Assembly: GCA_038063415.1 (NCBI GenBank) | Contig: JBBTVD010000011.1 | Coordinates: 779 to 64,778, forward strand | Reading direction: 5' to 3' | Source of the DNA: Patescibacteria group bacterium | Lineage (GTDB): Bacteria; Patescibacteriota; Microgenomatia; Levybacterales; UBA12049 | Length of the DNA stretch: 64,000 bases | Shown here: one piece after another, positions 1 to 64,000 of the stretch | How the letters are laid out: each line of letters starts with the position of its first letter | Position numbering within the stretch: position 1 is the first letter of the stretch | Notes under the pieces: generated by a model | What the model was told of the DNA's origin: nothing | Database searches by the model: none | Seen by the model: the letters and a program-made list of their open reading frames with translations, nothing else | Translations under genes and position numbers: made by a program

Positions 1-1383
1 CCTATGCCCTGGTTGCGCTAAGTCCAAACTGAGCAGCGTAGTAAGACTTCTCGCATCGCCACCAAGCACACTGGAAGCGTCACGATTATCATCGTGTAAC
101 ATCTCGGTAAATTGTGCTGTTGCCAAGTCATATCGACCCAACTTTGCCTCAGTATCCATCATCTGAGCGAGTCGTCCACGTGGAGCCATGGTAGGTCGTG
201 CTTGATTATATTCAATGTCTCCCATATGCGAAGCACGATCCCGTTTCAAATTTTTATTTCGCTCAAGTGCCCCAAAGATAAATCCTGTACCAACACCACC
301 AAAAAGAGCACGTCGTCCCCCTTGACGAGCAGCCTGCATAGCAATAGAAACCGCTGCTCCAGCAGTTGCTTCATTCAAATACCCATGCGATTTCTCTTCT
401 GCCGTTACAATAAACCGATCAAGAAGACTCAGCTTTGGCGTGCTGGCAGCTGCCCAGTTGGCGTTGGCAAGGTCAATAGCTACATGATCAGCAATCTGAT
501 CGAGGCTATATTTATGTGCGTCATAATCTGCCTTCACTTTGTCAGCAATCGGGAGCATATCGGTCGCGAAGTGTTCGGCAATCCGTCCAAACTGTGTCGC
601 GTCTTTGCCAAAGAGTTCTCCTAATTGACGACGAACCGTAGGGTCAGAGTCATTTTGGTGATTTTCCATAAACGTACGTAAGGAAGCTTGCAGTGCTTCT
701 TCTCGTACTTTAGTTTCTGTCGAAGCAAAGTCGCCATGTCTCTCTACAATCGGACGCAGTACTTCAGTTACTAAGAGTTGTTGTACTGGCCCAGCAGCAG
801 CCTCTACGTGTTGGAACCTGGTATTGCCCAAGCCAGCTTCTGCTGACATCTTTACTTGCTCAACTTTTGCTTGCCCTGCTTCCCGTTCTTTGTCCTGCTG
901 ATCAGTAAAAGTGAAATTTTTCCCTGCCCGACCAATAACGTTCATCTCAAAGTAAGCGTTCTCATTGTCTTTGATTGCTTCACGTGCCCACTTTATACCC
1001 CGACCTCGATAGTATTCTTCAGCAAATTTAAGCCCTGCTTTCCTCCCCCATTCAGCAGGAGCTTTCCATCCACGCCAACGCTTCTCGCTCCAGGCTTGAC
1101 GCAACTGATTATCAACCATCTCTCGAGCTCTTTTCTCGACATCTTCCTGGCGGTTAACAAGTGTTATTTTGTGTTTTTCTGGAGCATCATCAGTATGTGT
1201 ATCAGTAGGCTCTCCAGTAACTGTTGTCGTTGGAGCTGGTTCAGGAGTTCGAGGCGCAGGAATGAGAGGAGCTATTTCCGTAGGAGGGGTGGATGGCGCA
1301 GGAGGAACGCTGCTCCTCCGTACGGGAGCAGGTGTGGGCCTATCGAGGAGAGCTAAACCTTCAGGTGTAAATGTTTCTGCCAT
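1..1383 (-). CDS. Hypothetical protein, partial: start codon at 1381-1383, runs off the window start. Pro/Thr/Ala-rich N-terminus followed by a globular region.
   Basis: I translated the reverse strand codon by codon: 461 uninterrupted sense codons from ATG (rc of 1381-1383) to position 1. The plus-strand ORFs 112..624 and 856..1356 are Cys-rich or low-complexity, typical of antisense artefacts. No recognisable motif. Confidence 0.55.
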   Translation of the reverse strand, partial: MAETFTPEGLALLDRPTPAPVRRSSVPPAPSTPPTEIAPLIPAPRTPEPAPTTTVTGEPTDTHTDDAPEKHKITLVNRQEDVEKRAREMVDNQLRQAWSEKRWRGWKAPAEWGRKAGLKFAEEYYRGRGIKWAREAIKDNENAYFEMNVIGRAGKNFTFTDQQDKEREAGQAKVEQVKMSAEAGLGNTRFQHVEAAAGPVQQLLVTEVLRPIVERHGDFASTETKVREEALQASLRTFMENHQNDSDPTVRRQLGELFGKDATQFGRIAEHFATDMLPIADKVKADYDAHKYSLDQIADHVAIDLANANWAAASTPKLSLLDRFIVTAEEKSHGYLNEATAGAAVSIAMQAARQGGRRALFGGVGTGFIFGALERNKNLKRDRASHMGDIEYNQARPTMAPRGRLAQMMDTEAKLGRYDLATAQFTEMLHDDNRDASSVLGGDARSLTTLLSLDLAQPGHR

Positions 1384-1424
1384 AGTTAGGATATGTCATC
1401 AGTAGATTGTTCGTGTGCTTCCGT

Positions 1425-1751
1425 TTACTTTCCTTTTTTGGATTGCACATTGCCTACATACATTTTTCGGAACTCTATAAAAGCGTTCGTGAAAATGTCT
1501 TGTGCATTAGGCAGCTTGGCTTGCACAAATTGCTCAATTTCCTCTTTAGACTTTTTCTCTTCATTCATTTTGATAAAAGCTTCAAGATCATCTGGCTCGA
1601 GATTATTAACAATGACACTCGTAAGGTAATTTTCAAGCTGCACAAAAAGCTCTTGCAACATGTCTTCGCGCATTGAGTCATCAAGCGTAAGCGTGTCGGA
1701 TTCAGCTAATAAACCCTCTAAATATGTTCGTATATCGTCTGGAATTGGCAT
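1425..1751 (-). CDS. Hypothetical acidic small protein (108 aa)
   Basis: Complete ORF with protein-like composition. No recognisable motif. Confidence 0.45.
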   Translation of the reverse strand: MPIPDDIRTYLEGLLAESDTLTLDDSMREDMLQELFVQLENYLTSVIVNNLEPDDLEAFIKMNEEKKSKEEIEQFVQAKLPNAQDIFTNAFIEFRKMYVGNVQSKKGK

Positions 1752-1942
1752 AAAATATAGTACCTGCTCACCTCCTCGCTTTTACTAAGTATGGAAAATA
1801 TGAAAAGAAAAGTCAACACAGAATATCACTTTCTGAAGCTTACTAGACGACAAAACGATAATCTTTACAAAAAAACAACATAAGGATTTTAGTAGGCTAA
1901 CGGATTGGAAGAAAAAAAGAAGAGAGCGCTATTTCGTAGAGG

Positions 1943-2854
1943 TCATGTCTGACTTTCAAGCCATCGCTCTGCCTCAAGAGCAGCCGCACAGCCAAACCCT
2001 GCTGCCGTTACTGCTTGCATATATTGATGGTCATAGACATCCCCCGCGACGAAGACCCCTTCAATATTGGTATGGAAATGCTCGCGTGCCTTAATAAAAC
2101 CTTTCTCATCTACTTCAATGCCCTTAAAGACAGTTGAATTCGGAATGTGTCCAATAGCGACGAAAACCCCATCCGTTACAAGCTCTTTTTCTTCACCATT
2201 TATAGTATCTTTTACTTTGACTCCGGAGACTTTCATCTCACCAAGTACTTGCGTAATCTGCGTATTCATCATAAAGGTGATCTTGGGATTCGCCTTTGCT
2301 TTGTCCTGCATGGCTTGGGAAGCCCGAAACTCACCCCGACGATGAATGATCGTTACCTGTTTGGCAAAACGAGTCAAGACACAGGCTTCTTCCATTGCAC
2401 TATCGCCTCCTCCGGCCACAATCACGTCTTTGTCACGGAAGAATGGCGCATCACAAGGCGCACAAGAGGAGATACCACGACCAATCTTTTCAGACTCTCC
2501 TGGGACACCAAGCCATTTGGTGTCAGCACCAGTCGCGATAATGACTGCTTTCCCTTCATACTGCTGTTCATCAGTCTTGACGACAAAAGGCTGCTTCCCA
2601 AAGTCTGTCGCGATAACATTGACATCAATGATCTCCGCACCATGATGCTCGGTTTGCTTACGCATATTGGCCATAAGGTCTGGCCCTTGAATACCTTCTG
2701 GAAAGCCTGGAAAATTTTCGACTTCTGTGGTGAGCATGAGTTGTCCTCCCCACTTTGCACCAGCAAGAAGAAGTGTTTTAAGACCAGCGCGGGTGTTATA
2801 AATTGCAGCGGTGAGACCTGCTGGGCCTGAACCAATAATGATTACATCGTACAT
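1943..2854 (-). CDS. trxB: Thioredoxin-disulfide reductase
   Basis: N-terminal FAD fold GSGPAG, redox-active Cys pair (CAPC) followed by DAPFF, NADPH-binding GGGDSA, about 300 aa. Canonical TrxR architecture. Confidence 0.9.
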   Translation of the reverse strand: MYDVIIIGSGPAGLTAAIYNTRAGLKTLLLAGAKWGGQLMLTTEVENFPGFPEGIQGPDLMANMRKQTEHHGAEIIDVNVIATDFGKQPFVVKTDEQQYEGKAVIIATGADTKWLGVPGESEKIGRGISSCAPCDAPFFRDKDVIVAGGGDSAMEEACVLTRFAKQVTIIHRRGEFRASQAMQDKAKANPKITFMMNTQITQVLGEMKVSGVKVKDTINGEEKELVTDGVFVAIGHIPNSTVFKGIEVDEKGFIKAREHFHTNIEGVFVAGDVYDHQYMQAVTAAGFGCAAALEAERWLESQT

Positions 2855-2863
2855 AGAAATAAG

Positions 2864-3187
2864 TTATCCGAGGATTTCATTAATCATTTTTTTGTAGCTT
2901 TCTTTTCCTTGAGCCCCGACAGTTGACTTCACTGGCTTGCCATCTTTAAAGGCCATAACCGTTGGGATACTCATAATGCCATATTGCCCTGCGGCCTGTG
3001 GGTTTTCATCAACATTAAGCTTGCCGACAACTAATTTCCCGGCGTATTCTTTGGCAAGTTCTTCAATAATTGGAGAAACCATGCGGCAAGGACCACACCA
3101 GACTGCCCAGAAATCGACGAGAACTGGGAGCTTACTTTCGAGAACTTGTTGTTTAAAAGTGGAATCGGTAAAAGTGACGTCTGCCAT
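2864..3187 (-). CDS. trxA: Thioredoxin
   Basis: 107 aa with a WCGPC active site, immediately upstream of trxB on the same strand. Confidence 0.9.
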
Positions 3188-3400
3188 AGATCTAGTAATT
3201 ATACTAGCACTGAAAGACAGATTCTGTCAATGGAGGGAATTACTGACATTACCCACTTTGTCATCCTGGCTCTCATTCGCTAAAGCTGTGGCAGAGGAGA
3301 ATATTGTCCAGGATCTGATTCTGGAAAAGTCGCCTGCATGTCGGCAGGAAGATTGCTTTCCAGCATGACGTTTTGAGACAAAAATTGGGATGTTTTTGGA

Positions 3401-4527
3401 TTATTTTTTTGCTACCGCCTCTGCTCGAGAAATAAAATGACTCTCAAGTAAGCCCCTTTTATTCATGTAAGCCAAAACCGGAACTTGAGCTGCTCCCATA
3501 GGTGGTTCTCTATCTGATCCAGGCAATCCCATGCTCATAGGCCAATTCTCTCTATCACCTGTAATATCAGGTGAAAAATAGGCAACAGAGAGAAGTCCCA
3601 CAAAGGTATCAGGATTAACATGACGAGGATCACCTAATTCAATTCCACTTGCTAATTCTCCTGTAGGTTGATCAAAAAGCCATGTTCTTTTGCCCGCTGT
3701 ACTTTTCCAATGAAGCATAGGACTAAGATTGCCTCCCTTATTCGTCAACGAGTCTCTATCTCTTTCAACCCTAAAATAAGCTTGAGAGGAAACTTCACTA
3801 TCATATACAGTGGGTCTACGGACATCAAAATATCCCTTGCCACTAAGCTCAGGTGTATCTATATGAAAATCGTTTCCTCCTTCAATTGGCGTGATAGTAA
3901 CACCTGGTGGATTTTTGACATATAATACTTTTGAGGTACTATCATAAGATCCATTTGAGGTACGATAAGAAGCTCCTGTGAACGTCGATGGTTCTCTCCT
4001 TATCATTCTAGAAAATCTACGTCTAAGAGTTACTTCCTCTTTACTAAATACACGTCCAAGAGAAATAGTAGTATCAGGGTAATCGATAGCCTCAATAAAC
4101 TGACTACTATGTCGCCCAAATTCACGCCAACCTGCTCCAAGAGCTCCATGCAGATTGCTCAACCGATCACGATCCTCACTAGGGATGGGGAACGCACGAT
4201 ACTCAGGATCATTTAAAATCTTACACCATCTATAGAATCATCGTCACCATTAGGGGCAATGTGGCGGAGAAATGAGAAGAGTGATAGACCATTAAGTGGA
4301 CTGTCTAAATATGCAGCATACTCAGTAGTATCAGGATCACCACCTACATAAGAGCGAATCAATAAAGGTGCAGTAGCTAACGATAACCCCTTAGGTTCAT
4401 CAATTTGATGCCCTGAAAGTAGCTCACCCACTGAAGTTCTATATGTGGTTACAATGTTTTCGATTGGATCACGGGAAAACTCTAAGCTCATAATATGATT
4501 ATTACACAAATTCTCGCTTACTCGCAA
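3401..4527 (-). pseudogene. Hypothetical gene split by an apparent frameshift (ORFs 4213..4527 and 3401..4162)
   Basis: The reading frame of 3401..4162 stays open upstream through 4163-4225 with no stop. The upstream ORF ends at 4213 in another frame. The called start at 4160-4162 is TTG. Together this suggests one ~375-aa gene with a frameshift, or a sequencing error. Confidence 0.4.
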
Positions 4528-4562
4528 GATCGACTCTCGTTTTTCTTATCTGACAAGTGTTT

Positions 4563-5467
4563 ATCTCTTGCAAACAAGGCTTGTCTTCCTGGAGGGAGAG
4601 AAGGCAACAGATTGCCAATAGCCAAATGAAGATAAAATCAATCCCATGGCATGCCCTTCCCAACCCTTTAGATCCACAAACTGTACATTACCAGCTCCTG
4701 TATTGTTGATAATCTCTCGTACCCGTTTTTTGGGGAAATTACGATCGCCTTCCGTCTGCCCGACAATTACTTGTGCGCGAGTCGCTGGAATTAATCCAGT
4801 GTCCGAGAACGACCAACAGATGTTTGTTCACTTCTTGAGGTTCAAAACGAAACTTACGATTCTCTGTTCGTTCCTCTAGCTTGAGTACCCCTTTAAATCT
4901 ATTCAATAGTTTGGTAATAAGTGACGATACACCTAGTAATGTACGGCCTGTTGTCCGCAAATGCCCCTTATTATCGAGACTTGTAGCATTAAACAATCCA
5001 ATCGTATCTACTGATAATCCAAGCTCTGCTGCAATTTGAGCGACAGGTCCGCCAGCAGAAAAGCCTATAATCTCTGCATTCGTATCAGTAATCATATCTT
5101 GCATTGCAGCAAGAATATCTCGTGCTTTATCAAGTTGCATTTGGGTTACTTTCACTCCTTCGGGAAGTCCTTCCGCAGCAGGATCTACTAGCTTACTATT
5201 AGAATTTCGTTCTCCTGTATAGGCAAGTCCCACAACTCTTACTGGATCTTCTCCCTGACTTTCGGCAAGAGCTTCTAAATCTACTCGTAATCTTGGTAAC
5301 ACACCTTTCCCCGAAGCGTTATATGGAGATTCATAAACAAGAAGGCGAGTTCTTCTCTGCTGATCAGCAGGAAGGGCAGCGATATCTTTTGGCAAGACTT
5401 GCATTAGTTGCACATCTCCATGGCCATAATTCTCTTTATTACCTACGATGACACTTCTTTCTGTCAC
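4563..5467 (-). pseudogene. Alpha/beta-hydrolase-like protein (GFSAG nucleophile-elbow motif), frameshifted near 4745-4765
   Basis: ORF 4739..5467 carries GFSAGGPVA (GxSxG). After a frame change, the downstream sequence 4563-4745 encodes ...VDLKGWEGHAMGL..., which matches VRSDWEGHGIGL in the paralogous N-terminal domain of ORF 27640..29559. Other segments also align between the two (KARDILAAMQDM versus KAEDMIAAMDTA). Confidence 0.5.
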
Positions 5468-5727
5468 AGTAGCCTCAGTCCTTGGCTCTCTTGAGCTGAG
5501 ATTAGCGGCTCTTACAGATAAGAGTTCAGGAGATGGTGCTTGCTCTGCGGATATATTCTCTTAAAGTATACATAATTAAGACTAATATTGCTTTTTTATA
5601 TAATGCTTAAATAATGTTGGCATTCTTTCACTTATGTATTACTCCAGCTCTTCTGACTTGCTCTATAAATAATAAAACCATTGATCAAAGAAGTCAACGA
5701 GCGATTTAAAAGGCGAAAAATGGCACC

Positions 5728-6630
5728 TTATGCAGCCATACTAGCTATTCTTTTTGGAGAAGAAAGTCGCCTTCTTGTTGCCTGGAGTGGTCTTCTTGCC
5801 CTTCGTACCAAAACACTTGGTTCAGAATCTTCCTCTTCATCCGGCTGAACAACAACATCTTTTGTTACTGGAGATTTTATCCCCTCATGTTCTGCAAGCA
5901 AAGCATCTTGAATATGCTTGGGCAGCAAGCTTAAGATAAGATACAGAAGTATACGAGAAAACTTTAGCTTTTGCTCTTCCTCTTCGGTAAGCCCAGCACG
6001 CAAGAGAGCTGTTTGCTCCTTTGCCAAGAGTGATGCAACCCGACGAAGTGTCGGTGCATCCAAACTCTCAAGTACTGGCATGGCATGTTCACTTCGCAAA
6101 ATATCCCCCAAGGCCGCAGGCGCACTCTCTGGGGCAGTATCTCCAAGAATATCTTTAACCACATTTTTATATAACTCATTTTTAAGAAGGCTTACTTCCG
6201 GCCTTTCTGGTATAGCGACACCCTGTTTTTTTTCTCCAGATCCTCCTTGCATGTCATGCGTCACTTGCCTATGAATCCCCTCGTAGGCTTGCGCCATAGC
6301 CTCAAGTTGTTGCTGTGGATCGGTGTATTGTTCTTTTACGGCAAGTAGTGCTGCCTTTTCTTGAGCTTGTGCTTCACGAGACAACACATCATTTTGTCGC
6401 ACTAACTCTTGGGGATTTTCTCTTCTATAATCCGATCGAGATGTCGTCGTCTCTGCTCCGTTCACTCCTATTCTTGTAGGCCACCGCCATGCTCTCTCAG
6501 GAGCTTGAGTGATCGTAGGACGACGAGGTTCGTCACCAGCAAAAGTTCGTACTCCTAATGGAGCACCTCTTTCGCTTGTACGCGCTACAAAAGATCTCGC
6601 CTGTGGTTGTACGCTTAGTACTTCTGTCAT
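5728..6630 (-). CDS. Hypothetical protein (300 aa), charged, with an Ala/Glu/Gln-rich central region
   Basis: Long complete ORF. No recognisable motif. Confidence 0.45.
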   Translation of the reverse strand: MTEVLSVQPQARSFVARTSERGAPLGVRTFAGDEPRRPTITQAPERAWRWPTRIGVNGAETTTSRSDYRRENPQELVRQNDVLSREAQAQEKAALLAVKEQYTDPQQQLEAMAQAYEGIHRQVTHDMQGGSGEKKQGVAIPERPEVSLLKNELYKNVVKDILGDTAPESAPAALGDILRSEHAMPVLESLDAPTLRRVASLLAKEQTALLRAGLTEEEEQKLKFSRILLYLILSLLPKHIQDALLAEHEGIKSPVTKDVVVQPDEEEDSEPSVLVRRARRPLQATRRRLSSPKRIASMAA

Positions 6631-6700
6631 AGTAGCGATATACTACTACGCAATAAGAAAACGTGCATGATATTTGCCTTATACAAACATCACAATGCGG

Positions 6701-8275
6701 TTACCCCAAATCTTCACTCTTAGCATGCAGATAATAAAACCACTGATCAAAAAAGGCAAAAAGGAGCTTAAAAGGAGCTTCAATAAGGAAATCAAAGAGA
6801 AAAAGAAAAATATTCACTTGAGAGATACTCTGGGTAAGTTTACGCCCCGTACGAATAACCGGCATAAAAAGGAAATCGACCAACAATGTTCCTAGCCCTT
6901 GCGTATCCCCCACACGGTAGACATTGGCAAGCAGTGCAATACGATAAGCCAGGAATGAAACAATCGCAAGGAAGAAGGTAAAGATCCCCATACTAATAAT
7001 AGTAAATTCTAGACTGGAAAGAATCAAAATGATACTTCCGAAAGAAATGATAAAGGCACCTAGCCACAAAATGTCAAAAGCAATGACCAACGCACCACTT
7101 CGTTTCTGATTTTTGGCAGTCACCAAACGTTTACCCAACTGGGGATTCTCCTCAAAGAGAAGTTGTGTAATAAAGGTATGGATTCGCTCAGAATTACTCT
7201 TGCCTGGTGTCCGAATAAAGAAACTCACAACTACCATAAGTAACGGTGGGATAACAATATTAATAATCATCGATCCCCACAGAATGTGTCCATAAAAAAT
7301 TCGCTCGTATGTCCCCTCGATAGCAAAAGCAAAGGCAACTTTGGTCATCAAAATAAAGATAACCGATCGAATAACGGCTCGTTTTACTTTGGAATCAATG
7401 CCGTGATACCGTGTCTCACAAGCGGCAAAAACAGCCTCCTGTAGTGCTTCTTTATTTTCAAGGAATGATTTAAGATTGTCCTTACCCAAATCCAAGATAT
7501 CCTCCAAGATAAACCAGACAGCCGTTCGCCGTTTAACATAAGCATAAATTTTATCTTTTAAAGGATAGTTGAGTTGCTTAAGGATTTCTTTGTATCCTTT
7601 AAGAAAATGCTCAACCGTGAAATCAAAGGTTTCAGGAGTAAGCTTGCCGAAATACTGAACAAACATATGGTAACGCAGAAAAGCCAGATCATCACGTGCA
7701 AAAGCCTTACGAACCGCCATAAAAACCTGCGCGTCTTTGGTCTCTTTGGTGTCATCAAGGATCTCAACATCGTCACGAAGTACGTGAAACATAAAATTGG
7801 TCATGACTTCTTTTTTGTGCTTAGGGTTCAGGATATATTGAATTTCTGCCGACATCAAATCATAAATCCAGTCATTAATAATGGCATCTGGCACTCGATG
7901 CTTTTCCATAACAAGCAAACGTAGCTTCAAGTAGCGATCAATCGTATCTTCGACTTTGGTAACAATAGATCTGGGAAGCTCATTCTCTGGCAAGTACCGT
8001 GCCCAAAGCAATTCTTTAATTAAGGGAAGGCCAGTGGTTTCGCCTGTGCCTCCCAAAAGTAAACGACGCTTAAGGATGCGCTCAATAGTTGCACGAAGGA
8101 CAACTTCATCTTCGCGAAATTCCATAGCATTGCGCAATCGTTCATACCAGGTAGCGAATTTAGAAACGATAGGATTAACTGTTATTTTTTCTTCCTCGGT
8201 TGTGGGACTGTCTTTTTTCTCAAATACTTCCAACAGATAGTTAGCCATCTGTGAAAGTGGACGATACGTATCCAT
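6701..8275 (-). CDS. Hypothetical membrane protein: ~300-aa soluble N-terminal domain plus a C-terminal multi-helix hydrophobic domain
   Basis: 524-aa ORF. The C-terminal half has several long hydrophobic stretches (IVIPPLLMVVVSFF, LGAFIISFGSIILIL, IFTFFLAIVSFLAY). Confidence 0.55.
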   Translation of the reverse strand: MDTYRPLSQMANYLLEVFEKKDSPTTEEEKITVNPIVSKFATWYERLRNAMEFREDEVVLRATIERILKRRLLLGGTGETTGLPLIKELLWARYLPENELPRSIVTKVEDTIDRYLKLRLLVMEKHRVPDAIINDWIYDLMSAEIQYILNPKHKKEVMTNFMFHVLRDDVEILDDTKETKDAQVFMAVRKAFARDDLAFLRYHMFVQYFGKLTPETFDFTVEHFLKGYKEILKQLNYPLKDKIYAYVKRRTAVWFILEDILDLGKDNLKSFLENKEALQEAVFAACETRYHGIDSKVKRAVIRSVIFILMTKVAFAFAIEGTYERIFYGHILWGSMIINIVIPPLLMVVVSFFIRTPGKSNSERIHTFITQLLFEENPQLGKRLVTAKNQKRSGALVIAFDILWLGAFIISFGSIILILSSLEFTIISMGIFTFFLAIVSFLAYRIALLANVYRVGDTQGLGTLLVDFLFMPVIRTGRKLTQSISQVNIFLFLFDFLIEAPFKLLFAFFDQWFYYLHAKSEDLG

Positions 8276-8354
8276 AATAGTTGTAATTATATATCAAATC
8301 ACTATGTGAGTACAGAAAAACATTGTATTGCTTACTTTATTCTTGGTAACTTTA

Positions 8355-8383
8355 TTGACAAACCACAGAAGAATCAATAGAAT
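8355..8383 (+). promoter_or_regulatory. Sigma70-like promoter TTGACA-N17-TAGAAT upstream of the DsbA-like gene
   Basis: ttgaca at 8355-8360, a 17-bp spacer, tagaat at 8378-8383, and the ATG at 8393. Confidence 0.4.
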
Positions 8384-8392
8384 GAGACCTAG

Positions 8393-9202
8393 ATGAAAAA
8401 AGAAACTCCTGTAGAACCAGTCCTAGAATCAGAACCTAAAAAGAAAAAAGATTACTTCACGCTTCGCATTCCTCGATTTAGCTTTGAAAATACAAGAATC
8501 AATGGTTTTCTTGTGGTATGTCTTGTCATTTTTGCCTTCCTGCTTGGTATGCTTGTGAGTAAAGTAACGTACCTTGAAAAGATGGCTACGCAGTCAGCTC
8601 CGACACCAGCAGCACCAGGGGCCGCAGAGCCAACGATTGCTCCCCCTCCACAAATTGTGGATGTAGCATCTGGTAAGCTACCTATTCTTGGTGACCCAAA
8701 TGCAAAAGTAACCGTGGTTGAGTTTAGCGACTTTCAATGTCCGTTCTGTAAGAGAGCATTTGATGATGCTATTGCACAAATAAAGAAAGAATACGTTGAC
8801 ACCAATAAAATCGCTTTTGCTTTCCGTCACTCTCCTCTCACCAGTATCCACCCCAACGCAAGGGAAGCCTCCCTTGCTTCTGAATGCGCAAATGAGCAGG
8901 GTGATTTTTGGACATACCATGACCAACTCTTTAATACACAAGATGACTGGTCTCCAAAGGCAGGCAACGCAGCAACTGACGCGTTCATAGAGATTGCTGG
9001 AGGATTGGGAATGGACGCTGATCAATTTAGATCATGCCTTGAGTCTGAGAAGCATGCACCAAGAGTTGATGCAGACATGCAAGATGCTTCAACAGTTCAA
9101 GTAGATGGGACACCAACCTTCTTTATTAATGGCTATCGAGTAGTCGGAGCCGTACCTTTTGCTGATATCAAGAAAGTAATTGAAGCCGAATTAAAGAAAT
9201 AA
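8393..9202 (+). CDS. DsbA/BdbD-family thiol:disulfide oxidoreductase, membrane-anchored
   Basis: N-terminal transmembrane helix, then a thioredoxin-fold active site FSDFQCPFCKRAF (CPxC) and the FINGY motif typical of the DsbA family. Confidence 0.8.
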   Translation: MKKETPVEPVLESEPKKKKDYFTLRIPRFSFENTRINGFLVVCLVIFAFLLGMLVSKVTYLEKMATQSAPTPAAPGAAEPTIAPPPQIVDVASGKLPILGDPNAKVTVVEFSDFQCPFCKRAFDDAIAQIKKEYVDTNKIAFAFRHSPLTSIHPNAREASLASECANEQGDFWTYHDQLFNTQDDWSPKAGNAATDAFIEIAGGLGMDADQFRSCLESEKHAPRVDADMQDASTVQVDGTPTFFINGYRVVGAVPFADIKKVIEAELKK

Positions 9203-9206
9203 AAGT

Positions 9207-9476
9207 CTATTTAAAATAAAACTCTTTCAATGGCTCTGTCATTTCTTCCCAGTCAACCTTTACCGCTTTTATTTCTGCCAGAAATGGACCTTTTTCACAT
9301 TTGGCAACAAGCTTTGCGATAGTCTTTTTGTCCCCTTGCACAACAGCCTCTACCCTTCCATCAGGGATATTACGAACCCATCCTGTCAGTTGCAATTTAC
9401 GTGCATTGCTACGAATGAAGTAACGAAACCCTACTCCTTGGACAATCCCTGAAATAAAAATGTGTGCTTGTAGCAT
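9207..9476 (-). CDS. acyP: Acylphosphatase
   Basis: 89 aa with VQGVGFRY and GWVRN signature motifs. Confidence 0.85.
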   Translation of the reverse strand: MLQAHIFISGIVQGVGFRYFIRSNARKLQLTGWVRNIPDGRVEAVVQGDKKTIAKLVAKCEKGPFLAEIKAVKVDWEEMTEPLKEFYFK

Positions 9477-9742
9477 TATTTTTTCTTTCCCCCTTTCCGT
9501 ATTTCCTTAAGCTTCCACATAAAAAGCGCACCTTTGTTGTCTGCTTTGCTATCAACGGCAAATGATAATGCCTGCTCAAGAATCGACCGATGTACAGTCT
9601 TGGCAAGCTTCATATAGAGACTTTTATGTTTATAATCATCAAGTTTGTCCGCCAAATGCAACGCAAACGTCTGAAACTCTCGGGAGACATATTTATCTGT
9701 TGTAGGATTAAAATTGATGAGGACGTTTTTAATAGACTGCAT
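9476..9742 (-). CDS. Hypothetical small basic protein (88 aa)
   Basis: ORF only. It overlaps the acyP start by one nucleotide, which suggests translational coupling. Confidence 0.4.
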   Translation of the reverse strand: MQSIKNVLINFNPTTDKYVSREFQTFALHLADKLDDYKHKSLYMKLAKTVHRSILEQALSFAVDSKADNKGALFMWKLKEIRKGGKKK

Positions 9743-9844
9743 AATGTTAATTTTCTATCTGTCATTTTACCATTTTCCATTGATTGTCATTTGTAAATCG
9801 GACTTATTAAATAAAATGGAAAATGGAAGCTGGGAAATGGACAA

Positions 9845-10489
9845 TCATTTCGTGTTGTATCTGTTCATTGCCGTTTCCAGTCCTTTTTCGAGTGCAAGAC
9901 TCAGAGCATCAGCACCATGGTTAATCATCTCCCGTACCTTCCCTTGTTCATTTTGGGTAAAAGGGGCAAGCACTAAGTCTTCTGCATCTCGGATATGCTC
10001 ACGCCCCAAGGAATGACTCTTCCCATCTTCAAGAGCGCTTCTCCCACGACGGGCTACCCCAATACCCATGCGAAATCGCCAGAACTGGTCGGTTGCCAGC
10101 TGCGCCATAATTGATTCAACCCCATGATGTCCGGCTGCCGCCCCACCAAACCTAATCTTCATAAAGCCAACCGGTAAATCAAGCTCATCATACACAACCC
10201 AGACATCTTCCGTAGCAATTTTATAGTAGGAAGTAAGAAGTTGCACCGCCATACCAGAGTTATTCATGTAGGTTTGTGGTTTTGCGAGGATGAGTTTTTC
10301 TTCATTACCGTCTTTCCCCTTCCAATCAATCGTAACAACATCACTTTTGAGTTTACTATTGGCAGACCACGTAGCTTTTTCGACAGATGAAATCTCTTTG
10401 AGGAAATGATCAACGACCGCAAAACCCAGATTGTGTCGGGTAGAGGCATACTTTTCTCCTGGATTTCCGAGACCGACAATAAGCTTCAT
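9845..10489 (-). CDS. pth: Peptidyl-tRNA hydrolase
   Basis: MKLIVGLGNPG...HNLGF N-terminus and overall Pth length and architecture. Confidence 0.9.
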   Translation of the reverse strand: MKLIVGLGNPGEKYASTRHNLGFAVVDHFLKEISSVEKATWSANSKLKSDVVTIDWKGKDGNEEKLILAKPQTYMNNSGMAVQLLTSYYKIATEDVWVVYDELDLPVGFMKIRFGGAAAGHHGVESIMAQLATDQFWRFRMGIGVARRGRSALEDGKSHSLGREHIRDAEDLVLAPFTQNEQGKVREMINHGADALSLALEKGLETAMNRYNTK

Positions 10490-10540
10490 AAAGACATTCC
10501 TATACTACACCATATACAACTTCTTGTGAAGAGCTACATT

Positions 10541-10640
10541 TTTTACGGGTGGCACGACTGGGTCTCCCGTTCGAGCGCCCACAGGAAGCTTCGCTTCTGA
10601 GGACGTCGGAATGGGGTGAGGAGTGACGGATCCCGTAAAG
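10541..10640. repeat. GC-rich palindrome-rich repeat element, family B, copy 1 (intergenic)
   Basis: The ~80-bp core 10556-10635 closely matches 23912-23990. Both contain cgagcgccc, caggaag + short palindrome (gaagcttc here, ggaagatcttcc in copy 2), gaggacgtcgg and ggggtgaggag. It is flanked by the inverted repeat tttacggg/cccgtaaa. GC content is much higher than the surrounding DNA. Confidence 0.7.
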
Positions 10641-10702
10641 ACCAGGTAATAAAAACAAACAGGATCAGTTACCTGATCCTGTTTGTAAGATAAATACAAA
10701 GG

Positions 10703-11134
10703 TTATTTATACTGCCCCTTGATCTCAAAAAGCAAATAAAACCCAATAATAATACCTAAAACTCCTCCAACTGAGAGAGAGAGTACAGCCGAAACAGCAC
10801 TAATTGCTTCCGACCAAAATAAGAGCGTCCAACCTGCATAGGCATGCTTGGTAAGCTTTGGATATGCCATAAGCATCAGAATACTTGAAACGATTGCTAG
10901 TACTCCTGAAGCCATCACCATAAAGCTAGCCTCTACTCCTCCAAGTATTGCTACTGGAGAAATACCAATTGCGCCAAGTCCTACAATAATACCAAGAATA
11001 CCAAAAACGAGTGCAAGAATTGGTGCGATCTTGACCAGTACTTCCTGAATATTTTTAGGAAGATGAGGAGCTTGTTTGAAGACTCCTTCCAGCATACCAA
11101 TCAGATCATTTGCTTGTGATTTTTTTTCTGCCAT
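10703..11134 (-). CDS. Hypothetical small integral membrane protein (about 4 transmembrane helices)
   Basis: 143 aa dominated by Gly/Ala/Ile/Leu hydrophobic helices. Confidence 0.5.
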   Translation of the reverse strand: MAEKKSQANDLIGMLEGVFKQAPHLPKNIQEVLVKIAPILALVFGILGIIVGLGAIGISPVAILGGVEASFMVMASGVLAIVSSILMLMAYPKLTKHAYAGWTLLFWSEAISAVSAVLSLSVGGVLGIIIGFYLLFEIKGQYK

Positions 11135-11232
11135 GTGTATTCACCCCCTTTCATACGCAACAACTATCTCAATGATAACAGAAAATACTTCGGAGAACAG
11201 AGAGCATTACGAAGTTATTTGGTTCTTACCTT

Positions 11233-11291
11233 GTCATTCCTGCGTAGGCAGGAATCCAGAGATCTAGATTCCCACTTTCGTGGGAATGACA
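11233..11291. repeat. Hairpin-pair repeat element, family A, copy 1 (intergenic)
   Basis: gtcattcctgcgtaggcaggaatcca + 8-bp spacer + gattcccactttcgtgggaatgaca. Two inverted hairpin units form terminal inverted repeats. The spurious ORFs 11135..11329 and 11076..11267 read through it. Confidence 0.8.
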
Positions 11292-11311
11292 GAATGGACG
11301 AAAAAGGCTTA

Positions 11312-12646
11312 TCACCAATTCAAACTTAATTGTGGAGAAAGCTTTTTTTTCAACTGCTTTTCTTCTTCTTCGTTCCAAATAGAGACTTTACCATACTCCC
11401 CATCGTACCCAGGAACAATAGCAATATTTCCTTCCCTCACTTTCTTTACTCCTGCTGATACCTGAGGTCCCGCAATATGTGCGATGTCTGCAATAGGTGC
11501 CTTCAGAAGGATATAAAACTCTGACTGCAACTCATGACAAAGCCGTATAAACATATTCTTTACCTTTTGACTAGCCACAGTCGAATGCATGGCCTCAGCA
11601 ATGATCTCGTTAAGAGGGATAAGCTTTACATAAGGAGGCTGCTTCTGCTGTGTATCGGTATGCCATTTGAGTCCTTGTGGATTAATCTTCTGTGTAACTC
11701 TGGTAAGAAGTGAGGGATCAGCAAGTTCTTGTACTCGATACAAAACTCCTTCAGTCATTCTCCGTTTACAGACAGGACAGATATTTCCATTCGCTCTGAT
11801 CTCTTCTGGTCCTTGTGCAACTTTACAGTTGCGGTGTCCTGAGAAATGGTACTTCCCTTCCTCAGGATAAAACTCAACCGTATAGGCAATGGTATTTGGC
11901 GTATCGACAGAGAAATGCATAATTGCCTTACGTACGTCGTCATACGAAAGCTTCTCAAGATCCATAATCGTTGCTTCCCTTCCCATCTTGGGAGCGCTAT
12001 GCGCATCAGAAAAAGAAAGAATCGTCCGAGTCATCAATTCCTTTACCTGCCAGTTCATGTCAGGATCGCTTGAAAGTCCCGTCTCAATGCCGTAAATATG
12101 CGGTGTTAACTCTTCAAAAGCTTGACGGAGCGATTCATAGCCAGATGCACTCCCGTAGATACCAAAGTGTGGCGTCCAGACGTGACAAGGGATCAGAAGG
12201 CATCGTTCGTCAATCGAAAGAATAAGCTCAAGCAGTTGTTTTGACCATAGACCAATAATTGGCCTTCCGTCAGCAGACAAATTGCAACCATGTTTAAGAA
12301 GAGCTGCGGTAATCTTTTCTGCAACCTGCATGCTCGGAGCAAAGACTAAATTATGGATTCTTCTCAGTTTGTCGTTTTGTTTGTAGATGTTTGAAATTTC
12401 TGTTGAAAAGAGAAAGCGAATCTTTTGATGTGGAGATACTTCTTTCTTTAATCGATACAAGCCCTCATCTGCTTCATCAAGTTGTCCCTGGATCTCTTTG
12501 AACCACAGCGGATGGGTAAAATCACAAACGGTCAGTATGTCCAATCCTTTTTGGGTGGCAACTTCGGCCATTACGGGAAGTGTCATTTGTGGAGAAACAG
12601 CACGGGAGTATTTGGAATGGAGATGCAAATCAGTCACATACTGCAT
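11312..12646 (-). CDS. PHP-domain nuclease, EndoQ-like (N-terminal PHP domain plus C-terminal Cys4 zinc finger)
   Basis: DLHLHSKYSRAVS PHP metal-binding N-terminus and a C-terminal CPVCKRRMTEGVLYRV-type zinc ribbon, 444 aa. The architecture matches endonuclease Q. Family assignment is from memory of EndoQ and was not searched. Confidence 0.6.
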   Translation of the reverse strand: MQYVTDLHLHSKYSRAVSPQMTLPVMAEVATQKGLDILTVCDFTHPLWFKEIQGQLDEADEGLYRLKKEVSPHQKIRFLFSTEISNIYKQNDKLRRIHNLVFAPSMQVAEKITAALLKHGCNLSADGRPIIGLWSKQLLELILSIDERCLLIPCHVWTPHFGIYGSASGYESLRQAFEELTPHIYGIETGLSSDPDMNWQVKELMTRTILSFSDAHSAPKMGREATIMDLEKLSYDDVRKAIMHFSVDTPNTIAYTVEFYPEEGKYHFSGHRNCKVAQGPEEIRANGNICPVCKRRMTEGVLYRVQELADPSLLTRVTQKINPQGLKWHTDTQQKQPPYVKLIPLNEIIAEAMHSTVASQKVKNMFIRLCHELQSEFYILLKAPIADIAHIAGPQVSAGVKKVREGNIAIVPGYDGEYGKVSIWNEEEEKQLKKKLSPQLSLNW

Positions 12647-12787
12647 GGGATTTATTGTAACATAGACAAAGAAAAAACAGTAAACCTTGTCGCAGCTATT
12701 ACGTCATGCTGGCTTGTCCAGCATCAGTATCTCAATCAAGATTCTGGATGCGCTCCGCTTGTCGCTTACCAGAATGACGGATCTATG

Positions 12788-14647
12788 CTACTCACTTTTC
12801 CCTTGTAATTTATACATTGCAATCAATTCTTTTACACTAGTCGCATCCTCTGCTTTTTTATCTTTGTCCCGAAAGGTAATCAGACGTGGGAACCTGAGTG
12901 CATAACCAGCTTCTTTCACCACTTTGGCTTCCTCCCCTTCTTGGACTTCTTCCTCATTCATCCCTGCCGTATGCATGGGGCTTCTGGTAATCTCATCAGC
13001 CAATACCTCAATAACGATTTTAGGCTTCACCCAGACGCTTGGGGTAATAAGTGACTCCACACGAGCAGGCTTATGCTCAAGTTCTAGCCCTTTTGTCTTT
13101 TCAGCAATACTTCGCCATTCATCATCGCTCAGTCCCGTCCCAATCCGTGAAACCGTCACAAAAGCATCTTTTTCCTCATCATACAGACCAACGAGCAGTG
13201 CCCCCGCCCCAAATGAAGCTCGTTTCCCTTTGCCATAAATGTATCCTAAGATCACGCAATCTATGGTATCGGTCAGATCACCAGCCGAATGTCTTTTGAG
13301 TTTTACCCAGTTAAAATTACGCCCTCCAGCCTCATACAATGAATCAGGCCGTTTGATAACAACTCCTTCAAGGCCTTTGGAAATCGAATCATCAAGGAGG
13401 AGCTGCAGCTCTTCGGGTTCTTTTAAGACCTTTCCAGGAGAAGGAATGAGCGTCTCACTGCCATCAATAATCCGCTCTAGCGCTTCCATTCGCTCCATAA
13501 GTGGCGTATCAATAAGTGACTTCCCATCCGCATACAGGATGTCAAAGACAAATGCCCGCAGAGGTAATTCCTTGGCTACTGCATCAATGTTATGTTTGCG
13601 ACGGCGTTTGGTTGTCTCTTGAAATGGAAGAAACTCTTCAGAGGCCGGATTGTACGCGAGTGCTTCAGAATCAAGAATTGCCGTTTTGGCTTTCACTTGC
13701 CTCCGCGTCCCCGCAATAAGCTCAGGGAACATATGCGTCATATCTTCAAGATTACGAGAGAACATGGAAACCTTCTCCCCATCTTTATGGATCTGTACCC
13801 GAAAGCCATCGTATTTCGGTGTCGCCTGTACCCCTCTAAGCACCTTTTCTCCGTTATCTGTCATCCTCGACTTGATCGGGGATCCATCCTTCTGGATTCC
13901 CGCTTTCGCGGGAATGACAATTGTTGACATCTTCTCAAAAACCTTAACAGGATTGGGCAGACGTTCACAAAGTTCAGACCGAATGGGGCGACCCACGGTA
14001 ACCGTTAGCTTTTGTACCGCCTCAAGTCCTTGATCCATTAATGTCTTGCCAATCAGTCCCAAATCTGAAGTCTCATTGTATGCTTTCTCAAGTAACTTTC
14101 GTTTACTTCGATCCCCCAGAATTGCAAGACTCACTGCATCAAGAATGGTGGGATCGCCAATTCCAAGACGTGCTTTACCAAGCACAATTCGCACAAGATG
14201 CTTTACAGAAGAGCTATCAAGTTTTTTTAGTAGTTCTGAGAAGAGTGTTCGCTTCTTCTCGACAGTCCCCTCGCCAGAAATATGCGCAAGATCCGTTAAC
14301 AGAGCAAAAACTTCTCCGACGGTAAGCTTGCCTCTTCCTTCTTCACCCTTTCCCCGTAACTGTTTCGCAACCTTCCCCATATCTCCCATTTGTTGATACA
14401 CCTCCCACACTGCTTCTTTGGTTGAATCAAATGCTTGCGCAAGAGCTGCCGAGACAGTTTTGTCTGCCATACCAAATTCAACCGGAGCATAAAAAGGAGC
14501 TACTCTCCCCTGAGAGAGGTACATAACCTTGTCAATTTCGTCAGAAGATACTTGCTTAAAAAGCTCTGACAAAATATCGATTAATGCTAATCGAGACGAG
14601 GTCTCTTCAAGTTTGTCAAAATAAGCTGCGAGTTCTGAAAAAGTCAT
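12788..14647 (-). CDS. ATP-dependent DNA ligase
   Basis: Adenylation motif I KYDGFRVQIH (KxDG), a downstream OB-fold region, 619 aa. Carries an in-frame family-A repeat insertion (VIPAKAGIQKDGSPIKSRMTDNG). Confidence 0.9.
   Translation of the reverse strand: MTFSELAAYFDKLEETSSRLALIDILSELFKQVSSDEIDKVMYLSQGRVAPFYAPVEFGMADKTVSAALAQAFDSTKEAVWEVYQQMGDMGKVAKQLRGKGEEGRGKLTVGEVFALLTDLAHISGEGTVEKKRTLFSELLKKLDSSSVKHLVRIVLGKARLGIGDPTILDAVSLAILGDRSKRKLLEKAYNETSDLGLIGKTLMDQGLEAVQKLTVTVGRPIRSELCERLPNPVKVFEKMSTIVIPAKAGIQKDGSPIKSRMTDNGEKVLRGVQATPKYDGFRVQIHKDGEKVSMFSRNLEDMTHMFPELIAGTRRQVKAKTAILDSEALAYNPASEEFLPFQETTKRRRKHNIDAVAKELPLRAFVFDILYADGKSLIDTPLMERMEALERIIDGSETLIPSPGKVLKEPEELQLLLDDSISKGLEGVVIKRPDSLYEAGGRNFNWVKLKRHSAGDLTDTIDCVILGYIYGKGKRASFGAGALLVGLYDEEKDAFVTVSRIGTGLSDDEWRSIAEKTKGLELEHKPARVESLITPSVWVKPKIVIEVLADEITRSPMHTAGMNEEEVQEGEEAKVVKEAGYALRFPRLITFRDKDKKAEDATSVKELIAMYKLQGKSE
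13860..13919. repeat. Family A repeat, copy 2, inside the ligase CDS in frame
   Basis: Degenerate unit 1 (gtcatcctcgacttgatcggggatcca) plus unit 2 gattcccgctttcgcgggaatgaca at 13895-13919. Translated as VIPAKAGIQ in the ligase. Confidence 0.75.
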
Positions 14648-14654
14648 ACTTTTC

Positions 14655-15707
14655 TTATGCCATCACATATTTGGCACCTTTGGTGCTTCCTTGTTTGCGG
14701 ATTAAGCCGTTTTTGATAAGTGCCTTCAGCTCATTGAGTACCGTATCCTCAGAGACCATTGGGAAGAGTTGTTTAAAACCGTTATTTTGTAAATGCCCTG
14801 TTTTTTGGATATATTCGATAATCTTTAACTGTCGGTCAGAAAGAAGGACAGGTGCCCCCCCCAAACGTTCTTTGAGCTTGCCGTCAACAGAAATTTTTTC
14901 AATCTTCTCTTTAATTTTGGCAAGTTCAATCGCAAGTCCTTCAGTAAAGTACTCCAACCATTCGGTCAAATCTCCAAAATGCTGTTCGACGCTTTGAAGA
15001 GCAGCATAATACCTTGTGGCATCGTTATCAAAATACTCTTCAAGTGAGAAGAACTTCCGAATGTCGTAACCTTCTTGGAAGAGAATAAAGGTAGACAATA
15101 CTCTCGAAACTCGTCCGTTACCATCAATAAATGGATGAATTCGCGCAAGCTCATAATGTACACTCCCACTTTTCAGAATCGGATGAATCTCATCTTCTTG
15201 CGTTTTATTAATAAATTCTAAAAGCTCTTGTATTTGAAATGGCACAGCAAGGGCAACAGGTGGACGGAAGGTTACTTCTCCGGTAAGGCTATTCTTGACC
15301 ACTACTTGGGTTGTACGGTACTCTCCGCATTTCTCAAACGGTAGAATCTTCTCCACCGTCATCTTGTGTAGTTGCCTAATAAAATCTTCATCAATGGTCT
15401 TATGTGCTTCTTCAGTTTTATTTTGATCAATATATTCCATTACCCGACGGTAATTAATAACCTCCTGAATATCCCGCTCACGAGCCATAACTGCATGTCC
15501 TTCCATAACCTTTTCAGCTTGCGTAAGATTGAGCTCGTTTCCTTCAATATGCGTCCCGTGATGGACACTTCGTACCATAGCGTCTTTACGAAACTCCTTT
15601 TCGTAGTATGGAAGCAGCGGTGCATGATCGATCACTTCACGGCTTGCTTCGATCACCCCAATCTGTCTGAGGATTTTATTGGTAATTTTATATTTTGGAG
15701 CGTACAT
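14655..15707 (-). CDS. Fic/DOC family protein with a C-terminal winged-HTH domain
   Basis: Canonical Fic motif HPFIDGNGRVSR, an N-terminal (S/T)xxIEGN-like helix (GTHIEGN), a C-terminal HTH-like tail, 350 aa. Confidence 0.9.
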   Translation of the reverse strand: MYAPKYKITNKILRQIGVIEASREVIDHAPLLPYYEKEFRKDAMVRSVHHGTHIEGNELNLTQAEKVMEGHAVMARERDIQEVINYRRVMEYIDQNKTEEAHKTIDEDFIRQLHKMTVEKILPFEKCGEYRTTQVVVKNSLTGEVTFRPPVALAVPFQIQELLEFINKTQEDEIHPILKSGSVHYELARIHPFIDGNGRVSRVLSTFILFQEGYDIRKFFSLEEYFDNDATRYYAALQSVEQHFGDLTEWLEYFTEGLAIELAKIKEKIEKISVDGKLKERLGGAPVLLSDRQLKIIEYIQKTGHLQNNGFKQLFPMVSEDTVLNELKALIKNGLIRKQGSTKGAKYVMA

Positions 15708-15753
15708 AGCTACTGGTATTATTGATCATTTCCCGAAAAAAGGCAAGAAGCCG

Positions 15754-15762
15754 TGCTATAAT
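15754..15762 (+). promoter_or_regulatory. Extended -10 promoter (TGcTATAAT) 7 nt upstream of an ATG, predicting a leaderless transcript
   Basis: gtgctataat at 15754-15762 and the ATG at 15769. No clear -35. Confidence 0.35.
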
Positions 15763-15768
15763 ATCGGC

Positions 15769-16041
15769 ATGCCAACCCAAAAAGCAATCGCACAAGAGAA
15801 ACTACACTTAGAAATTCTCAAGCAAATGATTACGCTTGCTACCAGTGGCTTTGGACTAGTAGCCGCGCTTGCCTGGAATAACGTCATTCAGGAATTTATG
15901 AAGGTCTATGTGAACAGATGGCTTCCACAAGGTGGGAGTGTTGTATCGCTTCTCTTCTATGCCGTTCTCGTAACTGTCTTTGCGGTGGTTGTTACCTATC
16001 AATTAACCAAACTTGCTGAACTTTCAGAGCGGAAGAAGTAA
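15769..16041 (+). CDS. Small membrane protein (90 aa, 2 transmembrane helices)
   Basis: Internal Met of ORF 15679..16041. Two clear hydrophobic helices. The ORF's upstream part is implausible. Confidence 0.45.
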   Translation: MPTQKAIAQEKLHLEILKQMITLATSGFGLVAALAWNNVIQEFMKVYVNRWLPQGGSVVSLLFYAVLVTVFAVVVTYQLTKLAELSERKK

Positions 16042-16968
16042 TGTACGCATCACTTGAGGAATCTCTTCTGTCAGATCTGAAGCATTAAAATAATACCCAA
16101 CCCGCTCAAACAAAGCTTCTCCTGCCTTCTTATTGAAGTAACTTCCAGCAGTTGCAGCCAGATACAACTCATTTTTACAGGCAAGAGCAGCGACAAGTCC
16201 AGCCAAAACATCCCCTGTCCCTCCTTTGGTCATACCGGCATTCCCTCCAGAGATCTCAACCCACTGTTCTGGAGAACATACGATATCCTTCTCCCCTTTG
16301 AGGAGAATGGTACAGTTATACTTTTTAGCTACCTGCTTTATAGTGTCATGCTGAACTTGTTTCAGCATCTTTTTATCCTTTGTTTGAAGATTCCGAAACG
16401 AGTTCGGAATGACAGGAGAAAACACTCTCCCAAACTCTTGATGATGGGGCGTCAGAATCACATTCCCGTTGAGTGGAAGCAACCATTCTGGCTCAAGCAT
16501 CTGCAGGGCTCCAGCATCAATGATCCATTTTTTCTTAGGATAGGTTGCAAGCAGATACTTCGTCAGATAGTACGTCTGCATACCTTCGTCCTCTACGAGA
16601 AGAATCTCCTCCAATTTACCATTTACCATTTGCCATTTGCCATTTGCATGTTCTGTCCGAACCATCCCTGGACCAATAAGCACGGCGTCAGCTTCCTCAA
16701 TATACGCATCAATATCTTCCTGTCTGACGATAATGCCATTTCGAAACTCTTTTTTGAGCGACTCAACCAGCAGGTTGTTCTCCGCAACCGAAGAATAAAA
16801 GACCATATCAACAATCTTTGAAGCAATTTGCAATGCCCACAGAGAAGCTGCATGAAAAAGTTGGGAACCTCCAATAATCATCAGTTTTCCATTCTGTCCT
16901 TTGTGAGAACCTGCAGGAGGAACGTAGATATCTTTGAGTAATTCAGGATCAAATTGCTGCATAGTCAT
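16024..16968 (-). CDS. nnrD: ADP-dependent NAD(P)H-hydrate dehydratase (YjeF C-terminal / carbohydrate-kinase-like)
   Basis: GKLMIIGGS near the N-terminus, LTPHHQEF (LTPHxGEF motif), and GGTGDVLAG near the C-terminus. Carries an in-frame family-A repeat insertion directly after the HHQEFGR motif. Confidence 0.8.
   Translation of the reverse strand: MTMQQFDPELLKDIYVPPAGSHKGQNGKLMIIGGSQLFHAASLWALQIASKIVDMVFYSSVAENNLLVESLKKEFRNGIIVRQEDIDAYIEEADAVLIGPGMVRTEHANGKWQMVNGKLEEILLVEDEGMQTYYLTKYLLATYPKKKWIIDAGALQMLEPEWLLPLNGNVILTPHHQEFGRVFSPVIPNSFRNLQTKDKKMLKQVQHDTIKQVAKKYNCTILLKGEKDIVCSPEQWVEISGGNAGMTKGGTGDVLAGLVAALACKNELYLAATAGSYFNKKAGEALFERVGYYFNASDLTEEIPQVMRTLLLPL
16345..16414. repeat. Family A repeat, copy 3 (variant units), in frame inside nnrD
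   Basis: Unit 1' gtcatgctgaacttgtttcagcatc (hairpin) + spacer + unit 2' gattccgaaacgagttcggaatgaca. Translated as VIPNSFRNLQTKDKKMLKQVQHDT. Confidence 0.75.
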
Positions 16969-18028
16969 TTTTTAACTCTATCACACTCCCTTCCCCTAGC
17001 GAAAGAGTTGACAAGAATTCTTTATGGGTTGTTGTAAGAACTGTCTGGCATTGATCCATTACGGTAAGGACATGCTGAATATGTCCACTATCAAGTTCTG
17101 AAAAAATATCGTCCAAAAGTAACAATGGCTGTTTACCCAAAGCTTCAGCAATCAACGTAATTTGGGCAAATTTAAGCTCCAAGGTTACTAATCTTTGCTG
17201 TCCACGAGAAGCAACTGAGCGAACTTGCTCCCGCTTGCCGGAGACAGGATGCTCCATCTGGATAAAGACTTCATCACGATGAGGACCCACAAGCGTCACG
17301 CCCGATCCAATCTCCGCGTGCTTGTATTGAGCCAAGCGCTCTACCGAGATACTACTTTTATCGTACTCCAATGTAAAGGGAAATAACTTCTTTTCCTGCT
17401 TATTAATCTGTGTAATAAGTTCTTCTCGTTTCTTGGTAATATAGTTTCCTGTCTTAATCAGCAAAGTATCCCAGTAGGCAAATCGCTCTTCATCACGGTA
17501 GCCCTGCTCTCGTGCCTGCTCAAGAAGGGCATTACGTTGACGTAAAGCTTTGGTATAAGTGGTCAGCGCATTTGTGTATGCCGTATCAATTTGCTCGAGA
17601 ATCTCATTAAGGAAGTTTCTCCGCATGGAAGGTTGCCCGGAAACGAGGTCAAGGGTCTCAGGAGTAAAAAGGACAACCGGCAAATGTGAAGCAAAATCTA
17701 CCCGTCTTCGAGGGATACTATTTACCAGATATTTTTTTTGTACTGCCGAACCTGTACGATCAGTAAAAAGCATCTCAAGCGTTTTCGAATCGGTATCTTC
17801 CCCTTCAATAATTGCTTTGATTCGACCAAAAGGTTTTCCAAAAAGGATTACTTGTCCATCTTTTTCAGATTTGAAACTCTTTCCGGTAAAAGAGAACACA
17901 AGTGATTCAACAAAATTTGTCTTTCCGACAGCGTTGGGTCCAACCACTACCGTTAATCGAGGATCAAACTGAAAGGCTGCAGTTGTATAATTTCTGAAAT
18001 GTTGCAGAGAGAGTGTACGTAAAATCAT
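16949..18028 (-). CDS. recF: DNA replication and repair protein RecF
   Basis: N-terminal Walker A GPNAVGKTN, SMC-like signature and a C-terminal Walker B LLLDD, 359 aa. Confidence 0.9.
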   Translation of the reverse strand: MILRTLSLQHFRNYTTAAFQFDPRLTVVVGPNAVGKTNFVESLVFSFTGKSFKSEKDGQVILFGKPFGRIKAIIEGEDTDSKTLEMLFTDRTGSAVQKKYLVNSIPRRRVDFASHLPVVLFTPETLDLVSGQPSMRRNFLNEILEQIDTAYTNALTTYTKALRQRNALLEQAREQGYRDEERFAYWDTLLIKTGNYITKKREELITQINKQEKKLFPFTLEYDKSSISVERLAQYKHAEIGSGVTLVGPHRDEVFIQMEHPVSGKREQVRSVASRGQQRLVTLELKFAQITLIAEALGKQPLLLLDDIFSELDSGHIQHVLTVMDQCQTVLTTTHKEFLSTLSLGEGSVIELKNDYAAI

Positions 18029-18048
18029 CGTTACTAAGATACAATGAT

Positions 18049-18759
18049 TTATTCTATCACGGTTCCAACAAAAGGCTCACCTTTGAAGTAGTTACGAATA
18101 TTAGCAAAATCATTACCTGAGAGTAATACCACCCGTGTACCACTTGCTTGTGCCTTTTTGGCTGCAATAGGATCAAACGGAGCATGCATACCTGGTGTCC
18201 ATTTGTCACCAATCAACTTGCGGAAATCTTCCCAGGAAATCTTATCTATTGGCTTGGCATCGGGGAAGGTATTGGGGTCACGATTAAAGAGTTGGGAGAC
18301 ATTACTAAGGTTAATGACGGTATCGACGTGGTAGTCTTCGGCAAGCATCGTAGCACAATAGTCTGTCGACCATCCAGGTTTCCAGCCTCCAGCCACCACA
18401 ACAGGCTCCGTTGCTTTACGGATAATATCGTAATTTTTGATAATATAAGGATGGGCAATATCTCGGAAGATCGTACGAACGAGGTGTGCATTCAGTCGGG
18501 TTGCATGAAGTCCCAGCCAATCCATATCGTTGTAAGTTAGTTCATGCCCTATGACTTCTTGCCCTGCCTGAGCATATTGCCTAGCGGTTGCTCCCCCACC
18601 TACGACCAAAAAAAACTGACGCTTGGTATCTGCTGCCAGTTGAGACCGGATAAAGGTATTGAGATTACTAAGAAAGGGAGTATTAACGTCGTCACCGGGA
18701 ACAACAAGAGAGCCTCCGACTGAAATGATAGTTCTTTTGACTCCTTTACTATTCGCCAT
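18049..18759 (-). CDS. Amino-acid-kinase family protein, most likely a UMP kinase (archaeal/short type)
   Basis: ISVGGSLV and VVGGGATAR glycine-rich loops of the carbamate/amino-acid kinase fold. 236 aa is typical for PyrH. Substrate assignment is inferred. Confidence 0.6.
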   Translation of the reverse strand: MANSKGVKRTIISVGGSLVVPGDDVNTPFLSNLNTFIRSQLAADTKRQFFLVVGGGATARQYAQAGQEVIGHELTYNDMDWLGLHATRLNAHLVRTIFRDIAHPYIIKNYDIIRKATEPVVVAGGWKPGWSTDYCATMLAEDYHVDTVINLSNVSQLFNRDPNTFPDAKPIDKISWEDFRKLIGDKWTPGMHAPFDPIAAKKAQASGTRVVLLSGNDFANIRNYFKGEPFVGTVIE

Positions 18760-18836
18760 AGCTCCTCCGCACTGAGTGCTTTAATAATAATAGCAGAAAG
18801 GCTAAGCAAAAACAACCCATAAGTTGTCAAAAGATG

Positions 18837-19775
18837 TCAACATTGGCAAGAGCTACAGAAAAACGTTCCCCGCCCTCCGAGTACACATCTTTGAATTATT
18901 GTGCCACAAAGAGGGCATGCTTGTCCATCTTTTTTATACACAAGAAAATGTTTCTGATAATTGCCCTGCGTACCAAGCACACTGATATAGTTATTTGCCG
19001 ATGCTCCCCCCAGCGCAATACTTTTGGTGAGCAATGCCTCGATTGCGACAAAGAGCTTCTGTTGTTCAGATGGGGATAAAGAGCTTGCCGAACGAGTTGG
19101 GAGAATCCCCGCCTGGAAGAGTGCATCATTGGCATAAATATTCCCCACACCGGCAATCCTTCGCTGATCCATAAGAACGGTCTTTATAGGCGATCTGGTA
19201 GCCTTCAGAATGGTTTTAAAATCCTTAAGTGTCAAATCTCGCAACGGCTCCTTCCCAAGAGACTTAAAAAAAGGCAAAAAGGCTACTTCTTCTGTAGGAA
19301 CAACCTGAATCCAGCCAAACTGCCGGATGTCACGATAGTACAACACCGCTCCCCGATCCAAATGAAAAATGACATGTGTGTACTTGTCTGGAAGATCTTC
19401 CAAAGAAAACTGAGAAAAGGATGTAGCATTTTTTTCGTTCGCATCCTGAACTCCTTGATTATTTTTTAAATATGATTGTGTGAATTGCGGAACAGAAAAA
19501 TGTTGCAATCCAATCTCAGATTCTTTATCTTTTGCTGGTTTGTACAATAGCTGCCCCGTCATCTTCACATGAATGGCCAAACTCATATTATTTGAAAAAT
19601 CAATCACCAACCCTTTCCCAAACTTTCTGGCACCACTGACCTTAGCTCCGGTAATTAACTTCGGATCTCCACGAAACTGTTTGGGGAGAGTAATCACAAT
19701 ATCCAAGATCGTGTGTCCTACCAGATGTTTCTTCAGACCAAGACGAATTGTTTCTACTTCAGGAAGTTCAGTCAT
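18837..19775 (-). CDS. Fpg/Nei-family DNA glycosylase (formamidopyrimidine-DNA glycosylase-like) with a ~50-aa insertion
   Basis: Starts MTELPEVE (P2 and E3 catalytic residues). Has an H2TH region and a C-terminal zinc finger CPLCG...CSSCQ. The called start at 19835 is probably spurious. Confidence 0.85.
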   Translation of the reverse strand: MTELPEVETIRLGLKKHLVGHTILDIVITLPKQFRGDPKLITGAKVSGARKFGKGLVIDFSNNMSLAIHVKMTGQLLYKPAKDKESEIGLQHFSVPQFTQSYLKNNQGVQDANEKNATSFSQFSLEDLPDKYTHVIFHLDRGAVLYYRDIRQFGWIQVVPTEEVAFLPFFKSLGKEPLRDLTLKDFKTILKATRSPIKTVLMDQRRIAGVGNIYANDALFQAGILPTRSASSLSPSEQQKLFVAIEALLTKSIALGGASANNYISVLGTQGNYQKHFLVYKKDGQACPLCGTIIQRCVLGGRGTFFCSSCQC

Positions 19776-19782
19776 GAGGAGA

Positions 19783-20193
19783 TTATAGCAGGCCTCTTTC
19801 CTTAAAATACTTTTCAGAAGGACGAGGCAAAGCAAGTGACTTTAACTCAGACAGCTTTATCCACTGCAAACTGACCAAATCGTCGGCCGCTACAGCATCT
19901 ATACCCTCCGGTTCTATACGGAAGACCAAAAAGACATAATGCGTTAGCTCTCCATGCTTATCAGGCTCATAATCCTCATCAAACGCTACTCGCTCTATCT
20001 TCTTTACCGACAAACCAGTCTCTTCTGTAACTTCCCGCTTCACCGCATCATGCACCGATTCTTCGCCGAGATTGACTCCACCACCCGACAAATGCCACGT
20101 GTTAGGATAGGGTCCAGTATTTTCCTTCTTCTTCCCAAGAAGTACCTTTCCCTCTTTTTCAATAATAGCCGTAACTACTAATCGCGATTTCAT
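19783..20193 (-). CDS. NUDIX hydrolase
   Basis: Nudix box GGGVNLGEESVHDAVKREVTEETGL, 136 aa. Confidence 0.85.
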   Translation of the reverse strand: MKSRLVVTAIIEKEGKVLLGKKKENTGPYPNTWHLSGGGVNLGEESVHDAVKREVTEETGLSVKKIERVAFDEDYEPDKHGELTHYVFLVFRIEPEGIDAVAADDLVSLQWIKLSELKSLALPRPSEKYFKERGLL

Positions 20194-21374
20194 ACTTTTT
20201 TTTGCTTTACCTTGGCAGACACAAACGCTTGTATTTGCTTCATAAAGCGTTCTTTTGAAAACTTCTCTGCTTGTTTTTTACACTCCACTTGCATTTTGTC
20301 ATGCTGAACTTGTTTGCGCATCTCAAACCTTTTAATTGCCCGAGACAACCCTTCAGCAGTAAGCTTGTCAAAAAAGATTCCCGTCTTCCCATCGATAACG
20401 GTTTCTTTTACACCGCCCCCCCCGTAGGCAATCACGGGTATCCCACAAGCCATTGCCTCAACTGGTGTAATCCCAAAATCCTCATCGGCAGCAGCAAAAA
20501 GGAATGCCTTGGCACCCTGCATTAGACGCAATTTTTCTTCTTCGTTTACTTCGCCAACAAACGCAACCGTCTTCCCCGCCAACGACTGTAACTCTTCTCC
20601 ATAGCCAGCAAAGGATTTACCAAAAACTTTCAATGGCACACCAAGATCGGTACACGCCTGGACAATCAGATCAAAATGCTTCGCACGAGCCAAGCGACCA
20701 CCAGCAAGATAGTATGCTTTTGACTTGTCATTCCGGGCTTGACCCGGAATCCATTCCATTCTAGATTCCCGCCTTCGCGGGAATGACAATAAAGAAATGT
20801 CCACTGGAGGGTAAATCACGGTCGAATCCCTTCGATAAAACTTCCTAATTCTCCCCGAAACCTCTTGTGAATTGGCAATAAACCAGTCAACCTGTTGTGC
20901 TATCCGAAAATCACTCAGTCGCAGGAAATGATTTGCTATCGTAGCAAACGCTGCTACGAGCTTATGCTTCTTCCAGCTACGTGCGGTTGCATACCCATAG
21001 AGATATCGAGGTGGTGTATGACAGTAGCAAATATGCACTTCCTTCCCCTTACGAATCGCGTTTGGAAAAAAGGCGCCGGTTGCTGAGACAATAACCACAT
21101 CATACGAAGAGAAATCAAATTGCCCAAAAACAGAAGCTGAAATGACTCGAAAAGGGCTTAGGAGTTTGTAGTTAAATGGCACATGTTGGAACCAAGTTGT
21201 CTTAATCTTCCACCCTGAGAAACGCTTTCTATGTGGGCCAAGGAACTTGGGTAAATAGACAGATGTATACACATCCGCATCTGGATAGATCTCGTGCAAA
21301 GCCTCAAGCACCCGTTCTGCACCCCCATACTCTTTGATGTAATCATGGACTAACGCAACCTTTATCTTTTTCAT
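20190..21374 (-). CDS. Glycosyltransferase family 4 (GT-B fold)
   Basis: C-terminal EDFGITPVEAMACGIPVIA (the E-x7-E region of GT4). Carries two family-A repeat insertions (SFPRRRESRMEWIPGQARNDKSKA, and a C-terminal MRKQVQHDKMQ). Confidence 0.8.
   Translation of the reverse strand: MKKIKVALVHDYIKEYGGAERVLEALHEIYPDADVYTSVYLPKFLGPHRKRFSGWKIKTTWFQHVPFNYKLLSPFRVISASVFGQFDFSSYDVVIVSATGAFFPNAIRKGKEVHICYCHTPPRYLYGYATARSWKKHKLVAAFATIANHFLRLSDFRIAQQVDWFIANSQEVSGRIRKFYRRDSTVIYPPVDISLLSFPRRRESRMEWIPGQARNDKSKAYYLAGGRLARAKHFDLIVQACTDLGVPLKVFGKSFAGYGEELQSLAGKTVAFVGEVNEEEKLRLMQGAKAFLFAAADEDFGITPVEAMACGIPVIAYGGGGVKETVIDGKTGIFFDKLTAEGLSRAIKRFEMRKQVQHDKMQVECKKQAEKFSKERFMKQIQAFVSAKVKQKKV
20296..20322. repeat. 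Family A repeat, solo degenerate unit 1', inside the glycosyltransferase CDS
   Basis: gtcatgctgaacttgtttgcgcatc. Same unit as at 16345 and 48997 with two substitutions that break the hairpin. Translated as MRKQVQHDK. Confidence 0.6.
20727..20788. repeat. Family A repeat, copy 5, in frame inside the glycosyltransferase CDS
   Basis: gtcattccgggcttgacccggaatcca + spacer + gattcccgccttcgcgggaatgaca. Translated as RRRESRMEWIPGQARND. Confidence 0.8.
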
Positions 21375-21409
21375 ATAATCTATTATACTGTATTAAGAAT
21401 CAATCTGTT

Positions 21410-21931
21410 ATGGCTGCTACTGAAAAAGGAGTATTCTCTGAAAAATTTCCAACTCGCCCCCAAGATCCTGCCGAAGGAGTCCGAAGGCAAAAGCTGGAAG
21501 AAGCCTATTCTCAGGTAGATACGTTCCTTAACGAAGCGACCATAGATTCTCCTCACATAAACGTAGCCATGAGTCTTATGACTGAACTAGTCGAAGAAGC
21601 AACAATGGCCAATCTTCAACGGTTTGAATCGGGTATAGACGAGACAGGAGTCCTTGCCAGCATACAACTGAGCCCACAAAGAATGCCAGAAGAAACTAAA
21701 AAACCAGAAAATCTTCTCGCTAGAAGATTTTATGCTATTATCGCTACAGTTGAGTCACCTGAACTCGCACTTTATCGCACAGATCATACTGCAGGAGATA
21801 GAATCCTTCAAGTATTAGCAGGACGAAAACGCATTGCTGCAAAAATTGGTGAAAGGGGGGGGAATATTTTAATTACAGCTGGAAAGCTATTCTCAAAATT
21901 ACCTCCTAAAAAATCCCAACCAAGCTCATAA
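21410..21931 (+). CDS. Hypothetical protein (173 aa)
   Basis: Complete ORF. No motif recognised. Confidence 0.45.
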   Translation: MAATEKGVFSEKFPTRPQDPAEGVRRQKLEEAYSQVDTFLNEATIDSPHINVAMSLMTELVEEATMANLQRFESGIDETGVLASIQLSPQRMPEETKKPENLLARRFYAIIATVESPELALYRTDHTAGDRILQVLAGRKRIAAKIGERGGNILITAGKLFSKLPPKKSQPSS

Positions 21932-22586
21932 AAACCTCATCAGCACCTGCCTCTGTGAGCTCTTTTCTGATCTTTTCGTCCTTGTTTACCCCATAGACAA
22001 GCATGCCAGCAGCCTTTCCTGCTTTGACACCATTTACTGAATCTTCAAGTACGAGGCATGCCTCAGGCTGTTTTTGCAGCTTTTGTGCAGTTATGAGAAA
22101 AACGTCCGGGTGAGGCTTCCCTCGATGGACTTCATCACAGGACACAATCAACGGAAAATACTCTTGCAAATGAAACGTCTCAAGCATTTTGACCATACTC
22201 TCTTTGGTATGACCTCCCGTCGCAATCGCTAAAGGAAGCTGGCTCCCGGCAAGCAAAACAATAAGATCCTTTGCACCTGGAAGCAATCGCATTGTCCCCG
22301 GGTTAAGAAAGTTGTGATAGAACATATTACGATATTCTTCCAATAAAACAGTGAGGGGTTGTGCAAGATGGTATCGTTCTCGCAGTTCAGTAAAAAAATC
22401 TTTCAACCCAATCCCAGGCCGATCCTCCGTAAGAGCCGCTTTATCCGTGATGTTATGCTTCCTCAAAAACTCTTCATAGGTTTTTTGCCACGAAGGCTCA
22501 GAGTCAATTAAGAGTCCATCGACATCAAAAATAACCGCCTGGATATTATTTTTCATATACCTCCTCATGTGTGCCAATATCGACAA
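21906..22586 (-). CDS. HAD-superfamily hydrolase, subfamily IA (beta-phosphoglucomutase/phosphatase-like)
   Basis: Motif I AVIFDVDGLLIDSE, a motif II Ser/Thr, and a motif IV Asp pair near the C-terminus. Confidence 0.85.
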   Translation of the reverse strand: MSILAHMRRYMKNNIQAVIFDVDGLLIDSEPSWQKTYEEFLRKHNITDKAALTEDRPGIGLKDFFTELRERYHLAQPLTVLLEEYRNMFYHNFLNPGTMRLLPGAKDLIVLLAGSQLPLAIATGGHTKESMVKMLETFHLQEYFPLIVSCDEVHRGKPHPDVFLITAQKLQKQPEACLVLEDSVNGVKAGKAAGMLVYGVNKDEKIRKELTEAGADEVFMSLVGIF

Positions 22587-22607
22587 ATGGAGAGAAATTA
22601 GCTTTCA

Positions 22608-22898
22608 TTATGAAACATGGCAAAAAAATGTTGAAGCGTCAACTGCTTTATCCTTTTCTTCTAATGCCTTTTTCAGCCTTCTCTCGCTTCTTTTTGACAT
22701 CGTTTTTACAGGATATAATTGCCCTTCCAAATTCGCTATTACCTGTTTTGCTGTATGCTTCTCTTCCTTTACTTCCTTCGCGAGTATTTTTTTGACAAAC
22801 TCAGAGACAGACAGACCGAGCTCATCTGCTTTGGCTTTTAGCAAATTGCCAAACTCTTGTGGCACATCAATAGTAAGGTGTATCTGTATAGTTTTCAT
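22608..22898 (-). CDS. Small ribbon-helix-helix-like DNA-binding protein (putative)
   Basis: Starts at the internal MKTIQIHLTIDVPQEF. A beta-strand then two helices is typical of CopG/Arc-type antitoxins or regulators. Assignment is tentative. Confidence 0.35.
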   Translation of the reverse strand: MKTIQIHLTIDVPQEFGNLLKAKADELGLSVSEFVKKILAKEVKEEKHTAKQVIANLEGQLYPVKTMSKRSERRLKKALEEKDKAVDASTFFCHVS

Positions 22899-22959
22899 CG
22901 TAAGGTCATTATAACTTTCTCTCGTTGACAAGACAAGACAAGACAAGTAATATGGATGT

Positions 22960-23334
22960 ATGGTCGATGGAGCAGAATCACGGGAAACAAATCAAACTCC
23001 TGAAGAAATAGCTACTGAACTCTTACACAAGGCTACATGGGGTTCACCTGCATTATATGCAGCTCAAGATTTTGCCGAGTTTTGTCTTGCTGATGGATAT
23101 GAGCCATCTGTCAGAGAAAAAAAAAGAGAAAAAATCAATGATCGTATAACTGAACATCGATTGGAAAAGCCAGGATATGGGTATACTTTGGCTCAATTTA
23201 ATGCACTATATCCAAACCTCGCTAGAAATAGGACTGCTGTAACTTTTGGTGCAAATTTATATGGGAAAGTACAGGAGATTACTGATAGACCTGCGCCTTC
23301 TCCAGAACCTCCTCCACTATCACAACAACCCTAG
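22960..23334 (+). CDS. Hypothetical protein (124 aa)
   Basis: ORF preceded by a TTGACA-N17-TAATAT promoter-like sequence (22925-22953) embedded in a (gacaa)x4 tandem repeat. Confidence 0.4.
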   Translation: MVDGAESRETNQTPEEIATELLHKATWGSPALYAAQDFAEFCLADGYEPSVREKKREKINDRITEHRLEKPGYGYTLAQFNALYPNLARNRTAVTFGANLYGKVQEITDRPAPSPEPPPLSQQP

Positions 23335-24360
23335 CTGCTCCTGTTCCTTGCCAAACTGCGTATCAAGCCGCTTGAGCAAACTATTGAATTCATGCTCTTT
23401 AAAGGTCTTACGAAGGGCAGCAATATCAAAATCTGCACAGGCACAATCAGCAAGATCAAACTGAATTGGTGCATCAGTGATGATCTGGGCGAGTTTTTTG
23501 GCAAGTGCAGATTGCTCAGCATCAGTTGCTAGCTTCAGCCCAATCTTTTCAGGAAGCTCCCCTATTTTTTCATACAGGTTCTCAAAGGTTTTGAACTCTT
23601 GTAGGAGCTTACTGGCAGTCTTTGGACCAATTCCTGTCACGCCAGGATAACCATCTGATGGGTCGCCAATCAGCGCCTTATAATCGACAAACTGACTCGG
23701 ATGTACCCCATATTTCTCCTCAACTGCCGCTTCATCGTACATAACCGTCTTGGTAATCCCTGTCTGTGGCATCATTACCTTTACCTGAGGGTTCACTAGC
23801 TGTAACAAATCCCGATCCCCTGTCAGAATGACGACCTCTAATTCGTTAGTATGATCGGAGGCTGTATTGCGAGGGGGGGCAGTCGTGGGATTCAATTGAG
23901 AGTGGGTGACGCGACTGGGGTCCCCTGCTCGAGCGCCCGCAGGAAGATCTTCCGAGGACGTCGGAGCGGGGTGAGGAGCGTCAGGACCCGCTGAGACAAC
24001 AGCCTTCGTCGCAATTGTCCCAATCAAATCATCCCCCTCATACCCATCCAACTCAAAAATCTCTACCTTCATCGTCCGCAGCAACTCCCGGATCAGATGC
24101 ATCTGGGAAATTAGATCATCAGGAGGAGGTTGCCTATTCTCGTGATACCCAGCAAAAAGAGTCTGTCTAAAGGTTGGTGCAGCACGATCAAAACAGACAG
24201 CCAGATACTCAGGCTTCTGATCCTCGAGCACAAGAAAAAGCATGGTAAAGAAGCCATAAATAGCGTTTACAAATTCTCCTTTGGGATTGGTGAGTGTCGG
24301 ATAGGCATGATAGGCGCGGTATAAGATAGCGTTACCATCGATAAGAAGAAGCTTCTGCAT
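23320..24360 (-). CDS. 5'-3' exonuclease (Pol I N-terminal / FEN-like domain, stand-alone)
   Basis: MQKLLLIDGNAILYRAYHA N-terminus, the GYEGDDLIGT and LTGDRDLLQL metal-binding motifs, and an H3TH region. Contains a ~50-aa low-complexity in-frame insertion between the conserved blocks, encoded by repeat family B. Confidence 0.85.
   Translation of the reverse strand: MQKLLLIDGNAILYRAYHAYPTLTNPKGEFVNAIYGFFTMLFLVLEDQKPEYLAVCFDRAAPTFRQTLFAGYHENRQPPPDDLISQMHLIRELLRTMKVEIFELDGYEGDDLIGTIATKAVVSAGPDAPHPAPTSSEDLPAGARAGDPSRVTHSQLNPTTAPPRNTASDHTNELEVVILTGDRDLLQLVNPQVKVMMPQTGITKTVMYDEAAVEEKYGVHPSQFVDYKALIGDPSDGYPGVTGIGPKTASKLLQEFKTFENLYEKIGELPEKIGLKLATDAEQSALAKKLAQIITDAPIQFDLADCACADFDIAALRKTFKEHEFNSLLKRLDTQFGKEQEQLGLL
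23838..23995. repeat. Family B repeat, copy 2, in frame inside the 5'-3' exonuclease CDS
   Basis: The core 23912-23990 matches 10556-10635. It encodes AGPDAPHPAPTSSEDLPAGARAGDPSRVTHSQLNPTTAPP between the GTIATKAV and VVILTGDRD blocks. Confidence 0.7.
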
Positions 24361-24378
24361 GAAATTATTATACCAGAG

Positions 24379-26238
24379 CTATGCCTTTACTGTCGCTTTT
24401 GCAAGTTCCTTTTTGGGGCCAATCAATTTTACAAAATCTTCAGAATCAATGGTTTCTTTCTTCAAGAGTTCTTCAGCAAGCACATCAAGCTTCTCTCTCA
24501 GCTTTGTCAAAATAACAATAGCATCTTTGTAGGCTTTTGTTGCAATCTTCTCTACTTGTGTGTCAATCTTGGCGGCCATCTCAGGAGAGATATCAGACTG
24601 CTCGTAGAAATTGCGCTCACCATCAAGATTCATTGGCCCCAGTGGACTCATCCCAAACTTGGTTACCATTGCCCGAGCAACCCGAGTTGCCTTCTCAATA
24701 TCGTCAGATGCACCAGTGGTAATATCATCAAAAATGAGGCTTTCTGCAGCACGACCTCCCATCATAACGGCAATTTGCTCTTCAAGATGTGCTTTGGTTT
24801 CATGTACTCGCTCGATCTGCTCAGTCATAGTGTGTCCAAGAGACATCCCACGGGAAACAATCGAAATACGATGAATTGGCTCAACATGAGGCATTTCCCA
24901 AGCAACCAGCGCATGCCCAGCCTCATGGTAAGCAGTCATTCTTCTATCAAGATCCGTCTGGAGTCGTTTCTTTTCAGGACCCAGCTTCACACGGGTTGCT
25001 GATTCCTCAAGATCAGCCATGTCGATTGCTTTTTTATTTTGTCGTGCGGCGTAAATAGCTGCTTCATTAAGCATATTCTCAAGATCTGCTCCTGAGAAAC
25101 CAACCGTACGCTTCGCAACTTTGTCCCAATCAACACCATGTGTAAAAGGCTTCCCTTTGGCATGAATAGCTAAAATCTTCTTGCGGCCTTCAACATCAGG
25201 AAGCTCTAGCTGTACTCGGCGATCAAAACGGCCTGGACGAACAAGTGCAGGATCAAGTACATCAGGACGATTGGTTGCAGCCATCACAATGACATGCTCA
25301 TTTGGAGTAAACCCATCCATCTCAACAAGGATTTGATTTAATGTTTGTTCACGTTCGTCGTGCCCCCCCATAAGCCCTACTCCCCGCTGACGACCAATCG
25401 CATCAACTTCATCAATAAAGATAATTGCTGGCTGTGCTTTCTTGGCGGTGTTAAAGAGATCTCTTACACGTGATGCTCCGACACCGACAAGCATTTCCAT
25501 AAATTCAGATCCAGCCATTGAGAAGAAAGCGACATTGGCTTCCCCTGCCGTGGCACGAGCAAGAAGGGTTTTCCCTGTACCTGCAGGCCCAATCATCAAT
25601 ACACCTTTTGGTGTACGAGCACCCATTGCTTTATATTTGACCGGATTTTTGAGAAAATCAACAATTTCAGTCAGCTCTTGTTTGGCATCATCAACGCCGG
25701 CTACATTATCAAACGTAACTTTTGGATTATCTTTGTTAAAGAGTTTTGCTCGTGACTGGCCAAAAGAAAAAATACTCTCCTGCGTCCCACGTGCCTGACG
25801 AAAAATGAAGTAGAAAAAGGCAATCATTAGGACTACTGGCAAGATAGTGGAGGTTACATTGATCCAGGTGTTCATCGTAGAACTATCCTTGACCGAGACT
25901 TTTGCATCACCCAGAGAAACGCCAGCGTTCTTAAACAAAGAATACACATCTGACCCTGGTTCTTTTACTGTTTGGAATTTGTTGCCATTTTTATCAAGAA
26001 TGGTAAGCTTGTCTCCATTTACGGTGATTTCAGTGATTTCATTACTTTTTACCTTATCAACTACCTGCGAAAGCGGGAGTGTTGACTGTGATTCATAGGG
26101 TGCAGTGATTGCAGAAACAAGGAATAAGGAAGTAAGAGCCAAAAAGCCGTACAACACGAGTGTTTTCCAGGAAAATTTGGTTTTGATTTTCACGCGTTTT
26201 TTGGAATCTGCAGGGTGTTTTTTGCCATTCGTAGCCAT
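24379..26238 (-). CDS. ftsH: ATP-dependent zinc metalloprotease FtsH
   Basis: N-terminal transmembrane helices, an AAA+ module (GPAGTGKT Walker A, second region of homology) and the HEAGHAL zinc-binding motif. Confidence 0.95.
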
Positions 26239-26271
26239 AGTGTGATTGTCAGTATAACATAAGTAATGAGG

Positions 26272-27573
26272 CTATGCTAGCCCCATTACTTCTTTTTTAA
26301 ACTGGTCTCCTCGATCTTTATAATTCTTAAAGACACCAAAGCTAGGAGCGGCCGGAGAGAGTAAACAAATCTTTCCAGAATTTGTCTCATCGAGTGCATA
26401 AACAATTGCTTCATGCATCGAGTGAACATCAAGCTTCTTTATTTTCTTTTCTCCTCCAGCAGTCACAATTGCCTCCCAAATCTTTTCTCCTGTAGTCGGA
26501 AAAAGAATAGTCGTTCGTACGCCACTGGTTACGAGGTATTGCCCAAGCTCGTTATAATCTACTCCCCGATCATGTCCTCCAGCAATGAGTGTCTCTACCT
26601 CTCCAGCAAAGGCGTCTAATGCACCAATGGTAGCTTCGGGGACGGTAGCAAGAGAATCGTTATAAAACCTAATACCTTGCTTTTCCCCAACATACTCCAA
26701 ACGGTGCGGTAAGCCATAAAACGTTTTAAGCACTTCTATAATATATTTTGTTGATACTTCAGCAAGTCGTGCAGCCATAATAGCCGCACACACATTTTCA
26801 AGGTTATGCGCTCCAGGCAATGCAACATCTTTGGTTGCAATAATTTCATCTTCAGTCTCATTTTTCTTGACGTAAATGGCTCCACTAAGGGTATAACAAG
26901 CATTGTTTGTTTCACGCTCCCGGCTCACATAAAAAAGCTGCGCATCAGTATAGAGGTCTGATTCATTGGTCACAGGATAATCTCGATTGAGTACCGCAAA
27001 ATCTGTCTGTTTCTGGAAGCGTAAGAGGTTACGTTTGGCCTCAATATAGGACTCAACATTCGGATGGTAATCCAAATGCTCTGAGGTAAGCATGAGCATG
27101 ACTGCAATGTGTGGGCTATATTTTATATCCTGTAATTGAAAGCTTGAAAGTTCAAGCACTGTCCAAGAATGATCAGTTAAAGTGTCCAACACTTCGATTG
27201 CAGGCTTTCCAATGTTTCCTCCAAGATATACCTCTTTTTTATCTTTCTTGAGCATTTCATAGATAAGTGTCGCTGTTGTACTCTTTCCTTTGGTTCCAGT
27301 CACACCAATCGTTTTGCCTTTTGCATTGGCAAAAAAGATATTGGTAGCGGTGGTATATGGGATAGTCACAAGTTCTGGACGAACCCCAGGAGATTTGATA
27401 GCAAGTTCATAATCCTGTTGATCTTCTAGATAATCTTCTCCATCAGAGGCATCAACCACATCGATGATGGCCTCAGGAAAATGTTTTTTGAGAAAAGCAT
27501 GCGTTGCTTTGCCCTCCACTCCGTAGCCAATAATTAGTATCTTTTTGTATTTTTTAAGTTCATTAATCGTCAT
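26272..27573 (-). CDS. murD: Mur ligase, probably UDP-N-acetylmuramoylalanine--D-glutamate ligase
   Basis: N-terminal Rossmann ILIIGYGVEG and a Mur-ligase P-loop GVTGTKGKSTT. Three-domain size of 433 aa. MurD versus MurC is not resolved. Confidence 0.7.
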   Translation of the reverse strand: MTINELKKYKKILIIGYGVEGKATHAFLKKHFPEAIIDVVDASDGEDYLEDQQDYELAIKSPGVRPELVTIPYTTATNIFFANAKGKTIGVTGTKGKSTTATLIYEMLKKDKKEVYLGGNIGKPAIEVLDTLTDHSWTVLELSSFQLQDIKYSPHIAVMLMLTSEHLDYHPNVESYIEAKRNLLRFQKQTDFAVLNRDYPVTNESDLYTDAQLFYVSRERETNNACYTLSGAIYVKKNETEDEIIATKDVALPGAHNLENVCAAIMAARLAEVSTKYIIEVLKTFYGLPHRLEYVGEKQGIRFYNDSLATVPEATIGALDAFAGEVETLIAGGHDRGVDYNELGQYLVTSGVRTTILFPTTGEKIWEAIVTAGGEKKIKKLDVHSMHEAIVYALDETNSGKICLLSPAAPSFGVFKNYKDRGDQFKKEVMGLA

Positions 27574-27639
27574 ATTTCTTACTATGTATTATAACATGAG
27601 ATATAAGGATACATGATACAATTATACATATAGCTAGCT

Positions 27640-29559
27640 ATGAAACTAGAAGCAGGAGGAGAGGGTAGCCCACAACCACAAATAACTAAAGAGACAGAAA
27701 ACTTCGGTCGTGGTGAAATCACCATAATACGAGCCAGGCCAACAGTCAAAAAAGCAGATGCGGATACCGCTCCTCTCTTTTTTGTTCAAGGACATGGACA
27801 AGAGCCAAATCTTGAAAAATATGTGAATCTGTTTTCCAAAACTGGTCGTGAAACTTTTAGCGTTGCCTTCACTGGTCCCAGAAGAGTAAATAGAAAAAGC
27901 TCACGAAATCGAGAAGCCCCTGAGATAAGCGCTAAGGTTCCACCCTATCAAGTAGATAAAGCAGAGGATATGATTGCAGCTATGGATACAGCAGGCATTC
28001 AGCAAGCAGACATCGTCGCTCCATCAGCGGGAGCGATTCCTGCACTGATTGCTCTTGCCAAATACCCAGATAGATTCCGTGATGTCGTTTTTGTCCATCC
28101 CAAACCTGATAATGTTGGTTATATAAAAACGCATCTACAGGTTTTAAAGGCGGGACATTTGTATAGGAAGAGAGTTGGTGGGGCAAAAATGCTGGCTGAT
28201 TTTAGAAAGATGGAGCTTGATAAAAAAGGATTCAGAGAAACCCGCATCGAACAAAAAACAGTCGCGCGTTTTCAATCACTTGCTGACTTGGTCATAGAGT
28301 TACGAGCAACGCAACCTCATTTGCGTTTTGCTCTCGTGGATCACAAAGACGATTATTGGTCTTCAGGAGATGAATTAAAAAAACGACTTGACCCATATCT
28401 TTCTACATTTGTAAGATCAGACTGGGAAGGACATGGTATTGGCCTAAAACAAGAGAGAGTAGACATGCTTGTTGAGCTTCTTGCCAAGATGGAAGAAGAA
28501 AGGGAAACTTCTCAATATTTGCATCCACCTATCCGCTGGCCGCATGAAGAAGGGCGCGGTTTAGCACGTTCGTTCAAAGTTCGTAGGCCAAAGAGGGAAA
28601 AGGGTGTACCATTCCAAATGGAAGCAATGCGCCGTTTAAATGGACCTGAAGCCGAATCCTTAGGGAATAAATTTAACTTTATAGAACTCACTCATAAATT
28701 AGGCTATCGTACTCCTCCTCAAATATTGGTCAATCCAGAGCAAAATCTATCAGATCGTCAAGAACTTGCTAACGAACATTTTAAGGATCCTACAGAAAAG
28801 ATTATTTGCAAACCTTTACATGGTGTTGGTGGATTAAAGATTACTGAATTGACAGCCGCAGATCTCCCTGCCTTTCTTCAGACAGTTACTGCTCCGTATA
28901 TTATTCAAAAGCTTATGCCTATTGAGGCCGAAATTCGCTACGCTCGTGTTGCAGACGAACGAAACCATGTCGTCAGAAGAATCTATGACGAGAAAGAAAT
29001 TCCCAAAGTCGTTGGAGATGGCCGAAGAACGAAAGGGCAATTAATTCGTAGAGGGCAAGTTCCTTGGTATTCAAAAATGATGACGCAGTTATTGAACATA
29101 GGAGACCTACGAACAGTTGTTCCTGAAGGAAGTACAGTTCATTTATCATTTTTTGGCACCCCTTATAAAGCGCCAGATGAACTTGAATGGAATTCGAAGA
29201 AAGAACAACGAGTCAAAAATGTTGATATGTTTATGCAACGATTTGTATCTGACTTTGAAGGAGAGTTACAAACGCCTCTCCCCTATTTATGTTTTGATAT
29301 CGGAATCCTTAGTCCTAAAGAAGTTTTAGATAAACAATATGATTCGTCTGACGACGCATTTACTGCACTAAAAGACATTCTTGTACCATTTGAAGCTCAA
29401 GTGCCTTTTTCTGTATACGGATACGCAAAAAGAAGTACAGCAACAAGGAGAGAAAAATGGAGGATTGTACGTCGAATGATGGGTCCAGGTTTCTTAGGAG
29501 GAAAAAAAGAAGATCTTATTGGTAAAACACCACAAAATGGAAAAAAAGGTATAAAATGA
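27640..29559 (+). CDS. Two-domain protein: N-terminal alpha/beta-hydrolase-like domain (nucleophile-elbow position reads APSAG, i.e. AxSxG not strict GxSxG) plus a C-terminal ATP-grasp-like domain
   Basis: DIVAPSAGAIPALIALAKYP and the N-terminal region are paralogous to pseudogene 4563..5467. The C-terminal KIICKPLHGVGGLKI...YIIQKLMP resembles an ATP-grasp (RimK-like) ATP-binding region. Domain calls are from motif recognition only. Confidence 0.55.
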   Translation: MKLEAGGEGSPQPQITKETENFGRGEITIIRARPTVKKADADTAPLFFVQGHGQEPNLEKYVNLFSKTGRETFSVAFTGPRRVNRKSSRNREAPEISAKVPPYQVDKAEDMIAAMDTAGIQQADIVAPSAGAIPALIALAKYPDRFRDVVFVHPKPDNVGYIKTHLQVLKAGHLYRKRVGGAKMLADFRKMELDKKGFRETRIEQKTVARFQSLADLVIELRATQPHLRFALVDHKDDYWSSGDELKKRLDPYLSTFVRSDWEGHGIGLKQERVDMLVELLAKMEEERETSQYLHPPIRWPHEEGRGLARSFKVRRPKREKGVPFQMEAMRRLNGPEAESLGNKFNFIELTHKLGYRTPPQILVNPEQNLSDRQELANEHFKDPTEKIICKPLHGVGGLKITELTAADLPAFLQTVTAPYIIQKLMPIEAEIRYARVADERNHVVRRIYDEKEIPKVVGDGRRTKGQLIRRGQVPWYSKMMTQLLNIGDLRTVVPEGSTVHLSFFGTPYKAPDELEWNSKKEQRVKNVDMFMQRFVSDFEGELQTPLPYLCFDIGILSPKEVLDKQYDSSDDAFTALKDILVPFEAQVPFSVYGYAKRSTATRREKWRIVRRMMGPGFLGGKKEDLIGKTPQNGKKGIK

Positions 29560-29588
29560 CAAGGGATCGTCTTAATCGTCGCCAGCCC

Positions 29589-30932
29589 TCAATTATGATC
29601 TTCTGCTGAGAAAAGAAACTCCTTCGGAATCCTATGTTCAGTTGAACGTGCAAACACTTCCTCAGTAAGTTTCACAATATCAGGAACCTGTGGCAAGACT
29701 TCTTTTTGGAAGAACTGCATGATTATAGCATCTTTATAGGATTCTTTCTGCATGGCAAGATGAAATGCCACTTGAACCTCCTCGGGAGTCCCCACACAAT
29801 CAAACGGTTTAATTTCAGCCACACCCAACAATTCTTTATAGGTTGCAAGAAGCTCTTCCTTCGCCAGAAGGTTCTGTCCAAAGAGACGTACAACTTCATC
29901 TTGAGAAAGGAAAGCAGCAAGCATGATAAAGGCAAACGAACATTTGGCACACTCGCCACACCATTTCCGATCAGAGCCTTTCCCTGTAACCGTAAAGTTA
30001 CGATTGCAGCTGGAAAATACCGGGAAATAGGCAGGATACTGGACAAATGCTTTGGTAATCGCAAGCTCAGACAAGGGACGAAGCAAAGAGAAATAATGCA
30101 CACTAGGGGTAATAAATTGTGCTACATATGACTGAAAAAGCTTTTCAAATTCAAACGACTTACTCCATTGATGGTTAACCACATCCCCCAGATACGCTAC
30201 ATTGCCATAATTTGCACTGTGCTCATTGGAAACGACAACATAGCGGTAATCAGAGAGGATTGCCGTAAATAACCCGAGAAAAGCATATTGTGCAGAAACA
30301 GGGATATGTCCGTTATAAGTATTCTCCCGCTTATTCAGCTCAAAGAGCTGCGAGTCGAGTGTCCGAGTAATAGTCAGCTCTTCTCCTCCAAGTAGCTGTA
30401 TCACTGCATCCCGAAGCGGGTGCCTATTCACAACAAAGCTGGTAAACGACTTTACATGCTTTTTGAGCAGCTCTGCTGAAACAATCGAGTCTTTCCCTCC
30501 ACCAATACCGACCAACGAGCGATCTTTACGAGGAAACGTAATCGGCGATGTTGTCTGATCAGCCGTAAAAGGAAAGGTAATACTTCCTCGAAAATCAAGC
30601 TTATTTTGATAAAAGAATTCACCCAACCCTTTGGTATACACCGTATTCCAAAAATCTGCCTGATCACGAGTCAGGCTAAAGCCTTTAATGATAATCTCTG
30701 GTGGACAAAACAGCTTATAATAACTGATTCCCAACACCAACAGCAAGTTCTGTAACGCTGTTTTGAGAAGTTCTGGGGGAATAGTTGGATCTTTTACTAA
30801 TGAAGGAAAGAGAACAGTTTCGGTGAAGGAAAAAGATTCGTTGTTGTGTTTGATCTCATAGGTAAATGACGCTTCCCCCTGCCCTTCGTCAAAGCTATAG
30901 CCCTTAAAAATAAATACGCTGTTTTGTGGCAT
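29589..30932 (-). CDS. PP-loop superfamily ATP pyrophosphatase with a QueC/ExsB-like C-terminal Cys cluster and a unique ~130-aa N-terminal domain
   Basis: GIGGGKDS (SGGxDS PP-loop) at about residue 135. C-terminal SSCN...WCGECAKCSFA resembles the QueC zinc site. Specificity unknown. Confidence 0.55.
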   Translation of the reverse strand: MPQNSVFIFKGYSFDEGQGEASFTYEIKHNNESFSFTETVLFPSLVKDPTIPPELLKTALQNLLLVLGISYYKLFCPPEIIIKGFSLTRDQADFWNTVYTKGLGEFFYQNKLDFRGSITFPFTADQTTSPITFPRKDRSLVGIGGGKDSIVSAELLKKHVKSFTSFVVNRHPLRDAVIQLLGGEELTITRTLDSQLFELNKRENTYNGHIPVSAQYAFLGLFTAILSDYRYVVVSNEHSANYGNVAYLGDVVNHQWSKSFEFEKLFQSYVAQFITPSVHYFSLLRPLSELAITKAFVQYPAYFPVFSSCNRNFTVTGKGSDRKWCGECAKCSFAFIMLAAFLSQDEVVRLFGQNLLAKEELLATYKELLGVAEIKPFDCVGTPEEVQVAFHLAMQKESYKDAIIMQFFQKEVLPQVPDIVKLTEEVFARSTEHRIPKEFLFSAEDHN

Positions 30933-30960
30933 AGATGTTGCTGTATCCTTCTGATCTGTG

Positions 30961-31034
30961 TACCAGAGGTGGGGATCGAACCCACGACCTCAGCGTTATG
31001 AATGCTGTGCTCTAACCGACTGAGCTACCCTGGC
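30961..31034 (-). tRNA. tRNA with CAU anticodon (elongator Met, or Ile2 if lysidinylated)
   Basis: Manual fold: acceptor GCCAGGG/CTCTGGT (two G-U pairs), D-arm GCTC-AGTCGGTTA-GAGC, anticodon arm CAGCA-TTCATAA-CGCTG (one A-C mismatch), T-arm GTGGG-TTCGATC-CCCAC. No encoded CCA. Confidence 0.8.
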
Positions 31035-31059
31035 AATTTATGCTCTATAGTATAGCAAT

Positions 31060-31088
31060 TTGACCTGCCTGAACGCAAATGGTATACT
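31060..31088 (+). promoter_or_regulatory. TTGACC-N17-TATACT promoter directly upstream of tRNA-fMet. A palindromic tatagtata region probably also supplies the divergent tRNA promoter.
   Basis: ttgacc at 31060-31065, a 17-bp spacer, tatact at 31083-31088, and the tRNA 5' end at 31099. Confidence 0.45.
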
Positions 31089-31098
31089 AGTGGATACA

Positions 31099-31167
31099 CG
31101 CGGGGTAGTGTACGGTGCACGTGAGGCTCATAATCTTACAGGCTAGGTTCAACTCCTAGCCCCGCAA
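31099..31167 (+). tRNA. Initiator tRNA-fMet (CAU). The D-arm is short and the anticodon stem is not GC-rich.
   Basis: 5' CGCGGGG and 3' CCCCGCA-A reproduce the bacterial initiator acceptor stem with the C1xA72 mismatch. The anticodon loop CTCATAA is identical to E. coli tRNA-fMet. T-arm is CTAGG-TTCAACT-CCTAG. The fold gives only 69 nt with a 3-bp D-stem. Confidence 0.6.
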
Positions 31168-31281
31168 CAGAGAATTGTTTAATCACATAAAGATATCTAT
31201 ACTTCGACAAGGTTTAGCAAGGTTTAGCCTCAAATTAATGACTAATGCCTCTATCTAGAGTCACATGACAGTCACATTAGA

Positions 31282-31509
31282 TTATGCCCAAAGCTGATCG
31301 TGTAAGCAGGCGCCATTAGACAAAGCAGAAATATATTCCCCAATATCATCAGCACGAGAATTGTTTTGTTTGAATTCTACCCACTCAGTCTCTTTAGGTA
31401 GAGTAATTAAACGTTCTAATATCTCCGATTCTCCCATATTATTATTTGCTATTATAACATCCTTTATAAAGGTCAACGTATAATATGCAACAGAACAATC
31501 TCTTGACAC
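31282..31509 (-). pseudogene. Truncated N-terminal fragment of an AlbA_2 / divergent-AAA (Schlafen-like) domain protein
   Basis: 75 aa containing ETEWVEFKQNNSRADDIGEYISALSN, the characteristic start of AlbA_2-domain putative regulators that are normally 400-500 aa. Sits next to tRNAs. Confidence 0.4.
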
Positions 31510-31538
31510 GTCTTTATCATCTATGAAACCATAGATCT

Positions 31539-32255
31539 ATGATCGAAGAAACGGTCGAAAAGCCACAGCTGCCCAGTAGCACACTCAGTCAAATACAAAA
31601 ATTACTGCTCCTTATCAAGCAAAATAAAACTTTAGCGCTTTTTCTGGGGTTTGCAATCCTCTTTGCGGCAGGCACAACTGCTTATTACTTCATCGCCCCG
31701 AGCCAACACAATCAATCGCAACTTTTTGCTCCTGTTAGACAAGAAGCAACTCTCCCACCACCATCGCCTACCGCTACAGACGCACCAACACCGACGCTCC
31801 CTCTCGTCACAATGCTTCCTAGCCCAACAGCAACCCCAAGTCCAACACCCACCTATAACCCACTTGCCTGGATTACCTATCCCAACGTACTGTATGGCTA
31901 TAGCGTACAATATCCACCAAATTGGTATGTCATTAGTCTTGGAGAACTCGAACCTATGGTACCCAACTATGTTGTCTTTAACCCCAACACCGCCTCAACG
32001 AGTGCGCAATCAATCACTATCTCAGTCAGCAAACGAACGTTTGAACAGCAGCTTGCCATCGGTGGAAATGGACAAAACACTTCGATTACCGTCGGAGGCA
32101 TCCCGGGAACGCTCCAAACATTACAAGACTCCGACGGCAATCAATCGTTGCTCGCAATTGTGCCCTTGACCAACACACTCCTGCTTTTCTATAGTGATAC
32201 GATGTTTACTACGATCTTTTATCAGATGCTCTCTTCGGTGAAGATTACTAACTAA
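31539..32255 (+). CDS. Hypothetical membrane-anchored or secreted protein with a Pro/Thr-rich linker
   Basis: N-terminal transmembrane helix, a PPPSPTATDAPTPTLP...TPSPTPT linker, and a C-terminal globular region. Confidence 0.5.
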   Translation: MIEETVEKPQLPSSTLSQIQKLLLLIKQNKTLALFLGFAILFAAGTTAYYFIAPSQHNQSQLFAPVRQEATLPPPSPTATDAPTPTLPLVTMLPSPTATPSPTPTYNPLAWITYPNVLYGYSVQYPPNWYVISLGELEPMVPNYVVFNPNTASTSAQSITISVSKRTFEQQLAIGGNGQNTSITVGGIPGTLQTLQDSDGNQSLLAIVPLTNTLLLFYSDTMFTTIFYQMLSSVKITN

Positions 32256-32509
32256 TGAATACCTGGTTTGTCTATATTTTGCTCTGTCGTGATACAAGTC
32301 TGTATACAGGAGCTTCTCCTGATCCAGAGGAAAGGTTTCTCACGCATCAAAAAGGTAAAGGGAGCAAATATACCAGGTCGCATCCTCCTTTAAAGCTCGT
32401 CTATCAAGAAGCCTGTGGGACTCATTCTAACGCTCTCAAACGTGAATTGGAGATTAAAAGCTGGAGTCGAGAGAAAAAGATTACACAGCTTGGCCTTATC
32501 TTAACGTAA
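32255..32509 (+). CDS. GIY-YIG nuclease family protein (UPF0213-like)
   Basis: WFVYIL...SLYTG...KYT...ELEIKSWSREKK pattern in 84 aa. ATG overlaps the preceding stop (taATGa). Confidence 0.8.
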   Translation: MNTWFVYILLCRDTSLYTGASPDPEERFLTHQKGKGSKYTRSHPPLKLVYQEACGTHSNALKRELEIKSWSREKKITQLGLILT

Positions 32510-32525
32510 GGTAGCAAAATGCTAG

Positions 32526-33698
32526 TTAATCAAGCGTTTTTTTAAAGTCATCCTCAGTAATTTTGTAGCGCATTGATTGGAAGATATACTGCACGAGTCG
32601 GTTGATTAAAAAAGCAATGGCTAAAAGTAACACAAGGTAAAAGAATCCCACGAACGAAATATTGGGGTATGCTATTTTCTCCAAATGAGCCAAGATTACC
32701 CCGACAATACCCACACTAGAGATAATAGTAAGTGCCGTAACGGCATTTTTGGTACTCGTTTGATTAAGCTCGTTAAAGATTTGAATGCCTGCATCGACGT
32801 ATTGCTTGGTCATCTTCCACAAGGATTTTACATAATCGAGCGTGTGTTGTAAGTTCTCATAGCGAAAAGCGAGTATCTTTGTCAGTACTTTTTCCCACCC
32901 ACTTTCTTTGACAATGGTTGCCCTAGTACTGATATAGAGGCCCATTTGCTCGATTCTCCCATCAATGAGTTCAATCGTCTTTTTGTAGCCTTCCAGTTCT
33001 TGTCGTTGTCGTTCAATATCCCGACCACTAATGGAGCCCTGCTCTTTAATTCTTTCTATCTTTTCCCAAATTATTCGGTGGAGATTGAGATATCGATGCA
33101 ACTGTGCTTTAAACTCACTAAAGAAGATAAGCATACCAATAAGCGATTCAATCTGCTCAAAGGACTCTTCTTCATTCAGCACAAAATGGGTGTCTCCCCG
33201 ATAAATGGCAACTGCTTTATCCTGCAATTCAAAATACTCTTCCTCTCCAAGTTCTTTCAGAAGCTTATCAACCGTTTCACGGCTAGCTTTCTTCGTAACA
33301 AGAAAATACGGATAAATTGGTTGCACTTTTGCCAACTCTTTAGGCACGGGAGCTCCCAAACTAAACAAATATTGTATGGCTGGCGCAAACTTTTTTTCAT
33401 AATAATCAGAAAGTTTTTCCTTTGCCTCTCCAAGTTCATGAAAAGAAAGCTTCATGACAACTAATCCATCTTCAAAAAAAGTGATAGCTATCCCACTTGT
33501 CGTCTCTATGACAAGTGATTCAAGCACATCAAGCTTATACGTTACTGTCTTCAACGTAAGATCCTGTTGGAGCTGCTTGAGCTTGGTTTTGTCCAGAGCA
33601 AGTGGGCTCGTTCCATCACGAAGGAAATCATACACTTCGGAAAGATGGAGCGATGTTCGCTGATACCAGTAGCCTAGATAGAGTTGATGAGGTGTCAT
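32526..33698 (-). CDS. Hypothetical protein with a C-terminal transmembrane pair (CorA-like topology, no GMN motif)
   Basis: 390 aa: coiled-coil-rich soluble domain then two hydrophobic helices at the C-terminus. Confidence 0.5.
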   Translation of the reverse strand: MTPHQLYLGYWYQRTSLHLSEVYDFLRDGTSPLALDKTKLKQLQQDLTLKTVTYKLDVLESLVIETTSGIAITFFEDGLVVMKLSFHELGEAKEKLSDYYEKKFAPAIQYLFSLGAPVPKELAKVQPIYPYFLVTKKASRETVDKLLKELGEEEYFELQDKAVAIYRGDTHFVLNEEESFEQIESLIGMLIFFSEFKAQLHRYLNLHRIIWEKIERIKEQGSISGRDIERQRQELEGYKKTIELIDGRIEQMGLYISTRATIVKESGWEKVLTKILAFRYENLQHTLDYVKSLWKMTKQYVDAGIQIFNELNQTSTKNAVTALTIISSVGIVGVILAHLEKIAYPNISFVGFFYLVLLLAIAFLINRLVQYIFQSMRYKITEDDFKKTLD

Positions 33699-33724
33699 TA
33701 TATTCAGAATAGCACAAAAAAAAC

Positions 33725-34429
33725 CTAGAGAACACTCCCTTTTTTGTTATCTCGAAAAGAAAAATAGTCAGCTGGTGAAACAATTACATGATCAAGAAGC
33801 GCAATCCCCATAACCTCTCCTGCTTCCTGTATCCGATTGGTAAAAACAATATCATCATCAGAAGGTGTAGCGTCTCCTGAAGGATGATTGTGTGCCACGA
33901 GGATAAAAGCACAAGGGGTCTTCAGAGCAACACTAAAAATCTCTTTGGGCGTGATTTGGAGACTATTGAGGCTTCCTATGCCAACTATTTCTTTTTGGAG
34001 TAACTCATACCGGGCATTGAGATAAAAAACAACCAGATGTTCCTGACGTTTGAGGGCAAATTCACGAAGTTGTGCCAGAGCAGCTTCTGTTGAATTAAAA
34101 ACTACTTTGGCAAAAGAGGAAGGTGCAAACATCCGTTCTCCAAGCTCAAGTACTGCTGCCAAACGAGCCGCTTTACTTTTACCAATGCCGGGAATAGTCG
34201 CAAACTGTTCTTGGGAGAGACTTCCCCACTGTCGTAGTGGATATTTACGAAGCAAGGTATCACTCAGGGCAAGGACATTTTGACCTTTCCTACCGGTACC
34301 TAGGATAATCGCCAGAAGTTCTGCATCAGAAAGATTTCCTGAACCAACCGTTATAAGTTTTTCTCTCGGCCGAAGCGCAGATGGTAAGTCTTTAATTCTC
34401 CCCTTGCTTTTTAACTTTGAATTTTTCAT
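33725..34429 (-). CDS. RadC-like JAB/MPN domain protein
   Basis: Helix-hairpin-helix N-terminus (LSDAELLAIILGTG) and the JAB motif HNHPSG...S..D. Start reassigned to MKNSKLK at 34429. Confidence 0.85.
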   Translation of the reverse strand: MKNSKLKSKGRIKDLPSALRPREKLITVGSGNLSDAELLAIILGTGRKGQNVLALSDTLLRKYPLRQWGSLSQEQFATIPGIGKSKAARLAAVLELGERMFAPSSFAKVVFNSTEAALAQLREFALKRQEHLVVFYLNARYELLQKEIVGIGSLNSLQITPKEIFSVALKTPCAFILVAHNHPSGDATPSDDDIVFTNRIQEAGEVMGIALLDHVIVSPADYFSFRDNKKGSVL

Positions 34430-34454
34430 GCTAAGTATAGTATAATAAGAATAT

Positions 34455-34781
34455 ATGACAGATGTCACGCAGCAATCAAAAAAGACAAAAGAGCTCAGTG
34501 AACTTGCGCAACGTATCCGCAAAGCACGAAAAACGGCGCATTTATCACAACATGATTTAGGAGCCAGTGTTGGCGTTTCTGATAAATCAGTCTCTGCCTA
34601 TGAACAAGGTCGGAGTGTCCCTCCAATCAGTAAACTTAAAAAAATTGCTGACGCGACACAACATCCCCTTTCTTTCTTTACCCAAGAAAATGTTGATGAA
34701 GCAACGATTACAGCCAAGCTCCTCTCTATTGAACGAGAACTTACCGAGGTAAGAAAACTCCTCAAAGAGAAAAAGAAATAG
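34455..34781 (+). CDS. XRE-family helix-turn-helix transcriptional regulator
   Basis: Classic Cro/C1 HTH (LSQHDLGASVGVSDKSVSAYEQGRSVPPISKLKKIA). Divergent from radC. Confidence 0.8.
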   Translation: MTDVTQQSKKTKELSELAQRIRKARKTAHLSQHDLGASVGVSDKSVSAYEQGRSVPPISKLKKIADATQHPLSFFTQENVDEATITAKLLSIERELTEVRKLLKEKKK

Positions 34782-34826
34782 TATTGCCTCTTGACAAACT
34801 AGATATTTCTCTCGTATCATGAGAGT

Positions 34827-35159
34827 ATGAAACAAAAATGTGGCATCATTTTTCTTGATGCATCTGAGGTTATTGTCCGTATCTACGAAGTTACTGATAA
34901 AGAATGGAGTCTCTTCTACTTTCACACAACGACGCTTCAGTTCAAAACCATACGATCCTTACATGTTACTGAAATTCTGGCTGATTTTTTTCTCACCAAA
35001 CCTGCCCAGGAAGTAAATGACTGGAAAATCTGTACCAGACAACTATCGCTCGCCCTGACAAATGAAGTCTCTCTAGCAACGGGTATGCAAATTGAACGGT
35101 TAACGCCTATCCGTGAACAAGAACTTCTTTGCCGAGGTATGTTCACTGAATTGTGGTGA
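34827..35159 (+). CDS. Hypothetical protein (110 aa)
   Basis: ORF only. Weak resemblance to the N-terminus of actin-like ATPases (Ppx/GppA) is not persuasive. Confidence 0.35.
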   Translation: MKQKCGIIFLDASEVIVRIYEVTDKEWSLFYFHTTTLQFKTIRSLHVTEILADFFLTKPAQEVNDWKICTRQLSLALTNEVSLATGMQIERLTPIREQELLCRGMFTELW

Positions 35160-35169
35160 AGGAAAATCG

Positions 35170-35523
35170 TTACTTTTGAGGGAAAAAGAGATCTATCCAT
35201 TTTTCCCAGTTTTGCCTATGAGGCGGTGGCGTTACTGAAGGGCTGGGAGCAAGCATACTTGTCGGAACGATTACAATATCTTCTCCCGGCTTTGCCAAAA
35301 AGAGCTTATTTCGTGCTTCTTCTTCGACAAACTGTGCTTTCGAAGCTTGTGCAAGTTTTTTCTGAAGCTCTTGGTTCTCTTGTTTTTCTTTATCCAAAGA
35401 TTGTTGTGAGCTAACAAGTAAATCTTTCTTCTGAAGCAGTGTATAAATAGAATTCACGAGGTTATTAATAATAACAATCGAAGCAATAATAACGATAAAA
35501 AAAGCTATTCTCTTTATTGCCAT
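35170..35523 (-). CDS. FtsB/DivIC-like septum formation initiator (putative)
   Basis: N-terminal transmembrane helix, then a coiled coil (EKQENQELQKKLAQ). Size and layout typical of FtsB/FtsL. Confidence 0.5.
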   Translation of the reverse strand: MAIKRIAFFIVIIASIVIINNLVNSIYTLLQKKDLLVSSQQSLDKEKQENQELQKKLAQASKAQFVEEEARNKLFLAKPGEDIVIVPTSMLAPSPSVTPPPHRQNWEKWIDLFFPQK

Positions 35524-35622
35524 GGTGAGATATAATCATAGTCTGTTTTCTACCAATTTGCAAAAACCCGTTTTTTTGCTTGACTATAAGCATTTTTATT
35601 GATATTATGGGACTTACTATTT

Positions 35623-36483
35623 ATGAAACCGATCAAAATAGACGACGCACATAAAGAATTCTTGGATTTTTTGAAAGCAAAGAAGCACTCAACGGCTACC
35701 GTTCTTGCCTATGGTAAAGATATTGATCAGCTCGCTTCTTTCCTTCAGGAACTTGAAAAGCATCATATTCATGATGTCTCAAAAGATGATATCCAGTCTT
35801 TCCTTGGAAAATTAGCTGAAAAAGGCTACACACCTAAGTCACTTTCTCGTAAACTTAACTCTACCCGTACTTTTTACCGTTTCTTAAAAGTGAATGAGTA
35901 TGTTACTGATGATCCTTCCCTCTTAGTATCACATCCACAGTATGAACTGGCTGCACCAAGAATCCTTAAGCCAACCGAATATAGAGCGCTTCGTGACGCT
36001 GCGCGCAATGATGCACGAATGTACGCTATTATCGAAATCCTTCTTCAGACTGGTATTCGTATTGGTGAACTCGCTGATCTGCGTGTTGGAGATATTAGAA
36101 CAGATGACCTCCTTATCAGACCTCATGAAAAACATGCCGAGAGACTTGTCCCTATTAATAAATCTGCTAAAGAAGCTCTTCATCGATATATGCAGACTCG
36201 TCCACAAATTGAAGATGATCACGTATTCGTAACGAAATCTGGCAAACCTTTCCTCGTCAGAAATATAAGAACAGCGATTGAGCGATATTTCCGAATCGCC
36301 GGAATTGAAAATGCAAAAGTGAACGACCTCCGCCATACGTTTGTCGCCCATCATTTGAAGCATGGGGTTTCACTCGTGCTACTCTCAAAGATTCTTGGAC
36401 ATCGAAGACTCTCAACAACCGAAAGATACCTTGAATACGTCCAAGACCGAGCAAAAGATACCACAACCCTCAGCGAGCTCTAA
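35623..36483 (+). CDS. Tyrosine site-specific recombinase (XerC/XerD-like or integrase)
   Basis: N-terminal SAM-like core-binding domain and a C-terminal catalytic R...HxxR...Y motif (LRHTFVAHHL ... GHRRLSTTERYLEY). Confidence 0.85.
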   Translation: MKPIKIDDAHKEFLDFLKAKKHSTATVLAYGKDIDQLASFLQELEKHHIHDVSKDDIQSFLGKLAEKGYTPKSLSRKLNSTRTFYRFLKVNEYVTDDPSLLVSHPQYELAAPRILKPTEYRALRDAARNDARMYAIIEILLQTGIRIGELADLRVGDIRTDDLLIRPHEKHAERLVPINKSAKEALHRYMQTRPQIEDDHVFVTKSGKPFLVRNIRTAIERYFRIAGIENAKVNDLRHTFVAHHLKHGVSLVLLSKILGHRRLSTTERYLEYVQDRAKDTTTLSEL

Positions 36484-36486
36484 AGG

Positions 36487-36933
36487 ATGAAGCGGCTTGG
36501 AGAAAAGACAATTATCACAAATTTTCTCAAACAGCATACCCTTGCCACAATTGCTACTGTTAATCCAAAAAATCTTAAACCGGAATCTGCACTAATTGCT
36601 TTCGCAGAGCTTGAGAACTTAGAAATACTTTTTATAACGCTCGAGGGATCTCGTAAATACACGAACCTTCTACAAAATACTCAAGTCGCAATGGTTATTG
36701 GCTGGGATAAACACTATTGGAGAACCCTTCAATATGAAGGACTGGCAGTGAGTGTTGAACCCGCTGCTGTTGCTTACTATAAAGAACTCTTCTCACAGAA
36801 AAAAGATACACCGTGTACTGAGGTATTCCTTTCCAATCCAGACATGAAGCTCTTTAAGATTACACCAACGTGGATTGGGTACTCTGATTTCACTGGGAAA
36901 AAACCACAGGTAATTGAGCTGAAGAACTTCTAG
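36487..36933 (+). CDS. Pyridoxamine 5'-phosphate oxidase-like FMN-binding split-barrel protein
   Basis: 148 aa with a LATIATVNP...VAMVIGWD pattern typical of the PNPOx-like / general stress protein 26 family. Confidence 0.65.
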   Translation: MKRLGEKTIITNFLKQHTLATIATVNPKNLKPESALIAFAELENLEILFITLEGSRKYTNLLQNTQVAMVIGWDKHYWRTLQYEGLAVSVEPAAVAYYKELFSQKKDTPCTEVFLSNPDMKLFKITPTWIGYSDFTGKKPQVIELKNF

Positions 36934-36934
36934 G

Positions 36935-37006
36935 TGCGTCCGGCTGGAATCGAACCAACGACATGGTGTGTATAAGACACCTGTTCTACCGCTGAACTAC
37001 GGACGC
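36935..37006 (-). tRNA. tRNA with anticodon loop CUUAUAC, i.e. anticodon UAU (Ile, decodes AUA)
   Basis: Manual fold: acceptor GCGTCCG/CGGACGC (perfect), D-arm GTTC-AGCGGTA-GAAC, anticodon arm GGTGT-CTTATAC-ACACC (perfect), T-arm GTTGG-TTCGATT-CCAGC. 72 nt, followed by CC. Confidence 0.7.
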
Positions 37007-37050
37007 ATAATGAGGCTCATTGTAACAAACGGTTCTCAAAAAAACAAATG

Positions 37051-39426
37051 CTATAACTTCGCTCGCTGAGCAATTTCCTTCTCAACAACATCCACACTTC
37101 GAGCATATTTCAGACGGGAAAGCTCGACAACGAGCTGTGCAACTCGTTCATTCCGCATGGCCTTCTCCTTGGCAATGTCTTTAGTTGTATCCAGTGAAAA
37201 TGGCAAAGTCGGCTCTCCCCCAACGAGGGTACGCATGTAGCAATTATACTTGTCGACGTTAATCAAGTCCTGTTCGCTAAACGTTGGTTGGAATTCGTGT
37301 TGTAAGAAGTTGGCATCGGTCACACCAACACGGAATGAGGCAATCGTTCCGACGTTACCGAAGATAGCGTTTTTGATCTCTTCTTCCATCTGTCCAATAA
37401 ACTGATTAGCAACTACGAGGTTAAGACGGTATTTTCGAGCCTCAGACAGAATTTGGGCGAAATCAGGAGTTGCGAAGTTTTGGAACTCGTCCACATAAAG
37501 AAAGAAATCTTTTCGCTGATCCATAGGGATATCCTGACGAGACATCGCAGCCACCAAGATTTTGGGCACAAGCACCAGTCCTAAGAAGTTCGAATTTTCT
37601 TCACCAATTTTTCCTTTTGCGAGATTGATCAGCAGGATCTTTTTTTCATCCATTACTTTTCGGAAGTTAAACGCACTATCTGATTGACCGATAATATTTC
37701 GGATCATTTTGTTGGTAACGAATCGGCCAAATTTTGACGTGATGTAATCAAGCACTTCAGATTTGTGGAAATCAGAGGTTTGAGCAATCTGATCAGTCCA
37801 GTAACGTCTGACGATAGGATCTTTCACTTTTGGCAGCAGTTCTTCCACATACTTTTGATCAGTGAGCACCCGCACCACCTCGATAAGAGTACTTCCCTTC
37901 TCTGACATAACCGTCAACATAGCATTACGAACCGCGTGTTCAAAACGAGGACCGACCATACCTGTTTTGTTCGGATCAAACAACTTATACATAAGGCCAA
38001 TGATCGAATTGGCCACAAAGTGAATTTGTTGCTCATTGTCTGCTTCAAGTAGATTAAAACCCATCGGCCGCTCAAGATCAGAAGGATCAAAAAGTATGAC
38101 GTCTTCTGCTCGCTTAGGTGGAATTAATCGCAACGTATCTTCTACTAAATCTCCGTGCGGATCAATAACAGCGAGCCCGTGTCCATCCATAATATCCTGC
38201 ATAATCATAGATTTAAGAAACTCGGATTTTCCAGTACCGGTCTTTCCGATGATATAGGTATGTCGCCGGCGATCATCAATATCAATATGTACGGGACGAG
38301 TCATGCCACGGAAACTACTCTTCCCCAAAAATAGTCCAGTAGTCGGGACGTTTGAGGGAACTGGTGCTCGCTTTGAGGTCAACCAATGAATTCCCGGGGT
38401 GGACACGCCTTTGTTGGGTAAATGAAAAACAGTAGCAAGCTCTTCACTCGTAAGAATTGACTGTTGTCCAAAGATTGGCATATAGCGATAGATAAAGTCC
38501 TGCATAAACCAACCTTTGAAATAAATATGGTTTTTCTTGAATTTGTTTACCGACGAAGCAAACTGGCCAAAAGCGTTGGTAAGATTTCGTAGATGTGAAT
38601 CTGCCTGATCCTGTGAGATGGAACAAACAACCATTCTTACCGTTGTATTAAATCCTGGTTTACTTATTTTATTTTCTATCCCTTCCAGCTCTTTGGCATC
38701 AGTCTGGTAACTCGCTTTTTCAGGATTTGCTTCATTCTTTTTTACCCCTCCGATATAATTACGACCTGTTTTCTTCCAACTATTGTCTGCTGGACTAATC
38801 ACAATTTGGATAACAGCCCCTTCACCCTCTCCCATTTTGGCAAGAGTAGAAGTGATTGAAGAAAGTGGATCAACAGGAAGATCTTTGTATACTTTCATTG
38901 GCAGGTAGTTGCCATGCTTGACGCGTAGCGAACTAAAAGCTACCTTCCCATTCTCGGTAAAAATATTATAGTCTGAGCCAAGCGTTGCTCCTTCCATTTG
39001 TTTTGCAGCGGGAGAAGTAACCGGCACGATATCAGCATCAGGATAGGCTCCATTGATTTGTTTTTCGATAAAATCACGATATTTACTACTCACATGCACA
39101 TAGAAACGAATATCTCCAGTACGCCCAACAATTTCAAAAGAGAAATGTGGATGCCGGCGAAAGAATTCTAACCGGCCACTTTTATGGAGTGCATAGAGAC
39201 TGGAGAACATTTGCTCAGCAGCATCAATTTTGATCTCGTTATCCTTGGGCAGACTAATTTGTAAAAGCGTTGAATCGAGAGCTTCAGCCTCACGACCCCG
39301 GTGATGTAACCACAGGACAAAAAGATAAAACCCTATCCCCCCGACAGCTAACAGCACGAGGACAACAACCGTTGTGATGACAAGTGCCGTCATAATGGCC
39401 GCAGGATTAGTAAGTGAAAATTCCAT
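37051..39426 (-). CDS. VirD4/TraG/TraD-like coupling-protein ATPase (FtsK/HerA superfamily), membrane-anchored
   Basis: N-terminal transmembrane segment, Walker A GKTGTGKS followed by VIDPHGD, Walker B-like LYVDEFQNF, 791 aa. Family placement is from motifs only. Confidence 0.6.
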   Translation of the reverse strand: MEFSLTNPAAIMTALVITTVVVLVLLAVGGIGFYLFVLWLHHRGREAEALDSTLLQISLPKDNEIKIDAAEQMFSSLYALHKSGRLEFFRRHPHFSFEIVGRTGDIRFYVHVSSKYRDFIEKQINGAYPDADIVPVTSPAAKQMEGATLGSDYNIFTENGKVAFSSLRVKHGNYLPMKVYKDLPVDPLSSITSTLAKMGEGEGAVIQIVISPADNSWKKTGRNYIGGVKKNEANPEKASYQTDAKELEGIENKISKPGFNTTVRMVVCSISQDQADSHLRNLTNAFGQFASSVNKFKKNHIYFKGWFMQDFIYRYMPIFGQQSILTSEELATVFHLPNKGVSTPGIHWLTSKRAPVPSNVPTTGLFLGKSSFRGMTRPVHIDIDDRRRHTYIIGKTGTGKSEFLKSMIMQDIMDGHGLAVIDPHGDLVEDTLRLIPPKRAEDVILFDPSDLERPMGFNLLEADNEQQIHFVANSIIGLMYKLFDPNKTGMVGPRFEHAVRNAMLTVMSEKGSTLIEVVRVLTDQKYVEELLPKVKDPIVRRYWTDQIAQTSDFHKSEVLDYITSKFGRFVTNKMIRNIIGQSDSAFNFRKVMDEKKILLINLAKGKIGEENSNFLGLVLVPKILVAAMSRQDIPMDQRKDFFLYVDEFQNFATPDFAQILSEARKYRLNLVVANQFIGQMEEEIKNAIFGNVGTIASFRVGVTDANFLQHEFQPTFSEQDLINVDKYNCYMRTLVGGEPTLPFSLDTTKDIAKEKAMRNERVAQLVVELSRLKYARSVDVVEKEIAQRAKL

Positions 39427-39428
39427 AG

Positions 39429-39971
39429 TTATGCTTTCAAGTTAGGATCAATTTTACGCCACTGATAAATAATTAAGGTCGCAAGCCATTTCATTGCATC
39501 ACGCATTTTTGATTTTTTTTGTTCAGTCTTGGCATCAGGATAGCTTTTTTCTGGAGTAATAACTTTCTGTGGATTAATAACCTCTTGTAATGCTTCCTTT
39601 GTCTGAGCAGGAGCCGTTTGAAGCGTCTGGACAATTGCTTCAGGAGTTTGTGCAGGAGCTTCTTTGGGAGGCTCTTGATTTTCTGCCGTTGGCTCAACCT
39701 CGACAGGTTGTGCAGTAGTCTGCCCAGCAACAGGCTCATCTTCATCCTCATCGGCTACAGGTGGAGGTGCAGTCTCTACTCCAGACGTAGAAGAGACAGT
39801 CATTGCTCCGTATTCTTTATTCCCCGTTGGAGTAGCAGGTGAAGCCTGCGGCATGGATGGGAGAGACGCAGGCTGTTGTGTTGCAGGAGCCGAAGTGGCA
39901 ACAGGAGAAGCAGCTGCTTGAGCTGGAACTGGAGTAGTTTGTGTCTGTGGAGTTTGACTAGCAGTATCCAT
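39429..39971 (-). CDS. Low-complexity Pro/Ala/Thr/Gln-rich protein with a short conserved C-terminal tail
   Basis: 180 aa. Its stop overlaps the start region of the ATPase gene, suggesting translational coupling. Confidence 0.4.
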   Translation of the reverse strand: MDTASQTPQTQTTPVPAQAAASPVATSAPATQQPASLPSMPQASPATPTGNKEYGAMTVSSTSGVETAPPPVADEDEDEPVAGQTTAQPVEVEPTAENQEPPKEAPAQTPEAIVQTLQTAPAQTKEALQEVINPQKVITPEKSYPDAKTEQKKSKMRDAMKWLATLIIYQWRKIDPNLKA

Positions 39972-40025
39972 AGTACCATATTAGCATAGGCACAGTTGAA
40001 ATTCTAATAACAAAATGATTACTCC

Positions 40026-40172
40026 TAACTTTCTCCAGGCCTCCATCCACATTCAGGACATGCAGCCATCTCCCCAGACTGAATTTTGGTTACCTCAGCA
40101 TCGCTGGCTATCCAGCCGCACTGACGGCATTTGATCTGATAACAGATTTGACAAGATTGTTTTTCTTCCATA
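40026..40172 (-). CDS. Small zinc-ribbon protein (48 aa, two CxxC pairs)
   Basis: I translated it by hand: MEEKQSCQICYQIKCRQCGWIASDAEVTKIQSGEMAACPECGWRPGES. It is absent from the ORF track because of its length. Lies 2 nt downstream of the 527-aa ORF. Confidence 0.4.
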
Positions 40173-40174
40173 GA

Positions 40175-41743
40175 TTATGCAGCAAGAGCATACCCTTTTT
40201 TTGCTGCCTGTCCTCCCATCTTTGCATCACAAGGGACACAAATTTCACAAGGGCCTACTGCTGTTGGCCCACTATTGCAGACAACACAAGTTCCTTCATG
40301 GTCAAAGCTGTACTCTTCTGAAGAGTCCTTTTTCTTTAACATTGATGCCAAACCAGCCAAACCAACACTCCCCTCAGGAATGAGCGGTGAAGAGGGGTTG
40401 CCGCCCGAGACATCATATCCTCTATTCGTAGGACAGCCGGCACCGCCCTTTTTGACTGGAGTTAGCTTACCAATTTGGTGCACAGCCGCCATGACTTGCA
40501 ACTCTGTTATCAGATTGGTATCTGCCTCCGGAAAGATTTGATATGTTTTCCCAGGCTCAAAAAAATCCTTCTGTTCACCTTTTTCCAACTGATCACTCAT
40601 ATTAAGGATCGCATTAAACCGAATACAGAGTTCTTTCCAGTTGGGAGTTGCTGGTAATTTCAAAACAGCATCTTCGACTCCTTGCATATAAAAATCGACC
40701 ATTTGCTTCAATAAAGGATCATGATAAATATGCTTCTCAAAGTCATGAATCTCCATCCGTTTACCCTCAAGGATTGCAGCTGGAAGTTCTCCCTTAAGAG
40801 GTCGAGAGAGAAGATACGCATCCAGAAGCGGCTTCTCTGCTGCTTGATCGTAAGGGACAAAGAGCTGTGGATCAAGGAGCTGCGCTGCCTTACGATATCC
40901 CTCTTTATCCAGATCGACATCGCGCTGAGTAAGCTCTACATACTTTTTCCCGTCTTTGGATTTGAGGGTATAGGTATTGATAAATGCCTTTTCATACGCC
41001 CCCTTCTTGCCCTCTTCTATCACACTACTTGGCGGAGAAAAGACCGTATAGGTCGTCCCTATTTCTGTCTGTGGATCTGCAAGCGCTGCCTCAAGCTTTA
41101 TCCATCCAACAAGTTCTGCATGTTCCCGCTCTGCTTCGAGCGTACCATGACTGAGACGGTAGTCAATCCCTTCTTGAATTATCGTACGAACTGATACGGC
41201 AGATGGCTTCTCTCCTGGATTCTCGGCAGGAAGCTCTGCAAATAATTGTCCATCACGTATTTCATAGGTTATTGGAACAGTATTTGATTTTACCCGTTCA
41301 ACGAGGTTTGTTTTGAGATTGAGCCGCATCATCCGCAATTCTTGAAGATAAGCATCCCTATCTTTTGCCATCTCCAAGCTTGTGATATCTTTGGCAACGT
41401 CAAATGATCGATAGAGCCTGTCTTCGCTGCTATACGTTTGCCCCAATGCTTCATCGAGCTGTGCTTGTCGTAAGGCAAGTCGTGCAGCTTTACTTCCTGA
41501 TTCCCATTCTCCCGAACGAAAGCCTCCAGCAACAATGGTTCTTTTACCAGGCTGTTCTGCAGAACGAGAGGAAGGAAATGTGAGTGGAATAGCAGTCTTT
41601 AATTGGTCGGGTAAGGACGCAGTTGTACGATCTGGAAGACGAGGCTGTTGAGCACTTGATAAAAGTTCTCTTTTATTCAGCGGATTTCTCCACTGTTCGT
41701 ACTTACTTATATTTCTTCCTGCTTCTACTGTTATTCTTTGCAT
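40175..41743 (-). CDS. Hypothetical large protein with a C-terminal Cys-rich motif (CVVCNSGPTAVGPCEICVPCD)
   Basis: The ORF runs to 41758, but the first ATG lies inside a terminator-like hairpin, so the start is more likely MQRITV at 41743. Confidence 0.5.
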   Translation of the reverse strand: MQRITVEAGRNISKYEQWRNPLNKRELLSSAQQPRLPDRTTASLPDQLKTAIPLTFPSSRSAEQPGKRTIVAGGFRSGEWESGSKAARLALRQAQLDEALGQTYSSEDRLYRSFDVAKDITSLEMAKDRDAYLQELRMMRLNLKTNLVERVKSNTVPITYEIRDGQLFAELPAENPGEKPSAVSVRTIIQEGIDYRLSHGTLEAEREHAELVGWIKLEAALADPQTEIGTTYTVFSPPSSVIEEGKKGAYEKAFINTYTLKSKDGKKYVELTQRDVDLDKEGYRKAAQLLDPQLFVPYDQAAEKPLLDAYLLSRPLKGELPAAILEGKRMEIHDFEKHIYHDPLLKQMVDFYMQGVEDAVLKLPATPNWKELCIRFNAILNMSDQLEKGEQKDFFEPGKTYQIFPEADTNLITELQVMAAVHQIGKLTPVKKGGAGCPTNRGYDVSGGNPSSPLIPEGSVGLAGLASMLKKKDSSEEYSFDHEGTCVVCNSGPTAVGPCEICVPCDAKMGGQAAKKGYALAA

Positions 41744-41751
41744 AAAAAAAC

Positions 41752-41830
41752 TCCTCATGTTGCATCAACTTCCGAGGAGTCCACAAAAAAAGGACTTCTG
41801 CTCGGAAGACTTTTTGCCCAAAATAAATAG
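41752..41830 (-). terminator. Tandem hairpin plus T-run terminators after pduO (end of the nrdR-nrdJ-pduO operon)
   Basis: On the minus strand: GTCTTCCGAGCAGAAGTCC + TTTTTTT (the lower-confidence call: at most a 4-bp CTTC/GAAG stem with a 6-nt loop), then ACTCCTC-N17-GAGGAGT (perfect 7-bp stem) + TTTTTTT immediately before the next gene. Confidence 0.45.
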
Positions 41831-41892
41831 GCATGGGGATCTGGCTTTACAGTTGCGGCACAGCTCAGGAATGTCACCTGATTCACCCATTT

Positions 41893-42444
41893 TTATCTTT
41901 TTTTCCACGTTATCTCTGGTTGTTTTTCTTGCTGATTCACCAATCGTGCCATCGTAAAGAGGAGATCAGACAAACGATTCACATATTTTATAATTGCAGG
42001 ATCGATCTCTTCTTCTTGCATTAGTGATACAAGCTGCCTTTCAGCACGTCGTGTTATGCTCCGAGAGATGTGTAATGACGCACCGCTGAGACTTCCACCT
42101 GGGAGAATAAACTGCTTCAATTCTGGCAATGTGTCGGTCATCACATCAATGAGCTTCTCAAAAGCAGCTGGCCGAGTTTCAAGCCCAACGACGGGCAAAG
42201 GATATGGCGTAGCGAGAGCCGAACCAATAGCAAACAGATCATGCTGGATCTGTTCTAGTTCTCTTCTCACATCGTTTGCCATCTCCCATGTGCTATCTCC
42301 CATGTGTGCCAAAACCATTCCAAGAGAACTGTTGAGTTCGTCTATCGTCCCATAGGTTTCGACACGTTTGTCTGATTTGAGAACGCGCTTTCCATCAAAC
42401 AGAGATGTCTTCCCCTTGTCTCCCGTACGAGTATAAATAGCCAT
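41893..42444 (-). CDS. pduO: PduO-type ATP:cob(I)alamin adenosyltransferase
   Basis: MAIYTRTGDKGKTSL N-terminal signature. 183 aa. Confidence 0.9.
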   Translation of the reverse strand: MAIYTRTGDKGKTSLFDGKRVLKSDKRVETYGTIDELNSSLGMVLAHMGDSTWEMANDVRRELEQIQHDLFAIGSALATPYPLPVVGLETRPAAFEKLIDVMTDTLPELKQFILPGGSLSGASLHISRSITRRAERQLVSLMQEEEIDPAIIKYVNRLSDLLFTMARLVNQQEKQPEITWKKR

Positions 42445-42475
42445 TTAGACTACCACACCTTTCTCTCTTTTATTT

Positions 42476-42552
42476 GTCATTCCCGCGTAGGCGGGAATCC
42501 AGTAATGAGAAGCGTTCACAGATAGATTCCTGGTTTGCGACCAGGAATGACT
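42476..42552. repeat. Family A repeat, copy 6 (intergenic, within the nrdJ-pduO operon)
   Basis: gtcattcccgcgtaggcgggaatcca + 23-bp spacer + gattcctggtttgcgaccaggaatgact. The spurious ORF 42445..42675 ends in its translation (WIPAYAGMT). Confidence 0.8.
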
Positions 42553-42808
42553 ACTCGTGGGAACGCGAACAGTTGCACCAGCAATCAATGGAAGTAAGGC
42601 AGCGATGACTAAAGAAAGAAATAATACGATGGCGATGGCAATATTTTCTCTGATGAGTTTTTTGATGTTAGGCATAAAAAAATCCTTCTCACCGAGAAGG
42701 ACTATGCCATGATAGCTTTTCCTGCTCGGGCAATATCATCATGTACAGTTTTCTGACTTTACAGTAGCGGCACTGTGGTTGATTTACACAACACTTGCCT
42801 GAACATGA

Positions 42809-45268
42809 CTAACACTCACTATAGCCACAGCTATAGCATTTCTTACAACCTTCTTCATAGGCCAGAGTACTGGATCCACAGTCTGGACAAATATCAAAGA
42901 GACTTGTGGACGAGGTTTGCATAGCTACACCCGTATCAGGAATTGCCAATTGGTTTTGTGCAAGAGAAGCTTCAGTAATAGGCGCATCGGCTGCAATAGC
43001 TGCACCATTCGCGTGTAAACCTTCTCCATTAGTTACCGCATTGATAACCTCTTTATCTTGCACCGTCCCATTTACTTTAAAGTTAGAATGTTTGGACAAG
43101 ACTTTTGCAATAGCATCAGGAAGTGAGCGCACACGATTCTCGCCAAAGCCAATGCTCCGTGAACCGCCAATACCAGTAAGCTCTGAAACAATCTCACGAA
43201 CTCGCTCACGAGCAGGAACCGCACTATGAATACGGAGGACAAAAGAAATCATACGACCAAGGGCATCAGCCAGTGCCATCAGATCTGAACCACTTTTGCC
43301 ATGATTGATGAATACCTCAAACATATTCCCCTTTTCGTCTTCGTTAATCGTGACATACATCTTGCCGCTTGGGCTATCTGATTTATAGGTAACACCGGAA
43401 AGCATCATAGGACGAGGCATACGAGGAGTTACAGGGATAGCAGGCTCTTGAACACTTGGAGCCTCTTGTACTGAGGTTATCAAAGCATCTTCTGCTTTCT
43501 TTTTCTCTTTTTGTGGGTCAATTCTTTCAAGTACTCCTTGTCGAGAACCATCTCGCATATAGGTTACTCCTTTGAGACCCATATCATAGGCTGCCATATA
43601 CAGGGTTTTCACATCGTCAACTGTGTGAGTATTTGGCGCATTGACTGTTTTTGAAATTGAAGAATCAATGTATTCCTGCGCGACTGCCTGGACACGAGTA
43701 TGCTCAAGCGGTGTCAAATCATTTGCGCCAACGAAATAGGCTGGCCTCTCTGCCGTTGGGTTTTCTTTAAGCCATGCCTCATACAAGGGATGATACATAA
43801 TCTCTTCTCCACCTTTCCAAATACGTCTAAACGTGAATTCATACACTGGTTCAACACCAGAACTGACACCTGAAACGAGCGATGTTGTCCCTGTTGGAGC
43901 AATCGTCAAAAGTACTGCGTTACGAATTCCCTGTTCTTCAATCATTTCCCGAATTTTCTTTGGCAATGCTTTGATGTGGTAGCCTTGCATGTATTTTTCT
44001 TTATCAAATTTAGGAAAAATGCCTTTTTCTTTCGCAAGTTCTGATGAAGCAATGTAAGCATTGTCCCGAAGAGTTTTAAAGATTTTTTCAATAACTGGTT
44101 GCGCTTCATCAGCCCCATATTGCAAATGCATTTTAATTAACGCGTCCGCAAGCCCCATAATACCAAGGCCTGTTCTTCGAATATCTTTGGCGACTTCTTC
44201 GTTTTCCTTAAAAAAATAATGCGTTTGATCAATAACATTATCAAGCATACGCATCGCAACTTTAACATCCTGACTAAAGCTGTCGAAGTCAAACGTCCCG
44301 GCTTTGCCTGGTTCGTAACCTTTAACGTAGGCAGACAAATTCATCGCTCCAAGGTTACAGACAGCCCAACCACCAAGAGGCTGTTCCCCACAAGGATTGG
44401 TTGCAATTAATGTCTCAAAATACCATGTATTACTGCGAGCGTTACTTCGACCCAAGAAATGCAATCCTGGCTCTGCTGATCTCCAGGCAGCAGTACAAAT
44501 AAGATCCCACAATTCTCGTGCTTTAACGGTTTTGTGGACTTTGATCTTTCCACCTTTTGCTTTCCATTTATCGAGTTCTCCATCCCACTCTTCATCATAA
44601 CGAGAATCTGAAATATCTGGATAGACCAGCTCCCATTCTTTATCTGCTTTTACGGCCTCCATAAACTCGTCAGAAATACAGACCGAAAGGTTGGCACCAT
44701 TAATCTTGGTGAGGTCTTGCTTCACGGTGATAAATTCTTCAATATCCGGATGCCAATCCCAAAGCATAAGCATTGTTGCGCCACGGCGAGAACCTCCTTG
44801 TTGGACAATGTCATGGGTTGCGACTGAAAAAAGCGTTGCCCAATTAACAGGACCTGAGGAAGTGCCATTTACTTTCCTTACCCGAGCCCCTTTTGGACGA
44901 AGAGAAGAGAGGTTAAGACCAACACCACCAGAGCGAGCTTGAATCTCAACAAGCTGACCGAGTGACTCCAAAATACCGTGGCGTGAATCTTTGGGTGATG
45001 GAATCACAAAACAGTTAAAATACGTGACCTGGTAGCCTGTTCCGGCACCAGACAGGATACGACCTGCCGGAACAAACTTGAAGTCTTCCATCACCCGATA
45101 GAATTCTTTGACCCATTTACGACGCTCGCCTTTCTTTTCGTTCTCGGCAATCCCCCGTGCTACCCGCTGCCACATTTCAACAGGTGTTGGCTCCGTGGGT
45201 TTCCCTTCTTCATCTTTCAATGAATATCGATCCAAAAATACTTTTTGTCTTATACCATCTAATTTCAT
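42809..45268 (-). CDS. nrdJ: Adenosylcobalamin-dependent ribonucleotide reductase (class II)
   Basis: NPCGEQPL...CNLGAMNL active-site Cys/Glu region, 819 aa, C-terminal CxxC...CxxC zinc ribbon (CPDCG...CKKCYSCG). Confidence 0.9.
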   Translation of the reverse strand: MKLDGIRQKVFLDRYSLKDEEGKPTEPTPVEMWQRVARGIAENEKKGERRKWVKEFYRVMEDFKFVPAGRILSGAGTGYQVTYFNCFVIPSPKDSRHGILESLGQLVEIQARSGGVGLNLSSLRPKGARVRKVNGTSSGPVNWATLFSVATHDIVQQGGSRRGATMLMLWDWHPDIEEFITVKQDLTKINGANLSVCISDEFMEAVKADKEWELVYPDISDSRYDEEWDGELDKWKAKGGKIKVHKTVKARELWDLICTAAWRSAEPGLHFLGRSNARSNTWYFETLIATNPCGEQPLGGWAVCNLGAMNLSAYVKGYEPGKAGTFDFDSFSQDVKVAMRMLDNVIDQTHYFFKENEEVAKDIRRTGLGIMGLADALIKMHLQYGADEAQPVIEKIFKTLRDNAYIASSELAKEKGIFPKFDKEKYMQGYHIKALPKKIREMIEEQGIRNAVLLTIAPTGTTSLVSGVSSGVEPVYEFTFRRIWKGGEEIMYHPLYEAWLKENPTAERPAYFVGANDLTPLEHTRVQAVAQEYIDSSISKTVNAPNTHTVDDVKTLYMAAYDMGLKGVTYMRDGSRQGVLERIDPQKEKKKAEDALITSVQEAPSVQEPAIPVTPRMPRPMMLSGVTYKSDSPSGKMYVTINEDEKGNMFEVFINHGKSGSDLMALADALGRMISFVLRIHSAVPARERVREIVSELTGIGGSRSIGFGENRVRSLPDAIAKVLSKHSNFKVNGTVQDKEVINAVTNGEGLHANGAAIAADAPITEASLAQNQLAIPDTGVAMQTSSTSLFDICPDCGSSTLAYEEGCKKCYSCGYSEC

Positions 45269-45270
45269 AG

Positions 45271-45717
45271 TTATTTAATTCCTTTCACTTCTTTTTCAAA
45301 CTCTTCAACGTCGACAAACCGTTTAAAGACACTTGCGAAACGGATATACGCAACTTTATCTAACTCCTTGAGACGTTTGGCAATCATTTCACCAATAATT
45401 TTACTCTCTACCTCAAGTGACCCTGATCCTCGCACTTCTCTGGTTATTTCAGTCACGATTCTCTCGATTTCTTCTGTCGGAATTGTTGTCTTCTCACAAG
45501 CTTTTAAAATACCTTGTTTTAACTTTTCCCGATTAAACTTTTCTCGCCGATTGTCTCGTTTGATAACAATAAGCTGGATATTCTCTACCCGCTCATAGGT
45601 CGTAAATCGCTTCGCGCAGACAAGACAGGATCTTCTTCGCCTGATAGTATCCATGTCTGAACTCTCGCGTGTTTCAACAACCTCTGAGCCTTTGTTTCCG
45701 CAATATGGGCAGTGCAT
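45271..45717 (-). CDS. nrdR: Transcriptional repressor NrdR
   Basis: MHCPYCG...CLVC zinc ribbon plus an ATP-cone. The start was moved to the MHCPYC Met at 45717 because the ORF's 24-aa N-terminal extension is implausible. Confidence 0.9.
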   Translation of the reverse strand: MHCPYCGNKGSEVVETRESSDMDTIRRRRSCLVCAKRFTTYERVENIQLIVIKRDNRREKFNREKLKQGILKACEKTTIPTEEIERIVTEITREVRGSGSLEVESKIIGEMIAKRLKELDKVAYIRFASVFKRFVDVEEFEKEVKGIK

Positions 45718-45878
45718 TCGTATGCTTGAGCTCTCTTCTCTAGCGCTGGGTCTTTCTCCGCAGACGCTGGATCTAGTGCCAAGAAAAATCATAGAGCACT
45801 ACATCTATAGTTGCAACTAGAAAAATGCGGATCAAACTATATCATTAGCTTTGTGGAAGAATTAATGCTCGCTTTTTC

Positions 45879-46445
45879 TTACAATGATTTCTTCTTCTGC
45901 AAAACCTGGTACTTGTAAATGGATACACGTAAGCTCAATGCGCTCTTTTTATATTCCTGCACAATTGTTTGCTCTTCCTTATTTACAACAGGTGTATTAG
46001 CCAGCATACTATCAAGTAATTCTTCCTGCTTTTCCAACAAATGCAAGAGTCTATCAATGACAATATGGCCATCTTTCCCCTGCTTAGAAGCATCCTGAGA
46101 AAGGCCAAACGTTTCCTGGCTATAAAATGCTGCTTTTTTTAACGTAGCTGTAAGATTCTCCTTGGAATGTTCCTTAGCAAAAAAGAGCAAGTACGCTCCT
46201 TGCATATACTTCTCTGCTTGTTCAAGAGAAAAAACAGCTTTCTGATAAGGATCTGCGATAAAAAATCCTTGCAATGACTCTTTTATCTCTTTAAACGGAT
46301 ACAGTGTTTGCCCGGGAAGAACTCCAGGATAAGGCAGTTGATAAGAATTCTCTGTCTGAGCAGCTAGCTCTTGAGCAAATACAGACGAAGGAACCATGGT
46401 CAAGAATAAACAAACTCCAATAATGCTTCCCACTCGCATATGCAT
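45879..46445 (-). CDS. Hypothetical secreted protein (signal peptide)
   Basis: N-terminal hydrophobic signal ending AQELAAQ. 188 aa. Confidence 0.5.
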   Translation of the reverse strand: MHMRVGSIIGVCLFLTMVPSSVFAQELAAQTENSYQLPYPGVLPGQTLYPFKEIKESLQGFFIADPYQKAVFSLEQAEKYMQGAYLLFFAKEHSKENLTATLKKAAFYSQETFGLSQDASKQGKDGHIVIDRLLHLLEKQEELLDSMLANTPVVNKEEQTIVQEYKKSALSLRVSIYKYQVLQKKKSL

Positions 46446-47038
46446 TATGCTTCACGATACCCAATGGCTTTAAGGACTAACGCCAAGCTTTCTTCAGGAT
46501 CATGCTCATAAGTATTTACTACAAGATCAAAATAGTCCTTCTGCCAATAGACCCAATCGGGATCGTTATTTACATATAACCTGCGCCATTTAGTAAGATC
46601 GTTTTGTTCTCTTTCAATCACCTCTTCTTTTGCTTCGTGCACAGTAATATGTTCACGATTAACTAATCGATCAATACGAATTTCTGTTTGATCGTTGTCC
46701 TCTTGATCTTCACAAACTACCCCTACCTTAAAAACACCAGGTTTCTTTTGCGCAAAAAAACCTGCGAGTTTTGCTTCAACAACGATATGATTATCTTTCG
46801 TCAAGATGTTTTCCAATTGGTTATCAAATAATTGATCTTCCTCGTCCGCACGAAGATTGGTATCTTTTGTCGCGACATCCATCCGCTTACGTATAGCTTC
46901 CCAGAAGATCTCTCCCCCTTCAAGATGCTTCCATGCAAGTTTTTGAGCTAAATGTTTTCCCAACGAAGTAGAACCGGCACCAATACGTCCGGACACAGTA
47001 ATTAATCTGATAGCAGATAAGTCTGTAGGCTTTTGCAT
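46445..47038 (-). CDS. P-loop nucleoside/nucleotide kinase, cytidylate-kinase-like
   Basis: Walker A VSGRIGAGSTSLGK at the N-terminus. 197 aa. Family guess only. Confidence 0.55.
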   Translation of the reverse strand: MQKPTDLSAIRLITVSGRIGAGSTSLGKHLAQKLAWKHLEGGEIFWEAIRKRMDVATKDTNLRADEEDQLFDNQLENILTKDNHIVVEAKLAGFFAQKKPGVFKVGVVCEDQEDNDQTEIRIDRLVNREHITVHEAKEEVIEREQNDLTKWRRLYVNNDPDWVYWQKDYFDLVVNTYEHDPEESLALVLKAIGYREA

Positions 47039-47047
47039 AAAATTATC

Positions 47048-48403
47048 CTATTGTTGGTTCTTCTGTTCCTCTGATGGTACTGGAGCAGGAGGGGCAGCTG
47101 GTGTCTCAGTAGTTTGTGACGCTGGTGGAGCTGGCGGGGCAAAAGAGCCAGAAAGTGGAGCTGGTGAGACACTTGGTGCTGTAGATGGGCTAGCTGAAGG
47201 GGGGGTCGATGATTGACCAAGTGAACCGAACATATCGGTTAATGACGTTGACGCGGAAGCGGAAGCGACTGGAGCAGCTGAAGCCGGAGTTTCTGCTACT
47301 GGAGCAGGTACCTCTGGTGCTGGACTCACGGGCTGAGAAGGAGCTGGCGTAGGTGCTTGGCCAACCTGCTGGGCAACCATTATGGCTTCTTCAATTAATC
47401 TATTTGCGTAACCATACTCGTTGTCATACCATGCTATTACTTTAACCATATTGCCCCCTACTACCTGGGTCAATGAAAGGTCTACAATGCTTGAGTGAGA
47501 ATTACCAATAATATCACTTGATACAAGTGGATCTGTCGTAACGGCAAGCACTCCTTTGTATAAAGGATTTTCTGCTTCTTTGGTCAACACATCATTTACC
47601 TCTTCTTTGGTTACGTCTTTTTTGAGAAGGAAAGTAAAGTCTGACAAAGAACCGACAGGAACCGGGACACGAAGCGATAATCCACCAAAGATTCCTTTGA
47701 GCGCAGGCAGTGATTCAGCAGCAGCAACCGTTGCACCAGTTGAAGTCGGAATAATACTGAGAGCTGCAGCTCGAGAACGGCGGTAGTCTTTGTGACCACT
47801 ATCCTGGAGTCGCTGATCAGAGGTATAGCCATGAACGGTAGTCATCATTGCTTTATCAATACCAAAATGATCCTGAAGTATCTTTGCAACCGGGGTAATA
47901 CAGTTGGTGGTACAAGATGCGTTACTAATAATCTTCTCTCCTGCATAATCGGCATCATTTACCGAGATAACATAGGTAGGGATCCCTTCTCCTTTTGCAG
48001 GAGCTGATAGGACGACTGCCTTTGCGCCAGCAGTAATATGTGCTTGCAACTTATCAGCAGTCGTAAAGACACCGGTTGATTCAATAACAACATCGACATT
48101 AAGGTCTTTCCAGGGAAGTTGTGACGGATCCTTCTGGGAGTAAACAGGAATCTCCTTCCCATCAATCACCAATGAACCAAGCAGTGCCGTATTTGCAGGA
48201 TCAGTACTTGGCTTTACACTAACATCAAAAGGCAATAAGCCATACACACTATCGTATTTGAGGAGGTACATCCATCCGTTAATATCGGTTGAGGAACCTG
48301 CGTTTATCGCCGCAATTTCAATATCCTGGCTGTGCCATTGCGTGATAACTCGATGAGCTACTCGCCCGATTCTTCCATACCCATTAATCGCGACACGAAT
48401 CAT
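47048..48403 (-). CDS. gap: Glyceraldehyde-3-phosphate dehydrogenase with a ~110-aa Pro/Ala/Ser-rich C-terminal tail
   Basis: MIRVAINGYGRIGR NAD-binding N-terminus and the catalytic ASCTTNC motif. The start was set at MIRVAIN (48403) because the ORF's upstream extension to 48673 is implausible. The tail after the conserved C-terminus is low complexity (PTPAPSQPVSPAPEVPAP...). Confidence 0.85.
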   Translation of the reverse strand: MIRVAINGYGRIGRVAHRVITQWHSQDIEIAAINAGSSTDINGWMYLLKYDSVYGLLPFDVSVKPSTDPANTALLGSLVIDGKEIPVYSQKDPSQLPWKDLNVDVVIESTGVFTTADKLQAHITAGAKAVVLSAPAKGEGIPTYVISVNDADYAGEKIISNASCTTNCITPVAKILQDHFGIDKAMMTTVHGYTSDQRLQDSGHKDYRRSRAAALSIIPTSTGATVAAAESLPALKGIFGGLSLRVPVPVGSLSDFTFLLKKDVTKEEVNDVLTKEAENPLYKGVLAVTTDPLVSSDIIGNSHSSIVDLSLTQVVGGNMVKVIAWYDNEYGYANRLIEEAIMVAQQVGQAPTPAPSQPVSPAPEVPAPVAETPASAAPVASASASTSLTDMFGSLGQSSTPPSASPSTAPSVSPAPLSGSFAPPAPPASQTTETPAAPPAPVPSEEQKNQQ

Positions 48404-48453
48404 ATATTGAGTATATACTCCTCTTTTTTTTACTGCAAGGGGTAAATTACTAT

Positions 48454-48463
48454 CTCCTGACGT
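48454..48463. promoter_or_regulatory. Perfect 10-bp palindrome CTGACGTCAG between divergent gap and gdh
   Basis: Seen directly in the sequence. A possible operator in a divergent promoter region, with no assignment. Confidence 0.25.
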
Positions 48464-48470
48464 CAGAAAA

Positions 48471-49853
48471 ATGTCTAGCATGTCTCCTAGGCAGGCAGTA
48501 CAATCCAAATCTATGGTACATAACCCTTGGCTGGCTGCCAAACAACAACTGAAAAAAGCTGGAGAACGGCTCGGTATTGACCCATTACTACTAGCTAACC
48601 TGTCTGAACCAGAACGAATTATTGAAGTATCGCTTCCTTTTGTTCGTGATACCAATGACATTCTCACGGTCACTGGCTATCGTATCCAACATAGCAGCAT
48701 CTTAGGGCCGTATAAAGGTGGACTGCGATATCATCCGCAGGTGTCGACGGATGAAGTTAAAGCACTCGCCTTTCTCATGACCATGAAGAATGCCCTCCTT
48801 GGCATCCCGTTTGGCGGCGGTAAGGGGGGCATTACGATTGATCCCAAATCACTTTCCGAAGCAGAGCTTGGACGACTAACGAGGCTCTTTACGAGGAGAC
48901 TTGGTCCCACTATTGGACCTTATTTTGATGTACCAGCTCCTGACGTCAATACGAATCCTAAGATCATGAGCTGGATTGCTGATGAGTTTAAAAAATGTCA
49001 TGCTGAACTCGTTTCAGCATCTTCTTTAGGTTATAAAAAGATCCCGAAACAAGTTCGGGATGACACGTATTTGTCAGCCGTAGTAACAGGGAAACCGATT
49101 ACCGCCGGTGGTTCTGAGGGAAGGACTGAAGCCACAGGACTTGGTGGAAGTTATGCCCTATTGGAATACCTAAAACTCACCGGCAAAAAACCCAAAGGGA
49201 TGACTGTCGGGATACAAGGTTTTGGTAATGTAGGCAGGTTTATTGCGACCTTTCTTCAGCAGGCAGGCATGAAAATTGTCGCGATAGCGGATTCCAAAGG
49301 AGGAATCTATATCCCTGAAGGTATTGAAGATCTTGAGGCTGTACAAAAATGCAAAGAAGCAACGGGGCTTCTTGCCGGCTGCTATTGTGTCGGCTCAGTA
49401 TGCGATATTGCAAATAAGAAAATGCTCAAAGGCAAAGATATCTCTCCTGCCAACATTCTCACACTCCCGGTAGATATTGTCATCCCAGCAGCCCTTGAGA
49501 ATGCAATTACTCCAGAGATTGCAAAAAAGATGCAAGCATCTGTTGTACTTGAAATGGCCAATGCACCAACGACAGCTGAAGCAAACGACATTCTTAGCCA
49601 ACGAGGAGTTACGGTGATTCCAGATATCCTCGCAAATGCTGGAGGGGTCGTTGTCAGCTCCTTTGAATGGGAACAAAATATTAAGCAACAAAAGTGGACA
49701 AAGCAAGTTGTTTTTACTAAGTTACACAAGAAAATGAAGAACACCGTAAAAGAACTCGTAGCAATCAGTAGCACCTATAAAACGCCACTTCGAGAAGCAG
49801 CATATATGCTGGCTCTTACTCGGCTTGCGAAAGCATGGAGAAAACAACACTAA
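48471..49853 (+). CDS. gdhA: Glutamate dehydrogenase (Glu/Leu/Phe/Val dehydrogenase family)
   Basis: GGGKGG catalytic glycine-rich region, a Rossmann GFGNVG, 460 aa. Contains an in-frame family-A repeat insertion (KKCHAELVSASSLGYKKIPKQVRDDT). Confidence 0.9.
   Translation: MSSMSPRQAVQSKSMVHNPWLAAKQQLKKAGERLGIDPLLLANLSEPERIIEVSLPFVRDTNDILTVTGYRIQHSSILGPYKGGLRYHPQVSTDEVKALAFLMTMKNALLGIPFGGGKGGITIDPKSLSEAELGRLTRLFTRRLGPTIGPYFDVPAPDVNTNPKIMSWIADEFKKCHAELVSASSLGYKKIPKQVRDDTYLSAVVTGKPITAGGSEGRTEATGLGGSYALLEYLKLTGKKPKGMTVGIQGFGNVGRFIATFLQQAGMKIVAIADSKGGIYIPEGIEDLEAVQKCKEATGLLAGCYCVGSVCDIANKKMLKGKDISPANILTLPVDIVIPAALENAITPEIAKKMQASVVLEMANAPTTAEANDILSQRGVTVIPDILANAGGVVVSSFEWEQNIKQQKWTKQVVFTKLHKKMKNTVKELVAISSTYKTPLREAAYMLALTRLAKAWRKQH
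48997..49064. repeat. Family A repeat, copy 7 (variant units), in frame inside gdh
   Basis: gtcatgctgaactcgtttcagcatc + spacer + gatcccgaaacaagttcgggatgaca. Both units are hairpins. Confidence 0.75.
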
Positions 49854-49871
49854 CCAGATATACTAAACACT

Positions 49872-50831
49872 ATGCAACAGTACACACGAAATCTTGCACT
49901 TGAATTTGTCAGAGTAACTGAAGCAGCGGCTATTGCTGCCAGTCAGTGGATTGGACGTGGAGACAAACATGCTGCCGATCAAGCAGCCGTAAATGAAATG
50001 CGATCCAGGTTTAACCAAATAGACTTCCATGGGACGGTAGTTATCGGTGAAGGAAGAAAGGATGAAGCTCCCATGCTCTATACAGGAGAGCAAGTTGGTA
50101 AAGGAAAACAACCAATTATGGATCTCGCAATTGATCCATTGGAGTGTACTGACAGTGTTGCTTACGGTCGATATAATGCTCTAACGGTTATCGCTGCTGG
50201 AGCAAAAGGTTCCCTCCTCCACGCTCCTGACATGTACATGGAAAAAATTGCAGCTGGATCAATAGCTGCAAAAGTCATTGACCTGGATGCCCCTACAAAG
50301 GTAAACATTGCTAACGTTGCAAAAGCACTTGGCAAAGACCCAAGAGAAGTTACCGTCGTAGTACTGGATCGAGAACGTCACCAGAAACTTATCGCCGAGA
50401 TTCGAGAAACGGGAGCACGAGTAAGGCTTATCACTGATGGAGATATCGCGGCAGCCATTGCTCCCTGCATGGATGATAATCCGATTGACCTGCTCCTAGG
50501 CATTGGGGCAAGCGCTGAGGCAGTCCTCGCAGCAACTGCTATCAAGACACTGGGTGGACAGCTTCTCTGCCGATTTGCTCCCCAAAAAGAAAGTGAGAAT
50601 CAACTGCTTAAAGAGGCTGGAATCACTGATTCTACAAAAATATTAAGTGTTGCAGAGTTAGCAAAAGGTGATGAGCTCACATTCACGGCAACAGGAGTGA
50701 TTGAAGGACCACTGCTTGAAGGGGTTGTCGTAAAAGGAAATAAGATCATCACCCACTCTTTGGTTATTAGAGGTACCTCAGGAACAATACGCTTCATGAA
50801 GACAGAACATCATTATCAGCCAGAGAAGTAG
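49872..50831 (+). CDS. glpX: Fructose-1,6-bisphosphatase class II (GlpX)
   Basis: N-terminal LALEFVRVTEAAAIA...GRGDK and the overall GlpX pattern. 319 aa. Confidence 0.85.
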   Translation: MQQYTRNLALEFVRVTEAAAIAASQWIGRGDKHAADQAAVNEMRSRFNQIDFHGTVVIGEGRKDEAPMLYTGEQVGKGKQPIMDLAIDPLECTDSVAYGRYNALTVIAAGAKGSLLHAPDMYMEKIAAGSIAAKVIDLDAPTKVNIANVAKALGKDPREVTVVVLDRERHQKLIAEIRETGARVRLITDGDIAAAIAPCMDDNPIDLLLGIGASAEAVLAATAIKTLGGQLLCRFAPQKESENQLLKEAGITDSTKILSVAELAKGDELTFTATGVIEGPLLEGVVVKGNKIITHSLVIRGTSGTIRFMKTEHHYQPEK

Positions 50832-50848
50832 AGCATATTCGTAAGAGC

Positions 50849-50930
50849 GAGGTACAAAAATGTTTTGGTTGCATCTGAGCACTTTCTCTTTCTAATAACG
50901 CGAACTCCAACGGAAAAACATTTTTCGTAC
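50849..50930 (+). promoter_or_regulatory. Conserved structured intergenic motif, copy 1 (pgk leader)
   Basis: About 85% identical to 58721-58805. Terminal inverted repeat gtacaaaaatgtttt / aaaacatttttcgtac plus an inner inverted repeat ggttgca / tgcaacgg. Ends 24 nt before the pgk ATG. Confidence 0.55.
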
Positions 50931-50953
50931 AAAGCGACTACGAGAATGTACGT

Positions 50954-52141
50954 ATGAAAAAAATCTCTTACATCGACAATGCAGATATTAAAAACAAACG
51001 AATACTTCTTCGGGCAGATTTTGATGTCTCCCTCACCCACCAGAACGAAATTGCCGATGACGTTCGTATTCGAAGCAACATTCCAACGATAAAGCAATTA
51101 CTTGCTGGTAATAACCGTATTATTTGTGTCGCAAAACTTGGACGACCAGTAAAACCTGACCCGACAAGATCCCTTGCTATTGTCGTCAAGAGACTACAGG
51201 ACTATTTGCCTAATACAAAAATACGACTGATAAAAGATTTTCTCAAAGAGTCGCAAGCAACATTTGCACACCAAAAACTAAACGAGATCTTTGTCTTGGA
51301 AAATATCCGATTTTACCCCGATGAGAAGCTCAATACCCTAGAATTTGCACAGAAACTGGCACTGCTTGCTGATGTCTACGTTAATGACGCTTTTGCGATG
51401 TCACATAGAACAGAAGCATCTGTGGTAAGTGTACCACTCATTCTTCCTTCTTACGGCGGCCTCCTGCTTAAATCTGAAGTACAAGCACTTGATAAGGCAA
51501 TTAAGCGACCAAAGCGTCCCTTGGTTGCCATTATTGGAGGGTCAAAGATCTCAACAAAGATCAGCCTTATTAATAAACTTATTGAAAAAGCTGATTATGT
51601 GATCCTTGGTGGCGGACTTGCCAATGTCTTCTTTCGTGCACAGCGTTATAGTATTGCCAAAAGTATTTGTGAATATGAAATGGTTTTGAAAGCCAGGCAA
51701 CTTCTTTATCTCGCTGCACAAAAACAAACCGCAATTATTCTTCCAACAGATGTCTTAGTAGGCAAACCGCAAGACACTACAAAAGCAGATAAAATAACAC
51801 AAGTTGGAGAAAAAATACCATCAGATCTCTCGATTCTTGATATCGGACCAAACAGTAAAGCCCTTATTGGAACAATTATCGCAAAGGCAAACACGATTAT
51901 CTGGAACGGGCCAGTTGGACTTTTTGAAAATCCATCCTATAGACAAGGAACTGACTTTATTTATCATACCATCACCCACAATAAACAAGCAGTAAGCATT
52001 ATCGGAGGTGGAGATACACTAACCGCAATTGCTGACAAAAAAGATCTCAACAAAATCACTCATCTTTCAACAGGAGGAGGAGCCATGCTTGAATTTATTG
52101 AGAAAGGAACACTCCCTGGACTCGAAGCTCTCAAAAGATAA
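50954..52141 (+). CDS. pgk: Phosphoglycerate kinase
   Basis: RADFDV N-terminal domain and the C-terminal STGGGAMLEF motif. 395 aa. Confidence 0.9.
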   Translation: MKKISYIDNADIKNKRILLRADFDVSLTHQNEIADDVRIRSNIPTIKQLLAGNNRIICVAKLGRPVKPDPTRSLAIVVKRLQDYLPNTKIRLIKDFLKESQATFAHQKLNEIFVLENIRFYPDEKLNTLEFAQKLALLADVYVNDAFAMSHRTEASVVSVPLILPSYGGLLLKSEVQALDKAIKRPKRPLVAIIGGSKISTKISLINKLIEKADYVILGGGLANVFFRAQRYSIAKSICEYEMVLKARQLLYLAAQKQTAIILPTDVLVGKPQDTTKADKITQVGEKIPSDLSILDIGPNSKALIGTIIAKANTIIWNGPVGLFENPSYRQGTDFIYHTITHNKQAVSIIGGGDTLTAIADKKDLNKITHLSTGGGAMLEFIEKGTLPGLEALKR

Positions 52142-53161
52142 TCAATTAGTAAACTCCTGACTATACATTTTCCCATACATACCCCCATCAATAACTCCAA
52201 TACCTATCTTATTAAAATTTGGATTCAGAATATTTGCCCGATGTCCCGGACTATTCATCAGTCCCTGCATGGCAAGCGGCGTTGTTGGAGCAAGTGCCAA
52301 GTTCTCTCCTGCATTGAGGAATTCAATCCCCGCTGCACTCATCCTATCAAATGGAGAAATACCATCAGGGGTATAATGAGAGAAATATCCTCGCTCAAGC
52401 ATATCTTGAGAATGTGCTCGTGCAACATCGCGTAAACTATCGTCAAAAGAAAGCAGATGTAAACCTGCTCGCTGACGTTCGGTGTTTACTGCACGAAACA
52501 TCGCTTGTTCCCCCTCTGGATCGACTATTCCATCAGTTACCTGAAACTGTAGCTTTACCATTTCATTACTCTCTGGCTCAATAGTAAGGAAATTAAGCGT
52601 TTCACTAAATGCTCCACCAAAGATGTCATTAAGACGCTTTTCAAAGAGAGAGGTATTGGCGACAAGGTGAGAACCAAGGGCAGAATGTGTAACTAACTGC
52701 TTTATCATAGGAGAGGAAGGCAAGGCTACAATAATACTGAGAAGAAAGGATAAGATGATAAAAGCAGAAGCGAAACCTGGAAGAATACCCAAAAGATGGT
52801 TTACCCGAGCAAAACCTCGAGCAATTGGACGAGCAGGATTTACCGTTGGGATATATCGTATTCCCTTTCGCAAAAGAATATTAATACTAATCTCACTGAC
52901 AAAAGCCACGAGAAAGAAACCTAACGCATTGGCAAGTCCCAATGGTAGCCCAAAAAAGTGCATGAGCCAATCAGCAACAATAGTATATGTTTTTAAAGCA
53001 AGCGTAAAGGAAAGAATGAAGCTTGTAAGATCAACCGAAGCAAGAATCACTCCAAGGGCATACCCTTCATAGGCATAAAAAAGGAAGATGCAGACAATCA
53101 GTATGTCAAAAAGACTTACACTACTACTGAGAGACGAAAAAAAGTTACTAAAAAGTTCCAT
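52142..53161 (-). CDS. CvpA-family membrane protein fused to a C-terminal CAP/SCP/PR-1 (YkwD-like) domain
   Basis: Four N-terminal hydrophobic helices (CvpA-like), and a C-terminal HSQDM...GHRANILNPNFNKIGIG motif characteristic of CAP domains. Confidence 0.65.
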   Translation of the reverse strand: MELFSNFFSSLSSSVSLFDILIVCIFLFYAYEGYALGVILASVDLTSFILSFTLALKTYTIVADWLMHFFGLPLGLANALGFFLVAFVSEISINILLRKGIRYIPTVNPARPIARGFARVNHLLGILPGFASAFIILSFLLSIIVALPSSPMIKQLVTHSALGSHLVANTSLFEKRLNDIFGGAFSETLNFLTIEPESNEMVKLQFQVTDGIVDPEGEQAMFRAVNTERQRAGLHLLSFDDSLRDVARAHSQDMLERGYFSHYTPDGISPFDRMSAAGIEFLNAGENLALAPTTPLAMQGLMNSPGHRANILNPNFNKIGIGVIDGGMYGKMYSQEFTN

Positions 53162-53256
53162 ACATTGTTTACTGATTCTAGTATTATACCGTAATAACTA
53201 TTTGTCCACGAGTCCCACCATCTGATACAATATAAAGGATTCGCGAAAATAAGGCT

Positions 53257-55470
53257 ATGATCAAGAAATACAAAAAGGTAGTAAAAAAGATAAAGATACC
53301 TCGCCCCACAAAAAAAAGGGCATTATTTGTTCTCGTACCACTTTTGGTTATTGGGCTTATTCTTTTAGGTATTTTTTACTTTATCATTTTGAAAGATCTC
53401 CCTTCGCCTACAGGACTCAACCAAACCACAGGTTCTTACTCAACGCACATGTATGACAGAAATGGAAAGCTTCTCTATACATTATATTCTGATCGCAACC
53501 AAACCTTTATCCCACTTTCGAACATGCCAAAGCACCTGCAACAAGCAACGATAGCCGTTGAAGATAAGGATTTCTATCGTCACGGAGCAATTGATTTCAG
53601 AGGTATTGCAAGAGCAGCATACGCAACAATGGTACACAAAAGACTGGAAGGTGGTTCTACATTGACACAGCAATTGGTAAAAAATAGCCTGCTTAGCCCT
53701 GAAAGAACGATTACCCGTAAAGTGAAAGAGATCATCCTTGCATTTGCCACTGAATTACTCTATTCCAAAGATCAAATTCTTGAAATGTATCTTAACCAGG
53801 TCCCTTATGGAGGAACCTCCTATGGAGCTGAAGCAGCAGCGCAAACATTCCTCGGCAAATCAGCCAAAGATCTTACACTGGCAGAAAGTGCTTACCTAGC
53901 TGGATTACCAGAAGCGCCGAGTGTCCTCTCTCCGTATGGCTCACATCCTGAAAAAGGCAAGGAGCGACAAGAAGAAATTCTCCGCCGTATGTATGATCAA
54001 GGTTACATTACCAAAGAACAACGAGACGCTGCCATGAAAGAAAAACTCGTCTTTGAAAAGATCAGTAACCCTATTAAAGCTCCCCACTTTGTTTTTTATG
54101 TACGGGATCTTCTGGTCAAAAAATATGGTGAGCAAGTTGTTGAACAAGGTGGTCTTAAGGTGCAAACAAGTTTGGATCTTACTCTACAAGAACATGCACA
54201 AGCAACCGTCGCAGCAGAGGTTGCTGCTCTTAAAAGAAATAAGGTTGGTAATGGTGGAGCACTTATTACTAAACCAGGAACTGGAGAGATACTAGCGATG
54301 GTCGGAAGCACCGACTATTTTGATAGTGAACATGGCAATGTCAATATTACACTCGCAAAACTCCAACCGGGTTCATCAATTAAACCAATTAACTATGCAG
54401 TCGGACTTATCAAAGGATATACAGCTGCTACACCATTTCTTGATCAAGCGATCTGTTTTCCGAATCCAGGAGGGAAATCATATTGCCCACGTAATTATGA
54501 TGGAAATTTTCATGGAGTCGTCCAAATGAGGGAAGCACTTGCTAATTCGTACAACATTCCTGCTGTCCAAATGCTTAAGCTCAATGGCCTTGATGCCATG
54601 ATTGCAACTGCTTCTGCAATGGGTCTGACAACCTTTACCGATCCAAGTAGATATGGCCTTTCACTTACTCTTGGTGGTGGAGAGGTTATGATGACAGATA
54701 TGGCCACAGCCTTTGGGGTATTTGCCAATCAAGGATACAGGGTTGACCTTCATCCTATTCTCAAAGTAACCGATAGAGATGGAAAGGTACTTGAAGAATA
54801 TAAACCACCAAAAAGTCCTATTTTTGGGGAGAAAGTAATCCCATCGGAGGTCGCCTATATCATCTCAGACATGCTGGCAGACAATAATGCTCGTGCTCCT
54901 GCATTTGGGACAAACTCAGAGCTACGGATCCCCAATCAACGTGTGTCTGTTAAAACAGGAACCACCAATGACTACCGTGACAACTGGACGATTGGTTATA
55001 CACCTTCTTATCTGATAGCTGTTTGGGTAGGCAATAATGATCACACGCCCATGCAAGGCGTCGTGTCAGGGATTACCGGAGCTGCGCCCATCTGGAATGC
55101 ATTAATGTCACATGTCCTTGATGGGAAGAAGCAAGAAATCCCCCAAAAACCCCCCAATGTTGTCGGAAGATACACCTGTCGTGGGTCAATGCCACCTTCA
55201 GCAAGTCCAGCTCCTGAAGGTGGCGCGCAACCAGCGGGGTGTGCTAATAAATTTGAATACTTTATCAAGGGAGTTCCTGAGAAAAGCACCGGCAAAGTTA
55301 TCCGTGAAAAAGTGTGGATTGATAAAGCGACAAACGCTCAAGCGCAACCAGGTCAAACAGATAATGTAGAAGAGCGCGAAGAATCAGTCTTTATCGACAA
55401 TTCTGGGGCAAAATATTGTATTAGTTGCGCGCACCCGGTACCCTCCCCCACCCCAACACCAGCTCCGTAA
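53257..55470 (+). CDS. Class A penicillin-binding protein (bifunctional glycosyltransferase/transpeptidase)
   Basis: GT51 motif ATIAVEDKDFYRHGAID, transpeptidase SxxK (PGSSIKP), SxN and KTG (VKTGTT). N-terminal transmembrane anchor. Confidence 0.9.
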   Translation: MIKKYKKVVKKIKIPRPTKKRALFVLVPLLVIGLILLGIFYFIILKDLPSPTGLNQTTGSYSTHMYDRNGKLLYTLYSDRNQTFIPLSNMPKHLQQATIAVEDKDFYRHGAIDFRGIARAAYATMVHKRLEGGSTLTQQLVKNSLLSPERTITRKVKEIILAFATELLYSKDQILEMYLNQVPYGGTSYGAEAAAQTFLGKSAKDLTLAESAYLAGLPEAPSVLSPYGSHPEKGKERQEEILRRMYDQGYITKEQRDAAMKEKLVFEKISNPIKAPHFVFYVRDLLVKKYGEQVVEQGGLKVQTSLDLTLQEHAQATVAAEVAALKRNKVGNGGALITKPGTGEILAMVGSTDYFDSEHGNVNITLAKLQPGSSIKPINYAVGLIKGYTAATPFLDQAICFPNPGGKSYCPRNYDGNFHGVVQMREALANSYNIPAVQMLKLNGLDAMIATASAMGLTTFTDPSRYGLSLTLGGGEVMMTDMATAFGVFANQGYRVDLHPILKVTDRDGKVLEEYKPPKSPIFGEKVIPSEVAYIISDMLADNNARAPAFGTNSELRIPNQRVSVKTGTTNDYRDNWTIGYTPSYLIAVWVGNNDHTPMQGVVSGITGAAPIWNALMSHVLDGKKQEIPQKPPNVVGRYTCRGSMPPSASPAPEGGAQPAGCANKFEYFIKGVPEKSTGKVIREKVWIDKATNAQAQPGQTDNVEEREESVFIDNSGAKYCISCAHPVPSPTPTPAP

Positions 55471-55515
55471 GCAGAACATTGATTCTTATACATAAATTTC
55501 GTATGATAACACCAT

Positions 55516-55656
55516 ATGCAAGAACAAAAAATGGATGGCTACAATAGAGAATCAGGACAAAAAACACTACAGTTTGTTGGGGGACTAATTCTTATTATAG
55601 CTCTCTTAGCTGTTCTTTTACTGCTTGCCATGAACAGAGGCTTAGACCTAAGATGA
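55516..55656 (+). CDS. Possible small membrane protein (46 aa)
   Basis: I translated it by hand: MQEQKMDGYNRESGQKTLQFVGGLILIIALLAVLLLLAMNRGLDLR. Followed by a 15-bp direct repeat ttgtaagaaagaaaag x2. Confidence 0.3.
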   Translation: MQEQKMDGYNRESGQKTLQFVGGLILIIALLAVLLLLAMNRGLDLR

Positions 55657-55813
55657 TTGTAAGAAAGAAAAGGTCTTTTGTAAGAAAGAAAAGAAAGGCT
55701 TCTCTATCTCCTTCCCAAAGAATGACTACTTTTGTATAATTATTTTGGGCTGACACAGAACACGCCCCTAACTATTTTCCCAGTGTCCTGAACAGAAGAG
55801 GTTTTTTTAGTTT

Positions 55814-58030
55814 ATGCGGATTTTTTTGCGTGCTATTTTTTGGTGCTTATTTTTTCTCATAGGGATTGAATCTTGTGTACAAAAAAGTATTTCCTGGATA
55901 TGTGCTTTTGTAGCTCAGCAATCTCGTCATGTAGGAGTACTACGAACAGATATTGTCTCTCAAATAGAAAAACTAACTGTAGAAGCAAAAAAAAAGAGAA
56001 CCTTGAGATACCTTCGCCTTTTTTCAAAAAAACATTTACTCCATAGACGACGAGGAAGAAAGCCATTACAAGCATCACTACGTTCAAAAACGACATATAT
56101 AGTTCTCGGAAGTTTATGCTCCTTTGTTTTTCTTTTTTTACCACTCACATTCTTTATTTTTCTTCAAGAGCTACCCAATCCAAGTCAACTTACCTACCGA
56201 GCAATTCCACAAACATCGCATATCTATGACCGTCACGGAAAACTTCTTGCTGAAATTTATGCAAACCAGGACCGAGAGATGGTCTCACTCAAAGAGATTC
56301 CTCCTTCGCTTAAAGAAGCAACCATTGCTATTGAGGATAAAAATTTCTACCATCATCCAGGGTTCGATATACAGGCAATTGTCCGAGCATTGAAAGAAAC
56401 TATTTCAGGATCATCGAAGCAAGGCGGCTCAACGATTACCCAACAATTGATCAAATCCTCGCTACTCACTCCGGAGCGAACAATCACTCGTAAAGTAAAA
56501 GAAATTATCCTTGCATTCTGGGCAGAGCAACTCTATACCAAAGACCAAATTCTTGAAATGTATTTTAACCAGGTGCCGTATGGTGGAACAGCATGGGGAG
56601 CACAAGCTGCCGCAGAATTGTACTTTGCAAAGCCAGTGACTGACCTGTCACTGGCAGAAAGTGCTTTTTTGGCAGGACTAACAGCTGCACCAAGTATCTA
56701 CTCTCCATATGGACCCACTCCTGATGCCTGGAAAGTACGACAAAAGAAAGTACTAGCCAGTATGCTTGAAGAAGGCTACATCTCACCAAAAGAAGCTTCC
56801 CAAGCAACCAAAGAAGCGCTTCAATTCCAAAATGCTTATACAGCCATTCATGCACCTCATTTTATTACCTATGTTAAAAACTTGCTGACAGACAAATATG
56901 GTATCGCCATGGTAGAAAAAGGAGGGCTCAGCATCTATACAACACTTGATCTTGCTACACAAAAGTTTGCAGAAGACGCGGTTAAAGATGAGGTTGAAAA
57001 AGAAGCTGCACTTAATCTCACTAATGGAGCAACTTTAGTAACAAACCCCAAAAATGGTGATGTACTGGCTATGGTCGGAAGCCATGATTTCGACGACCCA
57101 ACCTGGGGAAACGTTAATCTAACGATTGCGAGAAGACAACCTGGATCATCTATTAAAGTGGTTACCTATGCGGCGGCGCTTATGGAAGGATTTACGGCAG
57201 CATCACTTCTTGAAGATACACCCGTAACGTATGGGGAATACGACACCCCATACTCTCCCGTAAATTATGATGGACGATTTCATGGAGATATTCCACTGCG
57301 GTACGCACTGGCTAATTCATACAATATCCCTGCTGTTAAGACACTAGATGCAATTGGAATAGCTACGATGGTGCAGTTGGCAAAAGACATGGGAATTACC
57401 ACGTGGGGAAAACCGGAAGACTATGGACTTTCTCTCACCTTGGGAGCAGGTGAAGTACGAATGATAGACCTGGCGACAATATACGGCACGCTTGCAAACG
57501 ACGGAAAACGAGTAAATCTCAATCCTTTTCTTAAAATAACAGACGCAAAAGGGACTATCCTTGAAGAAAAAAGAGAACCAGAAGCAGAACAAGTGCTTAA
57601 ACCAGGCGTTGGCTTTATTATCTCGGATATTTTGGCAGATAATCAAGCTCGATCCTGGGCATTTGGAAGGTACTCACCGCTTGAAATACCAGGAAAAACC
57701 GTCTCGGTTAAAACAGGAACCACTGATGACAAACGAGATAACTGGACGATTGGCTATACCCCTTCTTATCTGGTGGCTGTGTGGGTGGGTAATAACAATA
57801 ATACACCTATGAGTCCAGGATTTACATCAGGAATTACGGGTGCCGCACCAATCTGGCATACGATTATGGCAAAGCTACTCACGGATACAAAAGATGAACC
57901 ATTGAGTAAACCACAAAATATCATCGAAAGAAACTGCAGAGGTAACAAAGAATACTTCATTACTGGCACCGAACCTGCAGGGCGTTGTGGATTTCGGACA
58001 CCGTCGCAAGGAGGCTATTCACGACAATAG
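55814..58030 (+). CDS. Class A penicillin-binding protein, second paralog
   Basis: ATIAIEDKNFYHHPGFD, PGSSIKV, VKTGTT. 738 aa. The true start may be downstream of 55814. Confidence 0.9.
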   Translation: MRIFLRAIFWCLFFLIGIESCVQKSISWICAFVAQQSRHVGVLRTDIVSQIEKLTVEAKKKRTLRYLRLFSKKHLLHRRRGRKPLQASLRSKTTYIVLGSLCSFVFLFLPLTFFIFLQELPNPSQLTYRAIPQTSHIYDRHGKLLAEIYANQDREMVSLKEIPPSLKEATIAIEDKNFYHHPGFDIQAIVRALKETISGSSKQGGSTITQQLIKSSLLTPERTITRKVKEIILAFWAEQLYTKDQILEMYFNQVPYGGTAWGAQAAAELYFAKPVTDLSLAESAFLAGLTAAPSIYSPYGPTPDAWKVRQKKVLASMLEEGYISPKEASQATKEALQFQNAYTAIHAPHFITYVKNLLTDKYGIAMVEKGGLSIYTTLDLATQKFAEDAVKDEVEKEAALNLTNGATLVTNPKNGDVLAMVGSHDFDDPTWGNVNLTIARRQPGSSIKVVTYAAALMEGFTAASLLEDTPVTYGEYDTPYSPVNYDGRFHGDIPLRYALANSYNIPAVKTLDAIGIATMVQLAKDMGITTWGKPEDYGLSLTLGAGEVRMIDLATIYGTLANDGKRVNLNPFLKITDAKGTILEEKREPEAEQVLKPGVGFIISDILADNQARSWAFGRYSPLEIPGKTVSVKTGTTDDKRDNWTIGYTPSYLVAVWVGNNNNTPMSPGFTSGITGAAPIWHTIMAKLLTDTKDEPLSKPQNIIERNCRGNKEYFITGTEPAGRCGFRTPSQGGYSRQ

Positions 58031-58034
58031 TATG

Positions 58035-58697
58035 CTAACGTATTTTTAATTCTTTTTTTAACAAATCATATTGTTGTTGCGGAGTTTGTAAGTTATAGAG
58101 AAAACTTGTCGCAACAAAACGACTCGCTCCATGAGCAGCAGCTATCGAGATTGTCTCATCATTGATCCCCCCATCGACCTCAATCGGTATACTCGTCTGT
58201 TGAGAAAGCTTCTCAACTTTCTGTAACAGGTCTTCCTCAAACAATTGTCCGGAGTGACCCGCTTGAATGGTCATCACAAGCACGGTATCAAGATTTTCAA
58301 GATCAATCGTAATCCCATCAATTGAAGTCTGTTTATCAAGCGCGAGCCCTACTTCTCCAAAATGCTGTGCTGCCGCCACAAAAGCGACTTGATCAGACAT
58401 TTTTTCGACATGCCCAATGAAGCGATGAAAGCCTGCATCCGCCCAGCGTTGCAAATGATTGATTGGCTCATCAACCATCAAATGCACTTCAAACAGAAGG
58501 CTATTCTCGCTTGCAGGAGTGTTTTGGGTATACTTCACAAATGGAGCTGGATCAGCAAAGGTAGTATGCGGAGCAAACTTTCCATCAACAACATCGATAT
58601 GGATCGTTCGAGAAAATGGCTTTACGAGCTCAATCTTTTTCTCCATTTCTGCCCAATCTTTGTTGTTTGTCCCAGGACTTGGAATTATTTCATACAT
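58035..58697 (-). CDS. rpe: Ribulose-phosphate 3-epimerase
   Basis: HIDVVDGKFAPHTTF and HLMV motifs and a C-terminal DGGIN. The start was set at MYEIIPS. Confidence 0.85.
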   Translation of the reverse strand: MYEIIPSPGTNNKDWAEMEKKIELVKPFSRTIHIDVVDGKFAPHTTFADPAPFVKYTQNTPASENSLLFEVHLMVDEPINHLQRWADAGFHRFIGHVEKMSDQVAFVAAAQHFGEVGLALDKQTSIDGITIDLENLDTVLVMTIQAGHSGQLFEEDLLQKVEKLSQQTSIPIEVDGGINDETISIAAAHGASRFVATSFLYNLQTPQQQYDLLKKELKIR

Positions 58698-58720
58698 ATT
58701 ACTTATCTCCTTCAACGCGT

Positions 58721-58805
58721 AAGGTGCAAAAATGTTTTGGTTGCACCTGAGCTCCTTTTGTCTTTATAACAATGCGAACTGCAACGGAAAAATATTTTTC
58801 GTCCC
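58721..58805 (+). promoter_or_regulatory. Conserved structured intergenic motif, copy 2 (between rpiB and rpe)
   Basis: aaggtgcaaaaatgttttggttgcacctgagc...gcgaactgcaacggaaaaatatttttcgtcc aligns with 50849-50930 across its whole length. Confidence 0.55.
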
Positions 58806-58816
58806 GAACGCATTTG

Positions 58817-59323
58817 TTACATTGTCTCTTCAAGTTTCTTGATCTTTTCTATTCTTCGTAGATGTCTTTCATTGGATGGATTGGCTGTTTCCAACCATAT
58901 CTGTACAGCATGAAGAGCGTCTTCCTCTTTGAGAAACCGCACCGCAAGAGAAAGCATATTGGCACCATTATGCTCCCGAGTAAGCTTCACAATCTCAAAA
59001 GGATCAGTACTTTCTCTGCCTTCTGCATTTATCGCTTGTGTAGGAAGTACGGGGGTAGAGAATATCGCACAACGAACACCTGCAAACTTATTTGCAACGA
59101 TTGCTTCCCCCTGTCCAGAGCCACCAAAGATAATGCCTCGACTATTCTCAGGATCAGCAGAGACCGCTTTTGCTGCTTTTGTGATAAAGTCTGGATAGTC
59201 ATCATTTTTATCAAACGTATACGCCCCACAATCCTCAACTACATACCCTTTCTCTTCAAGAAAAGTTTTGACCGTATTTTTGAGCGTAACTCCTGAATGA
59301 TCAGTTGCTAAATATACTTTCAT
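58817..59323 (-). CDS. rpiB: Ribose-5-phosphate isomerase B
   Basis: MKVYLATDHSG...GGSGQGEAIVANKFAGVRCA. The start was set at MKVYL. Confidence 0.85.
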   Translation of the reverse strand: MKVYLATDHSGVTLKNTVKTFLEEKGYVVEDCGAYTFDKNDDYPDFITKAAKAVSADPENSRGIIFGGSGQGEAIVANKFAGVRCAIFSTPVLPTQAINAEGRESTDPFEIVKLTREHNGANMLSLAVRFLKEEDALHAVQIWLETANPSNERHLRRIEKIKKLEETM

Positions 59324-59324
59324 A

Positions 59325-59864
59325 TTATCTTCCCACAATAACCTCAGCATCCGTTGTAATTGTTTCATCAGTTTCAACCGTTATTGTCTTCCCTGCTGCG
59401 GCTTCCTCAATATCTGTTTGTAGCTGCGCAAGGTAAGGACTCTCTTTTTCTTGTAAGAGAATCGTTATTCCTTGATAGTTGAAACGCGCTGCATTGCCTG
59501 TCCGAGTAATCGTATAGCCCAACGATTGTAACTGTGAAGAAATCCCACCAGCAGAACCAGCAATGCCACTTCCATTAAGAACGATTATAGAGAAATCTTT
59601 CCGAGCAAGCGGTGTGGGTATCGTTTGCGAAGCAGTTGGAACAAATGTCAGGGTTGGAACAGTCGTTGCGGTAGGCTTTGCCGAAAGGAGTGGCGTATCT
59701 TTTTTGGTTGTCGCGCCAAGAAGATAGAGTCCCGTAAGGAGTGCCACAATAAGCGCCACGATCACAAAAAACGGCATCAAAAACTGTGAGCGAGAGGCCG
59801 ATTTTTCAAGTGATGCTGGTAAGTGTTCTGCTGTTCCTTCTTGCATGTAGATCAGGCTCTGCAT
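59325..59864 (-). CDS. LytR_C-domain protein (C-terminal domain of LytR/CpsA/Psr), membrane-anchored
   Basis: Transmembrane helix, a Thr/Pro linker, then IIVLNGSGIAGSAGGISSQLQSLGY typical of LytR_C. Confidence 0.55.
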   Translation of the reverse strand: MQSLIYMQEGTAEHLPASLEKSASRSQFLMPFFVIVALIVALLTGLYLLGATTKKDTPLLSAKPTATTVPTLTFVPTASQTIPTPLARKDFSIIVLNGSGIAGSAGGISSQLQSLGYTITRTGNAARFNYQGITILLQEKESPYLAQLQTDIEEAAAGKTITVETDETITTDAEVIVGR

Positions 59865-59946
59865 CGTATTCCGAGCAGATTTTACTCATAGTAGCATATT
59901 TTCTTTTGTTTGGGAATCAATTGCATTTATTTGCTATAATAGTACT

Positions 59947-61677
59947 ATGCCCATCAAAAAACTCCTTGTTATCCTTGGCATGATGCTTATTAGTCTGTTT
60001 TCTTTTGGGACAGGGATGCGGGTGTTTGCACAATCAGTAGATACCTCACAGGGTAACCTCGATCGAATTAATCAGGAATTATCACAACTTACGGAGGAAC
60101 TAAACAAATCAGTTGCAGCAACAAAACCACTTGAATCGCAACTCAAAACAATGCAGTCGCAAATTGAAGGTATTAAAACACACGTTGCGACAGTCGAAAG
60201 AAATGCTGTCATTAAGAAAAAAGAAATTGATTCGAGCTACAAAAACCTTGCTGAAAAAGAAAAAATGATTTCTCAAACGATTAGAAATTTTTATGTGAAG
60301 AGTTATTATGATTCCCCTTTTCTCACCTTTCTCTCCAGTGATTCGGCATCAGAAATTACTCAAAATCTTGCGTATCAGAAAGCTCGCACAGACCAAGACA
60401 AGGCTATTATTATGAATCTTGCATTGACATTGGTGGACCTTGAAGAAAAACAGCAAAAACTTGAACAAGAACAACAATGGCTTATTGCTACCAAAGCAAA
60501 TCTTGATGAACAATCAGCAAAGCTTGATAAAATTGTCGGAGAAGCAAAGTCGTATCAATCAGAAGTTTCAGGAAAAATTGCAGATCTTTCGGCAAAACAA
60601 CAATCAATCATTTCCGCAAAAAGTGGCGAGGGATTTACCATGAGTGGCGATAATGAACTAGCAGACGAACAGGCCTCTTCCATTGCAGGATTTAGAGCCG
60701 CTGCACCAGTTGGCTCATTTGGTATTTTTTCTTTTGGTGCATATACACATAGAAACGGTATGAGTCAATACGGTGCGAGAGCTCGAGCCGAAGCTGGGCA
60801 ATCAGTTGAAGATATCCTCAAAGCATATTATCCCAATTTGACACTTAAAAAAGACTATGCTGTGATGGGAACAATTATGGTAGATGGGTTTGGATCAATG
60901 CCCTTTGAAGATCAATATCTGCATGGTATTTATGAGATGTCAAGCAGTTGGCATATCAATGCATTAAAAGCTCAAGCAATTACAGCTCGAACATACGCTA
61001 TTTTACGATCGAATGGCGGACAAAAATCTATTTGCACATCCTCTGCTTCATGTCAGGTATTTAAAAATGAACGGAAAGGAGGCGCTTGGGAGCAAGCTGT
61101 CAACGAAACGAAAGGTTGGGTACTTGTCGACGGTAGCGGCAATCCTGTATCCACGCAATACGCGTCAACGCATGGAGGATTTAGTAATACAAGCGGTTGG
61201 GATACTACCGATGGCAGCGGTGGCTCAAACTTCGTTGATAAAGCCTATGAAAAACTGGGAGGTTCTCCTTGGCTCTATAAAGCATGGTGGAGAGAAGGGT
61301 ATACAAACACAGGAAATACCTGTGGAAGAACTGCCCCATGGCTAAGCCCGACAGAAATGGCAGATATTGTTAATGCAGCAATAGCGCTTAAAACAGCCGA
61401 TATTGATACTAATAGAATTACGCCAACAACAACAGCTTGTTGGGGTGGTAATCCGTATAGTCAAGATGAACTCTATTCCTTAGTTGCAGGAAAAGGAGGC
61501 ATCAAAGAAGCAACGAGTCTCACCGTCTCTTTAGGAGATGGAACAACAAATAGTGTCACCATCAATGGGGTAACCTTTAGCGGTAGTGAATTTAAAACGG
61601 CATTGAATTTGCGTGGACCGGGATATGTTCGTATCCCGCAAACTGGTTTCTCATTCTTTAATATAGAAAAGAAATAG
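59947..61677 (+). CDS. SpoIID/LytB-domain protein with an N-terminal signal/transmembrane segment and a long coiled coil
   Basis: The C-terminal GMSQYGARARAEAGQSVEDILKAYYP and downstream pattern match SpoIID/LytB. The N-terminal ~230 aa is coiled coil. Confidence 0.7.
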   Translation: MPIKKLLVILGMMLISLFSFGTGMRVFAQSVDTSQGNLDRINQELSQLTEELNKSVAATKPLESQLKTMQSQIEGIKTHVATVERNAVIKKKEIDSSYKNLAEKEKMISQTIRNFYVKSYYDSPFLTFLSSDSASEITQNLAYQKARTDQDKAIIMNLALTLVDLEEKQQKLEQEQQWLIATKANLDEQSAKLDKIVGEAKSYQSEVSGKIADLSAKQQSIISAKSGEGFTMSGDNELADEQASSIAGFRAAAPVGSFGIFSFGAYTHRNGMSQYGARARAEAGQSVEDILKAYYPNLTLKKDYAVMGTIMVDGFGSMPFEDQYLHGIYEMSSSWHINALKAQAITARTYAILRSNGGQKSICTSSASCQVFKNERKGGAWEQAVNETKGWVLVDGSGNPVSTQYASTHGGFSNTSGWDTTDGSGGSNFVDKAYEKLGGSPWLYKAWWREGYTNTGNTCGRTAPWLSPTEMADIVNAAIALKTADIDTNRITPTTTACWGGNPYSQDELYSLVAGKGGIKEATSLTVSLGDGTTNSVTINGVTFSGSEFKTALNLRGPGYVRIPQTGFSFFNIEKK

Positions 61678-61682
61678 CAACT

Positions 61683-62357
61683 ATGCCAGATATTTTTATT
61701 GAAAATAAAACAGAACTTCCTGCCCAAGAGACAAAGATAGTTCACCCATCAGATGCTGCAAAAGGTTCTGTCGACCATTTATTGCATACCAAAAAACATA
61801 CCATGGGGCTTCTCAGTGCCTATTGCGTGCGACCACAAGGACTGAGCTTTGTTAACCAGGAGGAGGATGAGATAATTATTCTTTTTTTACGACGACATAT
61901 CATTACCAATGTTCCCTGGGTACTTGCAGTAGTTCTTCTGTGTTTTATCCCACCACTTTTCTCCCTTCTGACACTCCTTCCAACGGCTCTTCCATTGGAT
62001 ATCCCCCCTTCTCTTTTGTTCGTTATTACTGCATTTTATTACCTCATTGTTTTTGCCTACGCTTTTTCTCAATTTGTCTCTTGGTTTTATAATATTGGCA
62101 TTGTTACACAAAAAAGACTCGTTGATTTGGATACCAGTAATATTTTGGAACACAATACCGCTGCCGCAAACTTTAGCGAACTTGTTGATGTCAAATTTAC
62201 CCAGAATGGATTTTTTCAAAGTTTCTTTAATTTTGGTGATGTTCATCTGCAAACAGAAGCTTTTCGGGCAAATTTTGAATTTATTGCAGCCCCCAATCCA
62301 ACAAAAGTGACCGATATCATTAGTGATTTGCGTATCGCAACAGGAGGAAAAGAGTAA
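61683..62357 (+). CDS. Membrane protein with two transmembrane helices followed by a bacterial PH-like domain (DUF304-like)
   Basis: Topology and the YdbT-like pattern only. Confidence 0.4.
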   Translation: MPDIFIENKTELPAQETKIVHPSDAAKGSVDHLLHTKKHTMGLLSAYCVRPQGLSFVNQEEDEIIILFLRRHIITNVPWVLAVVLLCFIPPLFSLLTLLPTALPLDIPPSLLFVITAFYYLIVFAYAFSQFVSWFYNIGIVTQKRLVDLDTSNILEHNTAAANFSELVDVKFTQNGFFQSFFNFGDVHLQTEAFRANFEFIAAPNPTKVTDIISDLRIATGGKE

Positions 62358-62599
62358 TGGAGCTAGCAAGCATTACAGATCTTATTTTTACCAATGGGAT
62401 TCTTCTCTTTAAGATTCCTATTTTAATTCTTTTACTTGTGTATGTTATTTTTACTTTTATTGTGGTGAATCGTATTCGGGCATTTAATAGGATACTTCAT
62501 ATAGCTTCTGCTCATGCTTCGGTGACAATACAAATTGTGGCTATAATACAGTTTTTGCTCGCTCTCTCGCTTTTTTTACTTGCGCTTGTTATAGTATAA
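62357..62599 (+). CDS. Small membrane protein (80 aa)
   Basis: Two hydrophobic helices. The start overlaps the previous stop. Confidence 0.4.
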   Translation: MELASITDLIFTNGILLFKIPILILLLVYVIFTFIVVNRIRAFNRILHIASAHASVTIQIVAIIQFLLALSLFLLALVIV

Positions 62600-62604
62600 G
62601 GTAA

Positions 62605-64000
62605 TGCCCGACTCATTGCATATTGTCAAGCAACGCTTAGCGTACGCCAAATTGGTGGCAACACCAACAGATATCGCCTGGTCACAAGCATATAATGCAG
62701 GGAACCTTTTTGCCTCTCTTTCGCTTGCACAAACAACTGAGGAAATACAGTCACTCCCTACCCTTGGCAAAACAATTTTTAGCAATCTTGAAGCAGAATT
62801 TTTTACTCTTGAAGACAAGAACCTCGATGGAATAAAACAGGCAATTGCTGAAAGCATTAAAACACTTCCAGAACATATCGAATTAAGCTTCTGTCTCTGC
62901 TACTTCAAAGATGATCTCCTTTATCTTTTTATCGCAGGATCTGGGAAAATCCTGATCAAGAGAAGAAACTCCTTGGGTGTTTTACTTGAGAAACACACAC
63001 CAACAGAAAGAGTAATTCATAGCTCCTCTGGCTATGCAGACAATGACGATATCTTTATTCTCCAAACAGCACAATTTGCAAAAGACATTCCGTCTGCCAC
63101 ATTGACTGCAGCTATGGAAGTGACACTTCCTAGCGATATTGCAGAGATTCTTTCTCCTCACCTCCATCAGCAGGAAGATGGCGGACAAGCAGCGATTATC
63201 GTCGCAGTACAAGGTATTCCCAAAAGAGATGAATTACTGGAAGAGGAAGAAAGGCAAGAAAGCGATGAAGAACCGACATTGGCAACAGCAATTCGAGAAG
63301 AGCAACAATACAAAGCAGACTATGACGACATGGATGCTTCCACTTCTTCACGCCCAGCTATTTCGATAACTCCTCTCGTAAACAAACTAACGGCGATCAC
63401 CCATAAATTTATGCCAAAGATGCATCTGTCAAATGTCCGGAAAGTGACACTGGCGGTCGCAATACTCCTTATTGTGCTTCTTATCGGAGGTATCGGAATG
63501 ACAAAGTACCGAGAGGAGCAAAAAGAAAAACAGAAACTTTTCCAGGTAACGATTAGCGAAGCTCAAAAATATTATGACGAAGGAAAGGCTCTGAAGAATC
63601 TCAATCCAGAGTTGAGCGAAGAGGCATTTGCCAAAGCTGACGCAATTATTGTCAAAGAACAAGACACCTTTTCTGCAGGATCAAAAGAGGGCAAAGCACT
63701 TGCCACCCTTCGTGACACGATCCGAAAAGAAAAGACACCAATAACGGAGACTGCAAAAGCAGAAATTGCGACAACTGAAGCAACAGACGATGCTTCTCCC
63801 TTTTTGACAACCGAGCAGAAAGTTAATGCGATCAGCTTTGGACAAAACGTCTCAACAATCTACGCAGTGACAAAAGAAGACATCATTGCAATACCAAAAG
63901 CAGGAGGTAATGAGAAATCACTGATTTCAAATGATGATGGATGGGCTGGCGCTGTCGCAATAGCCCCTTATCAAGCGAATATCTATGTGCTTGATACCAA
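62605..64000 (+). CDS. Hypothetical protein, partial (runs off the window end), with an internal transmembrane helix
   Basis: I translated it by hand from the ATG at 62605: no stop through 64000. It is not in the ORF track because it has no in-window stop. N-terminal soluble domain, a transmembrane helix (LAVAILLIVLLIGGIG), then a second domain. Confidence 0.5.

Follow-up and report, generated by a model that had tools for sequence, protein, structure and literature searches.

A GC-rich hairpin-forming repeat family of Patescibacteria with copies in intergenic DNA and in frame inside housekeeping genes

The two related GC-rich repeats in the window, i.e. the whole 64-kb stretch of Patescibacteria DNA that was analysed, belong to family B, an apparently undescribed family of hairpin-forming repeats of ca. 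100 bases that are spread over the very small genomes of Patescibacteria (CPR bacteria); no paper describing it was found. Pattern scans and the model identified 76 distinct copies, after duplicate removal, on more than 60 independent CPR contigs, and the family is best explained, with a probability of about 0.8, as a non-autonomous, selfish palindromic DNA repeat. Such copies would increase in number inside a genome, inserting both between and within genes. Within genes they would last only if ca. 33 extra residues are tolerated, i.e. in one sense frame (rich in G, P, S, T, A and R, GPV..HPRPTSS..GARRGSPT) or a few antisense frames, and where the host protein has a linker or a loop at its surface; their translation product there would be a disordered loop. 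Of the two window copies, one would occupy the gap between a terminator and the pth promoter, and the other a permissive loop of an exonuclease.

The two window copies and their hairpin

The features are listed in window coordinates, and the "sense" orientation of the element is defined as the minus strand of the window.

9845..10489, minus strand: pth (peptidyl-tRNA hydrolase), downstream of the intergenic copy (Pfam PF01195, E-value 2.8e-55)
10502..10530, minus strand: promoter-like site following the element and preceding the pth start codon (TTCACA, 17 nt, TAGTAT; promoter scan)
10542..10549, no strand: tttacggg, left half of the basal stem extension, pairing with cccgtaaa at 10632-10639
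10543..10638, minus strand: intergenic copy of family B (covariance model R1, hairpin fold)
10632..10639, no strand: cccgtaaa, right half of the basal stem extension (sequence, minimum-free-energy fold)
10655..10686, minus strand: intrinsic-terminator-like hairpin and T tail of the ORF at 10703-11134 (terminator scan)
23320..24360, minus strand: stand-alone 5'-3' exonuclease (FEN-like), 346 aa, host of the coding copy (Pfam PF02739, PF01367)
23845..23994, minus strand: whole in-frame insertion, approximately residues 123-172 (ortholog alignment, Pfam break, AlphaFold2)
23900..23993, minus strand: exonuclease-gene copy of family B, in frame and sense, translated as SAGPDAPHPAPTSSEDLPAGARAGDPSRVTHS

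Both copies were located by sequence, MAFFT alignment and covariance model R1 at the places given by a previous sequence-only reading. The intergenic copy matched the model over its full length (1-97) with 88.0 bits (E-value 2.4e-18), and the exonuclease copy scored 89.5 bits (E-value 1e-18). The two were ca. 80% identical (mean column identity, MAFFT), had CGACTGGG, TCGAGCGCCC, CAGGAAG, GAGGACGTCGGA and GGGGTGAGGAG in common, and differed by C/T and G/A changes and indels, among others. Of the ca. 80-bp core proposed earlier, the shared blocks were retained, but model placement extended the unit to ca. 97 nt. The central palindrome, which had been noted to differ between the copies (GGAAGCTTCGCTTCT versus GGAAGATCTTCC) and yet to stay palindromic, remained the hairpin tip upon folding, and the 8-bp inverted repeat tttacggg/cccgtaaa, described as flanking the intergenic copy, was real and turned out to be the basal stem of the same hairpin, lying within its minimum-free-energy fold.

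Chance similarity of two GC-rich low-complexity stretches, or an assembly artefact, has a negligible probability. The window holds two copies only, as such an explanation would allow, but the 25-nt core GAGGACGTCGGANNGGGGTGAGGAG, occurring twice in the window (≤3 mismatches), was met in 0/100 shuffles, model E-values were about 1e-18, none of 113 GC-rich decoy loci scored with model R1, and the element was found in more than 60 independent assemblies (NCBI, ENA, JGI, Logan), by which this reading is already refuted.

The element is ca. 97 nt long (86-129) with a GC percentage of about 70, against about 40 in the host genomes. Its arms pair into one long imperfect hairpin, conserved in the lower two-thirds and variable in length and sequence at the tip, and the flanking foot bases vary among copies yet remain complementary. 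A plain MAFFT alignment of eight copies gave 32 pairs with RNAalifold, 13 of them changed on both sides; conserved pairs numbered 26-32, and 13 of 26 had double changes. Across 70 distinct copies, 93.3% of the predicted-pair cells were paired (80.8% with shuffled columns, 38-46% in slid controls), and the 223 double-change cells were accompanied by a covariation score of 0.341 versus 0.122, which was reached by 0/500 shuffles. Single-copy folding energies beat shuffles only modestly, with z-values of -2.1 to -3.0 in three of four strand folds and -1.7 in the fourth (RNA parameters), and of -0.9 to -1.5 with DNA parameters.

Strong covariation, and sequence blocks conserved across distant CPR lineages, would fit a functional structure as well, i.e. 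a structured RNA or cis-acting hairpin (mRNA stability, RNase III site, terminator or attenuator, small RNA) conserved for its RNA fold and not for mobility. The two window copies also share the same orientation relative to local transcription, and the hairpin is stable at -42 to -49 kcal/mol when the plus strand of the window is folded, which is the antisense strand of the local genes. Such an RNA is nevertheless quite improbable. The counts of G-U versus A-C were 17:8, 22:14 and 5:6, without a clear strand preference, which suits a palindrome at the DNA level; a search of Rfam 15 returned no gathering-score match in the window and no relevant match at E-value ≤10 for the two copies, by which a described Rfam 15 family was rejected as well. 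The orientation, depth and reading frame of the coding copies, described below, speak against it too.

The position of the intergenic copy points the same way. The terminator-like hairpin, with a 14-pair stem followed by TTTTATTACC, directly precedes the element along the transcribed strand, and the promoter-like site (9/12 matches, not above shuffles) lies beyond it; the latter is weak evidence since shuffles score equally. The intergenic copy is located in the dead space between the terminator and the putative pth promoter. The earlier suggestion that it might be transcribed as a small RNA found no support, because of this terminator-promoter position, the lack of an Rfam match and the occurrence of coding copies in both orientations.

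Distribution of family B and its copies inside genes

Model R1 gave 12 copies in the first 11 sources. In genome contigs, 7 of 120 pattern matches were true, all seven in Patescibacteria-like, low-GC contigs, and in metagenomes all 60 pattern loci scored 58.8-104 bits and held additional copies. The lineages include Levybacteria and Saccharibacteria, and conservation of the copies is strong even between lineages with a protein identity of no more than 60-70%. Copies of the same contig were mutual closest relatives (identities 0.80 in L006, 0.94 in L139 and 0.88 in L158), and the exonuclease copy was the second-closest relative of the intergenic window copy. The sequence-only reading had proposed an independent palindromic-element family that also inserts in frame, and this was borne out by at least 76 copies with a covarying hairpin in intergenic DNA and in ca. 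28 host genes.

In total, 42 copies were located within open frames of at least 200 aa, in ca. 28 different, mostly housekeeping, genes, and 55% of copies were inside genes. More than 30 copies were intergenic or at gene ends, with no surrounding gene remnant. Pfam domains flanked the insert on both sides in most of the 30 non-exonuclease hosts scanned; in a few further hosts the domain was absent or only a weak repeat match was obtained. The identified hosts were the 5'-3' exonuclease, RecF, GT4 glycosyltransferase, Mur ligase, DnaX, topoisomerase I, GatB, PRPP synthetase, CysRS, ArgRS, ATP-dependent DNA ligase, Fpg, GlmS, FolD, CarB, Def, IF-2, RNase HII, UvrD-like helicase-nuclease, a substrate-binding protein and PMT_2.

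The coding copies occur in both orientations, 25 in sense and 17 in antisense. Taken singly, the three sense frames lack stop codons in 87-96% of copies; all 25 sense copies, in ca. 15 host families, use one and the same frame and read GP(V/A)..(H)P.PT(S/A)S..GARRG.P..T, whereas the 17 antisense copies encode a different peptide. Presence "always in frame" is partly a sorting effect, because frame-breaking copies would have been classed as intergenic. The strict reading-frame bias indicates constraint at the protein level and not at the RNA level, which together with the two orientations and the location of copies deep within ca. 28 unrelated genes counts against a structured RNA. A strand-specific functional RNA was rejected on the two orientations and the lack of a clear G-U strand preference.

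Compact conserved structure and recurrent sites in essential genes (exonuclease, RecF, FolD) could also suggest an intervening sequence missing from the mature product, by an intron-like process, ribosome skipping or protein removal, and CPR genomes do carry unusual insertions in rRNA genes. This is very improbable, however, as the frame is open in 42/42 copies inside long open frames (subject to the sorting effect), all sense copies share one frame, as only translated copies should, the 33 aa are far below intein size, and neither group I or II introns nor other Rfam families showed any likeness to the element. An intein domain comprises at least ca. 130 aa, and self-splicing introns need not keep the host frame; inteins and self-splicing introns were rejected with regard to an insert of 33-50 aa that is predicted disordered, matches no intron family and keeps a one-phase frame. 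A diversity-generating retroelement pair, in which a template and a variable copy at the 3' end of a target gene would differ at template adenines, with a reverse transcriptase close by, was likewise rejected, the copies differing by C/T, G/A and indels and occurring by the dozen in unrelated genes; no reverse transcriptase was noted among the called genes of related loci.

The exonuclease insertion and turnover at shared sites

The exonuclease is 100% identical to an NCBI protein assigned to a Patescibacteria metagenome-assembled genome. The insertion in it consists of the element and ca. 57 nt of extra low-complexity sequence (LNPTTAPPRNTASDHTNEL). The Pfam 5_3_exonuc_N match is split in two by the insertion, with the break after profile position 118, and the segment is absent from exonuclease orthologs of 296-298 aa. 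Residues 125-170 had pLDDT values below 50 in AlphaFold2, between a helix (109-122) and a strand (174-179), and the insert is predicted to be a disordered loop. The in-frame insertion read from the sequence was confirmed on these three grounds, i.e. the interrupted Pfam match, the shorter orthologs without the segment and the low-pLDDT loop.

Conservation of the segment among orthologs had been named in advance as evidence against an insertion. The peptide motif GP..HP.PTSS..GARRG.PT did recur at the insertion site in 9 of 24 aligned orthologs, but the recurring peptide reflects the same DNA element at a shared hot spot and not a conserved protein domain. A protein module, such as a lineage-specific disordered linker or interaction peptide, of which the intergenic copy would be a dead-gene fragment, could account for this recurrence and for the single frame of all sense coding copies. 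It is highly unlikely, and largely refuted by the intergenic copies without gene remnants and the antisense coding copies with their different peptide. Moreover, changes in the element preserve base pairing between the arms, which selection on the protein would not bring about, the segment is predicted disordered, and close orthologs carry an unrelated insert or none.

In the orthologs, the exonuclease loop contained element B, a different hairpin element, or no insert, and the insert type was patchy across the exonuclease tree. Outside the loop, the protein with a different, 160-nt hairpin element (P0004) was 96.4% identical to one with element B (P0005), and another with the former element (P0010) was 90.4% identical to one without insert (P0053). 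The loop is a hot spot, shared by family B and one or more other hairpin families, at which inserts have been gained, exchanged and eroded several times among related lineages. Recurrent insertion sites were found also in the essential genes of RecF and FolD. At the RecF site, a decayed half-copy with only the right arm was retained in L003, where L006 has a full copy. The copies at the exonuclease site could be one old, vertically inherited insertion that seeded daughter copies; the within-genome similarity does not separate repeated insertion from vertical seeding or gene conversion.

Mobility and likeness to known repeats

The copies of the proposed selfish repeat presumably arise by transposition, and the hairpin would be what a trans-acting enzyme recognises. 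No transposition event was directly observed, no filled/empty pair of sites with near-identical flanks was found for family B, and the element ends are therefore approximate. In the flanks of 71 copies no direct repeat was visible, neither a target-site duplication nor a target motif turned up, and the bases flanking the copies were complementary, not duplicated. Arm-specific HMMs detected no autonomous partner in ca. 594 kb of CPR loci, either as separated arms or as an arm-flanked transposase, the sole solo arm being one remnant. Movement as single-stranded DNA without target-site duplication, as in IS200/IS605 or RAYT elements, is a tentative proposal and may well be wrong. Still less probable is a joint claim, by which the hairpin would be the substrate of an active, CPR-specific and hairpin-directed insertion system without target-site duplication, homing time and again to the same loops in housekeeping genes (exonuclease, RecF, FolD); its enzyme would belong to a novel type of structure-specific transposase or homing nuclease. 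If true, it would explain the presence of one family across Levybacteria, Saccharibacteria and other Patescibacteria, and the swapping of hairpin families at the same sites.

The closest likeness is to in-frame palindromic repeats, the Rickettsia palindromic elements RPE-1 to RPE-10 (Ogata et al. 2000, summarised in PMC10969869), which are dispersed repeats of ca. 100-150 bp in the small AT-rich genome of a host-dependent bacterium, with many copies in frame in unrelated housekeeping genes as a conserved peptide, others intergenic, and inserts compatible with the host protein fold (PMC10969869). Family B is of this RPE-like kind in its hairpin unit, dispersed in-frame copies and conserved peptide. 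The likeness is one of description, and because its host is a Patescibacteria metagenome-assembled genome and not Rickettsia, family B is not filed under the named RPE families. It further differs in being strongly GC-rich relative to its genome, conserved across several CPR classes, present in both orientations inside genes, and in occupying, with rapid turnover, insertion hot spots that other hairpin families use too.

Bacterial MITEs, such as the Correia elements of Neisseria, ERIC, QMITE1/2 of Coxiella and RUP/BOX, are likewise short, non-coding and repeated, with inverted-repeat ends folding into a hairpin, and some make in-frame fusions with host ORFs (PMC10969869). Typical MITEs, however, are bounded by defined terminal inverted repeats like those of a parent IS and by target-site duplications. 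Neither was found for family B in the flanks of 71 copies and in ca. 594 kb of CPR loci, and its whole unit is one hairpin with variable, still complementary foot bases. REP/REPIN sequences are imperfect palindromes mobilised by RAYT (IS200/IS605-like Y1 transposases), and share with family B a conserved hairpin instead of a linear repeat; they leave no target-site duplication, and single-stranded DNA is the presumed form in which they move. REPs are strictly extragenic, 20-40 nt long and mostly arranged as inverted pairs, and carry a conserved 5' tetranucleotide, whereas family B units of ca. 97 nt are solitary and often within genes (55% of copies), and a REP/REPIN-RAYT assignment was rejected. 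The GC clusters of yeast mitochondria and the mitochondrial double-hairpin elements of Allomyces are likewise palindromic, GC-rich mobile elements of small genomes rich in AT, some of them being in frame in protein genes (e.g. var1); these resemble family B by description, are organellar and not bacterial, and no sequence kinship is expected.

In-frame palindromic repeats in essential genes have hitherto been regarded as peculiar to Rickettsia (PMC10969869). With a parallel, unrelated family in Patescibacteria, the phenomenon would be seen to arise repeatedly in small, host-dependent genomes, and the most conserved Patescibacteria enzymes would have a further source of length variation and of new disordered loops. 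The Patescibacteria comprise ultra-small bacteria and form a very large radiation. With its conserved hairpin, strict frame use and shared hot spots, the family allows complete CPR genomes to be searched directly for the mechanism of movement and the enzyme behind it. The elements inflate or split gene calls and disturb ortholog alignments and HMM matches, and could serve as strain markers. Spurious small ORFs (P0121-P0123) overlie intergenic copies.

Family B in the window and in the 5'-3' exonuclease

The two GC-rich stretches that a sequence-only reading had reported as similar were both present in the window, one near pth and one inside a 5'-3' exonuclease gene, and they represent copies of one ~97-nt hairpin repeat (family B), with its sense orientation on the minus strand. 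Their similarity survived MAFFT alignment, with a mean column identity of 80% and all of the quoted sequence blocks shared. A 25-nt core pattern (≤3 mismatches) had exactly two matches in the 64-kb window and matched in none of 100 dinucleotide-preserving shuffles. The GC content of the copies was 61% and 70%, that of the surrounding genome being ~42%.

Gene context of the two copies (window positions)
11134-10703, minus strand, ORF
10686-10655, minus strand, terminator-like hairpin with T tail
10638-10543, minus strand, intergenic family-B copy
10530-10502, minus strand, promoter-like site (match alone no better than chance)
10489, minus strand, start codon of pth
9845-10489, minus strand, pth (peptidyl-tRNA hydrolase; ORF)
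23320-24360, minus strand, stand-alone 5'-3' exonuclease (Pfam), with family B at 23900-23993

On the basis of this order, from the upstream ORF and terminator-like hairpin to the promoter-like site and pth, the intergenic copy separates two transcription units, a position which fits a passenger more readily than a regulatory element or small RNA. Pth itself may hold another insertion: its product of 214 aa was matched end to end by a Pfam profile of 183 positions, with ~27 residues in excess.

The window exonuclease matches, at 100% identity, a protein of a MAG named "Patescibacteria group bacterium" by NCBI, which assigns the window to a CPR bacterium. The proposed in-frame insertion of ~50 aa was confirmed by orthologs of 296-298 aa, which lack any such segment; the comparison gave ~50 extra residues (residues 123-172), and the Pfam N-terminal domain match was split in two after profile position 118. 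AlphaFold2 with 25 orthologs as input gave an overall confident model (mean pLDDT 81.7, 201 residues ≥90), in which residues 125-170 had pLDDT <50 and no secondary structure, and were placed between a helix (109-122) and a strand (174-179), from which the insert is predicted to be a disordered surface loop.

Extent and hairpin structure of the family

In six exonuclease orthologs sharing the peptide motif, the DNA has family B at this site too, and a covariance model of family B (R1), built from 10 copies, found a further in-frame copy in a RecF-like gene of contig L006. A peptide-profile search (83 candidates) returned three weak matches, all of them spurious small ORFs that overlie intergenic copies of other genomes. 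A loose DNA pattern scanned on one-genome-per-species contigs gave at least 120 loci, mostly from GC-rich Actinomycetota and similar, and among the 120 listed seven were R1-positive. Their records were Levybacteria, Levyibacteriota, Saccharibacteria and Patescibacteria (two), and the remaining two were an "uncultured bacterium" (same contig as L001) and a 41%-GC contig binned as Lysobacterales. L001 and L041 are both on the 894-kb contig CAWGXL010000011.1. As a negative control, R1 gave no score at E up to 0.01 on the other 113 listed loci, all of them GC-rich. The Lysobacterales-labelled contig (L118, DATLNW010000059.1, 7 kb) has a strong family-B copy of 85 bits, and is probably a CPR contig in the wrong bin.

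With a stricter pattern, 60 loci were obtained from metagenomes, each of which scored with R1 (58.8-104 bits), and nine more copies were identified within them. In viral contigs the strict pattern had no matches, and none of four loose-pattern matches was confirmed by R1. After removal of duplicates 76 distinct copies were left, with a GC of 0.36-0.58 in the loci and ~0.7 in the element. Rfam 15 contained no matching family, permissive thresholds returning only chance matches from the neighbouring terminator hairpin. Directly upstream of some copies, i.e. in L132 (before copy 8725-8822), L133 (2505-2603) and L154 (2313-2419), there are short hairpins (e.g. GGGTCCTGCCCCGGG, and GCGGGTCCTTCCCGC then a T run), which carry the family-B 5' motif GGGTCCTG.

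Both window copies fold as one common long hairpin, for which plus-strand energies of -42.5 and -48.9 kcal/mol correspond to z-scores of -2.6 and -3.0 (-0.9 to -1.5 with DNA parameters), and such single-sequence folding energies are weak evidence for a hairpin. The evidence from covariation is not weak. The RNAalifold consensus of eight copies, from a plain MAFFT alignment and hence independent of R1, has 32 pairs, and in 13 of these the pairing is preserved through two-sided changes. When 70 distinct copies were aligned to the covariance model, an alignment which leans to structure as it is fitted to the model, 93.3% of the cells were paired (80.8% after shuffling, 38-46% with slid partner columns), 223 were double-change cells, and the covariation score was 0.341 vs 0.122, a value reached in none of 500 shuffles. 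The 8-bp inverted repeat tttacggg / cccgtaaa described around the intergenic copy is real and forms the foot of this hairpin, where other copies have different yet complementary bases (alignment columns 3/149 and 4/148). The central palindrome that differs between the window copies forms the hairpin tip, which varies in length and sequence. An antisense-strand RNA was considered as an alternative, as the plus strand gives the better fold of the window copies, yet no strand preference of G-U among the non-Watson-Crick cells was consistent across the family, and this explanation was dropped.

Copies inside genes and turnover of insertion sites

Coding copies, i.e. those inside an open frame of ≥200 aa with ≥25 codons on each side, make up 42 of the 76, which together with the recovery of a family beyond the initial pair supports the proposed independent palindromic elements with in-frame insertion. 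Most of the 30 non-exonuclease hosts queried against Pfam had real domains matched on both sides of the insert.

Hosts of coding copies, by orientation of the element
Sense: 5'-3' exonuclease, RecF, GT4 glycosyltransferase, Mur ligase, DnaX, topoisomerase I, GatB, PRPP synthetase, CysRS, ArgRS, ATP-dependent DNA ligase, and several proteins without Pfam match
Antisense: Fpg, GlmS, FolD (four contigs, one site), CarB, peptide deformylase, IF-2, RNase HII, UvrD-like helicase-nuclease, substrate-binding protein, PMT_2, TPR protein

All 25 sense copies are read in a single frame (GGT CCT GTC...), as GP(V/A)..HP.PT(S/A)S..GARRG.P..T, with 87-96% of copies being stop-free in each of the three sense frames. 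We estimate the chance of one-frame use over ~15 independent host families as ~2e-7, i.e. (1/3)^14. G, P, S, T, A and R abound in the peptide of this frame, those of the other two sense frames being more hydrophobic or cysteine-containing; the bias looks like a filter on what the host protein tolerates. In FolD, the antisense copies are at one site between two Pfam domains (L164, L167, L169, L174), which may be another hot spot or a single inherited insertion.

Insert types are distributed patchily over an exonuclease tree from which the loop was excluded. Two orthologs (P0004 and P0005), with 96.4% identity in 281 flanking residues, have different inserts, family B in P0005 and a different hairpin of ~160 nt with termini AAGGGCTCTCTG / CAGAGAGCCCTT in P0004, and a 93% identical protein (P0009) has a third sequence in the loop. 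P0010, with the ~160-nt element, and P0053, with no insert, are 90.4% identical. The exonuclease loop is thus a hot spot where occupants turn over rapidly. In the window gene, ~57 nt of the insertion (23838-23895, LNPTTAPPRNTASDHTNEL) are outside the family-B unit and may be a remnant of an earlier hot-spot occupant. The ~160-nt element was identified in the loop of P0002 (locus L011 10001-11047) and P0004 (locus L193 3001-4047), and also in P0010, P0014, P0029 and P0080; its peptide reads GLS..SEDAR...SRSLSESR...FSSSE, and the predicted folds of its sense and antisense strands have -57 and -74 kcal/mol, respectively.

In the RecF-like gene, another hot spot around residue 76 shows a similar pattern: a full family-B copy in L006 (9512-9608), the right arm alone as a remnant in L003 (13789-13819), an unrelated palindromic insert in L002 (locus 7338-8495), and five empty orthologs.

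Copies on the same contig were mutual nearest neighbours (L006 exonuclease/RecF 0.80, L139 0.94, L158 0.88), and the exonuclease copy was second-nearest of 72 to the window intergenic copy, as would be expected if family B multiplies within genomes. This similarity would also follow if the exonuclease copy were inherited vertically and now and then gave rise to daughter copies, or if copies underwent gene conversion; exonuclease-site copies of different genomes were mostly ungrouped.

Origin, known elements and other window features

The simplest account of family B is a non-autonomous, selfish palindromic DNA repeat that multiplies within genomes, and whose copies would persist in a gene only where frame and loop are tolerated. 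As the preferred, speculative mechanism, a trans-acting enzyme would recognise the hairpin in single-stranded DNA and leave no duplication. Neither a target-site duplication nor a target motif was found in the flanks of 71 copies, or when three orthologs, 93-96% identical apart from the insert, were compared, and in ~594 kb of CPR loci arm-specific HMMs detected no pair of arms with coding DNA between them, as an autonomous parent would have. Because neither duplication nor parent IS was found, family B is not placeable among classical MITEs. It differs from REP/REPIN in size and in not being confined to extragenic locations, and matches no described RNA family. SRP RNA, tmRNA, retron, CRISPR/TIGR repeat and DGR were considered from the sequence and rejected because of no Rfam match, solitary copies, many unrelated host genes, and differences that are not adenine-specific.

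The closest known kind are the Rickettsia palindromic elements, of ~150 bp and ten families, each encoding a conserved peptide; in R. conorii, 44 insertions are in unrelated metabolic genes, nearly half of them in frame (PMC10969869). Family B behaves in the same way, in a different host phylum. In a full-text literature search covering part of the journals, no palindromic or MITE-like in-frame elements were described in CPR/Patescibacteria. With family B, a phenomenon so far regarded as a peculiarity of Rickettsia reaches into a major bacterial radiation, and the conserved hairpin, frame rule and shared hot spots offer a concrete approach to the insertion mechanism.

The palindromes named family A are separate, being ~65-nt double hairpins with termini TTGTCATTCC...GGAATGACAA, with a related TGTCATGCTGAAC... 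variant. Two copies are in ORFs, the ATP-dependent DNA ligase (12788-14647) and ORF 20190-21374.

Family A and its variant (window positions)
11231-11291
13878-13920
20725-20789
42474-42502
also 16343-16422
also 48996-49066
also 20297-20327

A GC-rich island at 1276-1353 (65% GC) with a strong predicted hairpin (-29.5 kcal/mol) may be a third palindromic element. The window also contains a tRNA-Ile gene (36933-37006) with anticodon TAT (UAU), which is uncommon among bacteria, and two AdoCbl-II (cobalamin) riboswitch matches on the minus strand (41826-41902 and 42738-42809), spaced by ~900 nt and both exceeding the gathering score.

What the first reader, a model, noticed from the sequence alone, without database searches (positions are those of the whole stretch)
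11233..49064. Family of hairpin-pair palindromic elements (family A) scattered through the window
At least seven copies share one architecture. A ~26-bp hairpin unit beginning gtcattcc (for example gtcattcccgcgtaggcgggaatcca) is followed by an 8-23 bp spacer and an inverted second hairpin unit ending ggaatgaca (for example gattcccgctttcgcgggaatgaca). Each unit is an internal stem-loop, and the two units together form terminal inverted repeats, as in a MITE. Copies are at 11233-11291, 13860-13919, 16345-16414, 20727-20788, 42476-42552 and 48997-49064, plus a solo degenerate unit at 20296-20322. A subfamily has atgctgaac...gttcagcat and atcccgaac...gttcgggat stems. Loops and stems show compensatory changes between copies (cgc-gtag-gcg, cgc-tttc-gcg, ggg-cttga-ccc, tgg-tttgcga-cca), arguing for selection on the structure rather than the sequence. 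In a genome this small, an expanding family of structured repeats is unexpected. From memory, the hairpin unit also resembles repeats whose translations (IPAKAGIQ, RGND-type peptides) turn up in hypothetical proteins from other bacterial genomes, but I have not verified any identity.
Basis: seen in the sequence. Interest (0 to 1): 0.75.

Follow-up and report, generated by a model that had tools for sequence, protein, structure and literature searches.

The report
Known hairpin-repeat family inside CPR genes
The window holds seven paired-hairpin repeats of a family already described across bacteria (CGTC-tagged REPs, also called dRS3/NTS/SRM; the 2013 paper equates them with Rickettsia RPE-4/6), here in a groundwater Patescibacterium where most copies are read through in frame inside ordinary genes.

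Summary
Each unit is (C/T)GTC, then a 7-9 bp stem starting AT, a 4-5 nt loop, and a C-led tail. That is 12 strict hits against 0.8 expected by chance.

It is not new. It meets the published definition of CGTC-tagged REPs in head-to-head dimers (Di Nocera 2013). Some units differ from the Neisseria NTS consensus at one position, and three match the published SRM regex (Chenal 2025). The exact architecture occurs in at least 120 stretches of species-representative genomes from many phyla.

A fifth lies in a 76-aa ORF. Ligase orthologs show a shared insertion hotspot with filled, decayed and empty states.

There is no target-site duplication, transposase or RAYT. The window's own small GIY-YIG gene is not the SsnA type: 0 of 80 homolog loci are motif-flanked, against 4 of 6 positive controls.

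Verdict: a new member of a known kind, in a new host lineage. The mobilising enzyme is unidentified.

The parts
11232..11291 (.). HH dimer 1. Units at 11233-11256(+) ATTCCTGC-GTAG-GCAGGAAT and 11267-11290(-) ATTCCCAC-GAAA-GTGGGAAT. Intergenic: 20 nt downstream of the stop of ORF 11312-12646(-) and 97 nt upstream of the start of ORF 10703-11134(-).
   Evidence: z = -4.5, two hairpins; E about 1e-6 for each unit
12701..12780 (.). Left unit 12703-12725(+) CGTC-ATGCTGG-CTTGT-CCAGCAT-C. Right unit 12738-12780(-) CGTC-ATTCTGG-(21-nt loop)-CCAGAAT-C. Intergenic, between the ligase stop (12788) and the start of the 444-aa ORF (12646).
   Evidence: (E = 5e-4 and 5e-3)
13859..13919 (.). HH dimer 3, inside the ATP-dependent DNA ligase ORF 12788-14647(-). 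Translated as VIPAKAGIQKDGSPIKSRMT in the linker between the DNA-binding and adenylation domains, just upstream of the KYDG motif.
16344..16414 (.). HH dimer 4 (stems ATGCTGAA and ATTCCGAA, 5-nt loops), inside the Carb_kinase / NAD(P)HX dehydratase ORF 16024-16968(-). Translated as VIPNSFRNLQTKDKKMLKQVQHDT.
20296..20324 (+). Degenerate solo unit (GTCATGCTGAAC TTGT TTGCGCATC), inside the GT4 ORF 20190-21374(-). Translated as MRKQVQHDK. It no longer folds.
   Evidence: z = +0.45; 19.2 bits, E = 0.019
20726..20788 (.). HH dimer 5, inside the GT4 glycosyltransferase ORF 20190-21374(-), between the two Rossmann-like halves (Glyco_transf_4 ends at aa 194, Glycos_transf_1 starts at aa 213). Translated as SFPRRRESRMEWIPGQARND.
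   Evidence: (SRM regex hit)
42475..42552 (.). HH dimer 6 (8-bp stem with a GTAG loop; 9-bp stem with a 5-nt loop). It lies inside a called 76-aa ORF 42445-42675(-) (…HSWSQTRN…WIPAYAGMT…). It is downstream of the AdoCbl-II aptamer 42738-42809(-) and a terminator-like stem 42703-42681(-), and directly upstream of the adenosyltransferase gene 41893-42444(-).
   Evidence: SRM regex hit; an independent contig ends inside it
48996..49065 (.). HH dimer 7 (stems ATGCTGAA and ATCCCGAA), inside the glutamate dehydrogenase ORF 48471-49853(+). Translated as CHAELVSASSLGYKKIPKQVRDD, between the dimerisation domain (ends at aa 175) and the NAD-binding domain (starts at aa 213).

Best explanation
These are CGTC-tagged repetitive palindromes (REPs), arranged as head-to-head dimers with the tags on the outside. 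They belong to the same superfamily as Neisseria dRS3/NTS and the pan-bacterial Ssn-related motif (SRM). By the 2013 paper's own assignment, that superfamily also includes Rickettsia RPE-4 and RPE-6. The host is a groundwater Patescibacteria (CPR) genome.

Shown here:
- The anatomy matches the published definition.
- The stems are maintained through compensatory change.
- The family is present, patchily, in many phyla and in several CPR lineages.
- Copies are gained, lost or decayed at orthologous sites.
- Four or five of the seven dimers are translated in frame. They add about 20-24 residues in inter-domain linkers or loops of otherwise intact enzymes.

Inferred:
- They are non-autonomous selfish elements. 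They act as single-stranded DNA hairpins that a trans-acting nuclease recognises through the GTC tag and the C just after the stem. The only enzyme shown experimentally to do this is the SsnA-type GIY-YIG ssDNA nuclease.
- A short dimer looks like the gene-less form of the unit-ssnA-unit arrangement.
- In a gene-dense genome, the copies that survive are mostly those that landed in frame at tolerant linkers. Four of the six reading frames of a unit have no stop codon.
- The cognate enzyme is not in this window.
For: Anatomy:
- Thirteen of 14 clean units carry a TGTC or CGTC tag and one carries AGTC (42551). All have GTC, a stem opening with AT, and C right after the stem. Stems are 7-9 bp. Loops are 4-5 nt, apart from one unit with a 21-nt loop. 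All seven dimers have their tags on the outside. This is the definition in PMC3733652.
- Three units match the published SRM regex, against 0.17 expected. Unit 13892-13919(-) differs from the NTS consensus CGTCATTCCCGCGMAVGCGGGAATCYRG at one position.
- The invariant GTC and the C after the stem are the positions that SsnA mutagenesis found critical for cleavage and for binding.

Structure.

Distribution:
- Ten viral contigs.
- Thirty-five units in 16 of 88 CPR loci.

In-frame insertion:
- Pfam domain gaps and alignments to solved homologs show extra residues at the element positions.
- Among 120 ligase orthologs, 71 have a 2-5 aa linker. At least eight carry element-derived peptides at that linker, in two different frames, and others have intermediate low-complexity linkers.
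- DNA confirms dimers in L216 and L217, a half copy in L218 and a decayed remnant in L215.

No transposon hallmarks: no target-site duplication and no transposase.

Autonomous-form analogy: SsnA-type genes in N. gonorrhoeae, A. lipoferum, Rhizobium and Shinella are flanked on both sides within 15-130 bp. In Rhizobium and Shinella the nearest units face outward.
Against: - No SsnA-type gene is in the window. None is in the 130 loci fetched by the repeat pattern either.
- The only GIY-YIG gene present (32255-32509) is UPF0213-like. It shares 31% identity with the gonococcal SsnA-type protein. None of 80 homolog loci has an SRM within 1 kb.
- So the enzyme link rests on analogy with other phyla. 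Movement itself was not observed.
- Polymorphic occupancy could reflect decay of old insertions rather than ongoing mobility.
- The stems of the orthologous ligase dimers are far more conserved than the surrounding coding DNA: 1 of 32 positions differ, against 33% divergence in the flanks, P = 4e-5. That hints at function or homogenisation rather than pure selfishness.
- Assignment to CGTC sub-families rests on stem and loop lengths only, because the figure with the consensus sequences is not held.
Confidence: 0.8

Rival explanations
1. The elements are host-beneficial rather than merely tolerated. The hairpins would be kept by selection. They could act as RNA-level signals (mRNA stabilisers, attenuators or terminators). 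They could also act as ssDNA sites that let a nuclease modulate uptake or recombination of incoming DNA, as shown for NTS and SsnA in Neisseria.
For: - The stems of the orthologous ligase dimers differ at 1 of 32 positions. The flanking coding DNA is 33% diverged, the loops differ at 3 of 9, and the spacers differ.
- Both clearly intergenic dimers lie just downstream of ORF stops. The 2013 paper reads that placement as evidence of RNA function.
- One dimer sits in a riboswitch-controlled leader.
- Ten of the 15 units cluster in 11.2-20.8 kb, a stretch that holds DNA ligase, a RecF/SMC-like ATPase, Fpg and a NUDIX hydrolase. This echoes the published enrichment near repair genes.
Against: - Four dimers sit inside coding regions of unrelated enzymes, where a terminator would be harmful.
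- Most orthologs of the ligase lack the element, and the closest one has only a decayed half. It is therefore dispensable.
- The family is patchy among CPR loci.
- Stem conservation could equally come from gene conversion, or from sequence-specific recognition by the mobilising enzyme.
Confidence: 0.12
2. The window's own 84-aa GIY-YIG protein (32255-32509) is the cognate nuclease. It would be a divergent CPR version of Ssn that acts in trans on these hairpins without being flanked by them.
For: - It is a single-domain GIY-YIG of the right size (Pfam E = 9e-18). The catalytic-type residues align: Y7, Y17, R27, H31 and E64 are invariant in 31 homologs.
- It is weakly homologous to SsnA-type proteins. 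Pairwise E is 2e-6 against the gonococcal protein, and some CPR homologs reach 1e-13 against the A. lipoferum protein.
- It co-occurs with the repeats in this window.
Against: - None of 80 homolog loci has an SRM within 1 kb, and there is no enrichment near the gene. Four of six SsnA-type controls are flanked on both sides, and the paper reports 71%.
- The gene sits in conserved synteny next to a tRNA-Met. It is common in CPR loci that have no units at all.
- Its closest solved relatives are UPF0213 proteins. In the plasmid collection its relatives occur in taxa such as Pseudomonas, Legionella and E. coli.
- It does not reach the paper's E < 1e-10 criterion.
Confidence: 0.08
3. The elements are REPINs: REP doublets mobilised by a RAYT (an IS200/IS605-type tyrosine transposase).
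For: The architecture of two inverted palindromic units with a short spacer and no target-site duplication is the same as a REPIN.
Against: - The tag is CGTC or TGTC, not GTAG.
- No Y1 transposase is in the window.
- The 2013 survey found no RAYT flanked by CGTC units in any species.
Confidence: 0.04
4. The elements are classical MITEs derived from an insertion sequence and moved by a DDE transposase.
For: The copies are short, have inverted termini (TGTCAT...ATGACA) and are dispersed.
Against: - There are no target-site duplications. The best flank matches are 2-4 nt, and inconsistent, even when the boundaries are allowed to shift by 4 nt.
- The inverted termini are the hairpin units themselves, and the two units of a dimer usually have different stems.
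- No parent IS or transposase is in the window or in the fetched loci.
- Single units occur alone.
Confidence: 0.02

Closest known systems
CGTC-tagged REPs, families CGTC-1 to CGTC-4 (Di Nocera, De Gregorio and Rocco 2013, PMC3733652)
   Same: - An unpaired CGTC or TGTC tag.
- An 8-9 bp stem starting with AT.
- A 4-5 nt loop and a short tail close to CCA.
- Mostly head-to-head dimers.
- Heterodimers with different stems or loops.
- No linked transposase.
- Occasional intragenic dimers encoding 20-30 aa, including in DNA-repair genes.
   Different: - The host phylum (Patescibacteria/CPR) is not among the five phyla listed for CGTC repeats.
- The intragenic fraction in this window is 4-5 of 7. 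The upper bound in 136 dimers from other genomes is 14% (Fisher P = 0.013 for 4 of 7 and 0.0015 for 5 of 7).
- One unit has a 7-bp stem, and one has a 21-nt loop.
NTS / Ssn-related motif (SRM) and the SsnA GIY-YIG ssDNA nuclease (Chenal et al. 2025, PMC11893778); dRS3 of Neisseria
   Same: - The unit sequence is nearly identical to the NTS and contains the dRS3 core ATTCCC-N8-GGGAAT.
- Three units match the SRM regex.
- The positions critical for SsnA binding and cleavage are invariant.
- It is predicted to form an ssDNA hairpin.
   Different: - No SsnA-type gene lies next to the repeats or anywhere in the window.
- The subfamilies with ATGCTGAA, ATCCCGAA or ATTCCGAA stems fall outside the published regex.
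- That paper does not mention the words intragenic, in-frame or Patescibacteria.
Rickettsia palindromic elements RPE-4 and RPE-6 (equated with CGTC-4 and CGTC-1 in PMC3733652)
   Same: Hairpin repeats inserted in frame into protein-coding genes of a small-genome bacterium. They add short peptide segments to proteins that stay intact.
   Different: - I made no direct sequence comparison with RPEs. The link rests on the 2013 paper's statement.
- The host here is a free-living or episymbiotic groundwater CPR bacterium, not an obligate intracellular alphaproteobacterium.
REPINs and RAYTs (GTAG-tagged REP doublets and their tyrosine transposases)
   Same: An inverted doublet of palindromic units with a short spacer and no target-site duplication. 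Presumed ssDNA hairpin recognition by a trans-acting enzyme.
   Different: The tag differs (CGTC, not GTAG). There is no RAYT. The experimentally linked enzyme class is GIY-YIG rather than HUH/Y1.
QMITE1 and QMITE2 of Coxiella burnetii (PMC5896051) and Correia elements of Neisseria
   Same: Small, dispersed palindromic elements that can overlap ORFs.
   Different: - QMITE1 is 300-400 bp.
- QMITE2 is 150-190 bp with 7-11 nt direct repeats and a GTAG REP.
- Correia elements, from my own knowledge, are 100-155 bp with a TA duplication.
- The elements here are 60-80 bp with no duplication.

Membership tests
CGTC-tagged REP superfamily | An unpaired CGTC tag (often TGTC) at one end of each unit | tested here: met
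   Eleven units have TGTC, two have CGTC (both units of dimer 12701-12780) and one has AGTC (42551).
CGTC-tagged REP superfamily | A stem of 8-9 bp whose first two pairs are A-T and T-A | tested here: met
   Eleven units have 8 bp, one has 9 bp and two have 7 bp. AT opens the stem in all of them.
CGTC-tagged REP superfamily | A loop of 4-5 nt | tested here: met
   Five units have a 4-nt loop and eight have a 5-nt loop. One exception has a 21-nt loop, at 12738-12780.
CGTC-tagged REP superfamily | A short unpaired tail, mostly CCA | tested here: met
   The tails are CCA (5), CTA (3), CTT (4) and CAG (1). The first C is invariant.
CGTC-tagged REP superfamily | Units organised predominantly as head-to-head dimers (tags outside) | tested here: met
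   Seven of seven dimers are HH.
CGTC-tagged REP superfamily | Sequence match to the family consensus sequences (Figure 2 of the paper) | not testable with these tools
   Figures are not held. I assigned sub-families from stem and loop lengths only.
NTS / SRM motif | A match to the published degenerate SRM search sequence | tested here: inconclusive
   Three of 14 clean units match, against 0.17 expected. The other units share the framework but have stems outside the regex.
NTS / SRM motif | Spatial association with an ssnA (cd10448 GIY-YIG) gene | tested here: not met
   No SsnA-type gene is in the window. The nearest GIY-YIG gene is about 10 kb from any unit and is of another type. The rest of the genome was not available.
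NTS / SRM motif | Bound and cleaved as ssDNA by an Ssn nuclease | not testable with these tools
   This needs a biochemical assay.
Ssn nuclease family (for window ORF 32255-32509) | A single-domain GIY-YIG protein of about 90 aa | tested here: met
   The ORF is 84 aa. PF01541 covers residues 4-75, E = 9e-18.
Ssn nuclease family (for window ORF 32255-32509) | Close homology to Neisseria SsnA (the paper's criterion is E < 1e-10) | tested here: not met
   Identity is 31% and pairwise E is 2e-6 against the gonococcal SsnA-type protein recovered. tblastn with that protein gives no hit to the window at E <= 0.01. I took the gonococcal protein to be the SsnA orthologue because it is the single hit in that genome and has NTS on both sides. 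Its identity to NMB0047 was not verified.
Ssn nuclease family (for window ORF 32255-32509) | The gene is flanked by SRM repeats (71% of homologs in the paper) | tested here: not met
   None of 80 homolog loci has an SRM within 1 kb. In the positive control, four of six SsnA-type loci are flanked on both sides.
Ssn nuclease family (for window ORF 32255-32509) | Assignment to CDD family cd10448 | not testable with these tools
   No CDD search is available. The closest solved structures are UPF0213 proteins 1zg2 and 1ywl.
Rickettsia palindromic elements (RPE-4, RPE-6) | In-frame insertion into protein-coding genes that stay intact | tested here: met
   The ligase, NAD(P)HX dehydratase, GT4 and GDH ORFs stay open, and their Pfam domains are intact on both sides of the element.
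Rickettsia palindromic elements (RPE-4, RPE-6) | Sequence similarity to the RPE-4 or RPE-6 consensus | not tested
   No RPE sequence was available. The link rests on the statement in PMC3733652.
REPIN / RAYT system | A GTAG tag and an associated RAYT gene | tested here: not met
   The tag is CGTC or TGTC. GTAG occurs only as the loop of two units. No Y1 transposase is in the window.
Classical MITE | A target-site duplication and derivation from an IS with the same termini | tested here: not met
   There is no consistent duplication. No IS or transposase was found.

The most novel reading that the evidence does not exclude
In Patescibacteria these hairpin dimers are not just tolerated debris. 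They would be maintained inside coding sequences by selection on the DNA or RNA hairpin. They could serve as ssDNA recognition sites for a nuclease that governs DNA uptake, recombination or repair. That nuclease might be the conserved UPF0213-like GIY-YIG found next to tRNA-Met. A preferred insertion site in the DNA ligase linker would be part of the same system. This would extend the Ssn/NTS system to a divergent enzyme clade and to intragenic targets, in organisms thought to depend on scavenged DNA.
Probability: 0.1. Interest if true: 0.6.

Novelty: new member of a known kind. Interest (0 to 1): 0.3.

Why it matters
The finding turns an apparently odd repeat into a recognisable one, with a testable enzyme partner.

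For annotation, it explains the VIPAKAGIQ, SFPRRRES and RGND-type peptides in hypothetical proteins. It also explains length variation in CPR enzymes, and assembly breaks such as the contig that ends inside dimer 6.

For biology, it shows that CGTC/SRM hairpins reach the streamlined CPR genomes. There a large share sits in frame in enzyme linkers, and the DNA ligase linker is a recurrent site.

If an Ssn-type nuclease is found in these genomes, CPR bacteria would be a natural system for asking two questions: whether such hairpins are selfish DNA, and whether they regulate single-stranded DNA traffic.

Tried and rejected
- Coxiella QMITE1/2. The GC content suggested Coxiella, but the gene content and an exact protein look-up point to a Patescibacteria MAG from Hainich groundwater. 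The QMITEs are also much larger.
- Literature search for the translated peptides: no paper in the library.
- GIY-YIG genes near 130 repeat-selected loci: none found. This is uninformative, because genomes with hundreds of repeats have only one or a few such genes.
- The window's GIY-YIG as the cognate Ssn: rejected as unsupported.
- Supplementary data of the Ssn paper, sought for SsnA sequences: not held. Instead I used a remembered generic GIY-YIG sequence purely as bait against the plasmid collection, and worked only with the real genes it retrieved.
- Decayed copies as the cause of extra residues in Fpg, the 5'-3' exonuclease, Pth and GAPDH: the covariance model finds nothing significant there (the best is 23806-23834 at E = 4.4).
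- Rfam: no family matches at the element positions.
- Exact look-up of the GDH protein: not on record, probably because the start codon was called differently.
- A first attempt to compare stem and loop divergence was mis-registered and was redone.

Full report
OBSERVATION

The listed copies are present as described. I ran a census that asks only for GTC followed directly by a perfect stem of at least 7 bp. It finds 13 sites, 12 of them family units, against 0.80 expected from dinucleotide-preserving shuffles with a maximum of 4. I then aligned 13 units, built a covariance model and ran it unfiltered over all 64 kb. It recovered every unit and added two. One is 12738-12780(-) at E = 0.005, which pairs with the unit at 12703 to make a seventh dimer with canonical CGTC tags and a 21-nt loop. 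Nothing else in the window scores. The inventory is therefore seven dimers and one decayed solo unit, 15 units in all, lying between 11.2 and 49.1 kb.

ANATOMY

Each unit has a (C/T)GTC tag, a stem of 7-9 bp that always opens with A-T then T-A, a loop of 4 or 5 nt, and a tail that always starts with C. In all seven dimers the tags face outward. The two units of a dimer nearly always have different stems. Consistent with that, four of the six listed dimers fold as two separate ssDNA hairpins rather than one long one, with z from -4.2 to -5.6. The decayed solo unit does not fold.

Stem pairing is complete (91 of 91 cells), and four of seven pairs change on both sides. Most of these units were found by a search that required pairing, so I also used an unbiased set. 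This set is 136 dimers fetched from other genomes with a pattern that leaves the inner three stem pairs free. They are 97-98% Watson-Crick, against 58-90% expected, with several pair types.

There are no target-site duplications.

ORGANISM AND CONTEXT

An exact protein look-up places the window in a Patescibacteria (CPR) MAG from Hainich groundwater. One independent contig ends inside dimer 6, as expected for a multi-copy repeat.

- ATP-dependent DNA ligase: VIPAKAGIQKDGSPIKSRMT.
- NAD(P)HX dehydratase: VIPNSFRNLQTKDKKMLKQVQHDT.
- GT4 glycosyltransferase: SFPRRRESRMEWIPGQARND, plus the decayed solo unit.
- Glutamate dehydrogenase: CHAELVSASSLGYKKIPKQVRDD.

All three reading frames are used. 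Alignments to solved homologs show these segments as extra residues at domain boundaries or loops. A fifth dimer lies in a called 76-aa ORF, between an AdoCbl riboswitch with its terminator-like stem and an adenosyltransferase gene. The other two are intergenic, just downstream of ORF stops.

WHAT IT IS

A literature search by DNA string led to Chenal et al. 2025. The Neisseria NTS is CGTCATTCCCGCGMAVGCGGGAATCYRG and contains the dRS3 core. The generalised Ssn-related motif (SRM) is found across bacteria. Window unit 13892-13919(-) differs from the NTS consensus at one position, and three units match the published SRM regex (0.17 expected).

Di Nocera et al. 2013 had already defined the class as CGTC-tagged REPs. 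In their definition the tag is often TGTC, stems are 8-9 bp starting with AT, loops are 4-5 nt, tails are close to CCA, and dimers are mostly head-to-head. They report no dedicated transposase. The class includes Neisseria dRS3 and Rickettsia RPE-4 and RPE-6. They also describe intragenic dimers encoding 20-30 aa, notably in replication and repair genes.

Every feature I could test is met (see the membership table). These span Proteobacteria, Bacteroidota, Chloroflexota, Nitrospirota, Acidobacteriota, Planctomycetota, Omnitrophota, Elusimicrobia and four CPR genomes. It also occurs in ten viral contigs.

TURNOVER

The 120 closest ligase orthologs (68-78% identical, lengths 577-636 aa) differ mainly at one linker, between EKM and VHATPKYDG. 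Seventy-one have 2-5 residues there. At least eight carry recognisable element peptides, in two different frames (VIPAKAGI... and RHSG...GQARMT). Others have intermediate low-complexity linkers.

DNA from syntenic loci shows a range of states:
- L216 and L217 have full dimers at the linker. L217's has different stems and starts 1 nt off the window's position.
- L218 has a half copy there, plus units at other, non-orthologous sites.
- L215, the closest ortholog, has only a decayed right half.

The covariance model finds 35 units in 16 of 88 CPR loci, 0.056 per kb, against 0.23 per kb in the window. The family is thus patchy, and this genome is comparatively rich in it.

Elsewhere at most 14% of dimers are read through by long ORFs, against 4-5 of 7 here. 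Fisher P is 0.013 for 4 of 7 and 0.0015 for 5 of 7. The sample is small.

THE ENZYME QUESTION

The window encodes an 84-aa single-domain GIY-YIG protein at 32255-32509. I tested whether it is the Ssn partner, and the evidence is against:
- Its closest solved relatives are UPF0213 proteins.
- In 80 metagenomic loci encoding its homologs, none has an SRM within 1 kb, and strict units are not enriched near the gene. Instead the gene sits in conserved synteny beside a tRNA-Met.

As a positive control I retrieved SsnA-type genes from annotated records. Four of six (N. gonorrhoeae, A. lipoferum, Rhizobium, Shinella) have motifs within 15-130 bp on both sides. In Rhizobium and Shinella the nearest units point outward, like a dimer with the gene as its spacer.

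The two protein types share 31% identity, with E = 2e-6. They hit disjoint taxa in the plasmid collection. No SsnA-type gene, RAYT or other transposase is in the window.

MECHANISM

Shown:
- The class identity.
- Maintenance of the hairpins.
- Cross-phylum sequence conservation at the positions SsnA needs.
- In-frame tolerance at linkers.
- Polymorphic occupancy.

Inferred:
- The units act as ssDNA hairpins recognised by a trans-acting SsnA-type nuclease encoded elsewhere in the genome or supplied horizontally.
- The short dimers are the gene-less counterparts of the unit-ssnA-unit arrangement.
- Gene-dense CPR genomes retain mostly those insertions that fall in frame in permissive linkers.

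How a cut leads to copying is unknown, for this family as a whole.

UNEXPLAINED

Between the window and L216, the ligase-linker dimers differ at 1 of 32 stem positions, while the flanking coding DNA is 33% diverged (P = 4e-5). The loops differ at 3 of 9 positions, and the spacers also differ. Selection on the hairpin, gene conversion among copies, or repeated insertion of the same heterodimer would each explain this. One pair cannot decide between them.

VERDICT

This is a real, well-structured repeat family, correctly spotted. It is already known in kind: CGTC REPs, dRS3/NTS/SRM and RPE-4/6, including their intragenic behaviour. The modest novelty is the CPR host, the high in-frame fraction, the ligase-linker hotspot, and the absence of a recognisable partner enzyme nearby.

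Noticed in passing
window 32255-32509 (+): An 84-aa single-domain GIY-YIG protein of the UPF0213-like type. Its homologs (mostly 81 aa, 57-75% identical) are common in CPR metagenome contigs and usually sit just downstream of a tRNA-Met gene. Its function is unknown, and it is not associated with the hairpin repeats.
   Followed up: yes
window 42738-42809 (-) and 41826-41902 (-): Two AdoCbl-II riboswitch aptamers. The first starts at the stop codon of the class II ribonucleotide reductase gene. It precedes a terminator-like stem, a 76-aa ORF and a PduO-type adenosyltransferase gene. The second overlaps the end of that gene and precedes a 527-aa ORF with no Pfam match (40175-41758).
   Followed up: partly
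window 35599-39971: A tRNA-Ile with the unusual anticodon UAU (36933-37006, -). It lies between a tyrosine-recombinase gene (35599-36483), a PNPOx-like gene, and a 791-aa TraG/VirD4-like coupling ATPase (37051-39426; domains taken from the precomputed hits). This may be an integrated mobile element.
   Followed up: no
window 18837-19835, 23320-24360, 9845-10489, 47048-48673: Several other enzymes have unexplained extra residues within Pfam domains. In Fpg, 155 aa span a 117-position domain. In the 5'-3' exonuclease, the N domain is split into two stretches. Pth has about 27 extra residues, and GAPDH has gaps and long extensions. The covariance model finds no hairpin units there, so these are not detectably repeat-derived.
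   Followed up: partly
window 48471-48673: The longest GDH ORF and the longest GAPDH ORF overlap by about 200 nt on opposite strands. The exact GDH protein is not on record. The true start codons are probably further downstream than the mechanical ORFs suggest.
   Followed up: no
L131 (contig Hain_H14_02um_R2_218), end of the locus, equivalent to window about 42509: An independent assembly of the same organism breaks inside dimer 6. This is a practical sign that these repeats fragment CPR assemblies.
   Followed up: partly
window 12738-12780; ligase orthologs P0126 and P0132: Some units have greatly expanded loops. The window unit has a 21-nt loop. The two ligase orthologs have extra residues inside the first hairpin's loop (VIPAK-VEDPPRR-AGI and VIPA-RESASGGK-AGI). 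It looks as if extra sequence can be added at the hairpin tip.
   Followed up: no
L220 (A. lipoferum plasmid AZO_p3), L223 (Rhizobium sp. CIAT894), L224 (Shinella): SsnA-type GIY-YIG genes sit between outward-facing hairpin units 15-31 bp from the gene ends. In A. lipoferum the gene, with a head-to-head dimer on each side, is wedged between sufB and sufC. This looks like an insertion of a unit-gene-unit cassette into an operon.
   Followed up: partly
L219 (NZ_CP119142.1) and NZ_CP119140.1: Two 2.17-Mb Neisseria gonorrhoeae records are filed as plasmids in the plasmid collection. They are evidently chromosomes.
   Followed up: no
window 30960-31168: Two divergently oriented tRNA-Met (CAU) genes lie 64 nt apart. 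The second is short (70 nt) and scores lower (43 bits).
   Followed up: no

Follow-up and report, generated by a model that had tools for sequence, protein, structure and literature searches.

In-frame CGTC/TGTC-tagged palindromic repeats within conserved genes of a Candidatus Levybacteria genome

The closest published counterparts of the repeats described here are the CGTC-tagged REPs surveyed by Di Nocera, De Gregorio & Rocco (2013, BMC Genomics 14:522; PMC3733652), which are known from five phyla, mostly from Alphaproteobacteria, which exist predominantly as HH dimers, and among which TGTC is a common variant of the tag and CCTC another. These authors include in the superfamily the dRS3 repeats of Neisseria, as well as two of the palindromic elements of Rickettsia conorii, RPE-6 (their CGTC-1) and RPE-4 (their CGTC-4), and have already reported intragenic CGTC dimers of 20-30 aa lying in frame in genes that include those of DNA repair and replication, e.g., DNA ligase (PMC3733652). 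A second set of related sequences, the NTS and Ssn-related motifs (SRM), has been described together with Ssn, a GIY-YIG nuclease of single-stranded DNA (Nat Commun 2025;16:2388; PMC11893778); NTS is the target of Ssn, the NTS-SsnA system of Neisseria limits the recombination of incoming DNA, and an NTS-ssn-NTS arrangement is on record.

The window that we analysed is a 64-kb stretch from a MAG of Candidatus Levybacteria (Patescibacteria, CPR), an uncultured groundwater bacterium. It contains seven hairpin dimers of 60-78 nt each and one degenerate half copy, and four of the dimers plus the half copy are located within intact ORFs, i.e., those for an ATP-dependent DNA ligase, an NAD(P)H-hydrate dehydratase (Nnr), a GT4 glycosyltransferase (two copies) and a glutamate dehydrogenase (GDH). 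Each dimer is a head-to-head pair of hairpin modules of 26-30 nt, laid out as a [T/C]GTC tag, an 8-9-bp stem opening with AT, a loop of 3-5 nt, a CCA/CTA/CTT tail and a short spacer, followed by the mirror image. A search by structure (GTCAT joined to a hairpin) retrieved 30 modules from the window and 50 related loci, as compared to 3 from the same sequences reversed, and the published SRM pattern has three matches in the window versus 0.1 in shuffles; all of the dimers fold more stably than their dinucleotide shuffles (z = -3.9 to -6.6). No copies beyond those of the structural census were added by an nhmmer profile of the modules, a general scan for perfect hairpins detected no second abundant hairpin family, and no Rfam family overlapped any element at gathering thresholds. 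The density in the window implies roughly 100 copies per Mb, and the family is dispersed, with seven dimers and one half copy in ~75 kb of one contig and more copies in related Levybacteria loci; the extensions of the contig that could be reached via neighbouring genes (bringing it to ~75 kb in total) hold no further modules. The population has been assembled three times independently, with 99.99-100% identity among the results, elements included, and the elements are therefore not an assembly artefact; these assemblies exhibit no presence/absence polymorphism and no sign of recent mobility.

The 13 modules of the window correspond in most particulars to the CGTC-tagged superfamily. The tag is TGTC in 11 of them, CGTC in one and AGTC in another; all 13 stems are of 8-9 bp and begin AT...AT, as superfamily stems do; the loops have the superfamily length of 4 nt (GAAA, GTAG, GAAG) or 5 nt (CTTGA, CTCGT, CTTGT, CGCAA), although a count that admits a ninth base pair makes some of them 3 nt; and the tail is the superfamily consensus CCA in 6/13 modules, the remainder ending in CTA, CTT or CAG. 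The tags lie on the outside in every one of the seven dimers (HH). The two groups also have in common that HH dimers are often heterodimers, that dimers can lie in frame within genes and that no dedicated, flanked transposase accompanies them. They differ in that the host is here a member of the CPR and in that the intragenic fraction is high, as it is in R. conorii, whereas most families of the superfamily are mainly intergenic. Since the anatomy matches that of the published superfamily, the elements fit among its CGTC/TGTC-tagged members and do not represent a new mechanism. The reading that we prefer, with a probability of about 0.75, is that they are non-autonomous REP-type repeats of this kind, which also goes by the names NTS and Ssn-related motifs, and that they spread and were then filtered to permissive sites, where they lie in frame.

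A likeness to the Rickettsia palindromic elements was proposed in the first-pass annotation, and it turns out to be closer than an analogy, because RPE-4 and RPE-6 of R. conorii have been placed in the same superfamily, a tie that depends on the CGTC assignment by Di Nocera and colleagues (PMC3733652) and not on sequence alignment. In-frame palindromic repeats occur here in four conserved genes at sites that the fold accommodates, as seen in ortholog and PDB alignments and in an AlphaFold (AF2) model. A review of MITEs (PMC10969869) summarises similar circumstances for RPE-1, in that palindromic repeats lie in frame in unrelated conserved genes at sites apparently compatible with the protein fold and the bacterium is host-dependent and has a reduced genome; by that same account RPE-1 measures ~100-150 bp and encodes a conserved peptide in one frame, whereas the elements of the window measure 60-78 nt, are read in three phases and encode no conserved peptide.

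Two other kinds of repeat were considered and set aside. REPINs (Bertels & Rainey 2011; PMC3116915) also pair two REP hairpins in inverted orientation across a short spacer and are dispersed in multiple copies without target-site duplication, but their tag is GTAG rather than [T/C]GTC, and they are essentially extragenic and tied to a single-copy RAYT gene flanked by REPs, of which none was found here: no Y1_Tnp domain was encountered in the 64 Pfam-scanned ORFs of the window or in the annotated extensions. Classical MITEs such as the Correia elements and QMITE are likewise short and non-autonomous, have inverted-repeat ends and are occasionally fused in frame to host ORFs. The elements described here, on the other hand, have no parent IS, their ends are themselves hairpins, and no target-site duplications were detected at the seven window dimers, where direct repeats amount to only 0-1 nt, which rejects a MITE of the TIR/TSD type. 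More generally, no transposase gene was found among the same 64 ORFs or in the extensions (~75 kb in all), and the only recombinase is encoded by a XerC/D-like gene (35599-36483).

The ligase copy is a dimer of 61 nt (13859..13919) with the structure TGTCATCCTCGACTTGATCGGGGATCCA-TCCTTC-TGGATTCCCGCTTTCGCGGGAATGACA, that is, two inverted GTCAT-hairpin modules with outward tags (an "HH" heterodimer). It lies in frame in an intact ORF of 619 aa (12788..14647, minus strand) with the domains PF04675 (3-172), PF01068 (275-451) and PF04679 (481-594), and its right module, which reads TGTCATTCCCGCGAAAGCGGGAATCCAG on the minus strand, has one mismatch to the Neisseria NTS consensus. The inserted segment, VIPAKAGIQKDGSPIKSRMT, spans residues 244-263 in a linker 14 residues upstream of the lysine of the KYDG motif. 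Against PDB 2hiv, residues 242-276 of the query stand opposite 6 residues, and the basal state EKMG-xx-VHATPKYDG is seen in at least 20 orthologs. The ligase of another locus (L010) carries an independent CGTC dimer in the same loop and in another reading phase. The NJ tree of the ligase is star-like and resolved too poorly to date the insertions.

The Nnr copy (71 nt, 16344..16414) encodes residues 186-208, VIPNSFRNLQTKDKKMLKQVQHD, of an ORF of 314 aa (16024..16968, minus strand; Carb_kinase, PF01256), directly past the LTPHxxEF block; orthologs have the basal state ...EFERVFG-xxxxEN.... Three further loci (L023, L014 and L005) possess an Nnr insertion at the identical site and in the identical phase, so that the site is filled at the same nucleotide in four taxa, which the ligase tree does not unite as a clade and whose close relatives have an empty site. 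Between species the copy is 87-92% identical in nucleotide sequence as compared to ~70% for the flanking coding DNA, and the differences within its stems are compensatory pairs; the copies in L014 and L005 are decaying. This conservation suggests that the hairpin is constrained, that the copies evolve in concert or that site-specific insertion has occurred repeatedly, and it is hard to square with the copy being a purely neutral passenger.

Site-specific insertion, with the element or its enzyme directed to particular sequences within these loops, could account for the recurrence at one nucleotide and phase of nnr in taxa that are not a clade, as well as for the independent hits in the ligase loop of the window and L010. 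No common motif, however, is shared by the flanks of the seven window dimers, and the same loops in other Levybacteria hold unrelated inserts, including A-rich repeats, other palindromes and peptides of the PLRQGFEG type, which permissiveness of the loops fits better than targeting. The star-like ligase tree would in addition accommodate vertical inheritance with repeated loss, and we regard targeting as quite unlikely.

The GT4 gene (20190..21374, minus strand; 394 aa) hosts one dimer and the half copy. The dimer (63 nt, 20726..20788) encodes residues 197-216, SFPRRRESRMEWIPGQARND, in the linker that joins the Glyco_transf_4 domain to Glycos_transf_1, a variable stretch in orthologs, and one of its modules has one mismatch to NTS. 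The half copy, TGTCATGCTGAACTTGTTTGCGCATCT, is a degenerate single module with a broken stem (20297..20323, plus strand) near the C-terminus of the protein, where it encodes MRKQVQHD (residues 352-359) for a net gain of 5 aa over orthologs. A dimer at a third GT4 site is present in locus L025. The GDH gene (48471..49853, plus strand; 460 aa from the first ATG) contains a dimer of 70 nt (48996..49065) that encodes residues 176-198, CHAELVSASSLGYKKIPKQVRDD, between PF02812 (47-175) and PF00208 (213-459); the basal state in orthologs is DEYKKIFG-ENT.... The AF2 model of GDH has an intact fold with a mean pLDDT of 88.7; the value declines to 50-60 across residues 181-200 and is under 50 at 194-203, near the C-terminal portion of the insert. 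The best non-self match that the protein database offers for GDH reaches only 64% identity and thus does not come from a close strain.

Examination of the host genes thus upheld much of what had been proposed from the sequence alone. The elements are in frame in all four genes, the host ORFs are intact, the insert coordinates were confirmed, and the peptides quoted for the ligase, Nnr, both GT4 copies and GDH are exact. Alignment with orthologs identified all four segments as insertions relative to a basal state rather than as ancestral conserved regions, and alignments with PDB entries are gapped at these positions. The genes, rather than being frameshifted pseudogenes, are domain-complete, each insert having domains to either side of it. 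The earlier placement of the inserts in loops is supported by the location of three of the four between Pfam domains, by the variable length of the sites in orthologs and by the drop in pLDDT in the GDH model. The statement that the same element is read in different frames also holds, there being three phases: VIP... in the ligase and Nnr, SFP... in GT4 and CHA... in GDH. The peptide added per copy had been put at 15-25 aa, and it is ~20 aa at the dimers, but only 5 residues net at the C-terminal GT4 copy. That the segments are merely ancestral variable loops with a chance resemblance to the repeat, or products of misassembly or gene decay, might be entertained on the ground that many orthologs differ in the length of the host loops. 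Against this, the intragenic copies have near-identical matches of 25-28 nt to intergenic copies of the same window, the host ORFs are full-length with flanking domains, the three assemblies agree, and in-frame dimers of this kind are also present in relatives that were sampled by unrelated studies; we consider such an origin extremely improbable.

The inserts do not all have lengths that are divisible by three. Measured from tag to tag the intragenic dimers are 61, 71, 63 and 70 nt long, so that only one of the four is divisible by three, the dimer boundaries being imperfectly defined; for the other three (61, 71 and 70 nt), a simple picture of elements inserted with the frame kept requires extra small changes. 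There is no indication that the elements are "built to be translated", since 18 of their 42 possible frames (43%) are free of stop codons, about as in random sequence of that length. If 18/42 frames are open and a random length keeps the frame in one case out of three, four intact hosts would arise by chance with a probability of ~4e-4, which favours selection acting on the copies as though they were translated. The proportion of dimers that are intragenic is higher here (4/7) than in a metagenome sample made up of 120 loci carrying one module variant, the CTYGT-loop type (2/45; Fisher p = 0.0017).

According to the preferred reading of filtered REP-type repeats, the elements spread, or once spread, genome-wide without target-site duplications, perhaps through an enzyme whose substrate, by analogy, would be the hairpin of single-stranded DNA. 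Within genes, copies would have survived only if the net length kept the frame, if the host frame was free of stops and if the site was a surface loop or an inter-domain linker, and the survivors would be translated as a ~20-aa excursion of the host protein with near-neutral effects on fitness. The host proteins probably tolerate the inserts, judging from the intact ORFs and the retention of the Nnr insertion in other species. By analogy with Rickettsia, slightly deleterious insertions may be fixed more often in a host-dependent lineage with a small genome than in most bacteria, and a small effective population size could in this way have produced the intragenic enrichment.

Alternatively, the modules may be functional recognition sites, or RNA or DNA structures under selection at the nucleotide level even within genes, for example the target of an Ssn-like GIY-YIG nuclease that limits recombination of incoming DNA, with their genic placement following from the scarcity of intergenic space. 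Three window modules, the two mentioned above with one mismatch and the left module of an intergenic dimer with two (78 nt, 42475..42552), lie within 1-2 nt of the NTS 28-mer CGTCATTCCCGCGMAVGCGGGAATCYRG and fit the SRM pattern, and like NTS they are oriented hairpin motifs whose GTC tag lies upstream. The strict SRM pattern does not accommodate the remaining 10 modules, most of the stems being ATGCTGAA, ATTCCGAA, ATCCCGAA and the like, and the accessible part of the NTS/Ssn report (PMC11893778) makes no mention of in-frame intragenic copies. The window also encodes a single-domain GIY-YIG protein of 84 aa (32255..32509, plus strand), the only candidate for a hairpin-recognising enzyme in it, and in the metagenome loci L076, L104 and L132, which were selected solely for the presence of modules, small GIY-YIG ORFs have modules on both sides and so reproduce the published NTS-ssn-NTS arrangement; a partial GIY-YIG ORF adjoins one module in L072. 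The greater conservation of the Nnr copy than of its coding flanks, with compensatory changes in the stems, argues in the same direction.

The window gene is nevertheless no more than a candidate partner of the elements. It has no flanking modules, and its product is UPF0213-like (signature GKGSKYTR...LVY; best PDB matches BH0048 and EF2693), is only 26-31% identical to the module-flanked metagenome proteins and lacks their C-terminal NPxWxDL tail. Homologs on four other contigs, from Levybacteria and Daviesbacteria loci, are syntenic, with DivIC, Xer and RadC nearby, and have no modules beside them, and in three of these four other genomes the 10-kb GIY-YIG locus is devoid of modules. No ssn gene of the cd10448 type was found in the ~75 kb of the contig. 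The GT4 half copy and the copies of L014 and L005 are decaying, and, since most related Levybacteria loci lack modules altogether, any function of the modules would be dispensable. A role as recognition sites or selected structures therefore strikes us as improbable. We would treat with a little more reserve still the specific proposal that NTS-like hairpins of the CPR and a small GIY-YIG nuclease (that of 32255-32509 or an unseen Ssn) jointly police the integration of DNA that is taken up. Were this so, selection at the nucleotide level would operate within essential genes and would explain why the Nnr copy is more conserved than its host gene; the in-frame peptides would be a cost that the genome, having next to no intergenic space, pays for a signal at the DNA level.

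The copies outside genes have consequences of their own for annotation. A dimer of 60 nt (11232..11291), located between the ORFs 10703-11134 and 11312-12646, gives rise to a spurious ORF of 64 aa (11135-11329, plus strand). Another, of 78 nt and with canonical CGTC tags (12702..12779), lies directly 3' of the ligase stop codon and has a degenerate right module with an enlarged loop, and the dimer at 42475..42552 has as its neighbours an AdoCbl-II riboswitch aptamer (42738-42809, minus strand) and the start of an adenosyltransferase ORF (41893-42444, minus strand). Spurious ORFs do arise in this way, as the first-pass annotation maintained, but the one that ends in ...DSRFRGNDNC (13592-13927, plus strand) is antisense to the ligase copy rather than intergenic, and the other two extend a few codons beyond the ends that were quoted for them. 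It is plausible that annotation pipelines propagate the insert peptides: the NCBI entry for GDH (446 aa) is 100% identical to the ORF and includes the insert as normal protein. Searches of the literature for the inserted peptides (VIPAKAGIQ, SFPRRRESR, KQVQHD and others) located no paper, and those on the CPR together with REP or MITE produced nothing relevant.

We found no earlier report of a Rickettsia-like situation of in-frame palindromes in Levybacteria, and what is new here is the CPR host lineage, the high intragenic fraction and the repeated use of the same loops across Levybacteria. The in-frame insertion of palindromes in housekeeping genes has been known mainly from Rickettsia, and the CPR add to these another group of reduced-genome, host-dependent bacteria that is not related to them. 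Deposited as ordinary protein sequence, segments of ~20 aa derived from repeats, along with antisense and spurious ORFs, can seed false "motifs" in databases and inflate CPR protein clusters. The near-identity across phyla to the Neisseria NTS 28-mer, together with the metagenome GIY-YIG cassettes, makes the association between Ssn and repeats testable well outside the Proteobacteria, and the recurrent hits serve as a natural map of the loops at which the ligase, Nnr, GT4 and GDH proteins tolerate insertions.

The element at 13859-13919 is made up of two inverted hairpin modules, TGTCATCCTCGACTTGATCGGGGATCCA and TGGATTCCCGCTTTCGCGGGAATGACA, each starting with TGTC on its own strand and separated by TCCTTC. 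Under a structural criterion (GTCAT, then a stem with at least 7 of 8-9 pairs) the window contains 13 modules as seven dimers, which lie both between genes (11232-11291, 12702-12779 and 42475-42552) and within those for an ATP-dependent DNA ligase (13859-13919), the NAD(P)H-hydrate dehydratase Nnr (16344-16414), a GT4 glycosyltransferase (20726-20788) and glutamate dehydrogenase, GDH (48996-49065); a degenerate single module occurs near the GT4 C-terminus (20297-20323). The window and 50 related loci together hold 30 modules, versus 3 in the same sequences reversed, and all dimers fold far better than dinucleotide shuffles (z = -3.9 to -6.6), so that the hairpin pattern is more than chance would supply. 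Three independent assemblies of the same groundwater population match the window at 99.99-100% identity, elements included, which excludes an assembly artefact.

REP sequences have been divided into GTAG- and CGTC-tagged superfamilies; in the latter the tag is often altered to TGTC, stems of 8 or 9 bp almost invariably start with complementary A and T, loops are of 4-5 nt, the tail consensus is CCA and dimers are mainly HH, i.e., with tags outside (Di Nocera et al. 2013, PMC3733652). The modules of the window match this description except that their tails vary more (CCA in 6 of 13). Di Nocera et al. (PMC3733652) placed Neisseria dRS3 and R. conorii RPE-6 and RPE-4 in the CGTC superfamily, and described copies within genes of several species; over half of these are dimers or groups that code for 20-30 amino acids, and many lie in replication or repair genes, one of these a DNA ligase. 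A 2025 report (PMC11893778) redefines the longer Neisseria repeat as NTS (CGTCATTCCCGCGMAVGCGGGAATCYRG), the single-strand target of the 94-aa GIY-YIG nuclease SsnA, and describes SsnA gene homologs across phyla as flanked by related hairpins, the SRMs (Ssn-related motifs). Mismatches to NTS number one in a ligase module, one in a GT4 module and two in a module of the dimer at 42475, and these three are the only SRM-pattern matches in the window, with 0.1 expected in shuffles. Since both the anatomy and the NTS likeness fit published descriptions, the element belongs to a described family, for which residence in frame within genes has also been described; the literature searched contained no report of CGTC-type in-frame insertions in CPR bacteria.

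The first-pass annotation had claimed that the repeat sits in frame, as added peptide, inside these four genes, and alignments with orthologs and solved structures bear this out by showing the extra residues. The ligase copy lies within a 619-aa ORF (12788-14647, minus strand) in which domains PF04675, PF01068 and PF04679 are all present, and encodes residues 244-263, VIPAKAGIQKDGSPIKSRMT. A scan of species-representative genomes gave 50 ligase loci, mostly from Candidatus Levybacteria/Patescibacteria MAGs and ~65-71% identical, whose commonest state in the protein alignment is EKMG-xx-VHATPKYDG; exactly at this position, 14 residues upstream of the KYDG catalytic lysine, the window ligase has ~25 extra residues, and its residues 242-276 align to just 6 residues of the Sulfolobus ligase structure 2hiv. 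Nnr and GT4 are syntenic with the ligase in these related loci. In Nnr orthologs the sequence is LTPHxxEFERVFG-xxxxEN; that of the window at this place is VFSP-VIPNSFRNLQTKDKKMLKQVQHD-TIKQ. The GT4 dimer falls in the variable linker joining two Rossmann-like domains, and the C-terminal half copy supplies MRKQVQHDKMQVE in place of KMKFDPKD, a net gain of 5 residues. The basal state of GDH in 30 orthologs is DEYKKIFG-ENTLGVVTGKP, to which the window adds 24 residues (~20 gap positions at the insert against Thermotoga GDH, 2tmg); in an AlphaFold model that uses the ortholog alignment the fold is preserved throughout (mean pLDDT 88.7, pTM 0.88), and confidence drops to 50-60 for residues 181-200, with values under 50 for 194-203, about the insert's C-terminal portion. 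Three inserts out of the four are located between Pfam domains. The contention that these segments are not insertions, or are artefacts, is contradicted by these data and retains a negligible probability. Translation in different frames, also claimed, takes three phases, ligase and Nnr giving VIP..., GT4 SFP... and GDH CHA..., and whatever the first-pass annotation stated as fact about the four genes holds. A minor correction concerns the ORF ending in DSRFRGNDNC, which is antisense to the ligase copy and not intergenic.

Tag to tag, the intragenic dimers measure 61, 71, 63 and 70 nt, only one of these lengths being a multiple of three; either small additional changes thus went along with retention of the frame, or the unit that moves does not run exactly from tag to tag. 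Open (stop-free) element frames amount to 18 of 42, a fraction close to that of random sequence, and the element is therefore not adapted for translation. With that fraction, and a one-in-three chance of staying in frame, the probability of four intact hosts by chance is ~4e-4; selection has acted on the segments as though they were translated. Our preferred reading, to which we give a probability of about three in four, is the insertion, without duplication, of a non-autonomous hairpin dimer of REP type, whose copies in genes would survive only in frame, free of stop codons and at a permissive loop, and would be translated as a loop.

Four of the seven window dimers are in frame in genes, versus 2 of 45 dimers in the metagenome loci, where the criterion was an open frame reaching at least 50 codons on both sides (at least 120 loci, GC 25-71%; Fisher p = 0.0017, the metagenome set being the listed matches to a single module variant used as pattern). 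Both of the latter are on metagenome contigs, one in a DNA methyltransferase-like ORF (L070, 894-950) and one in a MiaB/RimO-like radical-SAM ORF (L118, 2579-2648), just upstream of its CxxxCxxC motif. Among related Levybacteria loci, the L010 ligase carries a CGTC dimer in the same loop as that of the window, read in another phase and so an independent event; in L025 a dimer occupies a third site in GT4, and L016 keeps one module at the GT4 site used in the window. The ligase and Nnr loops hold unrelated inserts in other Levybacteria lineages (ligase loop: L011, L023, L016 and L001/L003; Nnr loop: L006, L016, L019, L032 and L041), which include PLRQGFEG-type and SPSTGSGSP-type peptides, A-rich short tandem repeats (KLKIQNSKL-type) and, in the Nnr loop of L006, a different palindrome; these two loops collect repeats of several families.

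The Nnr site is occupied at the identical nucleotide and phase in the window and in L023, L014 and L005. Its element is 92% (L023) and 87% (L014) identical to that of the window, as compared to 68-71% for 240-nt coding flanks; the right module is identical at 28/28 positions between the window and L023, and the differences among left modules are compensatory pairs. A poorly resolved ligase tree does not unite these four, and their near relatives are empty at the site. The over-conservation may reflect hairpin constraint, concerted evolution with other copies or repeated site-specific insertion. Site specificity as the general rule of insertion would accord with the shared Nnr position; we consider it improbable, the flanks of the dimers having no motif in common. 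Target-site duplications are absent at the dimers.

Pfam scans of the 64 window ORFs revealed no transposase, and ~11 kb of the contig outside the window held neither a transposase nor further modules. The sole recombinase is a XerC/D-like tyrosine recombinase (35599-36483, plus), which, with a VirD4/TrwB-like coupling ATPase (37051-39426, minus), lies beside a tRNA gene (36935-37006), an arrangement also seen in related CPR loci. A motif search in all six frames turned up a single small GIY-YIG gene (32255-32509, plus; 84 aa, single-domain; PF01541, E = 9e-18), whose product has the UPF0213 proteins BH0048 and EF2693 as best solved relatives and shares their GKGxKYTR...LVY signature. No modules flank it; its homologs in other Levybacteria and Daviesbacteria have a conserved neighbourhood (DivIC, Xer, RadC), and their 10-kb loci mostly lack modules. 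Three metagenome contigs, among the at least 120 loci listed from a scan with one module variant, have small GIY-YIG ORFs with TGTC/CGTC modules on both sides (L076, 3315-3706; L104, 539-973; L132, 27-596, with eight modules within 1.3 kb), of the type YxVYIL...YIGVT...GFTxKY...REKQLKxWxRxWK...NPxxxDL, and a fourth, partial ORF adjoins a module in L072. The three cassettes independently reproduce the published NTS-ssn-NTS layout for a module variant present in the window, and thereby support a family-level link of the modules to Ssn-type nucleases. The window GIY-YIG protein, a candidate partner, is just 26-31% identical to the module-flanked type. A reading in which the hairpins serve an Ssn-like system as functional sites and are kept by nucleotide-level selection, with which these cassettes and the compensatory changes in Nnr would accord, seems unlikely to us, if less so than site-specific insertion.

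Other repeats occur nearby. Family B, an unrelated GC-rich long hairpin of ~95-105 nt, has an intergenic copy at 10540-10645, adjoined by a terminator-like perfect 14-bp hairpin and T run (10655-10686, minus), and a copy at 23905-24010 in frame in a 5'-3' exonuclease ORF (23320-24360, minus), where it adds 47 aa (residues 123-169) absent in 15 orthologs and splits the Pfam N-terminal domain match. An Fpg/Nei glycosylase ORF (18837-19835, minus) has a window-specific 24-aa insert, LQHFSVPQFTQSYLKNNQGVQDAN (residues 110-133, ~nt 19437-19508), absent in 29 orthologs, whose 3' end, AGTTCAGGATGCGA, bears a faint likeness to a decayed module. Of two AdoCbl-II riboswitch aptamers (42738-42809 and 41826-41902, both minus), the first is separated by the dimer at 42475-42552 from the start codon of a PduO-type cobalamin adenosyltransferase ORF (41893-42444), where an expression platform would be expected. 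An intergenic repeat of ~80 nt (50850-50928 and 58722-58802; 82-87% identical), with one copy upstream of pgk and the other beside rpe/rpiB, might serve genes of sugar-phosphate metabolism as a common regulatory element. Two class A penicillin-binding protein paralogs (transglycosylase plus transpeptidase) lie side by side at 53257-55470 and 55814-58030 on the plus strand and share stretches of 78-81% nucleotide identity. A GAPDH ORF (47048-48673, minus) runs ~125 residues past the end of its Gp_dh_C match and, in its longest-start version, has a 5' end that overlaps the beginning of the oppositely oriented GDH ORF.

The first-pass observation is thus confirmed and its interpretation supported, and neither the element family nor its habit of residing in frame within genes is new to the literature. 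What is new is the CPR lineage, the high intragenic fraction and the recurrent use of the same loops; near-identity to NTS across phyla and the over-conserved Nnr copy are also of note. Solely by analogy with Rickettsia, we attribute the enrichment in this lineage to purifying selection that would be weaker in a host-dependent bacterium whose genome is reduced.
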